A stretch of 64,000 nucleotides of DNA from Bacteriovoracia bacterium. Its GTDB lineage: Bacteria; Bdellovibrionota; UBA1018; JBFWNL01. Location of the stretch: positions 160,001 through 224,000 of the forward strand of contig JBFWNL010000002.1 of NCBI GenBank assembly GCA_050251055.1, read 5' to 3'. The stretch's first letter is position 1; each line of letters begins with the position of its first letter. The notes below the pieces were generated by a model. That model did not search any database. It was given only the letters and a program-made list of their open reading frames with translations, and was not told the origin of the DNA. A program made the translations under genes and the position numbers. Below are positions 1 through 64,000 of this stretch, one piece after another.

Positions 1-18
1 CGCGGCCGGAGGCACCCC

Positions 19-1920
19 ATGAACCTACGTCGTTCGTTTCGACTATTCGTGATCTTAAGTTGGGGTTTCCTGGGCATGGCCGCGCCGGCACCTAGCGGAC
101 CCACCGTGGAAGAAAGCGCCACCCACAGTTCCCAACTTGAAGGGTTCCTAGCGGCCGTCGTCAGCGCGCCTGACTCTCCCGGCAAGTCCGATTGGATTGC
201 CTACGAGAAGCTGCTCGGCGAGTACTTCCAGCGCGACAGCCTCGAGAGCAACCTCAAAAACGCGATCGCACTCAGCAAGCTGGCTGACAGCGTCTTTAAT
301 CCGGAGCGGACCGACCTTTACCTAAAGAAGCTGCAACTGATCGACCGCCTAGCCGATCAGAATCGCGAGGCCGCCTACGACGTAGGGCGATTCCTTGAGC
401 AGGAGTGGGAACGCCAATATGGATTTGGGTTGGGCCGTCGGCATGTCGACACGCTCAAAAACTCCACCCACCTGGGATCCGTCATTGGCATGACCCTGAT
501 GATGGCCGCCGTCGCCAGCCGCAGTAATCTGCGGATGATCCCGAAAGCCTTTCGTGTCTTTCGCAGCCTTTACGGGATCGCGCCGGGCCTTCCAGTCGCC
601 GGCGCCGTGGCCGGCTACGCCACGGGAAAAGCCATCAACGCGCTAGACGGCGCGCATCGGCGTCCGGCGCCCGCACAAGTGCTTCAATTTGGAGAAATTA
701 CCGACCAATCACTAGTTTTCGGGGACAACGCATGGCTACGGGACGTGATCCTCACGACGGCCGGAATCGGGGCGACTTCGGCCGCGCTGATGTACACCGC
801 CAGCGTCGTGGCTTGGCTACGCTACGCGGGCTTGGCCATCTCCGCCGTGACCGGAGAGTTCATCATTCCCGCGATCGTTGGACTCATCGTGGCGGCGGTG
901 TTTTACGGGATCGGAAAACTCATCGATTATGCCCACTACCGGAGCTTGCGCGCCGAGGTGACGGCCGCCCGCCGGAAGCTCGACGCGGCCGTGCGCGACC
1001 GTGATGACGAGGGTATCTATCGATATGCCGACGAGCTAGAAAAGGCGGCGGGCGCGTTCGCCGACTTGCTGAACCAACCAATCGCCGAGGCCATCGAAGA
1101 ATTTAATAGCGATACGGCGGAAGCCACCGACGACATCCTTCACCAGATTCCAGGCTTTTCGGCCCGGCTTTCCGAGATCAACCGTCGTTACCGCGTAGGG
1201 TTCGTCGCTCGGAAGTGGCGCTGGTTTCGGGAAAAGCTGGGCGTTGAGGACGAAACCGTGAGCGATGGAATCACCCGTCCCGGTGGGCGCGAGTACTTCC
1301 ACACCAAAGACGAGCGGGCGCTGGAGGAAATGCTCTCCTACCAGGAAGAGACCAGCCGCCTGCGCGAAAATTATTTAAAGGTGCTGGAACGATCGGGCCC
1401 GGTTTTTTCGAATCTAAAGCAAAAACTAGCGGAAAAATCGCGTAAGGCGATAGAAACGTTGTCGGAGACGGTGCGCGAGTTCGTGCGGGACAACCGCTTG
1501 GCCTACCACGCCGACTACGAAGACTACATGGTGAGAGAGCTCTTAGCCCAAGGCGACGACGAAACCTTGGCGATGATGCCGTTCACCGTCCGCAGTCGGG
1601 CCGAGATCTATCGCCGGAATTTCCAGGAATGTGTGACCACGCGACAGGTCGCGGGCGGGGATGCGCCGGTCGAGAGTTGTGCGATGGACTTTCCCAGCTA
1701 CCTCGCGCGCCTGGGCCGGGAGAAAAACCGTAAACTGATCGAGGAGCTCCGACGCGGCGAGGTCCGGGACCACGCGAACCACGTCCTGCTGCAGGCGGCC
1801 GCGTACATCGAGGCCCTGGAAAAGCCTTTCTTGCGTACGCAGGTGAACAACCTGATGACCAAGATCCAGCACGAAAATCTAAAAATATGGGCTCTGCAGC
1901 CCACCGAGGCGACGCCATGA
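19..1920 (+). CDS. Hypothetical secreted/membrane protein, 633 aa, with central hydrophobic helices and a helical C-terminus
   Basis: Long ORF after GGAGG RBS; signal-peptide-like N-terminus; several hydrophobic Gly/Ala segments; no recognised family. Confidence 0.7.
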   Translation: MNLRRSFRLFVILSWGFLGMAAPAPSGPTVEESATHSSQLEGFLAAVVSAPDSPGKSDWIAYEKLLGEYFQRDSLESNLKNAIALSKLADSVFNPERTDLYLKKLQLIDRLADQNREAAYDVGRFLEQEWERQYGFGLGRRHVDTLKNSTHLGSVIGMTLMMAAVASRSNLRMIPKAFRVFRSLYGIAPGLPVAGAVAGYATGKAINALDGAHRRPAPAQVLQFGEITDQSLVFGDNAWLRDVILTTAGIGATSAALMYTASVVAWLRYAGLAISAVTGEFIIPAIVGLIVAAVFYGIGKLIDYAHYRSLRAEVTAARRKLDAAVRDRDDEGIYRYADELEKAAGAFADLLNQPIAEAIEEFNSDTAEATDDILHQIPGFSARLSEINRRYRVGFVARKWRWFREKLGVEDETVSDGITRPGGREYFHTKDERALEEMLSYQEETSRLRENYLKVLERSGPVFSNLKQKLAEKSRKAIETLSETVREFVRDNRLAYHADYEDYMVRELLAQGDDETLAMMPFTVRSRAEIYRRNFQECVTTRQVAGGDAPVESCAMDFPSYLARLGREKNRKLIEELRRGEVRDHANHVLLQAAAYIEALEKPFLRTQVNNLMTKIQHENLKIWALQPTEATP

Positions 1921-3605
1921 AAATCATCTCTCCCGCTGTCGCCTGGACATTGATTGCTAGCCTGCTCACTTCCGCGGGGGGCGCGCCGTACGCCCACTCC
2001 GGATCTTCCGACGATCCGCGCGTTTCGGCGTTCGAACCCGAGCGCATCATCGCGCTGACTCGGGACTATTACTGCCAGACCACGCTGCTGCCTTCGGTCT
2101 GCATCCCCGAGCCGGTCCAGCAGGTGATCCTCGCCCAGTTCCTGGCGGAGATCCCGTTGCTCCCGGGCTCCGACGCTATCGAATCGTATAGCTCCGAAGA
2201 TCTCCACCAAGCGATCAAGCTCGCCTTGGCGTCCCAATTCTTCCGCTCCGCCCCACCCGCCGGGGCCGATTCCCTATCGGCGGAAACGCGCCTGGAAAAA
2301 GCCGCGAGCCTCGTGCTAGCCCTGGGCGCCGACGAAGGCCAGCTGGCTTCTACCCATGGCCCCCGGATGATGCACTTACTCCTAACGCTGCTTCCGGGCG
2401 TGAACTGGAATTGGTTTGAGACCGTGTTCGACGTCCTGCGCGCGGAGGAAATCTCCCGGCTGGAGTCCCTTTTAGCAAAAGTCGTAACCGCAAGCCCCGG
2501 CCAAACTCTAAAGCTTGCCGAAGTCCTCTATCAAGTGAACCAAGAAGGCATGGGCGCTTTGGGACTCGTGCCGCTCGACGCGAAGCAAGTCCACCGTGAG
2601 CTCGGCCTTCGGGAAAATGCCGAGCAGTTCATCGACCGCCTGGCGACCGCCCTCCCCGAGAGCGTACAGCTTTCATCCCATCGCCTAAGTTTCACTGCCG
2701 CTGGTAGCTACGCTATCGGGGAGACGATCGAAAAGCTTCTCGCACGGCACGCGAAATACACGGTAGCCAGCATCCGCAGCCAACTTTCCCCCGAGGACGT
2801 GCGGAGATTAGCCGGCGTCGTCGCGAATATGATTTTCGCCTCGACCGCTTCGCGACCCCATGCGTTTAACGATATCGTCGGTCACCTGCTCGCCGAGTAC
2901 GCGCACCACCCAGACATCCGCCAACCCCTAGCCCAGCTGCTGGAAAAAGTACGCGAGCTGCTCTCCGCGGAGCTCCGCGCGCGCCGTGAGCATAGCGTAA
3001 TCACGAGCGCCATCGGCGATGTCTTTTGGGTATGGAGCATGGCATCCCTTATGGCGGGCGTCGGTAAGGGTCGCCTCTTCACCGCCGGTAAGGGACTTAC
3101 CACCCTCCGGCGGTTCCGTCAGATCGTGAGCAAAGTATCGGCGGACATATTTCGTGCTGGCATCGATCCAAAAGTCTTGAAAATCTCTGTGGGCGTGGGC
3201 ATCCCGTATGCCATCGCCAAGGAAATCACCTACCAGATCGAGACCAAGCGCATCGACCCCCTGGATGCATTGGAGCGGATTCAACGCTCGCTCATCGAGG
3301 AAAAAACCAAACTCATGGGCGCTAACCGGCGAGCGCTCGAAGGCATGCTACCGCTTGAAGGCCAGCATCTACTCGAACATCAAATAAAGTTCAAAGCGCT
3401 GCTACGGCAGGTGGAAAAAGATATCGATGCCACCGACATCGACATGGCGGACCTTTATATCAACGCCAAGCACCTGAAAGCCGAACTGGAACCAGTGGCG
3501 GAAGACGTGATTTTCTGCCGAGACGCCGTGGCGAAACTCTACGAACGCTATCGTAACCTGATGGCCACGTCCGCCACTCCCGCCGTCTCGAACCCCGTCC
3601 CCTAG
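1917..3605 (+). CDS. Hypothetical secreted helical protein with late hydrophobic segments
   Basis: ATG at 1917 overlaps the upstream stop (ATGA); signal peptide MKIISPAVAWTLIASLL. Confidence 0.7.
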   Translation: MKIISPAVAWTLIASLLTSAGGAPYAHSGSSDDPRVSAFEPERIIALTRDYYCQTTLLPSVCIPEPVQQVILAQFLAEIPLLPGSDAIESYSSEDLHQAIKLALASQFFRSAPPAGADSLSAETRLEKAASLVLALGADEGQLASTHGPRMMHLLLTLLPGVNWNWFETVFDVLRAEEISRLESLLAKVVTASPGQTLKLAEVLYQVNQEGMGALGLVPLDAKQVHRELGLRENAEQFIDRLATALPESVQLSSHRLSFTAAGSYAIGETIEKLLARHAKYTVASIRSQLSPEDVRRLAGVVANMIFASTASRPHAFNDIVGHLLAEYAHHPDIRQPLAQLLEKVRELLSAELRARREHSVITSAIGDVFWVWSMASLMAGVGKGRLFTAGKGLTTLRRFRQIVSKVSADIFRAGIDPKVLKISVGVGIPYAIAKEITYQIETKRIDPLDALERIQRSLIEEKTKLMGANRRALEGMLPLEGQHLLEHQIKFKALLRQVEKDIDATDIDMADLYINAKHLKAELEPVAEDVIFCRDAVAKLYERYRNLMATSATPAVSNPVP

Positions 3606-3617
3606 CGGGACGTGACG

Positions 3618-4007
3618 CTATTTGACCTCGATCACTACGTGAAAATTGCTCATGCGAGCCAGGTTGCCGGCGCCGTCCAGCCGAAAACTCTCGGCGCGTC
3701 TTAACTTGTCGATGACGACTTCCAGATGCGCCTCGGTCAGCGCGAGCGTCGCGACCCACTCGCCCGGATTCGGATGCGCGAGCATCGCCCGACTCTCGGC
3801 GTCCCGAATTTTCCAGTAGATCGCCCACTGCTCCCCCGGAGGCCGAGGCTTGATTCGGACGCAGGGATCGGAAGCGGGCGTCTGCTTCGCGATTTCGAGC
3901 AGGTCGGCCCACGCGGCGGCGTCCACGGGTGAAAGCGTGCAGCTCAGTTCAGTCTGCCACTTCGCGTGGGGGGCGGCTTGGTAAGGGATATCGAAAAAAG
4001 GCGCCAT
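3618..4007 (-). CDS. Hypothetical protein
   Basis: ORF filling the gap downstream of the peroxiredoxin; likely start MAPFFDIPY at 4007. Confidence 0.55.
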   Translation of the reverse strand: MAPFFDIPYQAAPHAKWQTELSCTLSPVDAAAWADLLEIAKQTPASDPCVRIKPRPPGEQWAIYWKIRDAESRAMLAHPNPGEWVATLALTEAHLEVVIDKLRRAESFRLDGAGNLARMSNFHVVIEVK

Positions 4008-4068
4008 ATGAAAAAAGCCGGGACAAGCCACCGCCTGTCCCGGCCTCAAATTCAATCGAATCGTGTGC

Positions 4069-4617
4069 TTACTTTTTGATCGTGGCCTTGCCGGGCTTCC
4101 AGTCGACGGGGCAAAGCTCGCCGGTTTGGAGGGCGGAAAGCGTGCGGAGCACTTCGTCCACCGAACGGCCCACGCCCAAAGCGTTAACCGACATATACTG
4201 GAGGGTACCTTGCGGGTCGATCAAGAACGTTCCGCGCAGGGTAATGCCCTTGTCTTCGATCAGGACGTTGTAATCGCGCGAAACAAAGTGCGCGGTGTCG
4301 GCAAGCACGGGGAAGCGAACTTCCTTGAGGTCGCGCTCGAACCAAGCCTTATGCGAATGTTCGCTATCGGTGCTCGCACCGATGATCTCGCAGTTGAGTT
4401 CCTTGAACTTAGCGGCTTGTTCGGCGAAGCCACGGATTTCCGTCGGGCAAACGAAGGTGAAGTCGAGCGGATAGAAAAACAAGCAGACCCACTTGCCTTT
4501 GAAATCCTTCAGGGAGACTTCCTTGAAGTCACCGCCTTGGTAAGCCATGGTCTTGAATTGGGGGGCTGGCATGCCGACGCGCAGGGCCGGATGATTCGTA
4601 TGAGTCGTATTCGTCAT
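4069..4617 (-). CDS. ahpC: 2-Cys peroxiredoxin (AhpC/TSA family)
   Basis: FYPLDFTFVCPTE peroxidatic motif; C-terminal LCPVDW resolving Cys; AGGAG RBS before ATG 4617. Confidence 0.93.
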   Translation of the reverse strand: MTNTTHTNHPALRVGMPAPQFKTMAYQGGDFKEVSLKDFKGKWVCLFFYPLDFTFVCPTEIRGFAEQAAKFKELNCEIIGASTDSEHSHKAWFERDLKEVRFPVLADTAHFVSRDYNVLIEDKGITLRGTFLIDPQGTLQYMSVNALGVGRSVDEVLRTLSALQTGELCPVDWKPGKATIKK

Positions 4618-4728
4618 AAGGTTCTCCTGAAGTTCTTCTGAATGGTTTTGAACGCTCAGGTTTAGCGTTTTAGGGCTCAAAACGCCACCGAATTTCAGGC
4701 GTGGAGGGCGGAGCTCGCAAAAATAACG

Positions 4729-5652
4729 CTAGGCGGCTTTTTTCTTGGGATCGACGACTGGGAGCGCGCTGGAGCTAGCCTCCTCGGTGGCCCCCGCCGG
4801 CCCCTGGAGCCCGACCGCCTTGGAAATGGGGTAGAGCTGGAAGTTCAGCTGATAGACCCGTCCGGAGGTGGGTAGCCCCTCTCCTGCGATTTTTAACAGC
4901 TCGTCCTTGAAGTTCCGCAGAAGATCCTTCATACGCGCGAACTGGTCGGCGCTCGCCAATAAAGTGACGGAGGAAACCTCGCGTTCGCGCTTAGGCACAG
5001 TCTTTAGGCTTTCCGCCGCCATCAGGATCATCTGGCGGTGGAACTTTGCGACACTGACAGAAACCACGTCGTCGGGCGTCGTCACCACCGGCTCCGAAAG
5101 CTCGAGCCTGCCCTCAGTGTTTCGCTGAAGCAACCCAATGGCCTGGAGTCGCGTGAGCGCTTCCCGGGCCTCGTCGGCGGAAATCGGCGGGCTGAGCTGC
5201 GCGGCGATCCACGCGGGATCCTCGCGAAAATCGCGCGCAGCGGCCATCTCGCGAATCGGGATGTAATACCAGCGCGCGTAGTAGTCGAGCTGTAGCTCCC
5301 GGATTGGTCGCAGCTCCTCGAACTGGGAGTTCTTGACGAGATCGGCCTCAAAACGGCGCTGAGCTTCGGGATTATCCGCCTGGTTGAAGCGCACCAACGA
5401 TTCAAAGTAACGCTTTTCGTGCTGATTCAGCCCGAGCGCCTTGGCGAATCTTTTGATCGTATCCGTCGTGAGGTTGCGCTTACCGTCGATGACCCAACGG
5501 AAGTAGTTGGGTGAGCTCAAACCGGCCACGCGGGAAAGGTGCCGGAAAGAAAAGCCCGGCTTCCAGCGTTTCATGTGCTCCACGTGATCGCGAATGAACC
5601 CGCGGTAATCCCGATAGGAAAAAATTCGCGGTTTATTTTCTTGTCCAGACAT
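4729..5652 (-). CDS. TIGR02147/DUF4423 family HTH protein, copy 1
   Basis: IFSYRDYR..FSFRHLSRVAGLSSPNY..GKRNL HTH; WYYIPIREM; C-terminal VYQLNFQLYP. Confidence 0.88.
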   Translation of the reverse strand: MSGQENKPRIFSYRDYRGFIRDHVEHMKRWKPGFSFRHLSRVAGLSSPNYFRWVIDGKRNLTTDTIKRFAKALGLNQHEKRYFESLVRFNQADNPEAQRRFEADLVKNSQFEELRPIRELQLDYYARWYYIPIREMAAARDFREDPAWIAAQLSPPISADEAREALTRLQAIGLLQRNTEGRLELSEPVVTTPDDVVSVSVAKFHRQMILMAAESLKTVPKREREVSSVTLLASADQFARMKDLLRNFKDELLKIAGEGLPTSGRVYQLNFQLYPISKAVGLQGPAGATEEASSSALPVVDPKKKAA

Positions 5653-5661
5653 ACAAATTCC

Positions 5662-6327
5662 CTATTTGCCGAGGGAGTTGGGTTGACTCGTGAGCCCTGC
5701 CGCGTTCTGCGAAAAACTGACTTCGGCATAGGAATACACACGGCCACAGCTCGTGCGCAGGTATCCGAACAGGTCATATAATTTAACTGAGACCTGGGCC
5801 ACTGAGCCGCGGGCGGCGTTGTAAGCGCGCCGTAATATGGGGTGCGTGCAGCTAAGCTGCTCGACCTGGTCGCCGCAGGACGTGCCTGCCGCCGGGTTGT
5901 AGATCACCGCACCGTCGATTTCCGCATCGAAGATCGCGGATAAATTATTGAAGACCGTGTCATTCAACGGCGTCACACCGACGGGCGTGAGCATTCCTCC
6001 GGCGCCGAGCGTTCCCGGCGCAAATCCGCCCCCCGGACTACCGGAATGCGCCGGCGCGCGGTCGTCGAGGCCAAGCACCTGCTCGAGATTTTCGTTTTCA
6101 AGTGCCAGCGGCATACAAACGCTAGGAATGTCGACCGCATAGCATTCGTGGAGTTTTTCACAAACGCGTTCCACCATACGATATCCGCCGGAGCCCCCGT
6201 ATGGGTTTTCCGGATTCCCGCTCCCCGTCGGCAAACGGCTGATGGTCGTGTTGGTACTCACGGCGCACGCGCTCATCCAAGCGCAGAGCACCAGCCCCAG
6301 AAAATGAAATTTGAATTTTGGCCCCAT
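5662..6327 (-). CDS. Cys-patterned lipoprotein with T-G-S-G-N motif
   Basis: Lipobox WMSA-C; Cys spacing similar to the ORFs at 16675-17860; ends 9 bp before the TIGR02147 gene. Confidence 0.7.
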   Translation of the reverse strand: MGPKFKFHFLGLVLCAWMSACAVSTNTTISRLPTGSGNPENPYGGSGGYRMVERVCEKLHECYAVDIPSVCMPLALENENLEQVLGLDDRAPAHSGSPGGGFAPGTLGAGGMLTPVGVTPLNDTVFNNLSAIFDAEIDGAVIYNPAAGTSCGDQVEQLSCTHPILRRAYNAARGSVAQVSVKLYDLFGYLRTSCGRVYSYAEVSFSQNAAGLTSQPNSLGK

Positions 6328-6494
6328 TGTCCCTAATTTTAACGGGTTAGGGCGCTTCCCGGAATGTGTCCTCTCCGACCCGGAGGGAACTCGCGCTTAG
6401 CCATTGAAATGTCTACGTTTGTTTACGCGGAAAATCCGTGCGTTTCTGTGAACGGCCGGAAAAAACACAGTTTTTAGGCTAACTTGGCGATCGG

Positions 6495-7316
6495 CTACTT
6501 CTTCGCGCCGTCGGTGGCCATGCGCTCGATCGCGAGATCCACGGGGATCTCTTTGGCCGCGCCACCACCGCCCAAGCCGCCATCGGGCAGCGCGGGATTC
6601 ACGCCGGCGAGCTTGAGGCTCGCGGCGTCGTCCTTGGACGGAGGTCCGAGCGATAGCAGATAGTGCGTAACCGCCCAGCGATCGTCGACCGGCATCGTGC
6701 TGAAAGCCGGCATCGGGCTCAACCCGTTGGTGACGGTGTGGAAAACTTCGCCCGGTTTACGGCCTTTCTTCCAGCCATCGGCCGAGGTGAAATTACGAGG
6801 ATGCGGAGTCAACGCCGCCCCCGCCGCGCCATCGCCCTTGCCCTCATTGCCGTGGCACATGGCGCAGTTATTCGCGTAAAGCGTCTTCCCGTGCGCGAGA
6901 ATTTCGGGTCCCGGCTCCCATGGGCGTTTGAACTTAAGCTCCCCCGACGACTTGATCTCTTTCAAGAGCGACGCGCCTTTCGGGACATATACGTCGCCCC
7001 GGAAAAACAGATCCGTCACCGTGAGCACGACAAAAATAGCGACAAAAACGAACGAGGTCAGGAAGATCGTCCGGTTCTCGTTGTTGTCGTACTTGAGACC
7101 CATGAAGAAAAGCACGACCAAGAGCGCCTTCACCGTGGCAACTAACATCGCCACCGTGAAGTTCAACGCACCCAGATCCACCCGGGCCACCGCGACGGTA
7201 ATAATTGTTCCGATGATCAGGGCGATAAAGATCTTGAGCCCCATTGAATCGGGTAGGATATGGTGCTTATGCTCGCCGCCGTGATCGGCCTCGTGAGAAT
7301 GATGTCCGCTTGCCAT
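6495..7316 (-). CDS. Cytochrome c oxidase subunit IV family protein fused to a C-terminal monoheme cytochrome c
   Basis: Three TM helices with VKALLVVLFFMGLKY motif; CAMCH heme motif; distal MPAF Met; last gene of the cox operon. Confidence 0.88.
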   Translation of the reverse strand: MASGHHSHEADHGGEHKHHILPDSMGLKIFIALIIGTIITVAVARVDLGALNFTVAMLVATVKALLVVLFFMGLKYDNNENRTIFLTSFVFVAIFVVLTVTDLFFRGDVYVPKGASLLKEIKSSGELKFKRPWEPGPEILAHGKTLYANNCAMCHGNEGKGDGAAGAALTPHPRNFTSADGWKKGRKPGEVFHTVTNGLSPMPAFSTMPVDDRWAVTHYLLSLGPPSKDDAASLKLAGVNPALPDGGLGGGGAAKEIPVDLAIERMATDGAKK

Positions 7317-7332
7317 AGTTTATCCCTCTCCC

Positions 7333-7989
7333 TCAGCCCACCAGGTACAGCAATGGGAACAAGTAAATCCAGACCAAGTCGACGAAGTGCCAGTACAGCC
7401 CGACCATTTCCACGGGCGTGAAGTACTCCGGCGTAAACTCGTTCTTGCGCGCACGCAAAAGAATCCAAACCAACGCGCCGATCCCGCCCACCACGTGGAT
7501 AGCGTGTAGGCCAGTCATGCAGAAGTAGAGCGAAAAGAAGATCGGGGCTTTCGGCGCTTCCGCGAGCAGCTCGGGGTTATTGAATAGTCCCGCTGGCAGC
7601 AAGCCGTGGTGGATCTTCGCGGAGTATTCGATGTATTTGACGGCCACGAACCCGAAGGCGCAGAGAATGGTCGGAATGAGATTGCGCACGACCTTGGCAT
7701 TGTTCCCCATCTGGGCCGCCGTCACCGCGCGAGCCATCGTGAACGACGAGAAGATGAGAACCACCGTGTTCAGAGCACCCAGCTTCCAGTTAAGCTCCAT
7801 ATGGGCGTGATGAAAGTCATGGGTGTAGAACCCGCGAAAGATCGCGTACGCCACGAACAGCGGGCTGAAGAATAGAACTTCTTGCAACAGGAAGAGCCAC
7901 ATCCCCTGCTTGCAGGTATCGAACTCGTGCGCATGGCTGGTAAAGTGATGCGCGTGGTGCCGGCCTCCGGCCGATGGTGCATGTCCCAT
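7333..7989 (-). CDS. ctaE: Cytochrome c oxidase subunit III
   Basis: GMWLFLLQEVLFF, TGLHAIHV, GLYWHFVDLVWIYLFPLLY. Confidence 0.95.
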   Translation of the reverse strand: MGHAPSAGGRHHAHHFTSHAHEFDTCKQGMWLFLLQEVLFFSPLFVAYAIFRGFYTHDFHHAHMELNWKLGALNTVVLIFSSFTMARAVTAAQMGNNAKVVRNLIPTILCAFGFVAVKYIEYSAKIHHGLLPAGLFNNPELLAEAPKAPIFFSLYFCMTGLHAIHVVGGIGALVWILLRARKNEFTPEYFTPVEMVGLYWHFVDLVWIYLFPLLYLVG

Positions 7990-7999
7990 AATCTCTCCC

Positions 8000-9595
8000 T
8001 TAAGACCTGTACTCGTAGAAGCCTTCCGTAACGACTGGATCCTTCAAAAAGTTTTCGAGCGGCGGCGGCGAAGGCGACTGCCACTCCAGCGTCAATGAAT
8101 TCCAAGGATTGTCACCCGCCTTCGGGCCCGACATCAGCGCGCGCCACAAGTAGATCGCCGCGAGCACGAACCCCAAACCGATCATCCAGGAGCCTACCGT
8201 GGAAATCTGGTTCATGAGGGTGAAGCCCGCTTTGTAATCATAGTAACGGCGCGGCATGCCTTGCGAGCCCGCGATGAACTGCGGGAAGAACGTCACGTTG
8301 AAACCCAGGAAGATCAGGAACCAGGACACCTTCGCGGCGCCTTCACTGTACATCTTCCCGAACGCTTTCGGGAACCAGTAGTGGATCGCGGCCATGAACC
8401 CCATAATCGCGCCGCCCACCATCACGTAGTGGAAGTGCGCGACCACGAAGTAAGTGTCGGTGAAGTGCACGTCGATCGCCAGGGTCGCCAACATCACACC
8501 GGTGAGGCCGCCGATCGTGAACACGAATAGAAATGCGAACGCGTAAAGCATCGGAGCATTGAAATGGATCTTGCCCTTGTACATGGTGGCGACCCAGCTA
8601 AACACCTTCACGCCCGTCGGCACGGCGACGAACATGGTGAGGAGCGAGAAGATGAAGTTAGCGAGCTCCGATTGGCCAGAGACGTACATGTGGTGGCCCC
8701 ACACGATGAACGCCACGAGTGCGATACCGAAAGTGGCAAACGCGATGGCCTTGTAACCAAATACGGGCTTACGCGAGAAAACGGGGATCACTTCCGAGAT
8801 CACGCCCATCGCCGGCAGAATCATGATGTACACGGCCGGGTGGGAATAGAACCAGAAGAAATGCTGGAAGAGCACGGGATCGCCGCCTAAGGTCGGATCA
8901 AAGATACCGATGCCCATGGTCTTTTCAATGGCGAGAAGCGCGAGGGTCAAGGCCAAGACAGGGGTAGCGAGCAGCTGCACGACGCTGGTCGCGTAAAGCG
9001 CCCACAAGAACAGCGGCAACCGGCCCCAGGTGAGACCGGGCGCGCGCAACTTATGAATGGTCGCGATGAAGTTCAAACCGGTGAAGATGGACGAGAAGCC
9101 CATCACGAAAGCGGCCGTCAGCATCAATGCCGCGCTGGTTCCGGTACGCACCGAGTAAGGCGCGTAAAACGTCCACCCCGTGTCCACACCGCGGAAAAGC
9201 AGGGTCGATAGCGCGATGGCGGCGCCTCCCATGAAGACGTAGTAGGAAGCCAGATTCAGCCGCGGGAACGCGACGTCCTTCGCCCCAATCATCATGGGCA
9301 GCACGAAGTTACCGATCGCGGCCGGGATCATGGGAATGATGACCATGAAGACCATGATCGCCCCGTGGTACGTAAACACCTTGTTATAGGTGTCCGCGCC
9401 CATGATCGTCTGACCGGGCGTGAAGAGCTCCAAACGGATCAAGAGCGCGAATATCCCGCCCAAGAGAAAGAAGAAGAAGATGCTGAAGATATACATCAAC
9501 CCGATGCGCTTATGGTCCAGGGTGTGCGTCCAGGACTTCAGCCCGTGGGTGACGTTTAAGTAGTTTGTTCCGGGTGCCGAGGCGTGTGCTGACAT
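8000..9595 (-). CDS. ctaD: Cytochrome c oxidase subunit I (A-type)
   Basis: [23 protein letters not shown] (YS variant), [21 protein letters not shown]. Confidence 0.97.
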
Positions 9596-9602
9596 GCTTT
9601 CC

Positions 9603-10619
9603 TCACTTTAAGCTTTTGATGAATTCGACCAGCGCCTTGATGTCGTCTGGCTTCAAATTCCCCGCCAGCGGCGGCATGACCAGGCCCTCATAGCCCTTCG
9701 TGATCTTCAGTTGCGGCTTCTCGATGGACTCGATGATATAGGCGTCATCCACCTTCACCTTCGTCCCATCTGAGAGTTCTTCCGTCGAGCCGTACAGGCC
9801 TTTCCAGCTCGGGCCGACGCGCTTCGTGCCGTCGATCGAGTGGCAAGCCACGCAAGTAGCGGTTTGGTAGAGCTTGCTGCCTGCTTCCGCGAGCGGCGAG
9901 AGCTTCACTACGGGAGCGGAGCCACCGGAGGAAGCCAGCTGACCCGGTTCATTACCCGGTAGGCCTTCCATACGGCCACGCTCAAACTTCTTCCATTGTT
10001 CGTCGTTCAAAACATACAAATCGGCCAGCATCGCCGAGTGAGCCGTTCCACAATACTCGGCGCAGAACACCTGGTGCTTGCCTTCGGCCTTGGCCTGAAA
10101 CCACACCGAGGTGTACATGCCCGGCACGACGTCTTGCTTGATGCGGAAATCGGGTACGAAGAAGCTATGGATCACGTCTTCCAGCTTGCTAGACATGATC
10201 AGCTTCACCGGTCGGTTCGCCGGCACGTAAACTTTGTTTTCGGTCACGCGGCCATCGTCATACTGGAAAGTCCAACGCCACTGCTGACCGACCACGCGAA
10301 TTTCGTACGCGTTCGCCGGCGGTTGCACCATGTCCACGTAGAGGATCCAACCCCAGTAGAAGATGATGAGCACGAGCACGGTCGGAATGGCGGTCCACAA
10401 AATCTCGAGCGGGACGTGGCCGTGGATGTATTCGGTCTTATGGTTGTTGCTGGCGCGATACTTCCACGCGAACCACACCATCGCACCGATGACGAGCACG
10501 AAGAAAAACAGGCTGAGATAAAACAGGAAAAGATACAGGGTGTCCCAACGAGCCGCGATGTCGGTTGCCGCTATGGGGAGGGAGCCGCCCAGGGCTCCGT
10601 GAAGATTACCACCGTTCAT
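9603..10619 (-). CDS. ctaC: Cytochrome c oxidase subunit II with fused cytochrome c (caa3 type)
   Basis: LEILWTAIP, DVIHSF, CuA motif CAEYCGTAHSAM, C-terminal CVACH. Confidence 0.96.
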   Translation of the reverse strand: MNGGNLHGALGGSLPIAATDIAARWDTLYLFLFYLSLFFFVLVIGAMVWFAWKYRASNNHKTEYIHGHVPLEILWTAIPTVLVLIIFYWGWILYVDMVQPPANAYEIRVVGQQWRWTFQYDDGRVTENKVYVPANRPVKLIMSSKLEDVIHSFFVPDFRIKQDVVPGMYTSVWFQAKAEGKHQVFCAEYCGTAHSAMLADLYVLNDEQWKKFERGRMEGLPGNEPGQLASSGGSAPVVKLSPLAEAGSKLYQTATCVACHSIDGTKRVGPSWKGLYGSTEELSDGTKVKVDDAYIIESIEKPQLKITKGYEGLVMPPLAGNLKPDDIKALVEFIKSLK

Positions 10620-10643
10620 GAAACTGATCCCCCTCTGAGATCT

Positions 10644-11540
10644 TTAGGCGCTTTGCACCGGCCGCCGACGTTCGGTCCTGACTAAAAACAGGATGTACCC
10701 ACCGATCGCGGCCATCGTGAAAAGCCCTGCCAACTGCATCAATCTAAAAGCGTAAACGGCATAGCCTTTGGCGTTCACGTCGTAACGGTAGCAAAGCATG
10801 AGGAGTCGTTCGACTACGTTCCCCACTTTTCCATCCGACGCCTCCAACAACGCTAACTTCAGATCCCGGACTGGGAACTCAATCCCGTACAAGGTACGGG
10901 AGATCTTTCCTTCCGGAGTCAGAATAAAAATGCCAGCGCTATGGGCATATTCGTCATGCTCTTTATCATAAGAATAACCGAAACCTACCTGCGATGCGAG
11001 GTTTTTAATCTGGTTTTCATCACCCGTTAAAAAGTGCCAACCCTTTTCCGCGCCGATGCGGGCATAGGTTTTCATGTAAGCGGCTTTCTTTTCCGCCGCG
11101 AGCGCAGAAGATTCACGCGGATTGATACTGACGGCGACCACCCGGTATTGCTGTCCCGCATCCCAGTTCAAACCCCGAAGCGCCGTGGCCACGCCGTTCA
11201 GTACGAATGTGCAAAGCGACGCGCACTTGTAATAAGCCATCACCAAAATGACCGGCTCTTTGCCTGTAAAGAATTGACTCAGCGCAACAGCCTGGCCTTG
11301 CTCATCCTTAAAAGTCATTCCAGCGAGATTCAATTGCTGACCAGTTCTGTCGGTAATCTTTGCTTGCTCGAGTTCTTCTTTAGAGATCGACTTGCCGTCA
11401 ACCGCCGGCTCCGGCTTCTTCTTATAGAAGCTGGAATCGGCGTGCCCCGAGGTGCCGGCGGCCATCAAAATCGCGACCACAAGAATGAATGGGAAAACGA
11501 AGGACGTGAGAGAGAAAGACATCGGACGTGCGCGTTGCAT
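10644..11540 (-). CDS. SCO1/SenC family copper chaperone (start uncertain)
   Basis: YYKCASLC (CxxxC), WHFLTG, YAHSAGIFILTPEGKISR. Confidence 0.9.
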   Translation of the reverse strand: MQRARPMSFSLTSFVFPFILVVAILMAAGTSGHADSSFYKKKPEPAVDGKSISKEELEQAKITDRTGQQLNLAGMTFKDEQGQAVALSQFFTGKEPVILVMAYYKCASLCTFVLNGVATALRGLNWDAGQQYRVVAVSINPRESSALAAEKKAAYMKTYARIGAEKGWHFLTGDENQIKNLASQVGFGYSYDKEHDEYAHSAGIFILTPEGKISRTLYGIEFPVRDLKLALLEASDGKVGNVVERLLMLCYRYDVNAKGYAVYAFRLMQLAGLFTMAAIGGYILFLVRTERRRPVQSA

Positions 11541-11618
11541 GAAGCCTCCCGCATGAACTGATTTTGCGAATGGATTCAGTCCTACCACACTCAAATCAAA
11601 AATGATAGGTGCGATTTC

Positions 11619-12614
11619 ATGCCGTTTATCGCTTGGTTGACCCTGGGTTTTACGTACCTCCTAATGGTTTGGGGAAACATCGTGAGTTCGACCGGATCCG
11701 GTCTGGCTTGCCCGGATTGGCCGCTCTGTCACGGCACCATCACCCCGCCGGCTCGCCCCGATATTATCTTGGAGTGGGGCCATCGCTTACTCGCCGCAAC
11801 TACGACCACGCTGATCCTAATTAGCCTCGTCTGGGCTTGGCGGCTCTCCCGTAAATCTTCGGGTGAAAATCCGCTGGGTAAGGCCACCTTGAAGCGTTCG
11901 CTCGGCTCGATCCTTGGATTGCTGGCGATCCAGATCCCGCTGGGCGGCCTCACCGTTTATCTTGGGCTATCGGTGATTGCGAGCACGGTCCACTTGGTGA
12001 TCGCGCACGTTGTCTTAGGGCTCATCATATTACTGGCCTGCGCCCTCACTTGGAAAGAGGGCTTAGCCCTACCCCGGACGCAACCTTCACTTACCAAGTT
12101 ATCCAAGTACGCCACGATGGCGGTGTTCGGCATCCTGATCCAAATCGCCCTCGGCGGCCTAGTTCGTCATAGCGGCTTCGGCCTGGCATGCCCGCTCTTT
12201 CCGAATTGCCAGCCTGACTCGTTTTTTCCGACTCCGTTTATCGCCTCTACTGCGCTCGCCTTCTTACACCGCTGGTGGGGGGTGTTGCTCGCCGTCTTGT
12301 TCCTGCTCATGGCACGTGAAGGGCAACGCACGATGCGAGGTCCGCTCGAAAATATCGGCAATCTACCGCGCTTGGCGAACGCCACTACCGTGTTGGTGCT
12401 TCTGCAGATTGGGCTGGGCGTAGCAACGGTGTTCAGCGCGCTCCATACCCACATGCGCGCGCTGCATGCGGCGATCGGTTACGGACTCTTTGGTCTCACT
12501 TTCTATATCGCGCTTCGTAGCGGCAGCTTCACCTGGCTTTGGCGTAAGCGATCCGGCGTCGACCCGGCACGTTCGACCCGCCTTCCGACCGATGGCGTGT
12601 GGAAAGCGGTGTAG
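11619..12614 (+). CDS. ctaA: Heme A synthase (COX15/CtaA)
   Basis: GSGLACPDWPLCHG, EWGHR, second GLACP and LHR motifs. Confidence 0.92.
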   Translation: MPFIAWLTLGFTYLLMVWGNIVSSTGSGLACPDWPLCHGTITPPARPDIILEWGHRLLAATTTTLILISLVWAWRLSRKSSGENPLGKATLKRSLGSILGLLAIQIPLGGLTVYLGLSVIASTVHLVIAHVVLGLIILLACALTWKEGLALPRTQPSLTKLSKYATMAVFGILIQIALGGLVRHSGFGLACPLFPNCQPDSFFPTPFIASTALAFLHRWWGVLLAVLFLLMAREGQRTMRGPLENIGNLPRLANATTVLVLLQIGLGVATVFSALHTHMRALHAAIGYGLFGLTFYIALRSGSFTWLWRKRSGVDPARSTRLPTDGVWKAV

Positions 12615-13573
12615 CGTTGAGCGCCGCACCCTCCGAGTCGTCGGCCGTCCCGGGCGGCGCCGGCGCCTGGCACGCCGTTCGCGAGCAGTACAAACTTTAT
12701 CGAGAATTCGCTAAGTCCGGCGTCGTGGCCTTAGTGCTGATCAGCGTGCTCGGGGGTTACCTCGCGGGCCACCCCCTCGAAAAGACATTTGAATGGTCTC
12801 ATTTTCTTTGGACGCTGATTGGAATTTTCAGCTTGGCTTCGGGCTCCAGCGCCCTGAACCAACTCCAGGAAGTCGCGCACGATGCGCAGATGCCACGCAC
12901 CCAAAGCCGGCCTTTGCCGACCGGTCGCATTTCCCGGCGTCATGCCGTCGCCTTCTGCTTCGTCACTTTAGCCACGGGATTTTTGATCTTGGGCTGGCTT
13001 GATTCCCAAGTCATGTGGCTCGGTGCCGTCACCGTGTTTTTCTATAACTTCCTCTACACCCTTTGGTGGAAAAAGCATTGGGCGTTCGCCGCGATTCCCG
13101 GCGCGATTCCTGGCGCGCTTCCGATCCTGATGGGTTACGCAGCCGCTTCGGGCGAAGTCTTTACGCGCGGAGGATTGTACCTGTTCTTCATTTTGTTTTT
13201 CTGGCAGATGCCCCACTTCTGGGCCCTGGCCCTGCGGTATCAAAAAGACTACGCGTTGGGCGGCTTCCCCACGCTTCCGGTGGTGCTGGGCGCGGAAAAA
13301 ACCGTAGCCCAAATTACGATGTGGTCACTGGCATATGTGGCGCTCGCGATGATCGCCCCCTACTTCTTGATGGTAGGCGAGATCTACATGCTCGCCGCCA
13401 TCGGGGTCAGCGCGAAAATCCTCTGGGAGCTTCGCCGCTACGCCAAAGCCCCCGAAGGCAAGAACTGGCTACGCTTCTTCCTGTGGATCAACTTCAGTCT
13501 GATCATTCTGATCGCGGCGGCGGTCATCGACCTCTGGTGGATCTACCTCGCCGCGCCACTCATCATCGGTTAA
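12599..13573 (+). CDS. ctaB: Protoheme IX farnesyltransferase
   Basis: DAQMPRTQSRPLPTG, GAIPGALPILMG, WQMPHFWALA. Confidence 0.93.
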   Translation: MESGVALSAAPSESSAVPGGAGAWHAVREQYKLYREFAKSGVVALVLISVLGGYLAGHPLEKTFEWSHFLWTLIGIFSLASGSSALNQLQEVAHDAQMPRTQSRPLPTGRISRRHAVAFCFVTLATGFLILGWLDSQVMWLGAVTVFFYNFLYTLWWKKHWAFAAIPGAIPGALPILMGYAAASGEVFTRGGLYLFFILFFWQMPHFWALALRYQKDYALGGFPTLPVVLGAEKTVAQITMWSLAYVALAMIAPYFLMVGEIYMLAAIGVSAKILWELRRYAKAPEGKNWLRFFLWINFSLIILIAAAVIDLWWIYLAAPLIIG

Positions 13574-13791
13574 GTAAAAATCCCATCCTGCTTTTCTAGC
13601 TCAGCACAAACAATGTTGCGGGGCTTTCCGTGGTTGCGGGTCCACATCCTCAGGGGGACGCGCTTCCATGCGCTCAACCGCTCAGCGCCATCCTGGCCCG
13701 CGGATGCCCCCTGAGGATGTGGACCCGCAACCACGGAAAGACCTGGAACAAATTGACTCGAGCTAGAAAAGCAGGGTGGGATTTTTACTTA
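13571..13791. repeat. Long palindromic element, copy 1: outer arms 13571-13602/13760-13791 (31/32), inner arms 13624-13657/13707-13740 (34/34), conserved core 13651-13713
   Basis: Reverse-complement matching by eye; core is 57/63 identical to 38392-38454. Confidence 0.92.
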
Positions 13792-14636
13792 GTCGCGGTG
13801 AAGATGCCGTAGCGCATGCTGCGCGTTTCGTACGCGAGCCAGAGGCGGAAAACCGTCTTCGCGAACGCGCGGTCGGCGCTAGGGCTGGTGCGCAGGAACC
13901 TGCGCAAATCCGGTCGGGTGACCAACCCTTTGGTCAATCGCCACGCGCAGATGGGCCAGGTTTTTTTAACTTGCGACGATAACTCCTCGAATCGAACGTT
14001 CTTGAAGCGCGCGCGGGCGAAGAATTCGCGATACTCGGCCTCGCTGCCCATGCTAGGCAAACGGCCTTCGCGGCAAATGGGCTCAAGCAGGTGGCGCACT
14101 TCCCAGCGCGCGGGACGCTCCGTGGCCAACCACGCGCAAACCGCCATGCGGCCTCCGGGCTTTAAGGTACGATAAGCTTCCGAAAAAAACCGCGGCTTAT
14201 CCTCCATGTGCTCCGAGCTCTCAATACTCAAGACAATATCGAAATTTTCGTCGGGAAAGGAGTTCTGAAGCCAATCCTGCAGCAAGTATCGAGGACTATC
14301 CCCCAGGCCGGCATCCCGGCCTCGGGCACGCGCGTAGTCGAGCTGCGCGCTCGACAAGCTCAAGCCAATCACTTCCGCGCCATGACGCTGGGTTAGGAAA
14401 CGCGAAGTTCCTCCGTATCCACAGCCCACGTCGCAGACCCGATCGCCCGCGCGCACGTCCACCGCGCTCGCGACCTTCTCCAGCATCTGAACCACGGCCT
14501 CTTCTACGGTTTCCTCGCCATTCAGCCATAGGCCGTGGTGAAGATGCTCGCCCCAGAGCTCACGGTAATAGCGGTCTAAATCGTCGTAATGGCCAGATAT
14601 ATCGACGCCCTTTTGAATTTCGCGTGGGAAAATCAT
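13785..14636 (-). CDS. Class I SAM-dependent methyltransferase (gamma-tocopherol/sterol MT-like)
   Basis: WGEHLHHGLW, DVGCGYGG, SIESSEHMEDK, LKPGG. Confidence 0.88.
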   Translation of the reverse strand: MIFPREIQKGVDISGHYDDLDRYYRELWGEHLHHGLWLNGEETVEEAVVQMLEKVASAVDVRAGDRVCDVGCGYGGTSRFLTQRHGAEVIGLSLSSAQLDYARARGRDAGLGDSPRYLLQDWLQNSFPDENFDIVLSIESSEHMEDKPRFFSEAYRTLKPGGRMAVCAWLATERPARWEVRHLLEPICREGRLPSMGSEAEYREFFARARFKNVRFEELSSQVKKTWPICAWRLTKGLVTRPDLRRFLRTSPSADRAFAKTVFRLWLAYETRSMRYGIFTATK

Positions 14637-14674
14637 GCGTCTCAGTGAATCACAAAAACCCGGCCACTACCAGC

Positions 14675-15670
14675 TTAGGCGGCTTTTTTTACGATTTGCG
14701 CGGCGGTGACGCGGTTGCGCCCCCCGTGTTTGGATTGATAAAGCGCCTGGTCGGCGCGCTCAATAATCTCGGGCAAAGTATTTGCGTCGGACGGGAAGCT
14801 TGCCACCCCGACGCTGATGCTGACCGTGCCAAGCGGCTGGGTTTCGCGGTTAGGGAACGGGTAGTTCTGCACACCCGCGCGCAAGCGTTCGGCTAGGATC
14901 AAGGCGCCCTCCCAGTTCACGCCAGGCGCCAAAACCACAAACTCCTCGCCGCCGTAACGGGCCGGTAAATCCGTATTGCGACAAAGTTGCTGGAGCACGC
15001 GGGCTACCCCGCGCAGGACTTCGTCGCCGGCCGGATGTCCGTGGGCGTCGTTGTACTTCTTGAAGTGGTCGACGTCGCAGAAAATAATCGAGTAGGTCGT
15101 GCCGTAACGTTCGGAGCGCTCGTGTTCTTTCTTGGCTTCTTCGTTAAAATGCCGGAAATTCGCGAGCCCCGTCATCTCGTCCCGCACCGATAGCGCCTCG
15201 AGTTTCGCGTTTAGATGCTGCAGCTCCTTCAAATAGCGCTCGGCCTTCTCCTCCGCCTCGCGGATCGCGGTGACATCCTTGGCGATCACTTGAATAGCGT
15301 CGCTGCCGTCGAGCAGCTTCAGAAAGCACGCCGAAACATGCATCTTCAGGGCACGACCGTCGCGGGTGTTCCAATTGGAATCGAACTGCCTGGGATAGTA
15401 TCGGCGTCGCGCGATGCGCAGGTGCTTGGCGAACTGATCACGCTCCCGACGGTTCACGAAATTTAGGAGCGAATGTCCGCGCGCCTGGCTCGGGGCTACG
15501 GAAAGCGCCCGTTCGCTAGCCGAATTCGCGTCGAGAATGATGAAGTTATCCGGATCGATGAGGAAAGCCGAGTCCCACATCTTCTCGAAGATGTCCGAAT
15601 AGCGCGCCATCTGCGATAGCTTGCGGATCTTGTTCAGCGATGATTCGTCGTCTTCTAGTTGCTCCGACAT
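14675..15670 (-). CDS. PAS-GGDEF diguanylate cyclase
   Basis: DEMTGLAN, DVDHFKKYND, RNTD I-site, RYGGEEF; PAS-like N-terminus; RBS-supported start MSEQLEDD. Confidence 0.92.
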   Translation of the reverse strand: MSEQLEDDESSLNKIRKLSQMARYSDIFEKMWDSAFLIDPDNFIILDANSASERALSVAPSQARGHSLLNFVNRRERDQFAKHLRIARRRYYPRQFDSNWNTRDGRALKMHVSACFLKLLDGSDAIQVIAKDVTAIREAEEKAERYLKELQHLNAKLEALSVRDEMTGLANFRHFNEEAKKEHERSERYGTTYSIIFCDVDHFKKYNDAHGHPAGDEVLRGVARVLQQLCRNTDLPARYGGEEFVVLAPGVNWEGALILAERLRAGVQNYPFPNRETQPLGTVSISVGVASFPSDANTLPEIIERADQALYQSKHGGRNRVTAAQIVKKAA

Positions 15671-15775
15671 CCTCTCTATAGATCGACGAAAGCCCCTGAA
15701 ATCTGGAGGAATCCACGAGAAATCACGCGGTGTCAAAAGTCTGATACGGTGGAAGGAATATGCTAAAACCCCGGT

Positions 15776-16678
15776 ATGCCCCCCCGTTCGGCCACGCCCA
15801 CTTTCGATGAGTATTACTCCGCGCAGTACGGAGAGCGCTGGCCGGCGTTGAGGACTGCCCTCGCAGCCCATCGCCCCGGGGTTCTACGTCCCAATGGCTT
15901 CGCGGACCCCTCGTTCGTGGCGGAAGCCCTGGGCTCCCGAACGATGGCGGCGGCGTCAACGAATTGCCGGCTTGCCGATCCCGAGGAGGAACGGTTGGAG
16001 GCACCCTGCGACTCCAGGGGCCTGCGCGCCTGGTATCAGATGGATTTGGCGTCGGTACTCGCCGCCGAAACCCTCGATATTGAGCCGTTTCATCGAGTGC
16101 TCGATCTCTGCGCGGCACCCGGGGGAAAGGCCTTGATCCTAGCGGAAAAACTACGCACGCACGGGGGCCTCACTTTGAACGAACTCTCCTCGGCCCGTCG
16201 CGGGCGGCTCAAACAGGTTCTCACCGACTACCTTCCCGCCCCAAGACGCGAAGAAATTCGAGTAACTGGTTTCGACGCCGCCCAGTGGTGCCGCCACGAA
16301 AGTGAGGCGTATGATCGCGTACTGCTCGATGCTCCCTGCTCTTCTGAGGCTCACGTCGTGAGGCAACCCAGACACCTCCAGGCCTGGACGCCGAATCGTA
16401 GTCCCCAACTCGCCCAACGCCAGTATGCCCTACTCTCGTCGGCGCTGCGCCTACTCAAGCCGGGTGGCCAGCTGCTATACAGTACGTGTGCGATATCGAA
16501 ACTCGAAAACGATCGAGTTGTAGAGAGAGCCTTGGCGAACGCCACAAAGAAAAACTTTGCGTCTCGGGTCCTGCCTTTTCATTGGCCGCTGGGTGCTCCG
16601 ACTGAATTCGGGCAGATCGTACTCCCTGACCAAGACCAGTGGGGACCGCTGTACGCATGCCGCTTGGAAAGAATCTAA
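15776..16678 (+). CDS. RsmB/NOP2/RsmF family RNA m5C methyltransferase
   Basis: VLDLCAAPGGK, DRVLLDAPCS, YSTCAI. Confidence 0.9.
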   Translation: MPPRSATPTFDEYYSAQYGERWPALRTALAAHRPGVLRPNGFADPSFVAEALGSRTMAAASTNCRLADPEEERLEAPCDSRGLRAWYQMDLASVLAAETLDIEPFHRVLDLCAAPGGKALILAEKLRTHGGLTLNELSSARRGRLKQVLTDYLPAPRREEIRVTGFDAAQWCRHESEAYDRVLLDAPCSSEAHVVRQPRHLQAWTPNRSPQLAQRQYALLSSALRLLKPGGQLLYSTCAISKLENDRVVERALANATKKNFASRVLPFHWPLGAPTEFGQIVLPDQDQWGPLYACRLERI

Positions 16679-17241
16679 TCTTCGGGCGGAGCCGCCACGT
16701 CGTGTACTTCGAACTCAGGCACGATTGCCCCCCGGCACGCAGGCTCAAGCTGCTCGAGCCCAATAAGCTCACGAGCAACCACCAAACCGGGCCAATCCCG
16801 GGCCGAGTAGCTCCACGTCCCCCCAATGAATTGAGTGGCGGCAACGTAACCCACTTTTTCGTAACTCGTCCGTACCGGCGGACGCGGTAACGCGCGCACC
16901 GCCGCTAGGCAATTCTCGAGCTTATCCGGGACGACGCTGAGGGCCCCTGAAATTAACTGTTCCCGGATCGCTTCTGAAGTACTGGCCGGCGCGGGAAGCC
17001 CGAAAGCCCCACCCATTCCCTCCAAGTGCTCAACCGCCGGAACACATTCTTCCGGTCGCGCTACACCACCGGTCGCCGAGCGGTAGACTTCGCATATCTC
17101 TCTTATGGTGTGATCGATTGCGGTCTGTATTCCATTGCCCACCGCCGTCGCGCTCGAAGGGCCGCTAGAACTTTGAACGGCGCAAGCTGACACCGATGCC
17201 AGGAGTAAGCTACCCCAGGTCCGAACTAAACCGAATTTCAC
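16675..17241 (-). CDS. Cys-patterned lipoprotein with T-A-V-G-N motif (paralog B)
   Basis: Lipobox VSA-C; GPSSATAVGNG identical to the neighbouring gene. Confidence 0.72.
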   Translation of the reverse strand: MKFGLVRTWGSLLLASVSACAVQSSSGPSSATAVGNGIQTAIDHTIREICEVYRSATGGVARPEECVPAVEHLEGMGGAFGLPAPASTSEAIREQLISGALSVVPDKLENCLAAVRALPRPPVRTSYEKVGYVAATQFIGGTWSYSARDWPGLVVARELIGLEQLEPACRGAIVPEFEVHDVAAPPED

Positions 17242-17272
17242 GAATCCCCCAAACTGTCGCCCGAACTGAAAC

Positions 17273-17860
17273 CTAATCTGCTACCGGAATAGCGCTCTCG
17301 CTCGCCGATGGCGTCGCGACGAACACGCCGCTGCATGCCGCCCGCACGGTATCGCCATCTACCGGAACTACATTTGTACGAGAATCGATGGGTGGTCTCG
17401 CGACCATACTCACCCCGGCCGAACCAATCACCATAGGAACGGCCTGATAACCTGAAGTCTGGTAACTTTCCGCGACCGGACGGCACCGTAGGCTCTCGAC
17501 CGCGGTCAAGCACCCATCAAAGCGTGGTTCGGCGACCCGTAAGTCCCCTAACTCGAGCAGCCGACTGATGTCGGACGCAGTTTGAACCGTCTCGGGAAGC
17601 CCGAATCCGACAGGTCCCATGCCCGGAACGTGGGGAACCGTGTCCAAACATTCCGAAACAATCGCTAAGCCGCCGGTGCAAGCCTGGTAAACTTCGCAAG
17701 TGGCGGAGATGATGCGTTGGATCGCGTTCCGTTCTCCGTTCCCTACCGCGGTCGCACTAGAAGGACCGGAAGCCTGCTGGCTCGAACAGCCGCCCCCGAC
17801 AGCCAGCATCGAGAGGGCCGCGAAAGCTCCGAGATAACGGCGCGCGCGTACGTTCATCAT
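17273..17860 (-). CDS. Cys-patterned lipoprotein with T-A-V-G-N motif (paralog A)
   Basis: Signal peptide ending GGG-C; ATG overlaps the TIGR02147 stop (ATGA); GPSSATAVGNG. Confidence 0.72.
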   Translation of the reverse strand: MMNVRARRYLGAFAALSMLAVGGGCSSQQASGPSSATAVGNGERNAIQRIISATCEVYQACTGGLAIVSECLDTVPHVPGMGPVGFGLPETVQTASDISRLLELGDLRVAEPRFDGCLTAVESLRCRPVAESYQTSGYQAVPMVIGSAGVSMVARPPIDSRTNVVPVDGDTVRAACSGVFVATPSASESAIPVAD

Positions 17861-18723
17861 GCCGACTCCTTTTTGATTTTGTGTGAAATGGGGAAAAGCT
17901 GCAGGCAAAGCTGATAGACCCGGCCCACCGAGCCGCTGTCCTTCGCCACGAGTTCGAGCACCTGCTCCTTAAACTGCCGCGAGAGCTGCTTGATCTCCTG
18001 GGCGCATTCGTCGGAAACCGCGAGCGTGATCGCCGATAGATCCCGCTCCGTCTTGGCGAAACGGTCAATCGACTCCGAAGCGATGCGGATCATCTGCTTG
18101 TGATACTTCGTCACCAGGGCCGAAGTAACGTTGTCGGGAGTATTGACGATCTTCGCGCATTGAACGAGCTTTCCGCCTTCGTCCCGTTTGACCAGCCCCA
18201 GCTGCTCGAGATCGTCGAGGGCCTTACGGGCCTGGGCGGTCGAGATCGTGGGGTTTAGCTGTTGCGCGATGACCGCCGGATTTTCGTCAAAGCCGGGTTT
18301 ACCCACCATCTCGCGAATCGGGATGTAAAACCACTCCGCGAAGTAGTTGTACTGAGCTTCCTTAAGCGGATAGATCTTCTTGAAATGGGCGCTCAACACC
18401 AGGGCGGTGGCGAAGCGCTCACGCTCCTCGGAGTTGGCCGCCTGGTTCAAGCCCACGAGATTCGTGAAGAACGCGCCTTCGGGGCGAGAAAGGCCCATGG
18501 CGTCGATCGTTCGCTGCGTGCTCGCAGGCGAAAGGTTTCGCTTTCCCGAAATAATGAGTTTGAAAAAATTGGAAGAGCTGTAGCCCGCTGCCTTGGCGAA
18601 ATAGCGATAGGAAAAGAACCGCTTATGGGACTTCATATAGTTGTAGTAGTCCCCTAAAAAGACGCGGTAGTCGCTATATTCAAAAATATTGGGTTTCGAT
18701 GCCCCGACGGAACTTGGCCCCAT
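17857..18723 (-). CDS. TIGR02147/DUF4423 family HTH protein, copy 2
   Basis: IFEYSDYR..FSYRYFAKAAG..GKRNL; WFYIPIREM; VYQLCLQLFP. Confidence 0.88.
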   Translation of the reverse strand: MGPSSVGASKPNIFEYSDYRVFLGDYYNYMKSHKRFFSYRYFAKAAGYSSSNFFKLIISGKRNLSPASTQRTIDAMGLSRPEGAFFTNLVGLNQAANSEERERFATALVLSAHFKKIYPLKEAQYNYFAEWFYIPIREMVGKPGFDENPAVIAQQLNPTISTAQARKALDDLEQLGLVKRDEGGKLVQCAKIVNTPDNVTSALVTKYHKQMIRIASESIDRFAKTERDLSAITLAVSDECAQEIKQLSRQFKEQVLELVAKDSGSVGRVYQLCLQLFPISHKIKKESA

Positions 18724-19048
18724 AATTCCCCTTCGAATCTTAAGAATAGCCAATTAAACGAACGCGCATAATGTGTCCGATTTTACCCGGTCTTCCCCGC
18801 GATTCAGGCCCCCCGCACACGCCAGCACACACGATTCGGCGATGAAAACGCCTATTCGTGGTCCCGTCGAACGCCCTCCCGCATAGTGGAATCAGCAAGT
18901 GTCTGGGTCAATTTTTGATACCGACCCGACGCGCCGATCTCGGAATGGTCCGGGGTTCGGGGGCATCCACGGCTAAAGAAAGTCGCCCTCATTTAGCTTG
19001 GATGTCCCCGACGGCGTTGCTTGGCGTAAATTACTGGGGGATCGGGGC

Positions 19049-21109
19049 ATGTTCACACGTCCGCACGCACGCACGGGATTCACGCTCTTGGAAGCGACGG
19101 TCGCGACCGGCGTGCTGGGAATTCTCAGCCTCGTTCTGGCGAATGTTTCTCAAAACGCCAACAAGATTTCCGTCCGTGCGATGCGTACCAGTGACTTCGA
19201 CGGCGCCATCGGCCTAATCCGTCAAGCCGTGACGGACGGAGTGGGTTGCCGGAATCTGTTCGCCAATTCACTCCAAGTAGGTGGGACCCCAGAGATTTTC
19301 TTCACTCCAAACGCCGCCGGAGCGGCGATCGATGCGCTTCGCTTGAATAACCAGGTCTATATGCAAAGGGGACAGCCCGTACCGGGCCTCACGGTTCGCG
19401 ACATTCGGCTCGTGGGACGCACCGATCTGGGTGATACGTCCGTGACCGTCACGGTGGCCGGAGTCCCCCGCACCATTTCCGCCCGCCGATGGGTTTCCAG
19501 TCTGCGGGTTTCCGCCGCCGAGGACCGTTCCACCGCGCAGGCCCGCAGCCTGGCTTCGACGGGCTCGGGTACACGCCAAGCGGAAATCGGCGTGCTCGTG
19601 ACTTCAGCGCGCAGCAACTCTTTCGGCATCCCCGAGGGAAGGGTACTCGAGTGCAGCGCCCAGGGGAGCGCACAGGACGTGTGTGAAAACCAGCTCGGCG
19701 GCCGCTACGACCCAGGCCAAAGCCCCAGCTGCATGCTGGATCAGGTGAACGTCACCGATGACTTTGCCTATCGAAACGACATGCAAAACCGGCTCGCCGT
19801 CGACGGCGCCCCCCTCCTTCACAAAGGGATCGCGGCCGAGGGCGACCTCGTGCTGGGTCACGTGGGAAACTCGGGCGCGCGCCGCTGGATGCATTTCGGA
19901 TTGCGCACCCCCCGGCCCATGGCCGGTAGCAGCTACTACAATTTCATTGGCGTCGGCATGCCGTGGTACGCGGGCGACCCCGCGAATACCTCATCCTCGC
20001 TGCAATTAGGCTTGATGGACAACAGCGTGGTCGCACCTCCGGCTGCTTCGAGCGGCCTGAATGTAGACGCCGTCCTCGGCGTCGTGGGCAAGTCATCGTC
20101 ACGGCTTCGACTCCAGCAGACATTTTCCGGCATCACCGGTCCCGCGCTCGATCGTGTTACCGCCGGAGTCGCCACCCCCGCGGCATGCGCTTCGGCAGGC
20201 CACAATCCGGCGTCGGATAGCTGCGCCGGACTGGTGAGCATCGGCAGCTTCGGGCCGAACGGCACGATTACCGGAAGCAGTGTGGATCTAGACGTGGCCG
20301 GCAAGATCACGATTTCGCGGGCGAACTCGGCCTTTCCAAGTACTCCAGCTGATTACGGCGCCGCGATTCGGGTCGAAGCGGCCCGCCCGCTACCCCAGAC
20401 TAACCCGCTGACTCCGGTGGGCGACATCCGGGGTCTGCTCCTCACCCGAAACGAAGATCTCGGCATTGATTCAGCCTATATTGGCCTCCGTAACCGACCC
20501 GCGACAGAGGTCCAGGCCGGTACTCCGGTGGGTCCCGATCGCAACGATCTCGTTCTCATCGTGGGGGATAACGACGGGCGAGGCACCGAAGAAAGCGACG
20601 GACGTGGGCCCGACGAAATCCGCCTTTTCTCGAAACATCACAGCGCTCCACTCAATGAGCTCGCCACTTTCAGCCCCAAGGGCGGTATTGGCGTCGGGCC
20701 TACCGCAGCGAACTTAATGACTATAAACGGCTCCGTGCGAATCGTGGACGGGAACCAAGGTGCAGGCAAAGTGCTGGTTTCGGATGCCGCCGGCAAGGGC
20801 GCATGGCAGCCTAGCCCGGGCATCGATCTGAGCCAAGCATCGGGGTCCGTCACCTGGGCGGCCGGCGTGAAGGGCGGCGGCGGCGGCAACAACTGGGGCG
20901 AGCCTTACCAGCAATGCTTGAGTACGAACGGAGCTGGCACCTGTACCGTGCACAACACGGGAACTCCGATCGCGCTTCTTGGTTGCAACAATGGGCACGG
21001 CCTCATGCACTTCGTGACGGGAAGCCGCGTGGGCGCGCCCCCGGCCGGCAACACCGATCCCCAGTGGACCACCACTTACTACCGCAGCTACTGCATCCCT
21101 CTACCTTGA
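19049..21109 (+). CDS. Large prepilin-type (class III signal) protein with a fibre/adhesin-like C-terminus
   Basis: G|FTLLE prepilin cleavage motif plus hydrophobic helix; later GKVLVSDAAGKGAWQ fibre-like motif; Cys-containing tip. Confidence 0.75.
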   Translation: MFTRPHARTGFTLLEATVATGVLGILSLVLANVSQNANKISVRAMRTSDFDGAIGLIRQAVTDGVGCRNLFANSLQVGGTPEIFFTPNAAGAAIDALRLNNQVYMQRGQPVPGLTVRDIRLVGRTDLGDTSVTVTVAGVPRTISARRWVSSLRVSAAEDRSTAQARSLASTGSGTRQAEIGVLVTSARSNSFGIPEGRVLECSAQGSAQDVCENQLGGRYDPGQSPSCMLDQVNVTDDFAYRNDMQNRLAVDGAPLLHKGIAAEGDLVLGHVGNSGARRWMHFGLRTPRPMAGSSYYNFIGVGMPWYAGDPANTSSSLQLGLMDNSVVAPPAASSGLNVDAVLGVVGKSSSRLRLQQTFSGITGPALDRVTAGVATPAACASAGHNPASDSCAGLVSIGSFGPNGTITGSSVDLDVAGKITISRANSAFPSTPADYGAAIRVEAARPLPQTNPLTPVGDIRGLLLTRNEDLGIDSAYIGLRNRPATEVQAGTPVGPDRNDLVLIVGDNDGRGTEESDGRGPDEIRLFSKHHSAPLNELATFSPKGGIGVGPTAANLMTINGSVRIVDGNQGAGKVLVSDAAGKGAWQPSPGIDLSQASGSVTWAAGVKGGGGGNNWGEPYQQCLSTNGAGTCTVHNTGTPIALLGCNNGHGLMHFVTGSRVGAPPAGNTDPQWTTTYYRSYCIPLP

Positions 21110-21122
21110 AGAAGCGAAACTA

Positions 21123-22328
21123 TTATTGATGATGGTGGAAAACGGACTCGCTGAGGCGTGGATCGCCGATGGCGAGCACATTGTGTTTGCCCAGGAAACG
21201 CGCCACCACGAGTCCAAACGCGCCCACGAATCCTAACGTGACGAGCAGCTCGAGCGGCACCACGCGGGGGCCGTCGGCAAAAAACTCCGGCTGCACCATC
21301 CACACCACGTCCACCCACTGGGCCACGAGCATCCACCAGGCCATGAAGGTGAGCAGCTTCACGTTCCGCTTCGCGTGACGCGAGATGAGCATCAAGAACG
21401 GAAAGATAAACTTGCCCACGAGCAAAAACACGGAAACGTAGCCCCACTCACCGGCGAAACGCTTCAGGAAATACCCCGTTTCTTCCGGCAGGTTGGCGTA
21501 CCAGATCAACATGAACTGGGAGAATCCGATATACGCCCAGAAAACCGTGAACACGAACATCCACTTACCGAGATCATGAATGTGATTGGAGTTCACCACG
21601 TCCTTCAAATGGCCGGTGCGGATGAGATAGAAGGTGAGCAACGTCAGCGCGGCATGAAACGAATACATCGCGCCCGCAAAGCAGTATACGCCGAACATGG
21701 TGCTAAACCAGTGTGGATCGAGCGACATGATTTGATCAAAGGCGATCATGGTGAATCCCACTCCGAACAAAATCAGGACGGGCGGCGACATCGTACGGTT
21801 CTTTGCCGTCAGCGCATAATCCTTAGTGGTGTCCTGCTTGATGGAGTTACCGATCATTTTCTTGGCGAAGAACCAGAGAAGAAACAGGGCGCCGAGATCC
21901 CGGATGATTAGGAAGTTCGAGGACAGGTAACCCGACTTGGCCTTGAGGATGATGTCGTTCTGCACGACCTCGGTATGGCTCCACTCGTAAATATGGTGGA
22001 TACCGACAAAAACCACGATCGAGCTAATGAGGGCGACCGGGAAGTAACTGGTAAAAGCCTCGCCGAGCCGCCGCACCGGCGCACTCCACATGGCCCCCGT
22101 GATCCACTGGATAGCGGCGAAAAAGAGACCCGCCACGCAGAGGGAGAAAAAGTAAAAGTGATTCACCACGAAGATCGACCAGGCACGCTTCTCTTCCATC
22201 TTCAGCAGGCCCAGGAACGAGCCGATTCCGATGACGACAAACACCCAGAACATCATCTTCATGCCGCCCGAGATCTGAAACGAACCCGGATTGCGGATTT
22301 CTTCCGAACCGTTATGCGCGTGTCCCAT
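21123..22328 (-). CDS. actF: Alternative complex III subunit ActF
   Basis: About 10 TMs; MSLDPHWFSTMFG, SQFMLIWYANLPEET; operon position. Confidence 0.9.
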   Translation of the reverse strand: MGHAHNGSEEIRNPGSFQISGGMKMMFWVFVVIGIGSFLGLLKMEEKRAWSIFVVNHFYFFSLCVAGLFFAAIQWITGAMWSAPVRRLGEAFTSYFPVALISSIVVFVGIHHIYEWSHTEVVQNDIILKAKSGYLSSNFLIIRDLGALFLLWFFAKKMIGNSIKQDTTKDYALTAKNRTMSPPVLILFGVGFTMIAFDQIMSLDPHWFSTMFGVYCFAGAMYSFHAALTLLTFYLIRTGHLKDVVNSNHIHDLGKWMFVFTVFWAYIGFSQFMLIWYANLPEETGYFLKRFAGEWGYVSVFLLVGKFIFPFLMLISRHAKRNVKLLTFMAWWMLVAQWVDVVWMVQPEFFADGPRVVPLELLVTLGFVGAFGLVVARFLGKHNVLAIGDPRLSESVFHHHQ

Positions 22329-22334
22329 AATTTC

Positions 22335-22898
22335 TTACCAGTCCTTTGCTGCCTTGAGGTCTTCTTCCGTCGGATGCTTCGCCCGCTGGATCGCGCGCAC
22401 GTAATGCACGATGGCCCAACGATCGGATACCTTGATCTGCGACGCGTAACTGGGCATCAGGTTCTGCCCCATGGTCATGACATGAAAGATGTTGCCGTCC
22501 TTCCAGTTCCGGACCTTGTCCGACTGCAGGGATGGCGGCTGCGGGAACTTCGGAACGACGCTCCCATTTCCCTCACCGAAAGGACCGTGACAAACGATGC
22601 AGTAAACATTGAACATCTCACGTCCACGTTGAAGGTTCGCCCGGGTCATGCTGAGGGGGTTGCGATTCTCCCCCGCCCGCTCGGCCGCGTTCTTATACGC
22701 GTAGATCTCGAAGTCGCGCGGAATGGTGCCCTTCACCGGCTGCCGCATGGACCCGATCTCCTGGGCCTTGAACGACGGCTGGTAAACCATGTCCGGCATG
22801 TAAATGAAATTCGGTTTCTCATGCTTGCCGCAGGCTACGGTCCCGAGGGCGAGGACCCCGGCCGCGCATGCCATAACGATTGGTGCGACTTTCTTCAT
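22335..22898 (-). CDS. actE: Alternative complex III monoheme lipoprotein ActE
   Basis: Lipobox TVA-C, YMPDM, CIVCHG, MPSYA, DRWAIVHYVR. Confidence 0.9.
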   Translation of the reverse strand: MKKVAPIVMACAAGVLALGTVACGKHEKPNFIYMPDMVYQPSFKAQEIGSMRQPVKGTIPRDFEIYAYKNAAERAGENRNPLSMTRANLQRGREMFNVYCIVCHGPFGEGNGSVVPKFPQPPSLQSDKVRNWKDGNIFHVMTMGQNLMPSYASQIKVSDRWAIVHYVRAIQRAKHPTEEDLKAAKDW

Positions 22899-22900
22899 GG

Positions 22901-23500
22901 CTAAAACCACCCTTCGTTAAATACCTTGCGCACATCCTTGGCTCCGGCTTGGGTCAGGAAACCCATGGCTTCCGTTTCATCGAATCTCTTCACCTTACCG
23001 CCACTCTCCGTCGCTCGATCCCGCTCATCCTGCGGCGCTTCGATATAGATAGCGAAGCGATCCCGCGTGATGGCCGGGTCGAAAATTTTTCGCGTAATGT
23101 TCGGCAGGCGATTGAAGAAGAACATGCCGAACACGGTGGCGATCCCCGTAAACAAGATCGTCAACTCGAACATCACCGGGACGAACGCCGGCCACGAGTT
23201 CATAGGTTTGCCGCCGACGTTAATCGGCCAGTCGATGACGGAAGTCCAATACTGGAGGCCGAAGCCGACCAAGCAGCCGGTGATGCCCGCGCCGAAGGAC
23301 ACGTAAGGCAGGAGCGAGCGTTTCAGCCCCTGCGCCTCGTCCATCCCGTGGATCGGGAAAGGCGTGAAAGCGTCGTAGGCGCGGTACTTCGCGTCGCGGA
23401 CCTTTTCCATGGCGTGGAGGATGGATTCGGGATCATCAAAGAACCCGAGCACACCCGCGAGTTGATTCTTAGGTTGCGAGGAATGTGAAGCCGAGCTCAT
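22901..23500 (-). CDS. actD: Alternative complex III subunit ActD (DUF3341)
   Basis: TPFPIHG, WPINVGGKP, PAFVPVMFELTIL. Confidence 0.9.
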   Translation of the reverse strand: MSSASHSSQPKNQLAGVLGFFDDPESILHAMEKVRDAKYRAYDAFTPFPIHGMDEAQGLKRSLLPYVSFGAGITGCLVGFGLQYWTSVIDWPINVGGKPMNSWPAFVPVMFELTILFTGIATVFGMFFFNRLPNITRKIFDPAITRDRFAIYIEAPQDERDRATESGGKVKRFDETEAMGFLTQAGAKDVRKVFNEGWF

Positions 23501-23503
23501 GGA

Positions 23504-24863
<1,360 letters not shown>

Positions 24864-24877
<14 letters not shown>

Positions 24878-27800
24878 GATGATCTCCTGCGGCTTCCGCA
24901 CGGTTGCGAACCTTGGATAGGTAAGTGATGGCGGGCTTGGTGTTGAGCACTTCGAGCACCCGCATCGCGCGCTGATCCTTGGCGAGCTTGGCGACCGCCG
25001 ACTCCGGGTCGTTCAGGTCACCGAACACGATCGCGTTTGTCGAGCAGGTCTGCTGGCAGGCCGGCTTGATCATGCCGTCCTTGAGCTTGATGCCCAGATC
25101 CTTCGCCTTGCTCTTGCCTTCTTGGATCCGCTGTACGCAGAACGTGCATTTTTCCATGACCCCCCGGCCACGCACGGTGACGTCAGGGTTCCAGGCGTTA
25201 TGCATCGGTTCTTGATAGTCCTTCCAATGATCGAAGAAGTTGAATCGACGGACCTTATAAGGACAGTTGTTCTGGCAATAACGGGTACCCACGCAGCGGT
25301 TGTAGGTCATCTCGTTCAGACCTTCATCGCTGTGGACGGTGGCCAAGACCGGGCAGACCGTTTCACAGGGTGCGTTGTCGCAGTGCTGGCAGAGCATGGG
25401 TTGGAAAACCACGCTCGGCGCATCCGCCGGGCCCGAGTAGTAGCGATCCATGCGGATCCAGTGCATCTGGCGGCTGACGCGAACGCGATCGCGGCCCACG
25501 ACCGGAATATTGTTCTCCGCCTGACAAGCCACCGTACAGGCGCCGCAACCGGTGCAGGCGTTGAGATCGATGCTCATGCCCCACTTGTGGCCTTTGTACT
25601 TGTGCTCCGACCAAAGCGTGCGAGTGAACGTGTCGTGCTTCAGATGCGGATCGGTGTGCATCGTGTAGCCGGGGTTCTTCCGGTAGGTCGCCAGGGTCAT
25701 TTCATTATAGATGGGGCGATCGTTGCCCATGACGTTGATGGTGTTCGACCACTGCGCGCGGGCAACCGAATAACGAGTGCCGGTCTTGGTGACCGAGACT
25801 TCCGCGCCGGAGAAGATCAGTTGGCCGTTCTTCTCGGTGACGAAATGAGTCATGTCCTTACCCGCGCCGTTGCCGACCAGGCCCGCCGCCGTGCGCCCGT
25901 AGCCCAAAGCCACGCTCACCGCGTTCGGATGCATGCCCGGTTGCACGACCACCGGAAGGATCACGGAGTCGTCCGCCTGGCCGCCCTTCGGGGTCACGCG
26001 TACGACATCGTCATCGGTCACACCCAACTGCTTAGCCGTGGCCGGGCCGATGTTAATGTAATTGTCCCAGGTCGCCGTGGAAATCGGATCTGGCAGCTCC
26101 TGCAGCCAAGCGTTGTTGGCGAAACGACCGTCGCCGATCGTGCCTTTCTCGTACAGGGCCAAGCGCAAGCCTTCTCCCCCACTCTTCGCATAGGCCGGAA
26201 CACGGCTGAGGCTCGCGGCGCGGAAGCTACCTCCACTCGCCGAGGGCACCGCGGCCAGCACGACGCCCTTCTGCAAGGACGCGTCCCAAAACTCGTCGAA
26301 CCCGCGACCGGCGCCGAAGCGGCCGTGCATCGTTTGCTTCCATTGATTCTTCAAGTACGCGTGCCAATCACTGCCTTCACCCAGCTTCTTGCCGGACCAG
26401 GCGAGCAAGCAGTCCTGGAACGAGCGCGTGTCGTACATCGGCGCGATCGTCGGCTGCTGCAAGCTGTACACGCCCCGGCGAGCCGAAGCATCGCCCCAGC
26501 TCTCGAGGCCGTGGTTTTCCGCGGCCACGAAGTGCGCGTGCTTGGCGGTTTCGTCCACGCGATCGGCGACCGCGACCACCATCCCCACCTTCTTGAGCGC
26601 GGCTTCGAAACCGAGCGAAGCCGGGAGGTTATAAACGGGATTCAAGCGGTGAATGATGAGCGCCGAGACTTGGCCCGCGTTCATTTCCGCGATCAACTTC
26701 TTCACGCCCGCGAAGCTCGCGCGCTTGTCGACGGCTTGGCCGGCGACATCGATGGTGCGGCCGTAGTTGCCGAGCTCGACGTTGAGCGCGATGAGCGCGA
26801 TCTGAAGCCCCAGCGCGTTCGCGTCCCGCGACGTCAGGCCGCCGCCGACCACGATCGACTTACCGCGATTATGATGAAGGCCCGAGGCCACTTCTTTGAT
26901 CTTCGCGACCGTAACTTGTCCGCCCAGCTCACCCGCCACCGCTTCCGGCGTGTAGCCGCCCAGGGCCGAGTTACCGGCCGTCTTGCCACCGAGGCGCATC
27001 ACTTCGTGCGTGAGGGCGCCAACGATCTTCAGCTCCGCGCCGACCGGGATGATTACGCGCTCATCGGCGTTGGCGCCGGTGAGGCTCATCACCGATTCGA
27101 AAATCGTGAGCTTGGACATCTCCGCTTTCTTCGGGTCCTGCTTGTCGAGTACGCGCCGCTTGGTCCAATCGTTGGTGTGCTCGAGCGGGTTAATCCACTC
27201 GCCCAGGAAATCGGCGCCCACACTCACCACTTCCTCGGCATGCTGGAAATGGAAATGGGGCTGCACGCGGGAGCCGAAGGCGATCTCGTGCGCATCCCAC
27301 ATTTCTTCCAGACCGTGTGGCTCAAATTCAATGTGCTGGGCGCTTGAGCCGCCCAAACCGCGCAAGAACTCGCCAATCAAGGCCGTGGTCGAAGGCCCAA
27401 TGACTTCATCGCTCAGGATGCGCACGCCCTTGCCGTTCGCGCGCAGCTTTTTCATGATTTCGCCGTCGAGCTGATCCCAGGTCGCCTTGTTTCCGCCGGC
27501 CATCGGGTGGCGGAGGCGATCCGGATCGTAGAGGCCCAACACCGAAGCCTGGCCCTTCGAGCACAAACCACCACGGTTCAACGGGTGGTCGGGGTTGCCT
27601 TCGAGCTTGATCGGACGGCCTTCGCGCGTCTTCACGAGCGTCCCGCAACCGGTCGAGCACTCTTGGCACGTCGAAGCGTAATGGTTCGCCACGCCGGGCA
27701 CGATTTCCTCGGGCTTTACGACGTACGGGATAATCTTGTGCACTGGGCGCCGCGCGCAAGCCATCGTGGCCATCGCCATGCTGGCGCCCATGATGGTCAT

Positions 27801-27983
27801 GAAGTCGCGCCGAGCGAGGCCGGCCTTGTCGAGACGATCGATCATGCCGATCGTTTCGATGGGCTTGTGCAGGAACTCCTGCTCACGTTTTTCCATGGCT
27901 TGGGCGTCTTCCCAATAGCTCGCATCGAGCTCTTGCATCGACTGCCAATACCGAGGGGGGGTGAAGTCTTTGTTCTTTTCCAT
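24864..27983 (-). CDS. actB: Alternative complex III ActB (molybdopterin oxidoreductase-like plus 4Fe-4S domain)
   Basis: YWQSMQEL N-terminus, TAT motif [46 protein letters not shown]. Confidence 0.94.
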
Positions 27984-27995
27984 AATCGTCGCGTC

Positions 27996-28613
27996 CTAGT
28001 AGTGACAGGTTGAGCAGTTGACGGGAGCCACGTGCAGGCCCGTGGGATCCGCCACGTCGGGATGTATCCGCTTAGCCACGTCGGGCGGCGTGGTCTTGCC
28101 ACGATGGCAATCCAGACACCACCCCATGCTCAGCGATGCATGCTGATAAACTTTCGCCATCGTCTGCACTTCTCCGTGGCAGGTTTGGCAAGCTACGCCC
28201 TTCTGCACGTGACGGGCGTGATTGAAGAAAACGAAATCCGGCAGCTCATGGATGCGTACCCACTCCACGGGTTTGCCTTCGTTATAGTGCTCATGCAGTT
28301 TTTGGATCCAAGGGCTGTCGGTCTTCACGACCCGATGGCAATTCATGCACGTCCCCACCGCGGGAATCGAGGCGTGGCGGGATTTATCGGCAGCCGTGTG
28401 GCAGTAGCGGCAATCAATTTTCAAATCACCCGCGTGTTGTTTATGACTGAATGGGATTGGCTGCGTGGGCGCGTAACCTTGATTGGAAGCGCTCGGAAAA
28501 ACCGCGGCGACCGTTGCGATACCTACTCCGCCCATCACGACCACTGCGATTACAAGCAGCAGTTTTTGCGCGACGGACAGCGAGCCCAAGCCAAAACCAG
28601 AGTTGCCAGACAT
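27996..28613 (-). CDS. actA: Alternative complex III pentaheme cytochrome ActA
   Basis: GYAPTQPIPFSH; five CxxCH motifs (CRYCH, CMNCH, CQTCH, CLDCH, CSTCH). Confidence 0.93.
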   Translation of the reverse strand: MSGNSGFGLGSLSVAQKLLLVIAVVVMGGVGIATVAAVFPSASNQGYAPTQPIPFSHKQHAGDLKIDCRYCHTAADKSRHASIPAVGTCMNCHRVVKTDSPWIQKLHEHYNEGKPVEWVRIHELPDFVFFNHARHVQKGVACQTCHGEVQTMAKVYQHASLSMGWCLDCHRGKTTPPDVAKRIHPDVADPTGLHVAPVNCSTCHY

Positions 28614-28626
28614 GTGCACCCACCGT

Positions 28627-28658
28627 TTATAGTTATGTAATAATTGACAAAACTATAA
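28627..28658. promoter_or_regulatory. Candidate operator (11/12 inverted repeat, 8-bp spacer) just upstream of actA
   Basis: TTATAGTTATGT-N8-ACAAAACTATAA in an AT-rich intergenic stretch. Confidence 0.45.
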
Positions 28659-28771
28659 CTCACGTCGGGTGGACTTCTTAGGTTTTTTTTAGGAATGGAG
28701 AAAAAAATCCGGGTGGCCCAAGCGAATGGCGACACTGAATATCGTATTTGAAATTTTGCGCAACTGGAGCG

Positions 28772-29395
28772 TTATTCGCCTACCGCGTCGCAACGACCGC
28801 GCATCAAATCCAGGTCGAAAATACGCCCGATATCGTCTGCCAGCTTGGGATTCGTGAAGTATTGGCAAATGGCGAGCGTACAGGTCGTATTACACTCGAG
28901 CAGGTAGCTGCTGAGCTGAAAACCGCGATCGGACGTCGAACCGATATTGAAGAGGCCCGTTTTGTATTCCTGCGCGCTGATTTGGGCCTTCAGACACTTG
29001 AGTGCCGGCACTTCGACGCCGGGCTGGGCGGCGATGCCGATATCCAAAAGCGAAGCACCGAAGTTTTTGCCGCAACTTGCCTGCATCGAGCTAAAGGCGT
29101 GCTCGGTGAGCTCCTGGCGACGCTCAAGTGGAAGCGCGGTCGTCCGGAGATTTTCCATGTGGTTTTCCGATTTATAGCCTTCCAGCAAGCTCTTCGCGAT
29201 GCTCACCCCGGTCTTGCATGCGGCCTGAGTGTGAGCCTCCGTGGAAAGGCGTACGCATTCGTCTTGGGCGTAAATCACGGCTTCGTTGCTGGTCGAGTTA
29301 CAGCCGATTAGGGTGAAGATCCCCATCATGGCGACCCCGAAGACCCCAGCCAGGAACTCATTTTCCGTCCAGCGACGCTGCTTGTGGTTTTCCAT
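28772..29395 (-). CDS. Hypothetical Cys-rich lipoprotein-like protein
   Basis: Hydrophobic segment ending LIG-C; multiple Cys. Confidence 0.55.
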   Translation of the reverse strand: MENHKQRRWTENEFLAGVFGVAMMGIFTLIGCNSTSNEAVIYAQDECVRLSTEAHTQAACKTGVSIAKSLLEGYKSENHMENLRTTALPLERRQELTEHAFSSMQASCGKNFGASLLDIGIAAQPGVEVPALKCLKAQISAQEYKTGLFNIGSTSDRGFQLSSYLLECNTTCTLAICQYFTNPKLADDIGRIFDLDLMRGRCDAVGE

Positions 29396-29489
29396 CGCCC
29401 CGAGTTCTATCAAAGGGAGTAGTAGTTGACAATAAAAATATACTATTGCCGTAAATCAAAAATAGTAAAATAATTACAACAACTTAAGA

Positions 29490-30242
29490 CTACTCTGTTT
29501 TAGTCAGCTCCAGGCCCGGAAGAGGAAGGGTGGAAACGGTTTCCTCAAAAGTCTCGTAGGACGCCTCCCCCGGCAAAATCTCGCTTTGGATGTCTTCCCC
29601 CGCTAGTGCGGCAGGCTTTACGCTTTTGAGTACCGGCGCCCGCAGTCCCGTTCCCGTGATGCCGGATTCCAACCGAATCGACTTCACGGCATTCCACGCT
29701 GCTTCCGTGTCGCCGGGGCCCACGTAGTGCGAGAACAGCATCCGGGATTTCCCAGGCGCGACTTCACGCCGCCCAACCCATAGATCCAAAGTATTTTGCG
29801 AGTTCGTAATGAAAGAACCAATCACCTGAAGGCGAACGATTCCCCCGTCCGAGGTCATTCCCCGGCCGTCGATTTTCAGGAGATTCCGGCGGATTTTACC
29901 CAAAACCTTCACCTGGGCTTCGAAAGTCAATTCGTAGACGAAACGCCCTAGTTCGTCGCGTTTTACCAAGCTCGGCTTTACCTTACGGGCTTCCTCGCCG
30001 TGCTTCACTATCGTATTCCGGTCGCCGATCTCGAAGCCCACCAATTCGTGATTCTCGGCATCGACCAAGATATAAATTGGAATATCCCCTTTGACCCGAT
30101 CCTGCCCGATGAAATCCGCATCCAGCGTCAGCGTGGTCGCGTGCACGCGGATCAACCTCCCCTCCGCGTTCGCTACCAGCGGGAGGCCCGCCCCAAAGAA
30201 CACTCCTAACGAAAATACCCAAAGAAAGACGCGTCGATTCAT
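29490..30242 (-). CDS. Hypothetical secreted protein
   Basis: Signal peptide ending ANA; host-like codon usage. Confidence 0.65.
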   Translation of the reverse strand: MNRRVFLWVFSLGVFFGAGLPLVANAEGRLIRVHATTLTLDADFIGQDRVKGDIPIYILVDAENHELVGFEIGDRNTIVKHGEEARKVKPSLVKRDELGRFVYELTFEAQVKVLGKIRRNLLKIDGRGMTSDGGIVRLQVIGSFITNSQNTLDLWVGRREVAPGKSRMLFSHYVGPGDTEAAWNAVKSIRLESGITGTGLRAPVLKSVKPAALAGEDIQSEILPGEASYETFEETVSTLPLPGLELTKTE

Positions 30243-31402
30243 CCGTCGTTACCCCACAACTCAGGGATTCGTACGCGAGAACGGCTTCGCTGACAATATG
30301 CGCCAAAATTTTTATACCCCCGGCCAGGGCGCGAGCGCGTCTGCTTAACCCTTTGAAAACAATAACAAATAGATGGATCTAGCTGGAGTGAGGAGGGGTT
30401 ACTAATTCTGTGCCCGCTTGGATCAAATAATCCCCTGGTCAACAGATATCTTTCAGCTATGTCTACTGCCGTAGTTTGCTCGTTTTGTGAAAGCACAAAG
30501 TACGGTCTAAATGGATTTTCATGGTGACAACGGATCTGTTTATCAAGCATTTCGCCGAGGTTCGTTTCAGTTTCACCGGACCGATTCGCATACGACCTCA
30601 TAGCCCTTTTTATTTCGGCGTGCGGCACACCCAATGCCAGCCCCTCTCTCGCAACCAGCAGCAATGTGTTATTTCGCCCTCCAAACCTATTCCTACCTCC
30701 GCTATGTAATGGCAGATTATCTGTCCAACATGCAAACGCTCCAAAATCATTCAATACGTAAGCAAACTCATCGGTTCCCGCCTTTCTCACACCACCTGAA
30801 AATGCAGCGATTAGCTGAGAACAAGAGTATTTTCTGTCCGTGATTTGCTCTACCGTTACCAAGTAAGGATTCGAAGTATCTTTGTTGTGAAAAAAACCAG
30901 GCAATCTCATTAGCCTTGATAGATCGTTCACCTTAGGATCTGTACCGAGTTGCCTTGAAATTTGTTTTTGAATTTTTCCAAACGCCTGAAGCTCTAGCCC
31001 ATGTGTTAGCCAGTAAAAATGCTGTCCGCGCTTTGATCTTACCGTAATAGATGGTTGTAGAGGAATTTGGACTTTAATATCTCCGTCATCACCGTCAGCA
31101 AATACTGCACGAACAGAAACAACATCACTACTACGTCTTCGTGCTGCCCTTGTTTTATTAACCGTAAAGAATATACCTGCGCCTCTTGCGTTTAGGTTCG
31201 CCAGCGAATCCACATGCTCATGGAAACTTCCATAAAAGCTCCTCCTTAAATCTGGACTCCTTTGACCACCTTTAGGAGATTCATCGAAGGTTTCAAAAAC
31301 CCACAGGGCTTCTTGGCCTCCACTCAAGACATCCAAGAATTTTCCTGCTGCTTCCAAGTCAATTTGAGATTTCATTTGCGCCTCCAAAATGTTTGTTCGC
31401 AT
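30239..31402 (-). pseudogene. RepB-type/AEP DNA primase, C-terminally truncated, reading through into host DNA
   Basis: GIFFTVN, VRAVFADGD, SKRGQHFYW, VNDLSRLMRLPGFFHNK, GGRNNTL; no helicase domain; tail crosses the composition boundary. Confidence 0.75.
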
Positions 31403-31491
31403 GGAGCACAGATGTCAGGAGGGGAAAAGAAAGACGAAGGACAACTGATTCGCAACAAACCTCAAATGTCCGGGGATGCTGCGTCAATCAC

Positions 31492-32127
31492 TCAAGGGTC
31501 TAATTTTGAAAACTTTTTTAAAACTTCTTTAAACCTAGCTACACGCTTTCGCAATTGATCCTCACTGCGGACTTCCCGCAATTTCGTATCACTTGTGAGT
31601 CTATTCTCGCTCAAGAATTGAAGCATTCGCTTCCAGCTGGGCTCTCCGGCATGTTTATCGTCCCAACCTTCAAAAAGCTTTGAAAGCCGGTATAAGCAAT
31701 AGTCCTCTAAGAGATTCCCCTTTCGGGCGTGCTCCCACTCGATTCCAATTAGGCCTTTTTGAAGTAATGACGGATTCTTAATAGCTTGCTTTTTTTGCTT
31801 CTGATGAAGACTTGAAATTATTTCAACTTGGCAGTTAAGTGCCATTTCACAAGCCTGAAGGGTGCTAATAATTTTTCCTATCTGCGCAACATCGATACTA
31901 TAGTGCAACTCTAATTTCGTTTTTTTTAGACTTCCCACTAGACTTGATACACTTTCAATATCTGCCTGCAGTTTTGCTTTGGCGTCCAACAGTGAATCTA
32001 GTTCTCGAAGCGAGAGAAACGCGCGGTAAGTCGTCAAAATACTAGAAGACTCTGTATTGAACTCCGCCTCGGTTAGTGGAGGCACTGAAACAACCCTAAG
32101 TCCTTTCCCTAAGGAGATCGGCCACAC
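31492..32127 (-). CDS. Hypothetical phage/satellite protein
   Basis: 211-aa ORF overlapping the XRE gene; no recognised motif. Confidence 0.55.
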   Translation of the reverse strand: MWPISLGKGLRVVSVPPLTEAEFNTESSSILTTYRAFLSLRELDSLLDAKAKLQADIESVSSLVGSLKKTKLELHYSIDVAQIGKIISTLQACEMALNCQVEIISSLHQKQKKQAIKNPSLLQKGLIGIEWEHARKGNLLEDYCLYRLSKLFEGWDDKHAGEPSWKRMLQFLSENRLTSDTKLREVRSEDQLRKRVARFKEVLKKFSKLDP

Positions 32128-32317
32128 TCATGTTCAATCCTTCTGCAATTGCCAGTAAGGTAGAATAGCGGGGATCTTTTTTTCCCTTTTCGATATCGGA
32201 CAGATTCCCCTTTGAGAGATCCATCTCATAAGCGAGTTTCTCTAAGGTAATCCCACGCTTGCGTCGCAATAAAGAGATTCTTTCGCCTAGCTTTAGCAGG
32301 GCCGGTCTGGATTTCAC
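32096..32317 (-). CDS. XRE-family (controller protein-like) HTH regulator
   Basis: LGERISLLRRKRGITLEKLA..SKGNLSDIEKGKKDPRYSTLLAIAEGL. Confidence 0.88.
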   Translation of the reverse strand: MKSRPALLKLGERISLLRRKRGITLEKLAYEMDLSKGNLSDIEKGKKDPRYSTLLAIAEGLNMSVADLLRERT

Positions 32318-32350
32318 TCATTCAAGGCTACGCATCGAGCTTGCAAAGTA

Positions 32351-32383
32351 GTTCGCTATAGCGAACAATTCGTTATAGCGAAC
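32351..32383. promoter_or_regulatory. Tandem palindromic operators upstream of the XRE gene
   Basis: Perfect GTTCGCTATAGCGAAC (32351-32366) followed by 14/16 copy ATTCGTTATAGCGAAC (32368-32383). Confidence 0.7.
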
Positions 32384-32445
32384 TCAGGCTCTATGGCGTA
32401 TTCCAGCCATTTGAATTCCGGACTCTCATAAAGAGGAGGCACGAA

Positions 32446-32958
32446 TTGTTAGGTCTAATTGGGACTCTTGCGATACTTGGCGGAGCAGCGCTTCTTTTCT
32501 TCTCAGCAATACTCTTGTTATTCAAAAGAGAAAGCCGTTATCCAAAACGCTTAGCATTGCTTGGTTTCGTTACATTGCTCGCTGGGGCCATCTCAGTAGG
32601 TCTAGAAAAAGACACTCGTCAGCCAAAGGCGCTAAGCATTGAGGAGTGGAAGCAACATCGAGAGTACATCGAATCGTTTTCTAAGCGCGTATTCGTAAGC
32701 TTAACCGCTCATGAGATGTACGAAAAGGCGAATGAGTACCTATCAGACCCTTACATCAAATCATGCAGGTACGGTGGGTGCGCAGAGTTTCGTCAAATGC
32801 TACGTGAAATCATGGATGCAACAGAAGACGGCAGAATTTCTCCAAAAGAAGTCGGTGCAAATAAAGGCTTGGGGAAATTCGTAAAAGACGCGCTAGATAA
32901 AGGAGAGAAAGACATAAACAAAAGCATTAAACCTGCGCCCCGTCCTGATGGGAAATAG
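32446..32958 (+). CDS. Hypothetical membrane protein (two N-terminal TMs)
   Basis: GAGGAGG RBS; two hydrophobic helices; divergent from the XRE gene. Confidence 0.65.
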   Translation: MLGLIGTLAILGGAALLFFSAILLLFKRESRYPKRLALLGFVTLLAGAISVGLEKDTRQPKALSIEEWKQHREYIESFSKRVFVSLTAHEMYEKANEYLSDPYIKSCRYGGCAEFRQMLREIMDATEDGRISPKEVGANKGLGKFVKDALDKGEKDINKSIKPAPRPDGK

Positions 32959-33247
32959 ATTCTTTGTAATCTACAGCATACTTCACCAAATCAGTAAAAC
33001 TCTCAATCAGAGGCAAGCGATCACCTACATCAAATTCGATAGCCTTGCGCTTGGGGTAAATGTATCCCAGCAGCTGGACCAATAGATTCGCCTGCTCCTT
33101 CGGTGACAATTGAGGCAATAAATCACAAATCCTCGAAACCGGTTCAACTCCCCCTGCTCGCAATGCCTCTACCAGGAGATGTGTTTTTTTATTAGGAACC
33201 CCTTTTCTACGTCCTCCGGTTTTAGGGAGCCCCGCTGGCCTGCTCAT
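32927..33247 (-). CDS. Putative terminase small-subunit-like DNA-binding protein
   Basis: PKTGGRRKGVPNKKT N-terminus and YIYPKRKAIE, typical of small phage packaging-locus proteins. Confidence 0.6.
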   Translation of the reverse strand: MSRPAGLPKTGGRRKGVPNKKTHLLVEALRAGGVEPVSRICDLLPQLSPKEQANLLVQLLGYIYPKRKAIEFDVGDRLPLIESFTDLVKYAVDYKESISHQDGAQV

Positions 33248-33359
33248 TTCCTCTATTCCCTTCTACTTTAGATACGGGCATCCAATCGGACATTGCATCG
33301 CGGCCAAGTAGCAATTCCCACACCTCCAACCCACCTAAAGGTCCGCCACGCACCCAGAT

Positions 33360-33408
33360 ATTTATAAACTATATTAATTTATTATATAAATTAATATAGT
33401 TTATAAAT
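33360..33408. repeat. Perfect AT-rich inverted repeat, 23-bp arms, 3-nt loop
   Basis: ATTTATAAACTATATTAATTTAT-TAT-ATAAATTAATATAGTTTATAAAT. Confidence 0.9.
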
Positions 33409-33482
33409 CTAATCATCCACAAACTCAACGCGTTGTTCTTGCACGATGATTTCAATATATAAAAGTGGATCAAAACCATTTA

Positions 33483-33496
33483 GTATAATATTATAC
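33483..33496. promoter_or_regulatory. 14-bp perfect palindrome containing TATAAT, candidate -10 element/operator of the TA-like operon
   Basis: GTATAATATTATAC upstream of the toxin-like ORF. Confidence 0.5.
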
Positions 33497-33531
33497 GATA
33501 TGCTACATAAAATTGAAATTTATGTCGTATA

Positions 33532-34008
33532 TTGGTACAAGTGGTTCCCGGTGGCTGCATATATGGAAGATGCATGCTTCAGGGGGACAGTTTGGAAGAA
33601 GATCCTAACCACGATTTTTCGGCCTTCGAGAAGGCATGTCAAAGCCATCCCGAAACCGTGGTTGTTCCCGATGATACGGAAAGCGACGCAAGGAGACATT
33701 TCCGCATCAACAACTCAGACGACCTACTAGCCTTTATTGGGCGAGGCGGTTTGAAGGACCATAAATTCGTCAAACGAGACACTTGGCGTTTTGGAAAGGA
33801 AGCTTATGGTGTCGAAGTCAATTTGGATATTTATGACTTCTGGGAAGGGGAAAAGTTTGGTTACCTGTCCCTTGGACGCCATCCGGAGAACAGCATGTGG
33901 GTAATCAAATCCTTTCACGAAAATACAAACCCGAACCCAAGAGCCAAACCTGTTTTCAAGGTCACAAAGAGGATTGTTTTTAAAAAAGGCGTACCCCATG
34001 AAGAATAG
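33532..34008 (+). CDS. Putative MqsR/RelE-like toxin (start uncertain)
   Basis: DIY..YLSL..WVIKSFH pattern resembling the MqsR C-terminus; directly upstream of a Zn-finger-HTH gene. Confidence 0.55.
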   Translation: MVQVVPGGCIYGRCMLQGDSLEEDPNHDFSAFEKACQSHPETVVVPDDTESDARRHFRINNSDDLLAFIGRGGLKDHKFVKRDTWRFGKEAYGVEVNLDIYDFWEGEKFGYLSLGRHPENSMWVIKSFHENTNPNPRAKPVFKVTKRIVFKKGVPHEE

Positions 34009-34576
34009 TTGCCAATTTTGCGGCTCAGCCGAAACAGAAATTCTATCCGTCGAGAAAGAAGGCGCGCTTCCTGATAATACTGCTTTTAAATATCACGCTC
34101 AGGTGTTGCGCTGTTCTAATTGCCAATTAAAAGTCCCAGTCAAGCAATCAAGCGACGCGGAATATGATCAAGCTTACGTGCAAGCACAAGCTGAGAGTGT
34201 TGAAAAAATAAGCGAAAGACTGTCCGAAGTAGGATTAACAATGGCATCTATTGAGCGCAGTTTCGGGATCCCTCAGCGCACGATTATGAGATGGAAATCC
34301 AAAGGTTGCTCCGCCGCTGGCTTTTCTTTGATGCACCTTCTTAATGTGTACCCCTGGCTGACTAAAATCGCTGATCATAACTACGACCCTCGATTTGCTT
34401 CTAAAGAAGTACTTCGACAAGCTGCGGAAATATACAATGGACCGAGCTCTATTGAGGTCGCGGAGCATCAATTACTCGGATCACCAAGCATTAGCCTGAA
34501 CGAAAGGCATCTCCGACTTGTACCTAAGAGTAATTCTTCAGAAGATCCGCAAATATACCAAGTGGGGAGCGGATGA
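33998..34576 (+). CDS. MqsA-like Zn-ribbon plus HTH antitoxin with a C-terminal extension
   Basis: CQFC...CSNC; LTMASIERSFGIPQRTIMRW HTH; about 60-aa tail. Confidence 0.65.
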   Translation: MKNSCQFCGSAETEILSVEKEGALPDNTAFKYHAQVLRCSNCQLKVPVKQSSDAEYDQAYVQAQAESVEKISERLSEVGLTMASIERSFGIPQRTIMRWKSKGCSAAGFSLMHLLNVYPWLTKIADHNYDPRFASKEVLRQAAEIYNGPSSIEVAEHQLLGSPSISLNERHLRLVPKSNSSEDPQIYQVGSG

Positions 34577-35010
34577 AGGTCACAAACATAATATTCTGCG
34601 ACGATATCCGGCGAGAGATCAATAACAAGCACACTCTCGTTGGCTGTTATTCAGATCGTATTCTCATTACACCACGCAACGGGGATATGAAATGGCCGGT
34701 GGCTGTAAAACTTGGGATCTTTATTACTCTCATACGCGAGTCAGATGACCCCAAGTTCAACACCTTTGCTTTAGAGTTTTTCGACTCAGAAGAATCTCTA
34801 GCAAAAGTCGAAGGAAATCTAGACGGCTTAGACCAGGGTCGCCCCATCAACATTATGTTTGTCTTACCGCTGGTATTTAAACGTCCAGGTCCTTTAAGTG
34901 GGAAGTTTGATTTTTCGGAGAAAGACGGAGTTACTATTACACTAAAGCCCGAACTTAACTTCCGACTCGAAATCGCGAAACCCGCTCAACAGCTAAATCC
35001 AACAGTATAA
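34573..35010 (+). CDS. DUF6941-like beta-rich protein
   Basis: IIFCDDIRREINNKHTLVGCY N-terminus; ATGA coupling to the antitoxin. Confidence 0.6.
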   Translation: MKVTNIIFCDDIRREINNKHTLVGCYSDRILITPRNGDMKWPVAVKLGIFITLIRESDDPKFNTFALEFFDSEESLAKVEGNLDGLDQGRPINIMFVLPLVFKRPGPLSGKFDFSEKDGVTITLKPELNFRLEIAKPAQQLNPTV

Positions 35011-35077
35011 AGCCTTCAACCAGCCTCCTGAAACAATAGTGGAAGAAGACGAGCTCTAGAGTGAGGAATGCCCCGGT

Positions 35078-35968
35078 TTGAGTACAGACAGCACCGAAGT
35101 AGAATTCGGAGAAACACCAGAATGGAAGCAATTTGCCAGCAAGTGGACCATTCCGGACGAAATATCGCCAGACCTCTTACTGTATCATTACACAAGCACA
35201 GGGGCCGCGAATTCCATGTTTCTATCTAAGCAGTTTTGGGCAACCTACGCAAAACACTCAAATGACTCTACCGAATTTTCTCATGGAATAGATTTATTTA
35301 TCGAGGAGATTAAAGCATTTCAATTCTGCTTTGTATCGCCAAACAATAGAGACCTTATAGAAGAGCTGATAGGGTTCTTAACTGAGGAGAAAACATCTCC
35401 AAAAATTAAGCCTTTCATTTTTTGCCTTTCAGAGCTGGGCGATTTACTAAGCCAATGGCGTGGCTACACACCAAATAGCTCCGGTGTGGCGATCGGTTTT
35501 CAATGCAAAGAACTTGAATTTGATGAATTTCATACATTAAAAAAAGTGGTGTACGACGACGGGACAAAAAGACAAAGGGCCCGATCAATCATTCAAGAGT
35601 TTGACAAACTAGTTCAAGGCGAACTCGCTAAGTTCGGAAACCACATATCTCCTCCGCACGGCCGCAGTCTTTTTTTTAAGCTATTGCAGGCAATATATGT
35701 TCAAGCGGCATGCTTTAAACACGAGGCATTCAACGAAGAAAAAGAATGGAGGATTGTTATTTATTGCGCTGACAAGAGTCAAATACTTAGCCGAAATCGG
35801 GGAATCGATCTTGTTCTATACACAACATGGGATTTCAAGGCTTCAGCAGTTGCGAGTGTCGTTTGTGGCCCTAAATGCAGTTCTTCCACAAATGAAACTC
35901 TTGAATCCCTTGTAGATAAGAAACAATTTAACTTCAAAATCGCAAGATCATCGATTCCATTTCAGTAA
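35078..35968 (+). CDS. DUF2971 domain protein
   Basis: LYHYTS, NDSTEF, FCLSE..DLLSQWRGY..GVAIGF, FKHEAFNEEKEWRI. Confidence 0.85.
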   Translation: MSTDSTEVEFGETPEWKQFASKWTIPDEISPDLLLYHYTSTGAANSMFLSKQFWATYAKHSNDSTEFSHGIDLFIEEIKAFQFCFVSPNNRDLIEELIGFLTEEKTSPKIKPFIFCLSELGDLLSQWRGYTPNSSGVAIGFQCKELEFDEFHTLKKVVYDDGTKRQRARSIIQEFDKLVQGELAKFGNHISPPHGRSLFFKLLQAIYVQAACFKHEAFNEEKEWRIVIYCADKSQILSRNRGIDLVLYTTWDFKASAVASVVCGPKCSSSTNETLESLVDKKQFNFKIARSSIPFQ

Positions 35969-36016
35969 AATCACCTATCGTATGGTTTGAGCGTGCATAT
36001 CCGCACTACCAATTCA

Positions 36017-36913
36017 CTACTTCACTCCCGATGCTATCGGCTTATGTCGGACTTCAATTCCAAGTGAAAAATCTGAGAAACATCCAAAAATCTCTTCGAA
36101 TTCAGACCTATTTTGAAACAATTCCTTATAACTACGATTATGTTGATTCGCTACCCAAATGAACTTGGACTTTATATTCGAGTTCTCAGAATGCGCAATG
36201 ATTTCATCCGAGACTGCGTGTCTGTGTACCAAGTAATTTAGCTTTTCCTTAATAAACGTTTTTTCGAATGAATCGTTTGGCAAAAATTTTTCAAAATCTG
36301 AAAAAGGGAGCACAAAATCTGCCTCGCGAAATCCCTTTAAATAGTCAATGTATCTAAATCCATCTGAATCTTGGCACGTGAACTGATTAAGATACCTTAC
36401 CCAATCATCTGGAAACATGTGCTTTCCGGCAACCAGATGAAATCTATTTAGGGCACTCTCCCCCAGTATTACTCGTGGTACACGCGCAGATTTAGTCTCT
36501 AGGAGATATGCTTCTGAAAGCGCGGGACTAACCAGATAGTCATTTTTCTTAAAATAATCTCCGTAAGTTATAGCTCCACGTATCCAGACTCTAGAAAGAC
36601 TAAGGTGCGCAAGTGACCTGATTAGATCCTTCAAAAAGTGGTCGCATGCACTTTTAATGGTTATATCTGCAGCAATTATCACTGAGTCACTAATCACCGT
36701 AACTTCTGGCTTATATAGGGCACCGCTTTGGTTTGGCGTACTGAAACGAAACAGTTCCAACGCATGAATTAACTCCGATAACTTGCGTTCCTTGAGATGG
36801 TCTTTAAATCCCAGGATATCCAGGTAGGCCACAACCCGTTTTGAATATTCATGACTAACTACTTTTTGCTCTACTGACTTTTCCATACTTTCCCAGTTTC
36901 GAGGTGAAATCAC
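36017..36913 (-). CDS. Class III nucleotidyl-cyclase-like protein
   Basis: VAYLDILGFK, ISDSVII, IRGAITYG, PALSEAYLLE..A..PRVIL, DSDG..YIDYL. Confidence 0.7.
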   Translation of the reverse strand: MISPRNWESMEKSVEQKVVSHEYSKRVVAYLDILGFKDHLKERKLSELIHALELFRFSTPNQSGALYKPEVTVISDSVIIAADITIKSACDHFLKDLIRSLAHLSLSRVWIRGAITYGDYFKKNDYLVSPALSEAYLLETKSARVPRVILGESALNRFHLVAGKHMFPDDWVRYLNQFTCQDSDGFRYIDYLKGFREADFVLPFSDFEKFLPNDSFEKTFIKEKLNYLVHRHAVSDEIIAHSENSNIKSKFIWVANQHNRSYKELFQNRSEFEEIFGCFSDFSLGIEVRHKPIASGVK

Positions 36914-37851
36914 TCAAATAATTGGTGATTCCTTCCATTAGGTTTTATTTGCAAAAAGTTTTTATCTCGAAAAAAAAGAAACTTACACGGAGATTTAGAG
37001 ATTTCAGCATTCAATTTTGAAACTGAATCTGCACTCAATATAGCTTTTTTTTGGCCAGGTTCAAAAGTTCCGGACAGACAGATTCTTGGACTTAGTGGAA
37101 CTATAAGTTCGTTAGACTCAGACCCAAAACCACGTCCATGCTTTATCCTCACTCGCCTTGACCAATGCACCAACACCGGCTGATCGCTTGTAATAAATTG
37201 ACCCGAAGAAGCGACGAGAATGCACCAATCACGCTTTGCCAATAATGGAGCGAGCCGGCGGGCATAGTCCAATGTCAGTGATAGAATGTAGTTCTGAGTA
37301 GTTTTGAATTTATAATGCTTAGAATTAGCAATGTCCTTAAGCTGCTCCAAATTCATCCTATTACGCTCTGGAGTATTCATTCGATCATACAAGACTTTTA
37401 GGTCCTGAGGCGTACCCTTGGCTGCAAAAGCTTGCGCCCAATCCTTAGCAGTGCGGTCGACAACCTCTGCTGCATGCTCTCTAGACAAAGGCCCCCTCAT
37501 GGCCAGAAATGCGATGAAGGTCCATAACCTAGCCAATTGCACAGGGTCCTCTGGCAGCTTCTCTTCCTGGATGATCTTTCGAAGAACTGGGGCCGCGGCT
37601 CCCTCCATAGGAGCGAGCATTTTCGTTTCAATTCCAAACTCGTCATCGATACCCTCTGATGCGTCTAGACGGTAAAAATCACGAATATGCCCTACGTTAG
37701 AGACCGAAGTCTTAAAAGATGTCTTCTTTTCCTTGCTAAAAACCTGAATTATACGGCTATCCTTCTCAGTATCTGTGAAGTTAATCAGATAGCACTCGGG
37801 CACATAGTGATGCTTTCGGGGGACAGCCATGTTGTTCCTTATCCTACGCAT
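36910..37851 (-). CDS. DUF4238 domain protein (putative anti-phage)
   Basis: KHHYVPECYLINF, FITSDQPV, VPLSPRICL. Confidence 0.85.
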   Translation of the reverse strand: MRRIRNNMAVPRKHHYVPECYLINFTDTEKDSRIIQVFSKEKKTSFKTSVSNVGHIRDFYRLDASEGIDDEFGIETKMLAPMEGAAAPVLRKIIQEEKLPEDPVQLARLWTFIAFLAMRGPLSREHAAEVVDRTAKDWAQAFAAKGTPQDLKVLYDRMNTPERNRMNLEQLKDIANSKHYKFKTTQNYILSLTLDYARRLAPLLAKRDWCILVASSGQFITSDQPVLVHWSRRVRIKHGRGFGSESNELIVPLSPRICLSGTFEPGQKKAILSADSVSKLNAEISKSPCKFLFFRDKNFLQIKPNGRNHQLFE

Positions 37852-37906
37852 TCGAGCCTATGTCTTGAGCGTTCGACTTAGGCCACTCAATTAATAGGAA
37901 GGTCAG

Positions 37907-38134
37907 ATGACTCATGTAATCAAAATAGGGACGATTATAACTTACGGTCCGAGCTCAAATGCAAAAACCCAAAAAACCGGCCATGTTACTGACGTATGGC
38001 AGCGTGGAGACGAGATTCTAATAACAGTAAAGATCAACAGCATGCCCATAGAGGAATCAAAATCCGGTTACCCAGAAAACTCTCACTCCACCTATACGGA
38101 CATCTTTGTAGAAACCCCCGCAGGGAAAAACTAA
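37907..38134 (+). CDS. Small hypothetical protein
   Basis: 75-aa ORF with AGGAAGG RBS. Confidence 0.45.
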   Translation: MTHVIKIGTIITYGPSSNAKTQKTGHVTDVWQRGDEILITVKINSMPIEESKSGYPENSHSTYTDIFVETPAGKN

Positions 38135-38294
38135 CTAAAGCACAGCAGTCACTCTGGGGAAGCGCTGGGGAATCTAGAACCTAAAAACACCCCAAAATAA
38201 CCAATAACAACCAAGGATCCAGGCCCACCGATTTCCGCTGTGTTTTGTTTATTTTCAGTAACTTAAGTCCCATGCCTAAGTCCTGATTGGTTTA

Positions 38295-38350
38295 CTCGAA
38301 AGCGTGTGTGGGGAAACCCACCGTGAGTTCGAATCTCACTCTCTCCGCCA
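38295..38350 (+). tRNA. 3' half of tRNA-Ser(CGA); att-site fragment, not an intact gene
   Basis: Anticodon loop CTCGAAA, long variable arm GTGGG-GAAA-CCCAC, T-arm GTGAG-TTCGAAT-CTCAC, acceptor TCTCTCC-G-CCA; 5' anticodon strand, D-arm and 5' acceptor strand absent. Confidence 0.88.
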
Positions 38351-38506
38351 TCACTTTTCCTTTTTCCCGTTTTAAAAAAGACGAAGACTGGCAGGGGGAC
38401 GCGCTTCCATGCGCTCGACCCCTCAGCGCCTTCCTGGCCCGGGGACGCCCCCCGCCAGTCTTCGTCTTTTTTAAAACGGGAAAAAGGAAAAGTGATGGCG
38501 GAGAGA
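38340..38506. repeat. Long palindromic element, copy 2: perfect 53-bp arms 38340-38392/38454-38506 around the conserved core
   Basis: Exact reverse complement; arm begins with the last 11 nt of the tRNA fragment; core matches 13651-13713. Confidence 0.92.
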
Positions 38507-38529
38507 TTTATGGTGAGGAGGGCAGGATG

Positions 38530-38671
38530 CCCGACTTCCTTGGAGATGTCCCGGAGCGCTGGAAGCGCGGAGGGAAATCGAACGACCGCACCTGAGCTAG
38601 ATTAAGTGATCCAGCCACCCGACTTCCTTAGAGATGTTGCGGAGGGCGGGAAGCCCGGAGCAAAATCGAAC
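38530..38671. repeat. Two direct repeats of 54 bp (38530-38583, 38618-38671; 46/54 identical), each with a GGAA-loop mini-hairpin
   Basis: CCCGACTTCCTTRGAGATGT..GGAG-GSGC-KGGAA-GCSC-GGAG..AAATCGAAC with a compensatory stem change. Confidence 0.8.
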
Positions 38672-38686
38672 TGACCGGCGATCACC

Positions 38687-39277
38687 CTAGAAACTATTCG
38701 AAGGATCCTTAAGAAACTCAATCTCCTCCGCCGTGCTCACGCGGCCGAGGATCGAGTTGCGATGCGGGAAGTGCCCGAACCGCTTGATGATGTCGTGATG
38801 CTTCACCGCGAACCGTTGGTTATCGAGCATGTACTCCCGAAACTCCGCCGGCGTATCCTGCACTAGCCGGTCAAACTCCACCAGCGCACGCTCTTGAATG
38901 ATCAAGTCTTCCGCGTGTTCCAGCGGCAGCAAGAAAAACTGTCGCTCTGACCAGTGCATCTTGCGATCCATCCCTTGCGCGAGTCCCTTCAAGCAAAGCG
39001 CGCGTGCCTGCGCATCGAACGCAAACGCGCGCGGCTTGCCCCGGAAAATATGACGGGGAAATTGATCCAACACGAGGATCAAGGAAACGAACCCCTCCGG
39101 GGTGCTCTCCCAATCCGCGAGCTTCCCCGCAGCGGCGGCCTCTAACGTCGGCAGAAACTCGTCGCGGACCTTTTCGTCAATGCCCGCCGGACGCCGCCAC
39201 CAAAGGTCGCGGTTTTTCAAAGGCGAAGCCACGAGGTCTTCTCCGAACCAAAACTCATGTACGCGCTGGAAATTCAT
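38687..39277 (-). CDS. DUF924 family protein
   Basis: FWFG, LILVLDQFPRHIFR, LPLEHAED, IIKRFGHFPHRNSILGR. Confidence 0.92.
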   Translation of the reverse strand: MNFQRVHEFWFGEDLVASPLKNRDLWWRRPAGIDEKVRDEFLPTLEAAAAGKLADWESTPEGFVSLILVLDQFPRHIFRGKPRAFAFDAQARALCLKGLAQGMDRKMHWSERQFFLLPLEHAEDLIIQERALVEFDRLVQDTPAEFREYMLDNQRFAVKHHDIIKRFGHFPHRNSILGRVSTAEEIEFLKDPSNSF

Positions 39278-39403
39278 CACTATCCCTTCTACCGCTAAAC
39301 GCCCTTTTCGTATCCACCTGATACAACCCGAAAATCTCAGCTTGACGCAATGCAATATATTTACTAAAAGGGCCGTGGGTGACCCCTTTTAAACAGGGAT
39401 TGT

Positions 39404-39694
39404 ATGATTTTTCTCGGGCTCGCCCTTCTTTCAAGCCTCCTCGGAACCGACCCGTCGGCCCTCGCCGGGGAAAAAATTGAATTCGTCCTGGCTTACGATT
39501 CTCTTTCTCTCGATTCATTTCCGACCGCGGCCCTAGCCACCGAGCTCTGCAAATCCTCCGGGTATGCGGAGGCCGACTGCGTCGTCACCGATCGGCGCAT
39601 CCAAAACGGATACGACTTCTCGGTGCCGAAATCCGTGAGCGGGTACCCGCCGGAATGGATCGACACCACCGTAATTGTTCAACCTTACGAATAA
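39404..39694 (+). CDS. Small secreted hypothetical protein
   Basis: Signal-peptide-like N-terminus. Confidence 0.45.
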   Translation: MIFLGLALLSSLLGTDPSALAGEKIEFVLAYDSLSLDSFPTAALATELCKSSGYAEADCVVTDRRIQNGYDFSVPKSVSGYPPEWIDTTVIVQPYE

Positions 39695-39729
39695 CGAAAT
39701 CAACCCACCCAAACAGGAGACCGTTCGAC

Positions 39730-40233
39730 ATGAAGAAGAAACTCGTTAAACTGAGCGCCATTTTTTACTCGGCATTCGTCTTTTTATCCCCGGCTTCGCA
39801 CGGAGACGCGCCGTCTAACGACCCGCAAACCCTGGAAGCTTTTGCCAAAGAAAACGGAGTTACCGAAGAGTATATTCGCTCGCTTTTCAAAATCGACGAC
39901 GTGGCCGCGACTTTCAAGAAGTGGGCGACCTCGAATTACATCGACGTACTTTTGCCCGATGAATCCAAGGACCGCCCGGGAACGGACCTGCTCAAAACCC
40001 AGTATCAGGTCACGAACGAGTGTTTTAAACAGATCCGCAGCAAACACCCGAAGATGCTCGTACGGACCCGAACCATTCGCTTGACGAACCAAGACCTTTC
40101 GATCGTGAGCGGCAAGACTTACTGCAAAGACGCCCACGGACAGTACGCGGAATGTTCCGTTCGTATCGGGTCGGCGGTCTCGGTTCAAGAGTGCGTGAAC
40201 TACATCACCTTGAACCAGTTGGACGCGCCCTAG
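39730..40233 (+). CDS. Secreted hypothetical protein
   Basis: AGGAG RBS; MKKKLVKLSAIF signal peptide; four Cys. Confidence 0.65.
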   Translation: MKKKLVKLSAIFYSAFVFLSPASHGDAPSNDPQTLEAFAKENGVTEEYIRSLFKIDDVAATFKKWATSNYIDVLLPDESKDRPGTDLLKTQYQVTNECFKQIRSKHPKMLVRTRTIRLTNQDLSIVSGKTYCKDAHGQYAECSVRIGSAVSVQECVNYITLNQLDAP

Positions 40234-41297
40234 TTGGGGTTTTCCAGATCCCACCAAGTCTGGATTCGTTCACAGAGATCGGTAGTGGCGCATTGATTCC
40301 CTCCTCCGTGAGCGAGTCCACCGCTCGCCTTGAGGAAGTATCGGTTGTTCATGCGCGTTCCCTCCGGCGGCGGAGGGGATAAAAGATGGGGCCGGGCACG
40401 GGAGTAATCGTTCATCTCGAACCCATGGCAACCCACGCACGTGAGTAGCGGCGCGACCTGGCTGTTGAAGTACCCGCGCGCTGGATTCGACTCGTGTCGA
40501 TAGGAAAGCGGCGAACCCGGCAGACGCTGCAAAGTGCCCGTCGAGGGATCGATGGCAAACGCATCGATGCTGTGCTCGATGCCGTCCTGATATTGAATCG
40601 GAGGCGTGAAGGTAAATCCGTGCGCTCCCGGAATCGCTCCGGCCGTACGCGAGTCATTGGCGACCACGGTACCCGCCGAAGGGAGGCTGGCAAGATTGGC
40701 CAGATCGAGCGGAAAGCCGGTGGAGATGTAAAAACGCACCCGAATGGGTTCGTCCGCCGCGTCGGGGTCTGCCGCCCAGCCACTCACCTCGGGCCCGGTG
40801 ACCGAAAGCAACGCGCCCTGAGGCATTTGGTTGCCGGCGGGTATGCTCAAGCGAAAACTAAACGGCGAACCTGGCAACTCCTCCGATTGCCCCGTGTTGA
40901 GGGTCTTGCCCCGCACGACGATCCGGTGGAGCTGACCATCCTTCAGCGCGCCAGGGATTTCATAGAAAAAGCCGTGACTCCCGGGGTTCCCGGTTCCCTC
41001 GCGCGGTTGATTGGCCAACAAAAAGATGGGACTTCCCCCATCGATGTATAAATCCACGAACGTCGGATCCAGGGGACGAGCGGGGTCAACGACCCAACCC
41101 GACAAAGTTTCCGCGGTTAATCGGGAATCCACCGCCCCCTGAAGCAAGCGAACGGAAGGGGTCGGCTCATCCGATGGGTCTGAAGTAGGATCCAATGCCG
41201 GAAAGCTCGTCTGATCGGGGGACCGGTTCTGCTCGACCGAACATCCCAAACCCAAAAGACCGGCAATGCCCAATAGTGCAAACCCTTTCAACCCCAT
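40230..41297 (-). CDS. Lipoprotein with two Ig-like repeats and a C-terminal CxxCH domain
   Basis: Lipobox LGLG-C; repeated SGW..DP..HGF..LPGSP units; CVGCH and HGGG. Confidence 0.7.
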   Translation of the reverse strand: MGLKGFALLGIAGLLGLGCSVEQNRSPDQTSFPALDPTSDPSDEPTPSVRLLQGAVDSRLTAETLSGWVVDPARPLDPTFVDLYIDGGSPIFLLANQPREGTGNPGSHGFFYEIPGALKDGQLHRIVVRGKTLNTGQSEELPGSPFSFRLSIPAGNQMPQGALLSVTGPEVSGWAADPDAADEPIRVRFYISTGFPLDLANLASLPSAGTVVANDSRTAGAIPGAHGFTFTPPIQYQDGIEHSIDAFAIDPSTGTLQRLPGSPLSYRHESNPARGYFNSQVAPLLTCVGCHGFEMNDYSRARPHLLSPPPPEGTRMNNRYFLKASGGLAHGGGNQCATTDLCERIQTWWDLENPN

Positions 41298-41318
41298 GGC
41301 GTGATCCTCCCGGCGAGA

Positions 41319-41750
41319 TTACTGTTTCAGTGCGAATGAGCAGGCCGCCACACACGCCGCGTGCTCCTCTTCGGCTTGCAGCCGCAGATAGCCTATCTCC
41401 TCCAGTAACTCTTTTCTGCACGCTTCTCTTTCGGATGCCGGGGCAACGGGACAACTTGCCAACGCGCGCTTTAAAGCGACTCCGAACTGCATGAACAGAG
41501 AGTCCCGAACCTCGTCACAGCCATCGACACAGTACTCATAGTTCGTCTCGCTCAAACGCCACTTCCACGGCGGATCGTCGTGGCCCCAGTCAAAATCCGG
41601 CCAACCTTCCTGCTCCGCCACGACGGGGGTCGCCGCCGGGATCGAAGCACTGGACGAAAATGCAAAGCTAGCCGCGGTACTTCCCGCCACGGCCGCGCTG
41701 GAGGAAGTAATCAAAACCAAGACCGCGAAGAGTTTCATCATTGGATTCAT
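41319..41750 (-). CDS. Secreted Cys-rich helical hypothetical protein
   Basis: MNPMMKLFAVLVL signal; CxxxC pairs; GAGAGG RBS. Confidence 0.6.
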   Translation of the reverse strand: MNPMMKLFAVLVLITSSSAAVAGSTAASFAFSSSASIPAATPVVAEQEGWPDFDWGHDDPPWKWRLSETNYEYCVDGCDEVRDSLFMQFGVALKRALASCPVAPASEREACRKELLEEIGYLRLQAEEEHAACVAACSFALKQ

Positions 41751-42043
41751 TTCCGTTTCCCTCTCTTTGAAAAGTTTCAATACCGGTGCCCAGAACTCGT
41801 TCGGGGGCGAATTCTGGGCTTCCGGCAACTGTGCTCGGCGTATTTTAGGGGCGAACATTTCATTCGACGCCGATGAGTCCAAGTTACCAAATCCGACTAT
41901 TTTAATCAATATAAAAAATGAATATTAGTAAGCGATAAAATTATTATTTAATTTAAAATATTGTTTTTATTGAATTAATTATGTTATTTAAAATAAATTT
42001 GAAATTAAATTGTATAAATATGTAAGCGTTTGTACCATTAAGT

Positions 42044-42895
42044 ATGCCCACTCACACCCCCAGCCGACGTCCGGATGTCTTTCGCCATTCCAGCGCCGCC
42101 ACCTTCCTGAAGGAGTGGATCTCATATCGCCGAGGCAAGGCCGGCACCCTGAGCGCCCGCGGCATCGCGCGGGCCCTAGGATACTCCACGGGCTACCTCG
42201 CCTTGGTGCTCAACCGGAAACGAGCGCTGCCAATGGAACTTTTAGAAAAAATGCTGCCGCATTTAGGGCTCGCCGAGCACGAAGCCCGGCACCTACGGAA
42301 CTTAAGGGAAAAAGATGCGCAAAATACATTGGCCGGGGATCAAGCGTTTGCCCGTCAGGCCCAGCGCTCGCGTCGCTATCAACATCTAAATCCCCTCGAA
42401 TACCAAACCTACCGCTACATGAGCCAATGGCTCTGCGTGGTGATCCGAGAAATGGCTCGACTCCTACCCGCCCCGCGAACGATCGAGGATATCCAAGCCA
42501 CCCTTCTGTTTCACGCCCGCCGCGAAGAGATCCGGCCCGCGCTCGAGTTCTTGGTCCGTAATCGATTTCTGAAAAAAAACCCCACCGGCGACCTTCAGCT
42601 ACCGAACGAAAACTTAATCGAATGCCGCGGAGATATTTATCGACTCGCCCTCGCCCGCTATCACCAGTCCATGCTCAACCGAGCTATCGACGCGATCGAA
42701 GTCACCCCCCGCGAAGATCGCTTACTCGAGGGCCTTACCGTCGCCCTCAGCGAACCCGAATACCAAGCGGCATGCGCGATCCTAAACTCCGCCATCAACC
42801 AAGTCATGAGCTTGGCTCAAAGCACTTCCAACAAGCAAAGCGTCTACCACCTAGGGGTCCTCGCGTACCCTCTCACCAAAAAGACCGCGTCCTAG
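42044..42895 (+). CDS. TIGR02147/DUF4423 family HTH protein, copy 3
   Basis: LSARGIARALGYSTGYL..RKRAL; WLCVVIREM; VYHLGVLAYPL. Confidence 0.82.
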   Translation: MPTHTPSRRPDVFRHSSAATFLKEWISYRRGKAGTLSARGIARALGYSTGYLALVLNRKRALPMELLEKMLPHLGLAEHEARHLRNLREKDAQNTLAGDQAFARQAQRSRRYQHLNPLEYQTYRYMSQWLCVVIREMARLLPAPRTIEDIQATLLFHARREEIRPALEFLVRNRFLKKNPTGDLQLPNENLIECRGDIYRLALARYHQSMLNRAIDAIEVTPREDRLLEGLTVALSEPEYQAACAILNSAINQVMSLAQSTSNKQSVYHLGVLAYPLTKKTAS

Positions 42896-43771
42896 CTAAT
42901 CCTTCAATTCACCCAAGGGAATCCGCAGATAACGCCGACCGTTCGGCGCGGGCTTGGGCAGATGACCCGCATCGATATTCACCTGGATTGATGGCAGCAA
43001 CAACTTTGGAGCCGCCAGCGTCCGATCTCTTTCCGTCCGAAAACGCACGAACTCCTCGCGCGAGGTCTGGGCTTTTAATTGGATGTTTTCCGCTTTCTGC
43101 TCGGCCAAGGTAGCCATGCACCTCAATGAACGACCGTTCGGGAGATAGTCGTGACCGGTGTAAACTTTCGTTTCCCCCGGAAGGCCGTAGAGCCGATCGT
43201 GCACGGAATGGTATAAGTCGATCGCGCTTCCGGCCGGAAAATCGCACCGGCCCGTACCGTAGTCCGGCATAAACAAAGCATCCCCCACGAATACGTTGCC
43301 ATCGATCAAGTAAGACGCGCAGGCGGGCGTGTGGCCTGGGGTGAAAAGCACCTCGATGGGTATCGCACCTGCAGGAAACTTCTCGCCATCCTTCAAAAGC
43401 CGGTCAAACTGGGAACCATCGGTTTTAAAATCCGCCGGCAGACCGAACACGTCCTTGAATATCTCCTGAACTTTCGTGATCCGCTCTCCGATCGCTATCT
43501 TCGCGGAGGGAAATTCTCGCTTGATGATTTGCGAACCGCTGAGGTGATCGGCATGGGCATGGGTCTCCAAAATATAGTGTAAATTGAGCGATCGTCCGCG
43601 CAAAAACTCAGCCACTTGCTTGGCCGACAGCTCGCCGATCTTGGCCGAGGCCGGATCGTAGTCCATCACGGGATCGATCACGACCGCGTCCCGGGTTTTT
43701 TCGTCCCAGACCACGTAAGAAAGAGTCCAAGTGCTCTTATCGAAGAATTCCTTGATTTGGACCATAGCCAT
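42896..43771 (-). CDS. Persulfide dioxygenase (ETHE1/Blh-like metallo-beta-lactamase fold)
   Basis: [40 protein letters not shown]. Confidence 0.93.
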
Positions 43772-43780
43772 TCTCCTCTA

Positions 43781-44584
43781 TCAAACCGACAAACGGTGAA
43801 ACTGCTCGATCAAGATGGAAGCCCCCATCAAAAGCACCAGCCACCCGAATGCGGTCTTCAGCTTTTTCTCCTGAATCCGATGCGCGAAGGTGGCGCCGGC
43901 AACGATACCGCAGGCGGCCGTCATCGCGATGCCGAATAACAACGTGCCCTGAAAAGCCATTCCTCGCATCAGATCCCCCGCGAAACCCAGGAGCGACTGA
44001 AGAGCGATAATCATTAATGAGGTGCCAATCGCCAACCTCATAGGCAGGCCCACGAGCAGCACCAGGGCCGGCACGATCAGGAAACCTCCTCCCGCTCCCA
44101 CGAAACCTGCAATCACACCGATGATCAGACCTTGAAGGGTCACCTGGACGAATCGTGCCGGCCCGACACCTCCTCCGGGGGCTTGCGATCGTCTTCCTCG
44201 AATCATGGAATAGGATGCCGCGATCATCAAAGCCGCAAAGCTAGCCATCACGAGGATTTCCTTGGTCAGATGAAAGCCGCCAACGTTTGCCACCACGTTC
44301 GGCAAATTGGGCACGACCAGGCCCCGGGAGATATTCACGCCGATCACGCTGGGAATAGCGAATAGGCCGCCCGTTTTAAAATCCACGTCCCCCCTTCGGA
44401 TATACACCAAGCTCCCAAACAACGCCGTCATGCCGACGACGAAGAGCGAATTCCCGGCGGCTTCCGTTGGCGGGAGATCAAACAAGTACACCAAAATAGG
44501 CACGGTCAAGATGGAACCGCCGCCGCCCATCAATCCCAAGATCACCCCCATCATTAAGCTTGCGGCATAGCCAAGAAAATCCAC
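43781..44584 (-). CDS. Sulfite exporter TauE/SafE family
   Basis: [26 protein letters not shown]. Confidence 0.9.
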
Positions 44585-44586
44585 GC

Positions 44587-45027
44587 TTACTCCCGAAGCC
44601 CCAAGTAAGGCTCGGTCGCACGGAAGAGGAGCATTCCTGAAGCCATGGCCCCCACAAAGAGAAGCGCCCGGGCATCTCCCGTGGCCAACGACGTCACCCC
44701 CGGGCCGGGGCAGAATCCACCCAGCCCCCAGCCGAGGCCAAAAATGGCTGAACCTAAAATCAGCCGCGCCGTCACGTCCTTGCGATGAGAAACATGCCAG
44801 GCGGCGTCCAACAAAGGCGAAGACCTTCGCTTAATAAGCGGATAGGTCACGGCATGGACACCGACCGCCCCCAACATCACGAAAAGAAGCGAGGGGTCCC
44901 ATTGCCATGGATCCAAGAAGCCGATCACCCGCTGGGGTTGGGTCATGCCCGACAGGGCCAGCCCCATCGCGAACAATACCCCGGCGCCAAACGAAACCGC
45001 ATACTGACCGAGCCGAACCGCGGTCAT
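44587..45027 (-). CDS. YeeE/YedE family sulfur transporter, half 2
   Basis: SGMTQPQRVIGFLD, WDPSL, FGLGWGLGGFCPGP. Confidence 0.9.
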   Translation of the reverse strand: MTAVRLGQYAVSFGAGVLFAMGLALSGMTQPQRVIGFLDPWQWDPSLLFVMLGAVGVHAVTYPLIKRRSSPLLDAAWHVSHRKDVTARLILGSAIFGLGWGLGGFCPGPGVTSLATGDARALLFVGAMASGMLLFRATEPYLGLRE

Positions 45028-45458
45028 CCTTGATCTCCCAGTAGCGCGCGCATGATCTGCACGGAAAGAAAACCGAAGGCCATAAAAGTCAGGGTGGCGA
45101 CCAGCGACCGAAAGGAGAAGCGGCTTAAGCCGCAGATCCCATGGCCGCTCGTGCATCCACTTCCCAACACCGTCCCGTATCCAACCAGCAATCCGGCCAA
45201 GGCGATCGACCACCCGCTTCGACCAGACTGGTTGTCAAAGTAAGCAGGATCGACGTGAAACATGAAAGCGCCGCCCGCGACCAAACCCCCGACAAACATC
45301 CAACGCCAAATAATGCCTTGCGAAGGCCTCGCCAGGGACGCGGCAACGATCCCGCTAATGCCGGTCACTCGGCCATTAAAAAGCAACATCACGGTGACCG
45401 CCAGCCCGATTACCGCACCACCCAACAAGCCATTCAGAACCGAATTAATGTTAGTCAT
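45024..45458 (-). CDS. YeeE/YedE family sulfur transporter, half 1
   Basis: NGRVTGISG, GSGCTSGHGICGLSR. Confidence 0.9.
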   Translation of the reverse strand: MTNINSVLNGLLGGAVIGLAVTVMLLFNGRVTGISGIVAASLARPSQGIIWRWMFVGGLVAGGAFMFHVDPAYFDNQSGRSGWSIALAGLLVGYGTVLGSGCTSGHGICGLSRFSFRSLVATLTFMAFGFLSVQIMRALLGDQG

Positions 45459-45507
45459 TTTTTCGCATTACCTTGCTACCCTGTTTTTCATATTATAATA
45501 CTATAAT

Positions 45508-45822
45508 ATGAAAAATCAAGGCGCGAACAAAGCGCTGCCGCATCTAAGGAAAAAAAGCGCGGAGGTGGCCGCCCTACTCAAACAGATGACGCATCCACAA
45601 AGGTTGCTGATACTCTGCAGCCTTGCGGAAGGCGAAAAGTCGGTGGGAGAAATCGAATCGGCTTGCGGCGCCTCTCAATCGGCCGTATCCCAATTCCTAA
45701 AGGGCATGCGAGTAAGCCGACTGATCGCGTCCCGCCGCGAAGGAAAACTGATCTACTATCGAATCGTGGATAAGCGGGTACTGGAGCTGATTCAATCTCT
45801 TTACCGAATTTTTTGCCGGTAG
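45508..45822 (+). CDS. ArsR/SmtB (BigR/SqrR-like) persulfide-sensing repressor
   Basis: HPQRLLILC, SQSAVSQ, C-terminal IFC; divergent from the sulfur operon. Confidence 0.88.
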   Translation: MKNQGANKALPHLRKKSAEVAALLKQMTHPQRLLILCSLAEGEKSVGEIESACGASQSAVSQFLKGMRVSRLIASRREGKLIYYRIVDKRVLELIQSLYRIFCR

Positions 45823-46246
45823 CAGAGGCTTGGTTTACCTCCGCTTGGGGGGGTAAATCGGTTTCGATTTGATTGAGCTCCCGTTCGATCGCCCGCAGTT
45901 CGGGGCCGATCAACGCGCTCACGAACAAAGCCATATAGGACCAAAGAAACACCGCTCCGCCGGTCATCAAGAACATGGCCAACACCTTCCCGCCCGTGGT
46001 TACGGGGACGACGGTCGCACTCCCTACGGTGGTGACAAGGCTCACGGCCCAGCCCAAGCTATCTATAAAGTCGCCCACTCCTGGGTTTACTTCCCGCTCC
46101 AGCCAATGGAATAAGGCGGCGCCCCCCAGCACACAGATATTCCCAAAGAGCGTGACCCTCCAAAAGAAGCGGGAGCGCCACAGCATTCGGGCGCGGCGGC
46201 GAAATGCGTCATCTAACATCCAATTGGGGGTGTGAGTAGATTTCAT
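45578..46246 (-). CDS. Two-TM ion channel (KcsA-like) with atypical filter; 3' end overlaps the ArsR gene
   Basis: FIDSLGWAVSLVTTVGSATVVPVTTGGK pore-helix region. Confidence 0.7.
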   Translation of the reverse strand: MKSTHTPNWMLDDAFRRRARMLWRSRFFWRVTLFGNICVLGGAALFHWLEREVNPGVGDFIDSLGWAVSLVTTVGSATVVPVTTGGKVLAMFLMTGGAVFLWSYMALFVSALIGPELRAIERELNQIETDLPPQAEVNQASATGKKFGKEIESAPVPAYPRFDSRSVFLRGGTRSVGLLACPLGIGIRPIERRRKPIRFLPPTFRLPQGCRVSATFVDASSV

Positions 46247-46552
46247 ATAACTCCTCAGAATTCACGAACTGCGCCAGCCCGAAGGCCCGAGCCAAGCTTC
46301 GACACCTTCGAGCATGGGACAAAGCGCCTCACGGATGTCTCGTTATACCCCATGCGATCTCACTCGGTCTCTTCGAATCGGCGGGCGGGACATTTATCTT
46401 GGAGGGCGGCGAAGAAATAAATTTACGTACTTCACGCGGAGAAACGCGTAAAAAACGCGATACACGGGCCATTTTTTTTGCATTCATCCAACCGTACCGA
46501 AAGTTGGAACACCCGTTGCAGTGGGACCCCCCTCGAAAGAGGAAAACTAGAA

Positions 46553-47272
46553 ATGAAAAAAAATCTACTCGTCGTAGTCTCGCTCCTGCTGTCCGCCCCC
46601 GCCTTCGCAAACCCCGGCGATCCTGAGCTGGTGAATCTCATCCCATCCCAGGTCTACATGCCGACCGGATTCGATCACAATGACAACAGCCAAGTCGTGA
46701 TTCGCGGTGAGTTTAGCAACACCTGCTATAAAGTCGGTCCCACCCAAGTCGAGGTGGATCCCGCTAGCGGTAAGGTCAGCATAAAAAATCAAGCCTACTT
46801 TTACGGCGGCTGCTTCTGCTTCTACGTTTTGGTCCCCTATGACAAGGTCGTCGATCTGGGCATGCTGGCTCCGGGCGACCACGCGCTTTCATTCTCGGAC
46901 GATGACGGCAAAACCGAAGTCCTGGGAAATATCTCCGTGGCCACCGCAAAACCGGGTGCCGGTCCCGACGATTTCCTATACTTGCCCGCGAGCGAGATGA
47001 CCGTCCTAAAGACTCCAGGCCAACCACAAGTGGAGCTGCGCGGCGAATACACCAATACTTGCATGGTACACAAAGAAACCCGCATCGTTCGCAACCGCAA
47101 GGATGTCGTCGAAATTTTGCCGGTCGCCGAAATGCTTACCCGTGACGACTGCCAAAACGCACGCGTACCCTTCGTGATCAAGGCCCAGTTGCCAAAAGAC
47201 CTCAAGGGCAAGGTCCTCGTGCACGCACGGGCCTTAAGCGGCAAGTCCCTCAACCTGCTCGCGGACTTCTAA
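46553..47272 (+). CDS. Secreted hypothetical protein with two repeated beta domains
   Basis: Signal ending AFA; repeated RGEFSNTC/RGEYTNTC. Confidence 0.7.
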   Translation: MKKNLLVVVSLLLSAPAFANPGDPELVNLIPSQVYMPTGFDHNDNSQVVIRGEFSNTCYKVGPTQVEVDPASGKVSIKNQAYFYGGCFCFYVLVPYDKVVDLGMLAPGDHALSFSDDDGKTEVLGNISVATAKPGAGPDDFLYLPASEMTVLKTPGQPQVELRGEYTNTCMVHKETRIVRNRKDVVEILPVAEMLTRDDCQNARVPFVIKAQLPKDLKGKVLVHARALSGKSLNLLADF

Positions 47273-47279
47273 GCCGATC

Positions 47280-47322
47280 AAAAAACGGCGCCGGGCCCGC
47301 CGGGTTCCGGCGCCGTTTTTTT
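47280..47322. terminator. Bidirectional intrinsic terminator
   Basis: AAAAAACGGCGCCGG...CCGGCGCCGTTTTTTT. Confidence 0.85.
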
Positions 47323-47450
47323 GGGGCGGAAATTCCGATGAATGGGGTGAATTGCCCCACGCCGACACCCACCGCCGATCTCGAATATCGGAGTTTTTAA
47401 AATTATCAAATAAAATCAATAGTATACAAAGCAGCCACGGCGTAGTCAGT

Positions 47451-47467
47451 TTGGCTCGCTTGGTGCT
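47451..47467 (+). promoter_or_regulatory. Sigma54 (-24/-12) promoter
   Basis: TTGGCTCGCTTGGTGCT, GG-N10-GC, about 25 bp before the CBS gene. Confidence 0.65.
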
Positions 47468-47491
47468 TTGTAGACGAATAGGAGAACGCCA

Positions 47492-47896
47492 ATGAAACAG
47501 ATGCCTAAGATTCAAAAAGTCATGACCGCAATGCCCCACACCATCGGGAAGGACATCTCGGTTCCCATCGCATTGAGCATGATGCGGGAGCACCGCATCC
47601 GCCACCTCCCCGTCCAGGACGGGGGCGCGCTCGTGGGAATCCTCACTGATCGAGACGTACGATTGGCCTCCTCCCTCAAGGGTGGATCGGAGCTAAAAGT
47701 GGAAGACGTGATGACCTCGGACCCCTTCACCGTATCGCCGGATGCGGCCGTGGACGCGGTGGTCCTCGAAATGGCCGAACATAAATACGGATGCGCGATC
47801 ATCCAGCAGGAAAACGGAAAAGTAGTGGGAATCTTCACGGCCGTGGACGGTTTACGCGTCCTGGGTGAAACATATCAAGCCTTTTACCGGAGTTAA
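47492..47896 (+). CDS. CBS-pair domain protein
   Basis: IRHLPV..LVGILTDRD, VEDVMT, VVGIFT. Confidence 0.9.
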   Translation: MKQMPKIQKVMTAMPHTIGKDISVPIALSMMREHRIRHLPVQDGGALVGILTDRDVRLASSLKGGSELKVEDVMTSDPFTVSPDAAVDAVVLEMAEHKYGCAIIQQENGKVVGIFTAVDGLRVLGETYQAFYRS

Positions 47897-47900
47897 CCCG

Positions 47901-49115
47901 ATGAAAACTTTGCGTCGTTTGAAGTCCGTCGATATTCGCTCCCTAGCGACGACCCTGGTGATAGGCGCCTGTATCGGTGCTTCGGTTTATACCCCTACGG
48001 CTCAGGCCAAGCCGTCTCAAGACCTGAGTCGCAAGATGAGAAACCTGGAAGCGACGCTCCAAGCCCTCATCCTTGATCTCTACGACGACCGACGATTCAA
48101 CGACCCGAAGAATTTCGGCCGGATCGAGCGCAACGCCCAGAAGTTCTCTCGCTTGGCGCACGACCTGAAGGCGAAGCCTGACCTGACCGCCGACCTGGAC
48201 CCCGGCGTGCGCATCATCGCCGAGCTGTTCTCCGCGGAAACCGTGCATGCGTACCGGGCGCTAAAAGGAGGCCACCGCGCCTACGCCCGCGACGTGCTCA
48301 AGTCCGCGACGAACTACTGCATGGCCTGCCATACGCGTAGCCAAGGTCCAAGTTTCCAAGGCGCCCTGAGCGCCAAGGCCTTCGCTCCACTGAAGCCTTA
48401 TGAGCAAGCCATCTTGCTCGCCTCCACCCGGCAATTCGATGGCGCGCTCGAGGAATTCACCCGAGTGGTAAAGGACGCCAACGCGAGCAAGTCCGATCTC
48501 TACGCATGGGAAAAATCCGTGCGTTCGGGGCTGGCCATCGCCGTCCGCGTGAAGCAAGATCCCTCCGCCGCGCTCGCGATCGTGGACCAAGTCCTGAAGA
48601 CTCCGACCGTCCCGCTTTTCCTGAAAGAAAGCGCCACCCAATGGAAGAAGAGTTTGAACGCCTGGCAGTCGGAGCCAAACTCCCAGGCCACGACGGAGGA
48701 AGGCTACTACCAGAAGGCCATCCGCTTCCTAAGCGAGGCCCGCGCTCTCCAACGATATCCGCTTGATCGATCCGCCGACATTCTTTATCTGCGGGCTAGC
48801 GCGGCGATCCACGACATGCTGAGAACCGCACCGAACGGAAAGCACGTCACCGAAGGACTCTATCTAGCGGGACTGGCTTACGAGGTGCTGTCCGACTTAA
48901 GCCTGCCAGATTTGCATGAGTTTTACTTCTTGGCTTGCATTCAAAGCGCGCCGCACTCGGAGTTCGCCCGTCGGTGCTTTGAGCGTTATGAACAGGACGT
49001 CATCTACGGTTACACGGGAAGCGCGGGCACGGACATTCCGGATGACATCCAAGGAAAGCTACGCCGGTTGGACGCCCTCTCCCTGCCGTTAACGGCGCCG
49101 AAGGAGTTACAATGA
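47901..49115 (+). CDS. Secreted cytochrome c'-like (CMACH) protein with TPR-like helices
   Basis: Signal peptide; helical domain ending CMACHTR; helical repeats. Confidence 0.7.
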   Translation: MKTLRRLKSVDIRSLATTLVIGACIGASVYTPTAQAKPSQDLSRKMRNLEATLQALILDLYDDRRFNDPKNFGRIERNAQKFSRLAHDLKAKPDLTADLDPGVRIIAELFSAETVHAYRALKGGHRAYARDVLKSATNYCMACHTRSQGPSFQGALSAKAFAPLKPYEQAILLASTRQFDGALEEFTRVVKDANASKSDLYAWEKSVRSGLAIAVRVKQDPSAALAIVDQVLKTPTVPLFLKESATQWKKSLNAWQSEPNSQATTEEGYYQKAIRFLSEARALQRYPLDRSADILYLRASAAIHDMLRTAPNGKHVTEGLYLAGLAYEVLSDLSLPDLHEFYFLACIQSAPHSEFARRCFERYEQDVIYGYTGSAGTDIPDDIQGKLRRLDALSLPLTAPKELQ

Positions 49116-49471
49116 ACGCCGTCGTCGTTTGGATCGATCACGAGCACGCCAAGCTGTATTCTTTTTCCGCCGAACGCATGTCGCGCGAGATACTGCGGGC
49201 GACTTACGTTGACCACCATACCCACCTGCGCGACCGGGCGGAAAGGGGGCTACCCGGTTTATTTCGGGAAGTGGCGGATCGCGTACGGGGCGCCCAGGGC
49301 ATCCTAATCGTGGGGCCGGGCACCGCCCGCTCGGAGTTCCTGCATTATCTGCAGGCAGACGAGAAACCGCTCGCCGCCCGCGTGGTCGCCTGCGAGCCGG
49401 TCGATCACCCGAGTGACGCTGAAATCGCCACCTTTGCCGCCCGCTATTTCCAACGCCCCCTCGCTTCCTAA
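49112..49471 (+). CDS. Small eRF1 domain-2-like ('translational machinery') protein
   Basis: VVWIDHEHAK, ILIVGPGTARSEF, DHPSDAEI; ATGA coupling. Confidence 0.75.
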   Translation: MNAVVVWIDHEHAKLYSFSAERMSREILRATYVDHHTHLRDRAERGLPGLFREVADRVRGAQGILIVGPGTARSEFLHYLQADEKPLAARVVACEPVDHPSDAEIATFAARYFQRPLAS

Positions 49472-49535
49472 ATCGTCACACGCAGTTTCGTTTTTGGGGC
49501 TTTTTACGGCGATTTGGGGTACTTTTAGGTGAAAT

Positions 49536-50993
49536 ATGAAAGACTTCAAGGGACGCATCGTCATCGTCGACGACGATAAGGAAATGAGATCACTGCTCGA
49601 GGACTTCGCGGTCCACGAAGGCTACGACGTACGGGTCTTCCCCCTGGCCGCCGACGCCCTAAGCGCTTTGGGACCGGACGGAGAGCTGAACGCCTCGACC
49701 GAGTCCGGAGACGTGGACGTGATCATTTCCGACATCCGCATGCCCAAGATGGATGGCCTCGAATTCTCCGAGCAGCTGCAAAAGCTTCGTCCGGAGATTC
49801 CCGTTATCCTAATAACTGCTTTCGGTAGCATCGAAACGGCGATCGAGGCGATGCGCCGGGGCGCGTTCCACTACGTCGTCAAGCCCTTCAAGCTCGCGGA
49901 AATGGCCGTGAACCTCGACCGCGCGCTGGAACATCGCAAGCTCCAGCGCGATAACACGGCATTACGCAGGGAAGTGAAGCGCAGCTGGAGCATGGGCGGG
50001 ATCGTCGGCAAGAGCGGCGGCATGAAGGGCGTATTTGACTTGGTTCAACGGGTTTCCCAAGCCACGGCGAACATCTTGATCACCGGCGAAAGCGGAACCG
50101 GAAAAGAAATGGTCGCGCGCGCCATTCATGAAAACGGCGCGCGGGCGCGCAAGCCGTTCGTCGCCATCAACTGCACGGCGATCCCCGAAACGCTCTTGGA
50201 ATCCGAGCTTTTCGGACACGCCAAGGGCTCGTTTACCGGCGCGATCCAGCGCAAACGCGGTTTGTTTGAGGAAGCAGATGGCGGCACGCTTTTCCTCGAC
50301 GAAATCGGCGACATGAATATCCAGCTACAGTCGAAGCTCCTACGCGTACTCCAGGAAAAGAAAGTCCGAGCCGTCGGCGAAAACATCGACAAGAACGTGG
50401 ACGTTCGTATCGTAGCCGCCACCCACAAAGATCTGAAAGCCGCGATCAAGGACGGCCGCTTCCGCGAGGACTTGTATTATCGCTTGAGCGTAATCCCGAT
50501 CGTGATTCCCCCCTTGCGTAACCGCAAGGAGGACATTCCCCTCTTGGCCGAACACTTCTTAAACAAGTACGCCGCCACTAATAACGCGAACGTCAAAGGC
50601 TTCACGAAACGAGCGATGAACCGACTGATGAACGCGCGCTGGGAGGGCAACGTTCGTGAATTGGAGAACGTGGTGGAGCGCGCGGTGGTGCTCGCTACCC
50701 AGCCCCTGATCGACGACGGCGATCTACCCGCTTTAGAATCGGCTTCCGCCGACAGCTTCTTCGGAGCCGCCACCGGCGACTTCCCCACGGTCGAGCAGCT
50801 TGAAAAGCGCTACATTCAGCTAGTGCTTGAAAAAACCGCCGGTCGCAAGGACAAGGCCGCGCAGATCTTGGGCATGAATCGCCGCACGCTTTATCGCAAG
50901 GAGCGGGACTACGGCCTGGTATCCGACGACGCCTCCGAGAACGCGGATTTAGAGCACGAGCCGGGAGATGAAACCGGCCCGGAACACACGTAG
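49536..50993 (+). CDS. Sigma54-dependent response regulator (NtrC/AtoC family)
   Basis: Receiver DDD/DIRMP, GESGTGKE, ESELFGHAKGSFTGA, FLDEIG, WEGNVRELEN, Fis-type HTH. Confidence 0.95.
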   Translation: MKDFKGRIVIVDDDKEMRSLLEDFAVHEGYDVRVFPLAADALSALGPDGELNASTESGDVDVIISDIRMPKMDGLEFSEQLQKLRPEIPVILITAFGSIETAIEAMRRGAFHYVVKPFKLAEMAVNLDRALEHRKLQRDNTALRREVKRSWSMGGIVGKSGGMKGVFDLVQRVSQATANILITGESGTGKEMVARAIHENGARARKPFVAINCTAIPETLLESELFGHAKGSFTGAIQRKRGLFEEADGGTLFLDEIGDMNIQLQSKLLRVLQEKKVRAVGENIDKNVDVRIVAATHKDLKAAIKDGRFREDLYYRLSVIPIVIPPLRNRKEDIPLLAEHFLNKYAATNNANVKGFTKRAMNRLMNARWEGNVRELENVVERAVVLATQPLIDDGDLPALESASADSFFGAATGDFPTVEQLEKRYIQLVLEKTAGRKDKAAQILGMNRRTLYRKERDYGLVSDDASENADLEHEPGDETGPEHT

Positions 50994-51114
50994 TTCTCGT
51001 GAGGTAGTTTTTCCCCCGCATCGGACAAAAAGCCTCGCGCGCATGCGAGCAGCTCCCGTCCTTAAAAATTACCCAATAAGTACAAAAACTTAGGATGTCC
51101 CCCGCCCGCTCTCC

Positions 51115-51131
51115 TTGGCGTCTCCTTTGCA
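51115..51131 (+). promoter_or_regulatory. Sigma54 (-24/-12) promoter
   Basis: TTGGCGTCTCCTTTGCA, GG-N10-GC, upstream of the USP gene. Confidence 0.75.
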
Positions 51132-51161
51132 GTCCTTAAGGCGCAAGGAGAACAAAGTTTC

Positions 51162-52175
51162 ATGAACACTCGCACGCCGTTGATCGTTTGGGCAGTCGAC
51201 CCCTTTGAACCCGAGACCCAAATCGGATTGGAGGAGCTGAAGTTGGTAAAATTCTGGGCGAACGCCCGGGGAGCGGCCCTGCTCCCCGTGTATGTAGCTT
51301 CTCCTCCTGGGCATTTGCTGGAAGAGGGCCGCGTCGACGAAGTCAAAACATTCGTCAAGGGAATGCAAAGCGCGGTGCAATCCTATCTACAACGCTTAGG
51401 CGCCGAAAGCTACTCGACTCCCCAAATCCTGATCAATGCCAAAGGCACCACCCGCGAGGCCGCGGAGAGCCTGCTCCACTTTGTCGCCCAGGAAGACGTA
51501 CAGGTGATTCTTGTCTCTACGCGGGGTAAAGCGGGACTCGCGCGTTCTCTATTCGGCAGCTTTGCGGAAACCCTGGTCGCCCAAGCGAACGTGCCGATTT
51601 TCTTCCTGGCCCACGCTTCGACGATCGACCGGCCAGCCGACCGAGAATGCACGCGTATCTTGTTCGCGACGGATTTTTCCAAAAACTCCCACCGTACTTT
51701 TCAGACGCTGCTTCGGCGCCTACCCGAAGTGGACGCCTCCTGCGCGCACTCAATTCATATCTTTCATGCCTTTACCTACCCTACCCTAGCCGCGTCGGGC
51801 ATGGCGATGATGGGCGCCACGCCTCAGGTGCCGGAGGCCTTCATCGAAGAGCAAAAGAATCTACTGACGGCGGAAGGCTCCCAATGGGTGCACGAAGCGC
51901 AAGCCGCCGGCATCGCCGCCGACTTCAGATTGTTTGATCGCTTGGGAGGGCTCGATACCGCCGAAGCGATTCTAGAAGCGGCCACGCAGGCGAAGTGTAA
52001 CTGGATCGCGATGGCGGCCGAGAGCGGCCCCTTGAAAGCTGGGCTCCTGGGGAGTGTGGCACGCGGGGTGTTTCGCGCGCACCGTTTCCCGGTTTGGATC
52101 TGCGGCCCCACCCTGCTCCGTGAAGATTCACCTCGGAATTCGTTCTTAACGACCCCCGGGGCGATGTTGATATGA
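51162..52175 (+). CDS. Tandem universal stress protein
   Basis: STRGKAGLARSLFGSFAE, ILFATDFS, LLGSVARGV..PV. Confidence 0.88.
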   Translation: MNTRTPLIVWAVDPFEPETQIGLEELKLVKFWANARGAALLPVYVASPPGHLLEEGRVDEVKTFVKGMQSAVQSYLQRLGAESYSTPQILINAKGTTREAAESLLHFVAQEDVQVILVSTRGKAGLARSLFGSFAETLVAQANVPIFFLAHASTIDRPADRECTRILFATDFSKNSHRTFQTLLRRLPEVDASCAHSIHIFHAFTYPTLAASGMAMMGATPQVPEAFIEEQKNLLTAEGSQWVHEAQAAGIAADFRLFDRLGGLDTAEAILEAATQAKCNWIAMAAESGPLKAGLLGSVARGVFRAHRFPVWICGPTLLREDSPRNSFLTTPGAMLI

Positions 52176-52747
52176 GTGGCCGACCTCGCAAAATCGTACT
52201 GACCGGGGGGCCTTGCGCCGGTAAGACAACCTTGACTCAGGTTATCGCGCAAAGTTTTCCGGAAAAAGTAGTCACTGTCCCAGAAGCCGCGTCCCTCCTG
52301 TTTAAAGGAGGCTTCCCTCGCTGGGCGGAACCGGACGCGGTCCGAGCGGCCCAAAGAGCCATCTACCGAGTACAAGTGGAGCTCGAAGCCGTCTTTGCCG
52401 CCAAATATCCGGACCGTTTGCTAGTTCTGGACCGGGGCACCGTGGATGGAGCCGTCTATTGGCCGGACGGACCGGATCGGTATTTCGCGGATCTCGGCAC
52501 CAGCTTCATAGACGAATTGGCTCGCTACGACCACGTCATCTACCTGGAAAGCGCCGGCGCCGAGGACTACGCGAAAAACCAAAGCAAGAACCCCTACCGA
52601 ATAGAAAACTGGGAAACCGCCCATCGTCTGGATATGCAGACCCGCAAGCTATGGGAAAATCACAAAAATTTCACCTTCGTCAAGAACCAGCGCGCATTTG
52701 GCTACAAAGTGATGGATGTGCTCGACGTGGTCGAAGGCGCGCTATGA
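52172..52747 (+). CDS. NadR/AAA_28-like P-loop ATPase/kinase
   Basis: IVLTGGPCAGKTT, VPEAAS, LDRGTVDGAVY. Confidence 0.85.
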   Translation: MSGRPRKIVLTGGPCAGKTTLTQVIAQSFPEKVVTVPEAASLLFKGGFPRWAEPDAVRAAQRAIYRVQVELEAVFAAKYPDRLLVLDRGTVDGAVYWPDGPDRYFADLGTSFIDELARYDHVIYLESAGAEDYAKNQSKNPYRIENWETAHRLDMQTRKLWENHKNFTFVKNQRAFGYKVMDVLDVVEGAL

Positions 52748-53976
52748 GCAGACCCGAGCGCGCGTACATTATTGACTCGCCTCAGAAAAAACCACCCGCT
52801 ATAGTACGTCTCCAAGGAGTAATCGTTCCCGTGGAAGAACTTTCGCTAGAAGAGCAGCTCGAGCGAACGGAAAAAGAAATCGACGACTTGCGTCGGGCGC
52901 TGGACCAAGCCTCGATCGTGGCGTTCACCGACTCTGCCGGTTCGATTACTTACGTCAACGATCTGTTTTGCCAGATTTCCAAGTATTCACGCGAAGAGCT
53001 GATCGGGCAAAATCACCGGATCATCAATTCCGGCTACCATCCCCGCGAGTTTTTCGAAGCTCTGTGGAAAACCATTTCTTCTGGACGCGTCTGGAAGGGC
53101 GAAGTGAAGAACCGCGCGAAGGATGGGTCGTTCTATTGGGTGTTCACGACGATCGTTCCCTTCATGACCCCTAAGGGGCGTCCTTTCAAGTACGTGGCCA
53201 TCCGTACGGACATCACCGAACTCAAGCGCGCGCAGGAGCAAGCCGAGTATCAACGGGGGATCCTGGTTCAATCGGAAAAAATGGCAAGCCTGGGCGAGCT
53301 GGCTGCCGGCATTGGCCACGAGCTGGGCAATCCGCTCGCGACGATCGGTGGCCGGATGGAGTTCCTGGCGGGAAAAGTCCGGTCGGGCCGCGCGGGTCCC
53401 GAGGAAGTCCTAAAAACTATCGACACCGTCAACCAGCTTTGCGATCGCATGGCGAGCATCATTCGCGGGATGCGAGCACTTTCCCGTGATGGTACCGCCG
53501 ATCCTTTCCAAATGGTGCCCGTCGCACGAATGATTCGCGACGTATTAAGCTTCACTCAAGAGAGCTTCTTGAAACACAATATCGATGCGCAAGTCGCCGA
53601 AATCGACGAAAGCCTCGAGATATATGGCCAGGAAACCCAGCTGAGCCAGGTTTTCGTGAACTTGCTCAATAACGCCAAGGACGCGGTGCTGCCATTGAAA
53701 GAGCGATGGATCCGCATCGACTGCCAAGACGTCGGAGACCACGTGGAAATCTCGTTCACGGACAGTGGCCCGGGAATTCCCGCAGAAATCCGCGAAAAAA
53801 TTCTCTTGCCGTTTTTCACGACCAAAGACATGGGCAAGGGTTCGGGGCTGGGATTAAGCGTTTCCAAAACGATCGTCGAGGCCCACAAAGGCGCCATCCG
53901 CATTGACTCCAGCTGCCGCAACACCCGTTTTGTACTCACTTTGCCGAAGCGGCCGGAAAACCCCACGAAGGGGTAA
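52744..53976 (+). CDS. PAS sensor histidine kinase (start may be 52831)
   Basis: [19 protein letters not shown]; [21 protein letters not shown]; [25 protein letters not shown]. Confidence 0.93.
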
Positions 53977-54033
53977 TTTGCCCCATTCCGCGCCAAAAAC
54001 TTGGAAAAAAGCTAGTTATTTCAAGTAGCAACG

Positions 54034-54050
54034 CTGGCCCTCCCCTTGCT
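54034..54050 (+). promoter_or_regulatory. Sigma54 (-24/-12) promoter
   Basis: CTGGCCCTCCCCTTGCT, GG-N10-GC, upstream of AAGGAGG RBS. Confidence 0.7.
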
Positions 54051-54075
54051 TTATCTATGGGCAAGGAGGTCGCAT

Positions 54076-54243
54076 ATGACGACACTGGTATTCGTGAGCA
54101 TCTTTTTTTCCATCGTAGTCCTTTACGGGCTCGCCATCCTCTCCGCCGGCCAAGGATCGAAAAACCGGCTAGACCTTGCGCAACGACTGGCCTTGATCGA
54201 TACGGCGAAAGAGGACGCTTCCTCATTTCGCCGTGCCAGCTAA
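54076..54243 (+). CDS. Small single-TM protein (55 aa)
   Basis: AAGGAGG RBS; hydrophobic N-terminus; sigma54 promoter upstream. Confidence 0.6.
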   Translation: MTTLVFVSIFFSIVVLYGLAILSAGQGSKNRLDLAQRLALIDTAKEDASSFRRAS

Positions 54244-54310
54244 GACGAATTCTTGATAGGACATGCCGCTTCGGGTTGACGCAAACTGCGACAACCCCTA
54301 CCATCACGGC

Positions 54311-55660
54311 ATGAAATTCGGCTTCGAAAGCGAAAAGCTCCTCTATGACCTAAAGGACGATTCCATTTTCCATGGGGTTTTTCGTCTCGTGGACGCCCTG
54401 TCCGATTACGTCACCTTTCACGGAGAGGACGTTCCCGAACGGGTGACCAATGAATTCGTGTTGAACATGGTGGAGATCAACACGTTGGCTTCGCCTTCGC
54501 AGCGGGAAGTCATCGAAGATTACCTTTTGCTGTATCAAATCGTGACCGATGTCTCCTATCGCGAGCGCGTGGTCCCGCTCCCCCTGGGAGCCGTACCATT
54601 TCTTTTTACCCCCAACATGGTGCCCCGCTGGCCGTACTACGTGCAGAATTCAATTCTCTCCGGCAAACGCCTCAAGGACTGGGCATTGTCCCCAAAGTCG
54701 CCGCTCGCCGACGCGGGAAACTGCGCGGGGCTGCACACGCATATCGAAATCGAATGCCTGCCGGAGTTCCTGGTGTTCTCCAAGGAACTCGTTCACAAAC
54801 ACAACATGGGGCTCATGCTGACCCCCATGACCGCATTTTCGGCTTCTCCGTATTTTTACGAGGAGCACTCCGCTCACTCCATGCGCGCCCACCGCTATTA
54901 CCACCGGGTGTACGAGAAGTTTCCCCTGAATGGCGCCCTACCTCCGGTCATGAGCACTTCGGAGGAAGTCCTGCGCTACACGCTTTCCGGTATCAACCAT
55001 TGGATTGAAGCCGGTACCCAGATTGGATTCGATCGCGAGGATCTGGTTAAGTTGACGTCCAAGAAGGGCGCCAACTGGAGCATGATCCGCTGGAACCGTA
55101 CCTGGAACACGATCGAGCTTCGCTGCCTGGAGTCCGACCGGGTGGACCTCGATATCGGGAAGTTCATCTGGGTTGCCGGAGCGATGAAGCGCCTGGACCT
55201 TAAGGGCGAAGCGCTGGAACCTGAAGTACTTACAACGCAGTCCCGCTTGGATGAAAAAATGATCGATGAGGCTTTTAACGTCCACGGCGGACGGGTGAGC
55301 ATCCTCCCCACGGTCGCTATCCATGAACTGACCTCGCGCGCGATCCTCAAGGGTCTGCACGACCCCTGGGTAGAGCGCTATCTGCACCGCCTCGCTACCT
55401 TTGCCCGCGATGGAGTGGACGAAAACTGCCTTTCGGTCTTCGAAATATTAAAGAAAGCCCTGGATTCTCGCCGGACGACCACGATCGATATCCTGGAAGC
55501 AACTGGAAACGCCTCGAGCTTGACCCAGCAGCAATGCATTCCGATCTTGCGGGACCTGATCCAGAAAGAGCGCACGGCGCTGGCCGCGCTGCGGACGGAG
55601 TTTCCGAACGTGATTTTCAAGAAAAAGTCGGATCTTTTTCCGCGACTGCCCAAGAAGTAG
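54311..55660 (+). CDS. Glutamate-cysteine ligase (GCS2)-like carboxylate-amine ligase
   Basis: FGFESE, NMVEINT, AGLHTHI, SASP, TIELRC. Confidence 0.75.
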   Translation: MKFGFESEKLLYDLKDDSIFHGVFRLVDALSDYVTFHGEDVPERVTNEFVLNMVEINTLASPSQREVIEDYLLLYQIVTDVSYRERVVPLPLGAVPFLFTPNMVPRWPYYVQNSILSGKRLKDWALSPKSPLADAGNCAGLHTHIEIECLPEFLVFSKELVHKHNMGLMLTPMTAFSASPYFYEEHSAHSMRAHRYYHRVYEKFPLNGALPPVMSTSEEVLRYTLSGINHWIEAGTQIGFDREDLVKLTSKKGANWSMIRWNRTWNTIELRCLESDRVDLDIGKFIWVAGAMKRLDLKGEALEPEVLTTQSRLDEKMIDEAFNVHGGRVSILPTVAIHELTSRAILKGLHDPWVERYLHRLATFARDGVDENCLSVFEILKKALDSRRTTTIDILEATGNASSLTQQQCIPILRDLIQKERTALAALRTEFPNVIFKKKSDLFPRLPKK

Positions 55661-55693
55661 CGGAACTATTTACCCGGGTGCGGTAGACCGACT

Positions 55694-56209
55694 TCACTCT
55701 AGGTCGCCCCGCAGTATTCCGTAAATCGCTTCGTTCGCGGGCGCGCCCCCCACTAAGAAGTGTTCCCGCAGGAGTCCCTCGAGCCGAAAACCCACCTTCT
55801 CTAGTACGCGACGCGAAGGAACATTGTCTTCGTGCACGAATGCGACGAGCTTCCGCAGTGGCGTACGCGTGAAACAATCCCGCATCACCATGCGAACGGC
55901 TTGGGTGGCGACGCCCTTCCCCCGCGCGGACGCCGAGACAGCGTAGCCAAGCTCCGCCGTGAGCATCATACGATTAATTTGCTGAATAGAAACGTGCCCT
56001 ACCAGCTCCCCATCGACGCGAATGACCCACAGGAAGGCCTCGGATCGCGGGAAATCCGCGAGATCCGCGCTCGCTTTGGCTAATCGCTCGCGCAACTGCT
56101 CGAGCGTGGAAGGCGCGAAAGGATTGTATCTTACTGATTCGGGATCCCCACGGGACTCCTGCCACCAAGCCGCTAAACTGGGCGTGAATGCCTCGAGGGT
56201 CAACTTCAT
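55694..56209 (-). CDS. GNAT acetyltransferase (RimJ/RimL-like)
   Basis: AELGYAV..RGKGVAT, NVPSRRVLEKVGFRLEG. Confidence 0.9.
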   Translation of the reverse strand: MKLTLEAFTPSLAAWWQESRGDPESVRYNPFAPSTLEQLRERLAKASADLADFPRSEAFLWVIRVDGELVGHVSIQQINRMMLTAELGYAVSASARGKGVATQAVRMVMRDCFTRTPLRKLVAFVHEDNVPSRRVLEKVGFRLEGLLREHFLVGGAPANEAIYGILRGDLE

Positions 56210-56246
56210 CTCGAGACACTAACTCTACTTTCCCGAATAAGGTAAG

Positions 56247-56954
56247 TTATTTTCGAAACTCGTTTAATTGCTCCACGAAGCATTTCGCCAGGCTCGAAAA
56301 ATTCAGCTGAAACTTCGCCAACACGCCCGAGTCGGAATTGCGCAATGGCTGTGTGATTTCTTCGGCCGGAGCTTTACCGTAGCGGACCACGAGGTCAGCC
56401 GCATACAACGCATGATCCACAAGGGGGCGACCAAAGTGATCATACTGAACGCGCGCAGGCGTTGCATTGAAAGTAAAGAAGGGTACGTTGAAGTTCACGC
56501 CGACCACGGGAACCACGGTCACGGGGGACCCACCACTTTCCACTTCGTTCCAGTCACCAGAAAAAAACTCGATCGTGTCACAACGCGCGTCGTCCGGCCC
56601 CGTCGAGTTCAGTTTGATGTCAATTCGTTCGCCTTCGTACCGTCCGGCAAAGGCGCTATAATATTTACGCCGTACCGAGAACCCCTCCCCGGGAAGCAGG
56701 ACCGCGCTCCACTTCAACTGAAAGAGCTCGGACATATTTCGGTGCGCGTGAGACGGCCAAATGGTCGGCCATGCCCCTTGCGCCCATTGAATCGCGCACA
56801 CCCGTTGTATCTCCTCAACGGTCGCGACATTTAAAGGAGCGCCCGGCACCAAATAGTCATGGGGATTCAGTGCGGGCTGGGGTTCGCCAAAGACGGCGGA
56901 GCCACGGAAAAACGTAAGAATTAACAAAAGATAGGACAGGTGAGGAAACTTCAT
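56247..56954 (-). CDS. Secreted hypothetical protein (paralog of 57489-58187)
   Basis: Signal peptide; IQRVCAIQWA, YDHFGR, terminal C. Confidence 0.65.
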   Translation of the reverse strand: MKFPHLSYLLLILTFFRGSAVFGEPQPALNPHDYLVPGAPLNVATVEEIQRVCAIQWAQGAWPTIWPSHAHRNMSELFQLKWSAVLLPGEGFSVRRKYYSAFAGRYEGERIDIKLNSTGPDDARCDTIEFFSGDWNEVESGGSPVTVVPVVGVNFNVPFFTFNATPARVQYDHFGRPLVDHALYAADLVVRYGKAPAEEITQPLRNSDSGVLAKFQLNFSSLAKCFVEQLNEFRK

Positions 56955-57101
56955 CGATCGGACTCCTTCGACGGCGAAACAATCGCCGGAGGGTGGCCCG
57001 ATTCACCCGGATTAATACGACTCGATGCGTTATACCCTGTTTTTTGGCGTTTGCAATCAAATTGTTCGAGTCCGAAGCGACGGTTTGTTATTCAAGTGTC
57101 T

Positions 57102-57458
57102 ATGGATGTCATCTTGCGTGGACACGAGAACTCCACCGGACGCGGAACGATCCAGGTCCAGAGCTGGACCAAGCGCGAGCGTACCTTGCGTGCCCTGAAG
57201 TTCGGCGGGTTCTGCTGGGGCCTGGCCTTAGTGTCCGTGCTTATTCCCCTGTTACATTTCGTGCTGGTACCTAGCTTTCTTATCGCCGGACCGATCGTCG
57301 CGCTCGTAATAATGCGTCGGCAGGGAGTCGTGCTCGGAGGAAGTGGCGACTGCCCTCACTGTAAGAAGCAGATGAAGATCGTACGGAGCCTGCCGCGCTT
57401 TCCGCTCACCGATCTCTGCGACCACTGTCAGCAAAGCGTAAAGATCGAACCCGCTTGA
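57102..57458 (+). CDS. Two-TM protein with a C-terminal Zn ribbon
   Basis: IPLLHFVLVP; CPHC...CDHC. Confidence 0.7.
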   Translation: MDVILRGHENSTGRGTIQVQSWTKRERTLRALKFGGFCWGLALVSVLIPLLHFVLVPSFLIAGPIVALVIMRRQGVVLGGSGDCPHCKKQMKIVRSLPRFPLTDLCDHCQQSVKIEPA

Positions 57459-57488
57459 ATTGCGCCCGCAGAAGCCCGGCCTGCTCGC

Positions 57489-58187
57489 TTACTTAAGCTC
57501 GTCCCCCAAGCACCATTTATAAGGATTGAAATCCAGGGTAAACTTTATCCTTGCCTTCGTCTTTTCGTTTACCAAAGAAAAGATAGCCTCTTTATTGAGC
57601 AGGTTCTTTCCGTGCCGTATGAAGAGATTCGTTGCATACGGAACCGCCTCAGAAATCGCGCGGCCAAATCGATCGTAAAGAGGTGACCCGGCCTGGGTAT
57701 CGTAGATCAAGTACGGAACCCATGCGACGCCTTCCTTAGCGGGAACCATGCGAATCGCCCCCTTGTCCGCTCGATACTCGAAGACGGTGACGATCTCTCC
57801 ATCTTTCTCTTCAGTAGGCTTTAGGGAAACTGTAAATTCTTCAGTACGGCTGGGTATTGCTTGATCCAAACTAAACGCTGGATAGTCGCGTATGACTTTA
57901 AAACCTCGATCGGGGGCTAACAATGGAACGAAAGCAAACTCCACCGCCGTCGCGGTCGAAATTTGCGACGCACCGGCAAGCTTACTCCATTGAGATACCG
58001 CCCACTGTATAGCGCACTTCCGCTGTACATCCCGCACCCGGGCAACCCTGTGAAGACTCGAACGCTCGATGACGAGGTCCTCGTAGCGAGGCTCATCGAC
58101 GTAGGTAACCGGCGGCAACGCCAAACCAGCGTGTGCCGGTGAAGAAAATACCGCGAATATCAGCCAATAAATCAGCGTCGCTTTCAT
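57489..58187 (-). CDS. Secreted hypothetical protein (paralog of 56247-56954)
   Basis: Signal ending AHA; VQRKCAIQWA, YDRFGR. Confidence 0.65.
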   Translation of the reverse strand: MKATLIYWLIFAVFSSPAHAGLALPPVTYVDEPRYEDLVIERSSLHRVARVRDVQRKCAIQWAVSQWSKLAGASQISTATAVEFAFVPLLAPDRGFKVIRDYPAFSLDQAIPSRTEEFTVSLKPTEEKDGEIVTVFEYRADKGAIRMVPAKEGVAWVPYLIYDTQAGSPLYDRFGRAISEAVPYATNLFIRHGKNLLNKEAIFSLVNEKTKARIKFTLDFNPYKWCLGDELK

Positions 58188-58313
58188 TGTGACACAATAT
58201 AATGCGTTGCATTATATTTGGCTATTTCGATTCGACCCGCCCCGACGATAACTTACTCAGGTTCGAGTTCAACTCCGCGGTAAAACGAACGTAAGACGTG
58301 TTATGTTTTACTC

Positions 58314-58751
58314 ATGGAAAATCTCTTACTCTCCGCCTCGCCCGAGTGGATCGAAATGGGCATATTGATCACCCGCCTCTTCATCGGCGTTTGCTTCGTC
58401 GTACACGGGCTAGGGAAGCTAGGCGTGGTCGGCCCCGGAAATATGCACGGCTTCACCGAATGGCTCCGTAGCCTCGGGGTACCGATGCCCGCTGTGCAGG
58501 CGCGGATGGCGATGCTGACCGAACTCCTAGGCGGCGCCTGTATCGCTCTGGGTTTGGGCACGCGCGTGGCGCTCGCGCTGGTATTCTGCACGATGATCGT
58601 GGCCATGCTGATTGGTCACCGCGGAGGCGGCTACCTCATCACCAACAATCCTCCTGGCAACGAGTACACGATCAACCTGGCCGTGATCTTGGCGTTCTTG
58701 TTCGTTTGCGGTCCCGGTCCCTATTCGCTCGATGCTTGGCTATTAAACTAG
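58314..58751 (+). CDS. DoxX family membrane protein
   Basis: RLFIG..HGLGKL, ELLGG..LGLGTR, GPGPYSLD. Confidence 0.9.
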   Translation: MENLLLSASPEWIEMGILITRLFIGVCFVVHGLGKLGVVGPGNMHGFTEWLRSLGVPMPAVQARMAMLTELLGGACIALGLGTRVALALVFCTMIVAMLIGHRGGGYLITNNPPGNEYTINLAVILAFLFVCGPGPYSLDAWLLN

Positions 58752-59522
58752 GGGCGGCGGCGAAAGACCGAACGAGAGAAATCCGCCGTCGACCGCAATG
58801 GCCTGGCCCGTGACGTAGGACGCGGCGTCCATCGCGAGAAAAGCCACTAGACCGGCCACCTCGGCCGGCTCCCCTACCCGACCCATCGGGGTGGCCGCGA
58901 GAATTTTCTCCAAACGCTCCGGGTTCTTCAAGACGCTTTCCGTCAGTGGGGTCTGGATATACCACGGTAGCACGGCGTTCACGCGGATCTGGTCGCGGGC
59001 CCACTCCACCGCCAGATAACGGGACATCTGGATCTCGGCCGATTTTGTCATCGCGTAGGCGACGCCCGTGCCGACCCCCTTTTCGGCGGCCACCGAAGCC
59101 ACGTTAATGATGGATGACGGATGGCCCTTTAAAAAGGGGTAGCAACCACGGGAAAGTTCATAAGCGGAATAAAGATTAGTTCGAAAGACGTGCTCGAAGT
59201 CGGCGCCGGTGAGCTCCACCGTGCGTTTACGGATGTTAGTACCGACATTGTTTACGAGAACATCCAACCTGCCTCCGCGCGCGTTTACCGCGTCTAATAC
59301 GCGCGTGATTCCTTCGGAAGTGGAAACATCGGCCGCCACGCCGTGGACCCGATATCCTCGGGAACCCCAATCCAAGAGTACACGATCAAGCGTAGTTCCG
59401 TCCCGCCCAACGACGGTCACCTCCGCCCCTAAGCCTAGAAACTCGGTCGCAATGGCGTAGCCAATTCCCTTTGTCCCACCCGTCACCAAAGCCTTGCGGC
59501 CATCCATTCGCCAACGCTGCAT
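58743..59522 (-). CDS. SDR oxidoreductase (tropinone reductase-like)
   Basis: TGGTKGIG, NNVGTNIRK, YAMTK, PWYIQT. Confidence 0.92.
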   Translation of the reverse strand: MQRWRMDGRKALVTGGTKGIGYAIATEFLGLGAEVTVVGRDGTTLDRVLLDWGSRGYRVHGVAADVSTSEGITRVLDAVNARGGRLDVLVNNVGTNIRKRTVELTGADFEHVFRTNLYSAYELSRGCYPFLKGHPSSIINVASVAAEKGVGTGVAYAMTKSAEIQMSRYLAVEWARDQIRVNAVLPWYIQTPLTESVLKNPERLEKILAATPMGRVGEPAEVAGLVAFLAMDAASYVTGQAIAVDGGFLSFGLSPPPLV

Positions 59523-59590
59523 CGACTCTCCCCTATGCGGGAATCATCGCTAGACGACCCTCGTTTTGGAAGCTAATAGTGGGAAGATAG

Positions 59591-60220
59591 ATGATAAATG
59601 ACGACTTTTGGCGCGACCTTTGGAAGGCAAACGATTCTCCTTGGCATCAGGCAGAACCCGAATCTCTGCTCGCACGGCACGCTCCTCCCGGCGCGGGTAA
59701 ACGCGCGCTCGTTCCCCTTTGCGGAAAGTCGGTGGATTTGCTTTGGCTCATGCGCCAAGGATTCGAGGTAACCGGCGTCGAACTCAGCGAAATTCCTTGC
59801 CGAATGTTCTTCGAAGAAAGCGGCCTGCCCTATCGGGTGGAAAAGCGCGACGGATTTTCGGTGTTTCAAGGCGAACACATCCAAATCTGGTGTGGGGATT
59901 TTTTTCAGGTACCGGATTCAGCGCTCGCGCACGCGGATTACCTTTACGACCGCGCCGCGCTCATCGCCTTACCGCCCCAGGTACGGGAGAAATACGCCGC
60001 GCGCATCGCGAAGCTGGCACCGCGGCTGATGCACATTATTGGTCGCGAGGGCCGAGGCATGCCCGATGAGGGGCCTCCGTTTCGCGTGGACGAATCAGAG
60101 ATTCGGCGACTCTATTCGGCTGACTTCGCGATCGATATCTTGCAATCCTACGAACGCCCCAGCCGCCGCGATCCTTCCCTGCCCGTTAAAGAAAGCCTCT
60201 ACCGTCTAACGCCGTCATGA
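59591..60220 (+). CDS. Thiopurine S-methyltransferase family
   Basis: LVPLCGKSVDL, GVELS, YDRAALIALP, GPPF. Confidence 0.9.
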   Translation: MINDDFWRDLWKANDSPWHQAEPESLLARHAPPGAGKRALVPLCGKSVDLLWLMRQGFEVTGVELSEIPCRMFFEESGLPYRVEKRDGFSVFQGEHIQIWCGDFFQVPDSALAHADYLYDRAALIALPPQVREKYAARIAKLAPRLMHIIGREGRGMPDEGPPFRVDESEIRRLYSADFAIDILQSYERPSRRDPSLPVKESLYRLTPS

Positions 60221-60299
60221 TTTTGGCGTTGCTTGAGAAAAATGCTTATTTTCCGCGCGCCTTGACCAGCGGGATTTAAATTTCGATAATTGTTCGGAC

Positions 60300-61793
60300 G
60301 TGCCCGAGAAAGACGGAATTTTCTCACCGCGAAGGAGTCTCGCCTTATCGCTGGTGCTGCTGGGATCAGCCGCGCTTTCGAGTCAGCACGCGAATGCCGA
60401 AGCGCCGGGACGCGTGGCCGCGATTCAATTCGCCGCCGAAGAGCCCACTCCCCTGAACGTCACCCCGGATGAAGCCCAACGCTACCAAAAACGTATGTGG
60501 AACGAGCTGGCGAAACCCATCCGCCAAGCCGCGGCCGCTGGCGCCGAGCTGGTTGTCACCCCCGAACTCTCCGCAGCGGGTTATCCCGCCGACGATTACT
60601 ACACCCGTGACGACGTCGCTCCCCACGCCGACACGATTCCGGGCCGCGCCACCCGGCACTTCGGAGCCCTGGCGAAAGAGCTGGGGATCTACCTTCACAT
60701 CGGATTGATCGAACGCCGTGGCGAACGATATTTCAACGCGGTCGTGGCGCTGAACCCCCAAGGCGGCATTTCGGCGAGCTATCGGAAGATCAACCTATTC
60801 GGCATGGAGCCCCGCTACTTCGACTCGGGGAGGGAGCTGGCCAGCTATGTCACGCCGTTTGGTAGAGTGGCCATGATTATCTGCGCGGATGTCTATAACG
60901 CTTACCCCATGAAATCCTACCGGGACCAAGGCATCCAGCTTTTCGCCATGGGCGCGAGCTGGACCGTGAGCAGCGCCCTCGCCAGCTTTTCCAACTATGC
61001 TAGATCCAACGCCATGCACCTCATCGCGGCGAATACGCCGTACTTTCCCGGATCGGCCGTGGTGCGACCGGATGGCAGCCTTCAAGGTTCCGTCGCGCGC
61101 GGCGCCGGCGTCGCGTACGGCACATGGCCCCGAAAACGAAAAAAAACCGTATTTCTGATGACGTCCCCGCCACTCCGGCGTAACCTGGGGCGCATGTCGC
61201 TTACCGAAATCCAAAAAATAGAATCCGAGATCATGCAGCTCTCCATGAAGCTTCAAACGCTTCGTGCGGAAGCCAAACCCCAGCCTGTAAAAAACTACTC
61301 GTTCCAGGAACTCACCGGGGAAACGAACCTACTCGACCTCTTCGCCGACAAGGATGTTCTCTTCGTGATCCACAACATGGGTCAAGGCTGCCGATACTGT
61401 ACCCTCTGGGCAGACGGATTGAATGGATTTCTCCCACACTTGGAGGATCGCTTCGCCGTGGCCCTCGTGTCCAAAGACTCGCCTGCGGATCAACGGCGGA
61501 TCGCTAATCAACGCGGCTGGCGTTTTCGCATGGCTTCGCACGGTGGCGGCGCCTATATCCAGGAGCAGAGCGTGACCGGCACCGAGAAAAATGCTCCCGG
61601 CCTCGTCTGCTACGTGCGCGAAGGACAGCAGATTTTCAAAAAGAACTCCGCGGTTTTCGGGCCTGGTGACCTGTACTGCTCTATCTGGCACGTCTTGGGA
61701 CTGGGAGGGTTTAACGCCGAAAATTGGACCCCTCAATATACTTATTGGAAACGTCCCGAAAAGCTCGACGACGGTGGAAATAACGTCCTTTAA
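60300..61793 (+). CDS. In-frame fusion: secreted carbon-nitrogen hydrolase (to about 61140) plus DUF899 thioredoxin-like protein (internal ATG 61194)
   Basis: PE, YRKINL, ICAD nitrilase triad; then HNMGQGCRYCTLWADG..FGPGD.YC of DUF899. Confidence 0.75.
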   Translation: MPEKDGIFSPRRSLALSLVLLGSAALSSQHANAEAPGRVAAIQFAAEEPTPLNVTPDEAQRYQKRMWNELAKPIRQAAAAGAELVVTPELSAAGYPADDYYTRDDVAPHADTIPGRATRHFGALAKELGIYLHIGLIERRGERYFNAVVALNPQGGISASYRKINLFGMEPRYFDSGRELASYVTPFGRVAMIICADVYNAYPMKSYRDQGIQLFAMGASWTVSSALASFSNYARSNAMHLIAANTPYFPGSAVVRPDGSLQGSVARGAGVAYGTWPRKRKKTVFLMTSPPLRRNLGRMSLTEIQKIESEIMQLSMKLQTLRAEAKPQPVKNYSFQELTGETNLLDLFADKDVLFVIHNMGQGCRYCTLWADGLNGFLPHLEDRFAVALVSKDSPADQRRIANQRGWRFRMASHGGGAYIQEQSVTGTEKNAPGLVCYVREGQQIFKKNSAVFGPGDLYCSIWHVLGLGGFNAENWTPQYTYWKRPEKLDDGGNNVL

Positions 61794-61848
61794 AAAAGAA
61801 AAGGCCGCGCTTCTTGTTCGGGGCCTATCCTAGTGAAGCGCGGCCTTT
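61792..61848 (-). terminator. Intrinsic terminator with the longer U-tract on the minus strand
   Basis: 14-bp stem AAAGGCCGCGCTTC/GAAGCGCGGCCTTT; A-run 61792-61802. Confidence 0.75.
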
Positions 61849-62000
61849 GAATACTTCCACTGTGGTTAGCTAGAAGCACTCGGCTGGGAACCTAATTGTG
61901 TATCCAGGTTACCCCGCCTTTACGCCGCGGACAACGAACTCCCGGCGCCAACCTTGAGTCGTCGACCACGGTCGTGCACGAACCCGGCTTCAGGAGTCTG
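61792..62000 (-). ncRNA. Candidate structured non-coding RNA of unknown family
   Basis: Consecutive stems whose non-Watson-Crick positions are G-U only on the minus strand; minus-strand terminator; no minus-strand ORF. Confidence 0.55.
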
Positions 62001-62093
62001 TGAACAGCCGTGAACGGAGAATGCCGCCTAAACCCCTTATATTCGTTCATTTTTTAGCCAAATCCCTAAACTGGAACTCGACTGGGGGATTGC

Positions 62094-63554
62094 TTGGGGA
62101 CAAAAAAATACTTCCATATAGGGGTAGGAGCGGTCTTAGCGATCGTTTCGGCAAACGCGGCGCGGGCCTACGACCCTATCGTAGAATCTCAAAAGCGCCT
62201 CCGTGGCGTTGCGCTCCTGAATAGGTGCTATCTCATCATGGCGGGTCGCGCGCCCGCCTTCACCGATCCGATCTATCTCGCAGTAAAAGCGGGTACCCGC
62301 ACCGGCGCACAAGGCTGCATGGACTTGCTGGACAAAGCCCTTCTCAATGGCCAAGACCGCGTGGCCGACGCAACGGCGGGTTCTCTGGGCCTAGCCGTGC
62401 TCAATCACTTCCAACGGTTTCATCGCGGCTGGTTTCCGGTGGGCGACTTCGACGGACTAATGGGTCGCGGGGACAACGACCGCGTCCACCTGGACTCGAG
62501 CGCCGGAGCTAACTTCATTACCTATAACCTTTTCAAGGGACGGCCCTACTCCGAGACGGTCACGGGCGCGCAGGACATGCGCGCTCTTCGCAGCGAAGGC
62601 GTGGCGATGGTCCTGGGGGACAGCAACTACCAAGGCAGTCATGTGAACGGGGTAAAAGTCGGTACCTTGATCGGTGTTACCCCGTGGGCGACCGGGACGG
62701 GCTGGTACATGCGCAACGGGACGATGTTAAACTCCGCCACTGACTACAATCTCTACGGACAAAACGTACCGCCGGCCGGTTCACAGCTGCCACCCCGCGT
62801 TTCCGGAAACTCCGGAATTCTCGGCAGCAACTCCTACATCTACGGCAACATCCCAGGAAGCCGTCGGCCGGATGGCGCGCTCGCCATGAACCGCATATTA
62901 GCGAAAAACACCCTGGAGTCCCTCCTGTGTTTGAAAGCACCTTTTATCCGCGACGCCGACGCCGCCGGTTACGTCACTCCGGGCGCGGCCGCCCCGTTCC
63001 GCACGAACGCCCAATGCATGGCCTGCCACTACACCCAAGATTCCCTATCGGCCGCTTGGCGCAACTATGCAGTTTCGGGTTACCTCGTGATCGAGGGCGA
63101 TAAGACTGCCTTCGCCTCGCGCTACCCGGCCAACGGGGGACCAAACAGCCAACTCAACCATCACCTCGTTCAAGCAAGCGGAAACTATGGCTCGACCTAC
63201 CCTTACTTCACGCTGAAGTTCCGTAGTTACCTCGAAGGCGCTCCCTTGAAGGAGTTCAACGTCATCGACGTGATCAACTCCGACCAGGCCCTAGCCCGCA
63301 TGGGCCAGATATTTTCGGAGCAAGATGAATTTTACGCCTGCGCGGCGAAGCGATACTTCGCACATTTTACCGGCATCGACGCAAACTTCGCCGATCCCGG
63401 ACGGACGCCGCTAAATGCACAAGAAATTTACTATAAAGCGAAAGTGCTGGAGTTAGGCCAACGCCTCAAGCAGCACCAAAGCCTGCGGACGCTAATTCAG
63501 GAAATCGTGGAATCGGAACTGTTCCAGAAACAGGGACAGCGGGACCTTTACTAA
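62094..63554 (+). CDS. Secreted CxxCH protein resembling DUF1585/DUF1588 (PSD/PSCyt-associated) proteins
   Basis: Signal ending ARA; LLCL, CMACHYTQD, FYACAAKRYF, LIQEIVESELF. Confidence 0.7.
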   Translation: MGTKKYFHIGVGAVLAIVSANAARAYDPIVESQKRLRGVALLNRCYLIMAGRAPAFTDPIYLAVKAGTRTGAQGCMDLLDKALLNGQDRVADATAGSLGLAVLNHFQRFHRGWFPVGDFDGLMGRGDNDRVHLDSSAGANFITYNLFKGRPYSETVTGAQDMRALRSEGVAMVLGDSNYQGSHVNGVKVGTLIGVTPWATGTGWYMRNGTMLNSATDYNLYGQNVPPAGSQLPPRVSGNSGILGSNSYIYGNIPGSRRPDGALAMNRILAKNTLESLLCLKAPFIRDADAAGYVTPGAAAPFRTNAQCMACHYTQDSLSAAWRNYAVSGYLVIEGDKTAFASRYPANGGPNSQLNHHLVQASGNYGSTYPYFTLKFRSYLEGAPLKEFNVIDVINSDQALARMGQIFSEQDEFYACAAKRYFAHFTGIDANFADPGRTPLNAQEIYYKAKVLELGQRLKQHQSLRTLIQEIVESELFQKQGQRDLY

Positions 63555-63568
63555 GACGGGGTAGATGT

Positions 63569-64000
63569 ATGTGCGATCATCACAAGAAAACGCTTTCGAG
63601 ACGAGACTGGCTGGCACTCGCAGGCGCCGCATCGATCATCACGATGAAGCGCGACCCCCTCTATCTTCTCGTGAAAAGCATGATCAACGGCATGATAGTC
63701 CAGTCTGCCAACGCCGAAAACCCCAACGAATACCCTCGCAGTTATTTCTTAATCATGAGCCAGGGAGGCTACAACGGGTGGACGAGCATTTGCGGTTTGC
63801 AAGACGTAGCGAACAATCCCGTGCAAACGCATGCGGTCGTTCGCAACAAGTTCAATACCCCCAACTACTCCGGAAGTCTGGGGGATTTGGCCTACGGTCA
63901 CTATCTCTGGAACAGCACGAGCAATAACAACCAGCGGCCCACCTACCTCCCGGCGATTTGGGAAACCACCATCCCCACCCGATCCGGGGGAAGCGCGCCG
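63569..64000 (+). CDS. TAT-exported protein, DUF1501/DUF1552-like partner (partial, runs off the window)
   Basis: Frame from ATG 63569 (MCDHHKKTLSRRDWLALAGA) is open to the window end; twin-Arg motif. Confidence 0.65.
   Translation, partial: MCDHHKKTLSRRDWLALAGAASIITMKRDPLYLLVKSMINGMIVQSANAENPNEYPRSYFLIMSQGGYNGWTSICGLQDVANNPVQTHAVVRNKFNTPNYSGSLGDLAYGHYLWNSTSNNNQRPTYLPAIWETTIPTRSGGSAP

Follow-up and report, generated by a model that had tools for sequence, protein, structure and literature searches.

Bidirectional Rho-independent terminators stand right after genes, often between convergent ones, with an orientation tied to transcription and a G+C-rich stem flanked by an A-run and a T-run. 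The elements described here resemble them in all these respects, the two flanking runs being found in 15 of 28 copies. They differ from intrinsic terminators in that the "loop" is a conserved, covarying three-way junction of 49–60 nt rather than 3–8 nt, and in that the stems extend 30–90 bp past the T-run and into the upstream gene.

REP, BIME and REPIN sequences, which RAYT (Y1 HUH) transposases move, are likewise dispersed, extragenic and hairpin-forming, often lie at gene 3′ ends and reach tens of copies per genome. The conserved part of a REP is its stem, with a conserved 5′ tetranucleotide. Here, in contrast, it is the tip that is conserved, whereas the stem differs from locus to locus, so that the layout is the reverse of that of REPs and MITEs, as a preliminary description of the locus had put it; moreover, there is a strong link to tRNA genes and no PF01797 gene. 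MITEs and the large palindromic repeats Correia/CREE and ERIC/IRU are also small non-coding repeats of 100–250 bp; they form long hairpins and can serve as terminators or RNase III sites. Unlike in MITEs, the inverted arms differ between copies in most genomes (those of G106 have arms in common, as in a MITE), no transposase relative was identified, and no target-site duplication was noticed at locus 1, where the boundaries were examined.

A tRNA 3′ trailer can have a function of its own, as in the 3′ETS-leuZ sponge. Like this sponge and the E. coli tRNA-linked repeats named in PMC8144298, the present element is a conserved non-coding module directly behind tRNA genes, and at tRNA-Arg(acg) and tRNA-Gln(ttg) the tRNA 3′ end is repeated in direct orientation at some distance downstream. 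The sequences are not related; the core-adjacent copy of the tRNA end is inverted here, and the module is also found behind protein genes. Monttinen and Loytynoja (2022, PMC8794818) described hairpins made by template switching (quasipalindrome correction), by which a perfect stem can arise in a single event and then be maintained. Common to both cases are arms that are perfect reverse complements, multi-base changes mirrored between them and inverted repeats that grow; that study deals with single events in RNA genes, whereas here one conserved core is tied to the majority of the long perfect palindromes in the genome.

Two Elements in the Analysed Window

The window is a stretch of 64,000 nt from Bacteriovoracia bacterium GCA_050251055.1 (contig JBFWNL010000002.1, positions 160,001–224,000, forward strand). 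The carrier belongs to the Bdellovibrionota and is described as a predatory-type bacterium. The features of the two loci are collected in Table 1.

Table 1. Features of the two elements and their neighbouring genes (positions within the window).
Feature	Position	Strand	Remarks
UbiA-family prenyltransferase gene, ctaB-like	12599–13573	+	Pfam UbiA, E = 3.5e-56
Locus 1, outer left arm	13571–13602		Pairs with 13760–13791; 32 nt, 97% complementary
Locus 1, internal bubble, left side	13603–13617	+	Mostly unpaired in the fold; asymmetric bubble
Locus 1, inner left arm	13618–13650		Locus-specific; perfect run of 34 bp
Core copy 1	13651–13713	+	Three-way junction; model R1 match
Core copy 1, closing stem G5/C5	13653–13657 with 13707–13711
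Core copy 1, hairpins			Hairpin 1 with 6-nt loop; hairpin 2 on inner helix, 5-nt loop
Locus 1, inner right arm	13714–13746		Inverted-arm pairing and fold
Locus 1, internal bubble, right side	13747–13759	+	Fold and long-form alignment
Locus 1, outer right arm	13760–13791		Contains stop and last codons of the convergent gene
SAM-dependent methyltransferase gene (CMAS/Methyltransf_11 type)	13785–14636	−	Convergent with the UbiA gene
tRNA-Ser 3′ fragment (T arm to CCA)	38325–38350	+	26 nt
Locus 2, left arm	38340–38391		Opens with the 11 terminal nt of the tRNA-Ser fragment; A-run beside the core-proximal stem
Core copy 2	38392–38454	+	Model R1 match
Locus 2, right arm	38455–38506		Inverted copy of trailer and tRNA 3′ end; T-run after the core-proximal stem

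Locus 1 separates the UbiA-family gene, which has relatives in Bdellovibrionota MAGs, from the methyltransferase gene (Pfam CMAS, 4.6e-26; Methyltransf_11, 3.5e-22). Together with the closing stem, its inner arms pair 13614–13657 with 13707–13750 (44 nt, 93% complementary). The outer left arm opens with the UbiA stop codon (13571–13573), and the stop of the convergent gene lies at 13785–13787 on the minus strand; the earlier observation that the outer arms hold both stops is thus confirmed. The locus is of a "long form" and has no paired A-run and T-run beside the core.

At locus 2, the arms with the closing stem join 38340–38398 to 38448–38506 (59 nt, 98% complementary, with a perfect run of 53 bp). 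ARAGORN reports no whole tRNA in the 64,000-nt window, and the T-arm and 3′-end sequence of the fragment recurs at the ends of the tRNA-Ser genes of the genome (Ser-tga compared in full; the last 20 nt compared for Ser-tga, Ser-gga and Ser-cga). Being limited to loops of 3–8 nt, a simple terminator scan makes no call at locus 1 or locus 2.

What the preliminary description had read from these two loci was reproduced: the 57 of 63 identities between the cores, the perfect runs of 34 bp (with the 32-nt outer arms besides) and 53 bp, the penetration of the locus 2 arm into the last 11 nt of the tRNA fragment, and the G5/C5 closing stem enclosing two hairpins, which ViennaRNA returns as the same structure. 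The statement that the arms are unrelated between loci is correct for this pair but not in full, since the outer arm and internal bubble of locus 1 share a loose consensus with long-form tRNA trailers.

A Dispersed Family with a Conserved Fold

Both loci belong to a hitherto undescribed family of structured elements, dispersed in the genome and found across one Bdellovibrionota order. The carrier genome holds about 28 copies of the core, 26 of them matches to model R1 and two truncated ones found by BLAST. The locus 1 core is the best match (97.1 bits, E = 4.2e-17) and the locus 2 core scores 94.8 bits. A broader model, R2, has matches in 35 of the 116 genomes of the order, spread over 27 of its 70 genera; the weak ones near E = 1e-4 may include false positives. 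By this model there are 24 copies in the carrier and 1–17 in each of 34 other genomes, and none were found in 81. The Rfam search of the core matched no family. The preliminary description, which had seen in two copies a dispersed element with a structured core and arms peculiar to each locus, is supported beyond the pair from which it was drawn.

The conserved part, about 59 nt long, folds into a three-way junction in which a G-rich/C-rich closing stem encloses two small hairpins. Both loops follow N-U-C-(C/G)-(A)-U, a motif kept across genera. In the 17 copies of the carrier's own alignment (A1), 93.1% of cells pair and 14 of 24 pairs have changed on both sides, which none of 500 shuffles reaches. 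A pair singled out earlier as co-varying, core positions 30 and 51 (columns 36 and 57), is indeed GC in nine copies, CG in five, and UA, GU and another combination in one each. When 39 copies from the carrier and other genomes were aligned by fitting to the model, 93.6% of cells were paired and 20 of 24 pairs were double-changed (again 0 of 500 shuffles). The deep covariation and the loops conserved across genera suggest a selected fold. Folded by themselves, the two cores give z-scores of only −2.08 and −1.55, which is weak, and the whole 223-nt element of locus 1 reaches −160.5 kcal/mol with z = −19.8.

Placement at Gene 3′ Ends

Seventeen copies are linked to tRNAs, standing behind 16 of the 45 tRNA genes, and all 17 have the orientation of the tRNA. 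The distance from tRNA to core is 24–59 nt, with one exception of 341 nt behind a tRNA-Gln fragment. Non-tRNA copies are sense to the upstream gene in every decidable case (the pair C1:358774+/C1:359140−, C2:429310−, C1:639480− and C8:175431+). The palindrome begins at or inside the 3′ end of that upstream gene. Core orientation does not track the sign of the GC skew. The layout of a bidirectional terminator, counted above, was defined as A4+ to the left and T4+ to the right within 40 nt of the core; 13 of 28 copies are without the pair of runs.

The sense placement at 3′ ends, the lack of a link to GC skew, the terminator layout and the covariation together indicate that the core would have a role at the transcript level and not only as a nicking site. 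The earlier reading of the element is upheld in part, for the conserved core and the locus-specific arms; the copies, however, are not randomly inserted and sit sense at gene 3′ ends.

Arms as Palindromes

Perfect inverted repeats with arms of at least 18 bp and loops of at most 110 nt number 35 in the genome. The core forms the tip of 22, two more carry a divergent core variant, and only about 10 are without a tip of the core family. Among the further loci in relatives, 26 of 40 have perfect arms of at least 20 bp, each unique to its locus. In the carrier, perfect runs reach up to 53 bp. Across about 1241 matched arm positions there are 13 isolated mismatches: four that would be G·U in the sense strand, five that would be G·U in the antisense strand and four that are neither. 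With so few mismatches and no bias towards G·U among them, the arms resemble palindromes at the DNA level more than stems of an RNA. Bidirectional use alone could select against G·U pairs, so that the missing wobble bias speaks only in part against selection as RNA.

Three cores (w13651, C13:21136 and C7:136535) differ by one base in 59, but from the closing stem outwards their arms show no relation to one another. It follows that the core spreads without its arms and that the arms are made locally, which fits fold-back or template-switch copying. The copies of G106 have their short arms in common, together with an extension on the right-hand side, as copies of an ordinary small repeat would. 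Little or no arm is present at the cores after Leu-gag, after Asn and at C1:358774. Where a tRNA stands upstream, the arms penetrate it by 6–14 nt. The coreless trailers of Arg-cct, Arg-tcg, Arg-acg and Pro-ggg likewise contain the tRNA 3′ end in inverted form, so gene ends are copied in the absence of the core as well. In G000 and G074, conserved bubble motifs are bordered on the outside by an arm that is conserved and on the inside by one that is unique.

Possible Origin and Role

The explanation that we favour, with about even confidence, is that of an undescribed 3′-end (terminator-tip) element, with arms that arise and stay perfect because the flank is copied by fold-back or template switching. 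Core and adjacent stem would act on the transcript as a 3′-end module, either a bidirectional intrinsic terminator or a 3′-end stabiliser, with the conserved loops as a putative binding platform for a protein or RNA. If termination takes place at the T-run, the outer arms are untranscribed and thus without an RNA-level explanation. At the DNA level, the very stable core may allow a strand, nascent or resected, to turn back on itself and take the flank just passed as its template (intrastrand template switching), which would create the arms, lengthen them and keep them perfect. Such a copy would overwrite the unconstrained side and so mirror the constrained one, a tRNA 3′ end or a stop codon. 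As E. coli palindrome work suggests, a large non-palindromic centre may let long palindromes survive. This model does not account for the near-identical cores at unrelated loci or for the bubble motifs. Also counted against it are the coreless trailers that mirror a tRNA end, the few cores with little or no arm, the weak z-score of the core alone and the copies without paired runs.

The near-identical cores amid unrelated arms would be expected if the element were non-autonomous mobile DNA, its core recognised and moved by an enzyme whose gene lies elsewhere (HUH nuclease, tyrosine recombinase or other), and if insertion at transcript or tRNA 3′ ends itself yielded the inverted flank copy. This is essentially the reading of the preliminary description, and we regard it as unlikely, though worth keeping in view. 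It gains from the strongly variable copy number, from the absence of the UbiA-linked copy from 80 related ctaB loci, from the shared arms and extension in G106, from the eight tyrosine recombinases of the genome and from C14, where a cassette with the core precedes a direct copy of the tRNA-Gln 3′ end, an arrangement like that left by site-specific integration. The co-occurring HUH, RAYT or TnpA gene for which the preliminary description proposed to look did not turn up: in the genome, at 93.5% completeness, neither a Y1/HUH transposase nor a reverse transcriptase was found. No empty site was found and insertion with flank copying was not observed; nor was a target-site duplication noticed at the locus 1 boundaries. 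Furthermore, orientation follows transcription and not GC skew, the fold appears to be selected, and tRNA-Val(tac) bears a long-form element both here and in G101, from another family of the order.

It is rather improbable that the arms came first, as ordinary local terminator hairpins, whose loops afterwards received the core at the exact spot by insertion or conversion, with no flank copying. Some insertion sequences and group IIC introns do target hairpins, the elements lie where terminators are expected, and tRNA-Arg(cct) has a coreless 25-bp perfect palindrome of the same design. However, complementarity runs as far as the closing stem and leaves no trace of an earlier loop, perfect arms of 30–53 bp far exceed terminator stems and enter the tRNA, and coreless long perfect arms are nearly absent.

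To an equally small degree we credit selection of the long stems as RNA, for example as RNase III substrates in tRNA precursor processing or in the destruction of read-through transcripts, with compensatory evolution maintaining them. At tRNA-Val(tac), the architecture is kept between the carrier and G101 though the sequence is not, and in paralogous tRNA-Ser trailers changes in one arm appear, by eye, to be mirrored in the other. Yet G·U is as rare as A·C (4 vs. 5 in about 1241 pairs), the outer arms lie beyond the T-run in many copies, and the stem would compete with the tRNA acceptor stem.

Very improbable is a function of the opposite strand, as a putative CsrA-binding decoy or a 3′-UTR site of convergent genes. 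The antisense loops, A-(N)-GGA closed by C and G, resemble CsrA-binding hairpins; in most copies they read AGGAU or AUGGAU, and several copies are located between convergent genes. But orientation is fixed to the upstream gene and not to the convergent one, the gene downstream of several tRNA-linked copies is co-directional, and GGA is lost in seven of 17 own copies (G for the second C, loop 2) and in several G074 and G098 copies (G in loop 1). Fold-back chimeras of assembly have nothing but the palindromic shape in their favour and can be set aside, given some 28 consistent copies with each arm joined to a different unique flank, the same architecture in dozens of independent assemblies, and Logan contigs from two DNA runs, which may be the source samples, that carry both locus 1 arms, each with its own flank and 0 differences.

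In general, on the reading of a 3′-end element with copied arms, the element probably marks transcript ends, and the module would be the usual ending of stand-alone tRNA genes in the carrier genome. The link of the core to most long perfect palindromes suggests a sequence that promotes template switching or makes it tolerable.

The two elements in the window

The preliminary description had pointed to two structured cores with long inverted arms that differ between loci, and its account of the layout was borne out. The cores turned out to be 57/63 identical by sequence comparison, the predicted fold is the one proposed there, and both pairs of arms were recovered (table below). The outer arms of locus 1 do contain the stop codons of both convergent genes, and the left arm of locus 2 takes in the last 11 nt of the tRNA-Ser 3' fragment; ARAGORN finds no whole tRNA in the window. 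The complete element of locus 1 (223 nt) has a folding energy of -160.5 kcal/mol (z = -19.8). The core alone folds only about 2 sd better than shuffled sequences (z about -2), a weak thermodynamic support, so that the case for its fold rests on covariation.

Some further features were seen near locus 2. The low-GC3 stretch that terminates at the orphan tRNA-Ser fragment carries DUF2971 and DUF4238 genes and one ORF without a Pfam match, and probably represents what is left of an island that had integrated at a tRNA-Ser gene. Two tandem repeats follow the right arm, and related sequence lies behind the elements of tRNA-Ser(tga), Ser(gga) and Val(gac).

Coordinates of the features (window positions, or contig and position in the source genome unless another genome is named)
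Feature	Location	Strand	Remark
UbiA-family gene	window 12599-13573	+	
Methyltransferase gene	window 13785-14636	-	convergent with the UbiA-family gene
Locus 1 outer arms	window 13571-13602 with 13760-13791		32 nt, 97%; enclose an asymmetric bubble
Locus 1 inner arms	window 13614-13657 with 13707-13750		closing stem counted in
Locus 1 core	window 13651-13713		
Loose contig ends, run X2	window 13711-13712		
Low-GC3 stretch	window 35078-38350		
tRNA-Ser 3' fragment	window 38325-38350		
Locus 2 arms	window 38340-38398 with 38448-38506		perfect run of 53 bp
Locus 2 core	window 38392-38454		
Tandem repeats	window 38507-38690		two, about 85 nt each
Core copy	C1:358774	+	faces C1:359140
Core copy	C1:359140	-	faces C1:358774
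Core copy	C2:429310	-	
Core copy	C1:639480	-	
Core copy	C8:175431	+	
Divergent core variant	C3:92376-92507		behind tRNA-Asp; arms of 39 bp
Divergent core variant	C3:91400-91521		arms of 34 bp
R2 match to divergent variant	C3:91422-91499		E = 7.3e-6
54-nt hairpin tip	C6:135586-135695; downstream of C2:456209		tRNA-Pro(ggg) and tRNA-Pro(tgg)
Nested palindromes with assembly gap	C1:75772-75893		run of 10 N
Core B	C8:134195-134279		
Core B, further copies	C8:96454, C8:7351, C14:12003, C3:92203, C3:91224, C1:68060, C4:155347, C4:84240		
Duplicated trailer unit	C8:134046-134600		behind tRNA-Arg(acg)
Core B between two elements	C14:11850-12266		behind tRNA-Gln(ttg)
tRNA-Leu(taa) with integrase-like ORF	L166 (G101:C101), bases 1740-2100		related genome

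Fold and covariation of the core

A G-rich/C-rich stem closes the core, which contains a 4-bp hairpin and an inner helix bearing a 3-bp hairpin. In an alignment of 17 copies from the source genome 93.1% of the cells pair and both sides have changed in 14 of 24 pairs, a result reached by none of 500 shuffles; when the structure is slid by 1-3 columns, pairing falls to 35-50%. The clearest covarying pairs are columns 18-27 (GC 10, CG 7), 32-61 (AU 8, GC 8, GU 1) and 36-57 (GC 9, CG 5, UA 1, GU 1, other 1). Another alignment, of 39 copies, takes in the source genome, eleven further genomes of the order and a metagenome contig; in it 93.6% of the cells pair and both sides have changed in 20/24 pairs, but it was fitted to the model and is thus biased towards the structure. 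Both hairpin loops read N-U-C-(C/G)-(A)-U across genera, and their stems vary. Judging from this covariation, which is expected of a structured RNA or single-stranded DNA motif, the core is a selected fold.

On the minus strand the loops of the two window cores give C-AGGAU-G and AUGGAA, which resemble the repeated CsrA-binding motif of CsrB-type RNAs; the antisense GGA is missing from one loop in many copies. A divergent variant with UCCU and UUCCU loops and longer hairpins was also found at two places, each time between perfect arms.

Size and distribution of the family

A search for further copies had been suggested, and it was productive. BLAST and a covariance model built from 17 of the genome's own copies (R1) yielded 26 model matches and two truncated copies, about 28 in all, in a genome of 3.77 Mb (21 contigs, about 58% G+C, completeness 93.5%). 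The genome belongs to Bdellovibrionota and is the sole representative of its family and genus among the genomes compared; the identity of its UbiA-family protein to proteins from MAGs of Bacteriovoracaceae and Oligoflexia does not exceed 62%. R1 detects the element in 9 of 116 genomes of the order. A broader model, R2, extends this to 35/116 genomes and 27/70 genera, with 24 matches in the source genome and up to 17 in others, the weakest of which may be false. Some of the first 20 loci fetched from relatives have tRNA-Leu(taa), Val(tac) or Asp genes directly upstream. Among 40 further loci, 26 carry perfect arms of at least 20 bp, three are preceded by a tRNA gene that shares their orientation (Arg-cct, Arg-tct, Met) and another two by apparent tRNA 3' fragments, as judged by eye. 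A degenerate 20-mer of the core, searched as an exact pattern in metagenome contigs, returned 34 loci, none of them from close relatives; seven loci (8 matches) fit R1.

The expectation that no described Rfam family would match also held: Rfam 15 gives no match in the window at gathering thresholds, and at permissive E-values seven copy-bearing loci return only tRNA and sub-threshold, miRNA-like long-hairpin matches.

Placement at the 3' ends of genes

The source genome has 45 tRNA genes and one tmRNA gene according to ARAGORN, and a core lies 24-59 nt downstream of sixteen tRNA genes; stand-alone tRNA genes in this genome usually end with it. In the case of tRNA-Gln(ttg), a further core follows at 341 nt, after a direct copy of the gene's 3' end. 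The 17 tRNA-linked cores all have the orientation of the tRNA. The locus 2 core lies behind the tRNA-Ser fragment and the remaining ten copies behind protein genes, six of them in four gaps between convergent genes. Wherever only one reading is possible (the five core copies listed in the table), the core is sense to the preceding gene. The orientation of the cores is unrelated to the sign of GC skew and goes with transcription rather than replication.

A terminator should lie where a transcription unit ends and have a defined orientation, as the cores do. In 15 of 28 copies the core-proximal stem is preceded by an A-run and followed by a T-run, both within 40 nt of the core, as in a bidirectional intrinsic terminator. 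A simple promoter and terminator scan called nothing at either window locus; for terminators it accepts loops of 3-8 nt, which the core as a loop exceeds.

The arms are nearly perfect palindromes

About 1241 arm positions match, in perfect runs of up to 53 bp, with 13 isolated mismatches, of which four would be G·U in the sense strand and five in the antisense strand, the other four being neither. Structured RNAs normally tolerate many G·U pairs. Here such pairs are near absent and show no strand bias, and G·U mismatches are no commoner than A·C ones, as template switching would predict; this points to a DNA-level process. Selection on both strands may instead account for the scarcity of G·U pairs.

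A perfect run of at least 12 nt spans the gene end and reaches 2-14 nt into the tRNA at 15 of 46 tRNA or tmRNA genes, as against 0.05% of 2000 random positions. The ends of some core-free tRNA genes (Arg-cct, Arg-tcg, Arg-acg, Pro-ggg) are mirrored too. Long perfect palindromes are still associated with the core. Of the 35 perfect inverted repeats in the genome (arm length 18 bp or more, loop length up to 110 nt), 22 have the core at the tip, two the divergent variant (tRNA-Asp, C3:91400) and one a different 54-nt tip. Cores with little or no arm occur after Leu-gag, after Asn and at C1:358774, and truncated cores behind Lys-ttt and Leu-cag resemble, by eye, deletions between short direct repeats.

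The 54-nt tip is common to tRNA-Pro(ggg) and tRNA-Pro(tgg) and stands between palindromic arms, which are perfect over 28 bp at the former and decayed at the latter. On contig C1 an assembly gap lies inside nested perfect palindromes, and the assembly there is probably unreliable.

Copies share flanking sequence in register only as chance-level matches of 5-6 nt. As guides or spacers the arms do not qualify: 22 of them were searched for a second site in the genome and the two of the window against phages, with no match and no meaningful match, respectively.

Core and arms have separate histories

The cores of locus 1, C13:21136 and C7:136535 differ by one loop base over 59 nt and agree at all positions where other family members covary. 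Between the three copies the arms are unrelated as far as the closing stem; within each copy, left and right arm are complementary as far as this stem. Near-identical cores with unrelated arms also occur in other genomes, such as G098, G074 and G007. We infer from these comparisons that the core spreads apart from its arms. A simple insertion of the core into an older hairpin is disfavoured, because arm and core directly adjoin, with no remnant of a former loop between them.

A long form was recognised at locus 1 and in the trailers of tRNA-Ala(ggc), Leu(caa), Ala(cgc), Val(tac), Phe, Lys(ctt) and a tRNA-Gln fragment. It runs from an outer arm of loose consensus through a bubble with a conserved motif on each side and a unique inner arm to the core, and thus sets conserved unpaired modules between unique, perfectly paired segments. 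Genome G074 has the same layout with its own conserved outer sequences, and tRNA-Val(tac) carries a long-form element both in the source genome and in G101, from another family of the order.

The core is absent from all 80 ctaB loci of relatives, which makes the locus 1 copy a lineage-specific gain. The downstream regions of these loci are not syntenic with locus 1 and are therefore unusable as empty sites. Neither they nor the same-genus pair G101 and G102 provided an empty site: this pair offers no clean orthologous comparison, the orthologous tRNA-Val being disrupted and replaced in G102. In G101, the ORF directly behind tRNA-Leu(taa) resembles, by eye, the beginning of a phage-type integrase; in G102 the place behind the same tRNA is taken by an element.

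A second module near tRNA genes

Another conserved GC-rich module of about 85 nt (core B) is present in nine copies in the source genome and has no match in Rfam. Eight of the nine lie 50-355 nt from a tRNA gene, in its orientation; the left flank is an inverted copy of the T-loop and 3' T-stem of that tRNA, and the right flank a direct copy. In front of the module stands a small hairpin containing a TATAAT-like box. Core B shares the logic of the core family, namely a conserved centre between locus-specific inverted arms. Behind tRNA-Arg(acg) the trailer unit is tandemly duplicated, each unit ending with a direct copy of the tRNA 3' end, and tRNA-Gln(ttg) is followed by an element, core B, a direct tRNA 3' fragment and a second element. 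Both arrangements resemble site-specific integration or the tRNA-linked repeats of E. coli.

Discussion

An assembly artefact is ruled out for locus 1: in Logan contigs of two landfill metagenome DNA runs (X1, X2), possibly the source samples, each arm is joined to its own unique flank with 0 differences. The contigs break only inside the repeated core, because the repeat exceeds their word size. In run X2, the contig after the core resembles the right arm of C7:23149 with several bases different, and may be a strain variant.

As had been remarked, the layout is the reverse of REP/REPIN elements, whose conserved part is a short palindromic stem common to the copies: here the arms vary and the centre is conserved. 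MITEs have conserved terminal inverted repeats and target-site duplications. Most arms here are locus-specific, but the outer arms of the long form have a loose consensus in common and the copies in G106 have common arms. No target-site duplication was noticed at the boundaries of locus 1. A look for a HUH/RAYT/TnpA gene had been suggested; the Y1 HUH transposase family (PF01797) has no match in the 93.5% complete genome; the same search found the family in 6 of 14 control genomes. Reverse transcriptase (PF00078), the mark of a retron, group II intron or DGR, likewise has no match in the source genome. Eight tyrosine recombinases are encoded there.

The preliminary description had proposed a non-autonomous element or nicking site that copies its flanks in inverted orientation. 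One part of this stands, in that the arms look like DNA-level copies. Rather than a plain nicking site, the element is best regarded as a hitherto undescribed structured module of transcript 3' ends that is strongly linked to tRNA genes. We propose two layers. In the first, the core and proximal stem most likely act on the transcript as a 3'-end module, a reading supported by gene-end placement, fixed sense orientation, the A-run/T-run layout and covariation with conserved loops; the conserved twin loops point to a putative binding partner. In the second, intrastrand template switching (fold-back copying) would most likely both create the arms and maintain them as perfect copies. A single event of template switching has been shown to yield perfect stems as well as compensatory changes of several bases (PMC8794818), and inverted-repeat homogenisation and growth are likewise attributed to it (PMC13100816, PMC8604942, PMC5941160). 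Such a copy would overwrite the side that is free to change; the constrained side, with its tRNA end or stop codon, would be what the arm reflects. The persistence of long palindromes may depend on a large asymmetric centre, as work on E. coli would suggest.

A bolder reading, which we regard as rather unlikely, would make the 59-nt core a self-spreading palindrome seed: a minimal mobile hairpin whose landing sites are transcript 3' ends, chiefly those of tRNA genes, where, without a transposase of a known kind, host replication or repair folds back and copies the flanks until the growing palindrome meets constrained sequence. If true, it would amount to a new mode of DNA mobility and palindrome formation in bacteria, active across an order of Bdellovibrionota.

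For annotation, the elements matter in that they overlap stop codons and tRNA 3' ends and that short-read assemblies break at the core. A single sequence lies behind 22 of the genome's 35 long perfect palindromes, which makes the template-switch model directly testable. If the reading as a 3'-end module with fold-back-copied arms holds, the family would be a new structured motif at transcript 3' ends, absent from Rfam and found in 35 of the 116 genomes searched, and would offer a natural system for the origin, growth and tolerance of long perfect palindromes in bacterial chromosomes.
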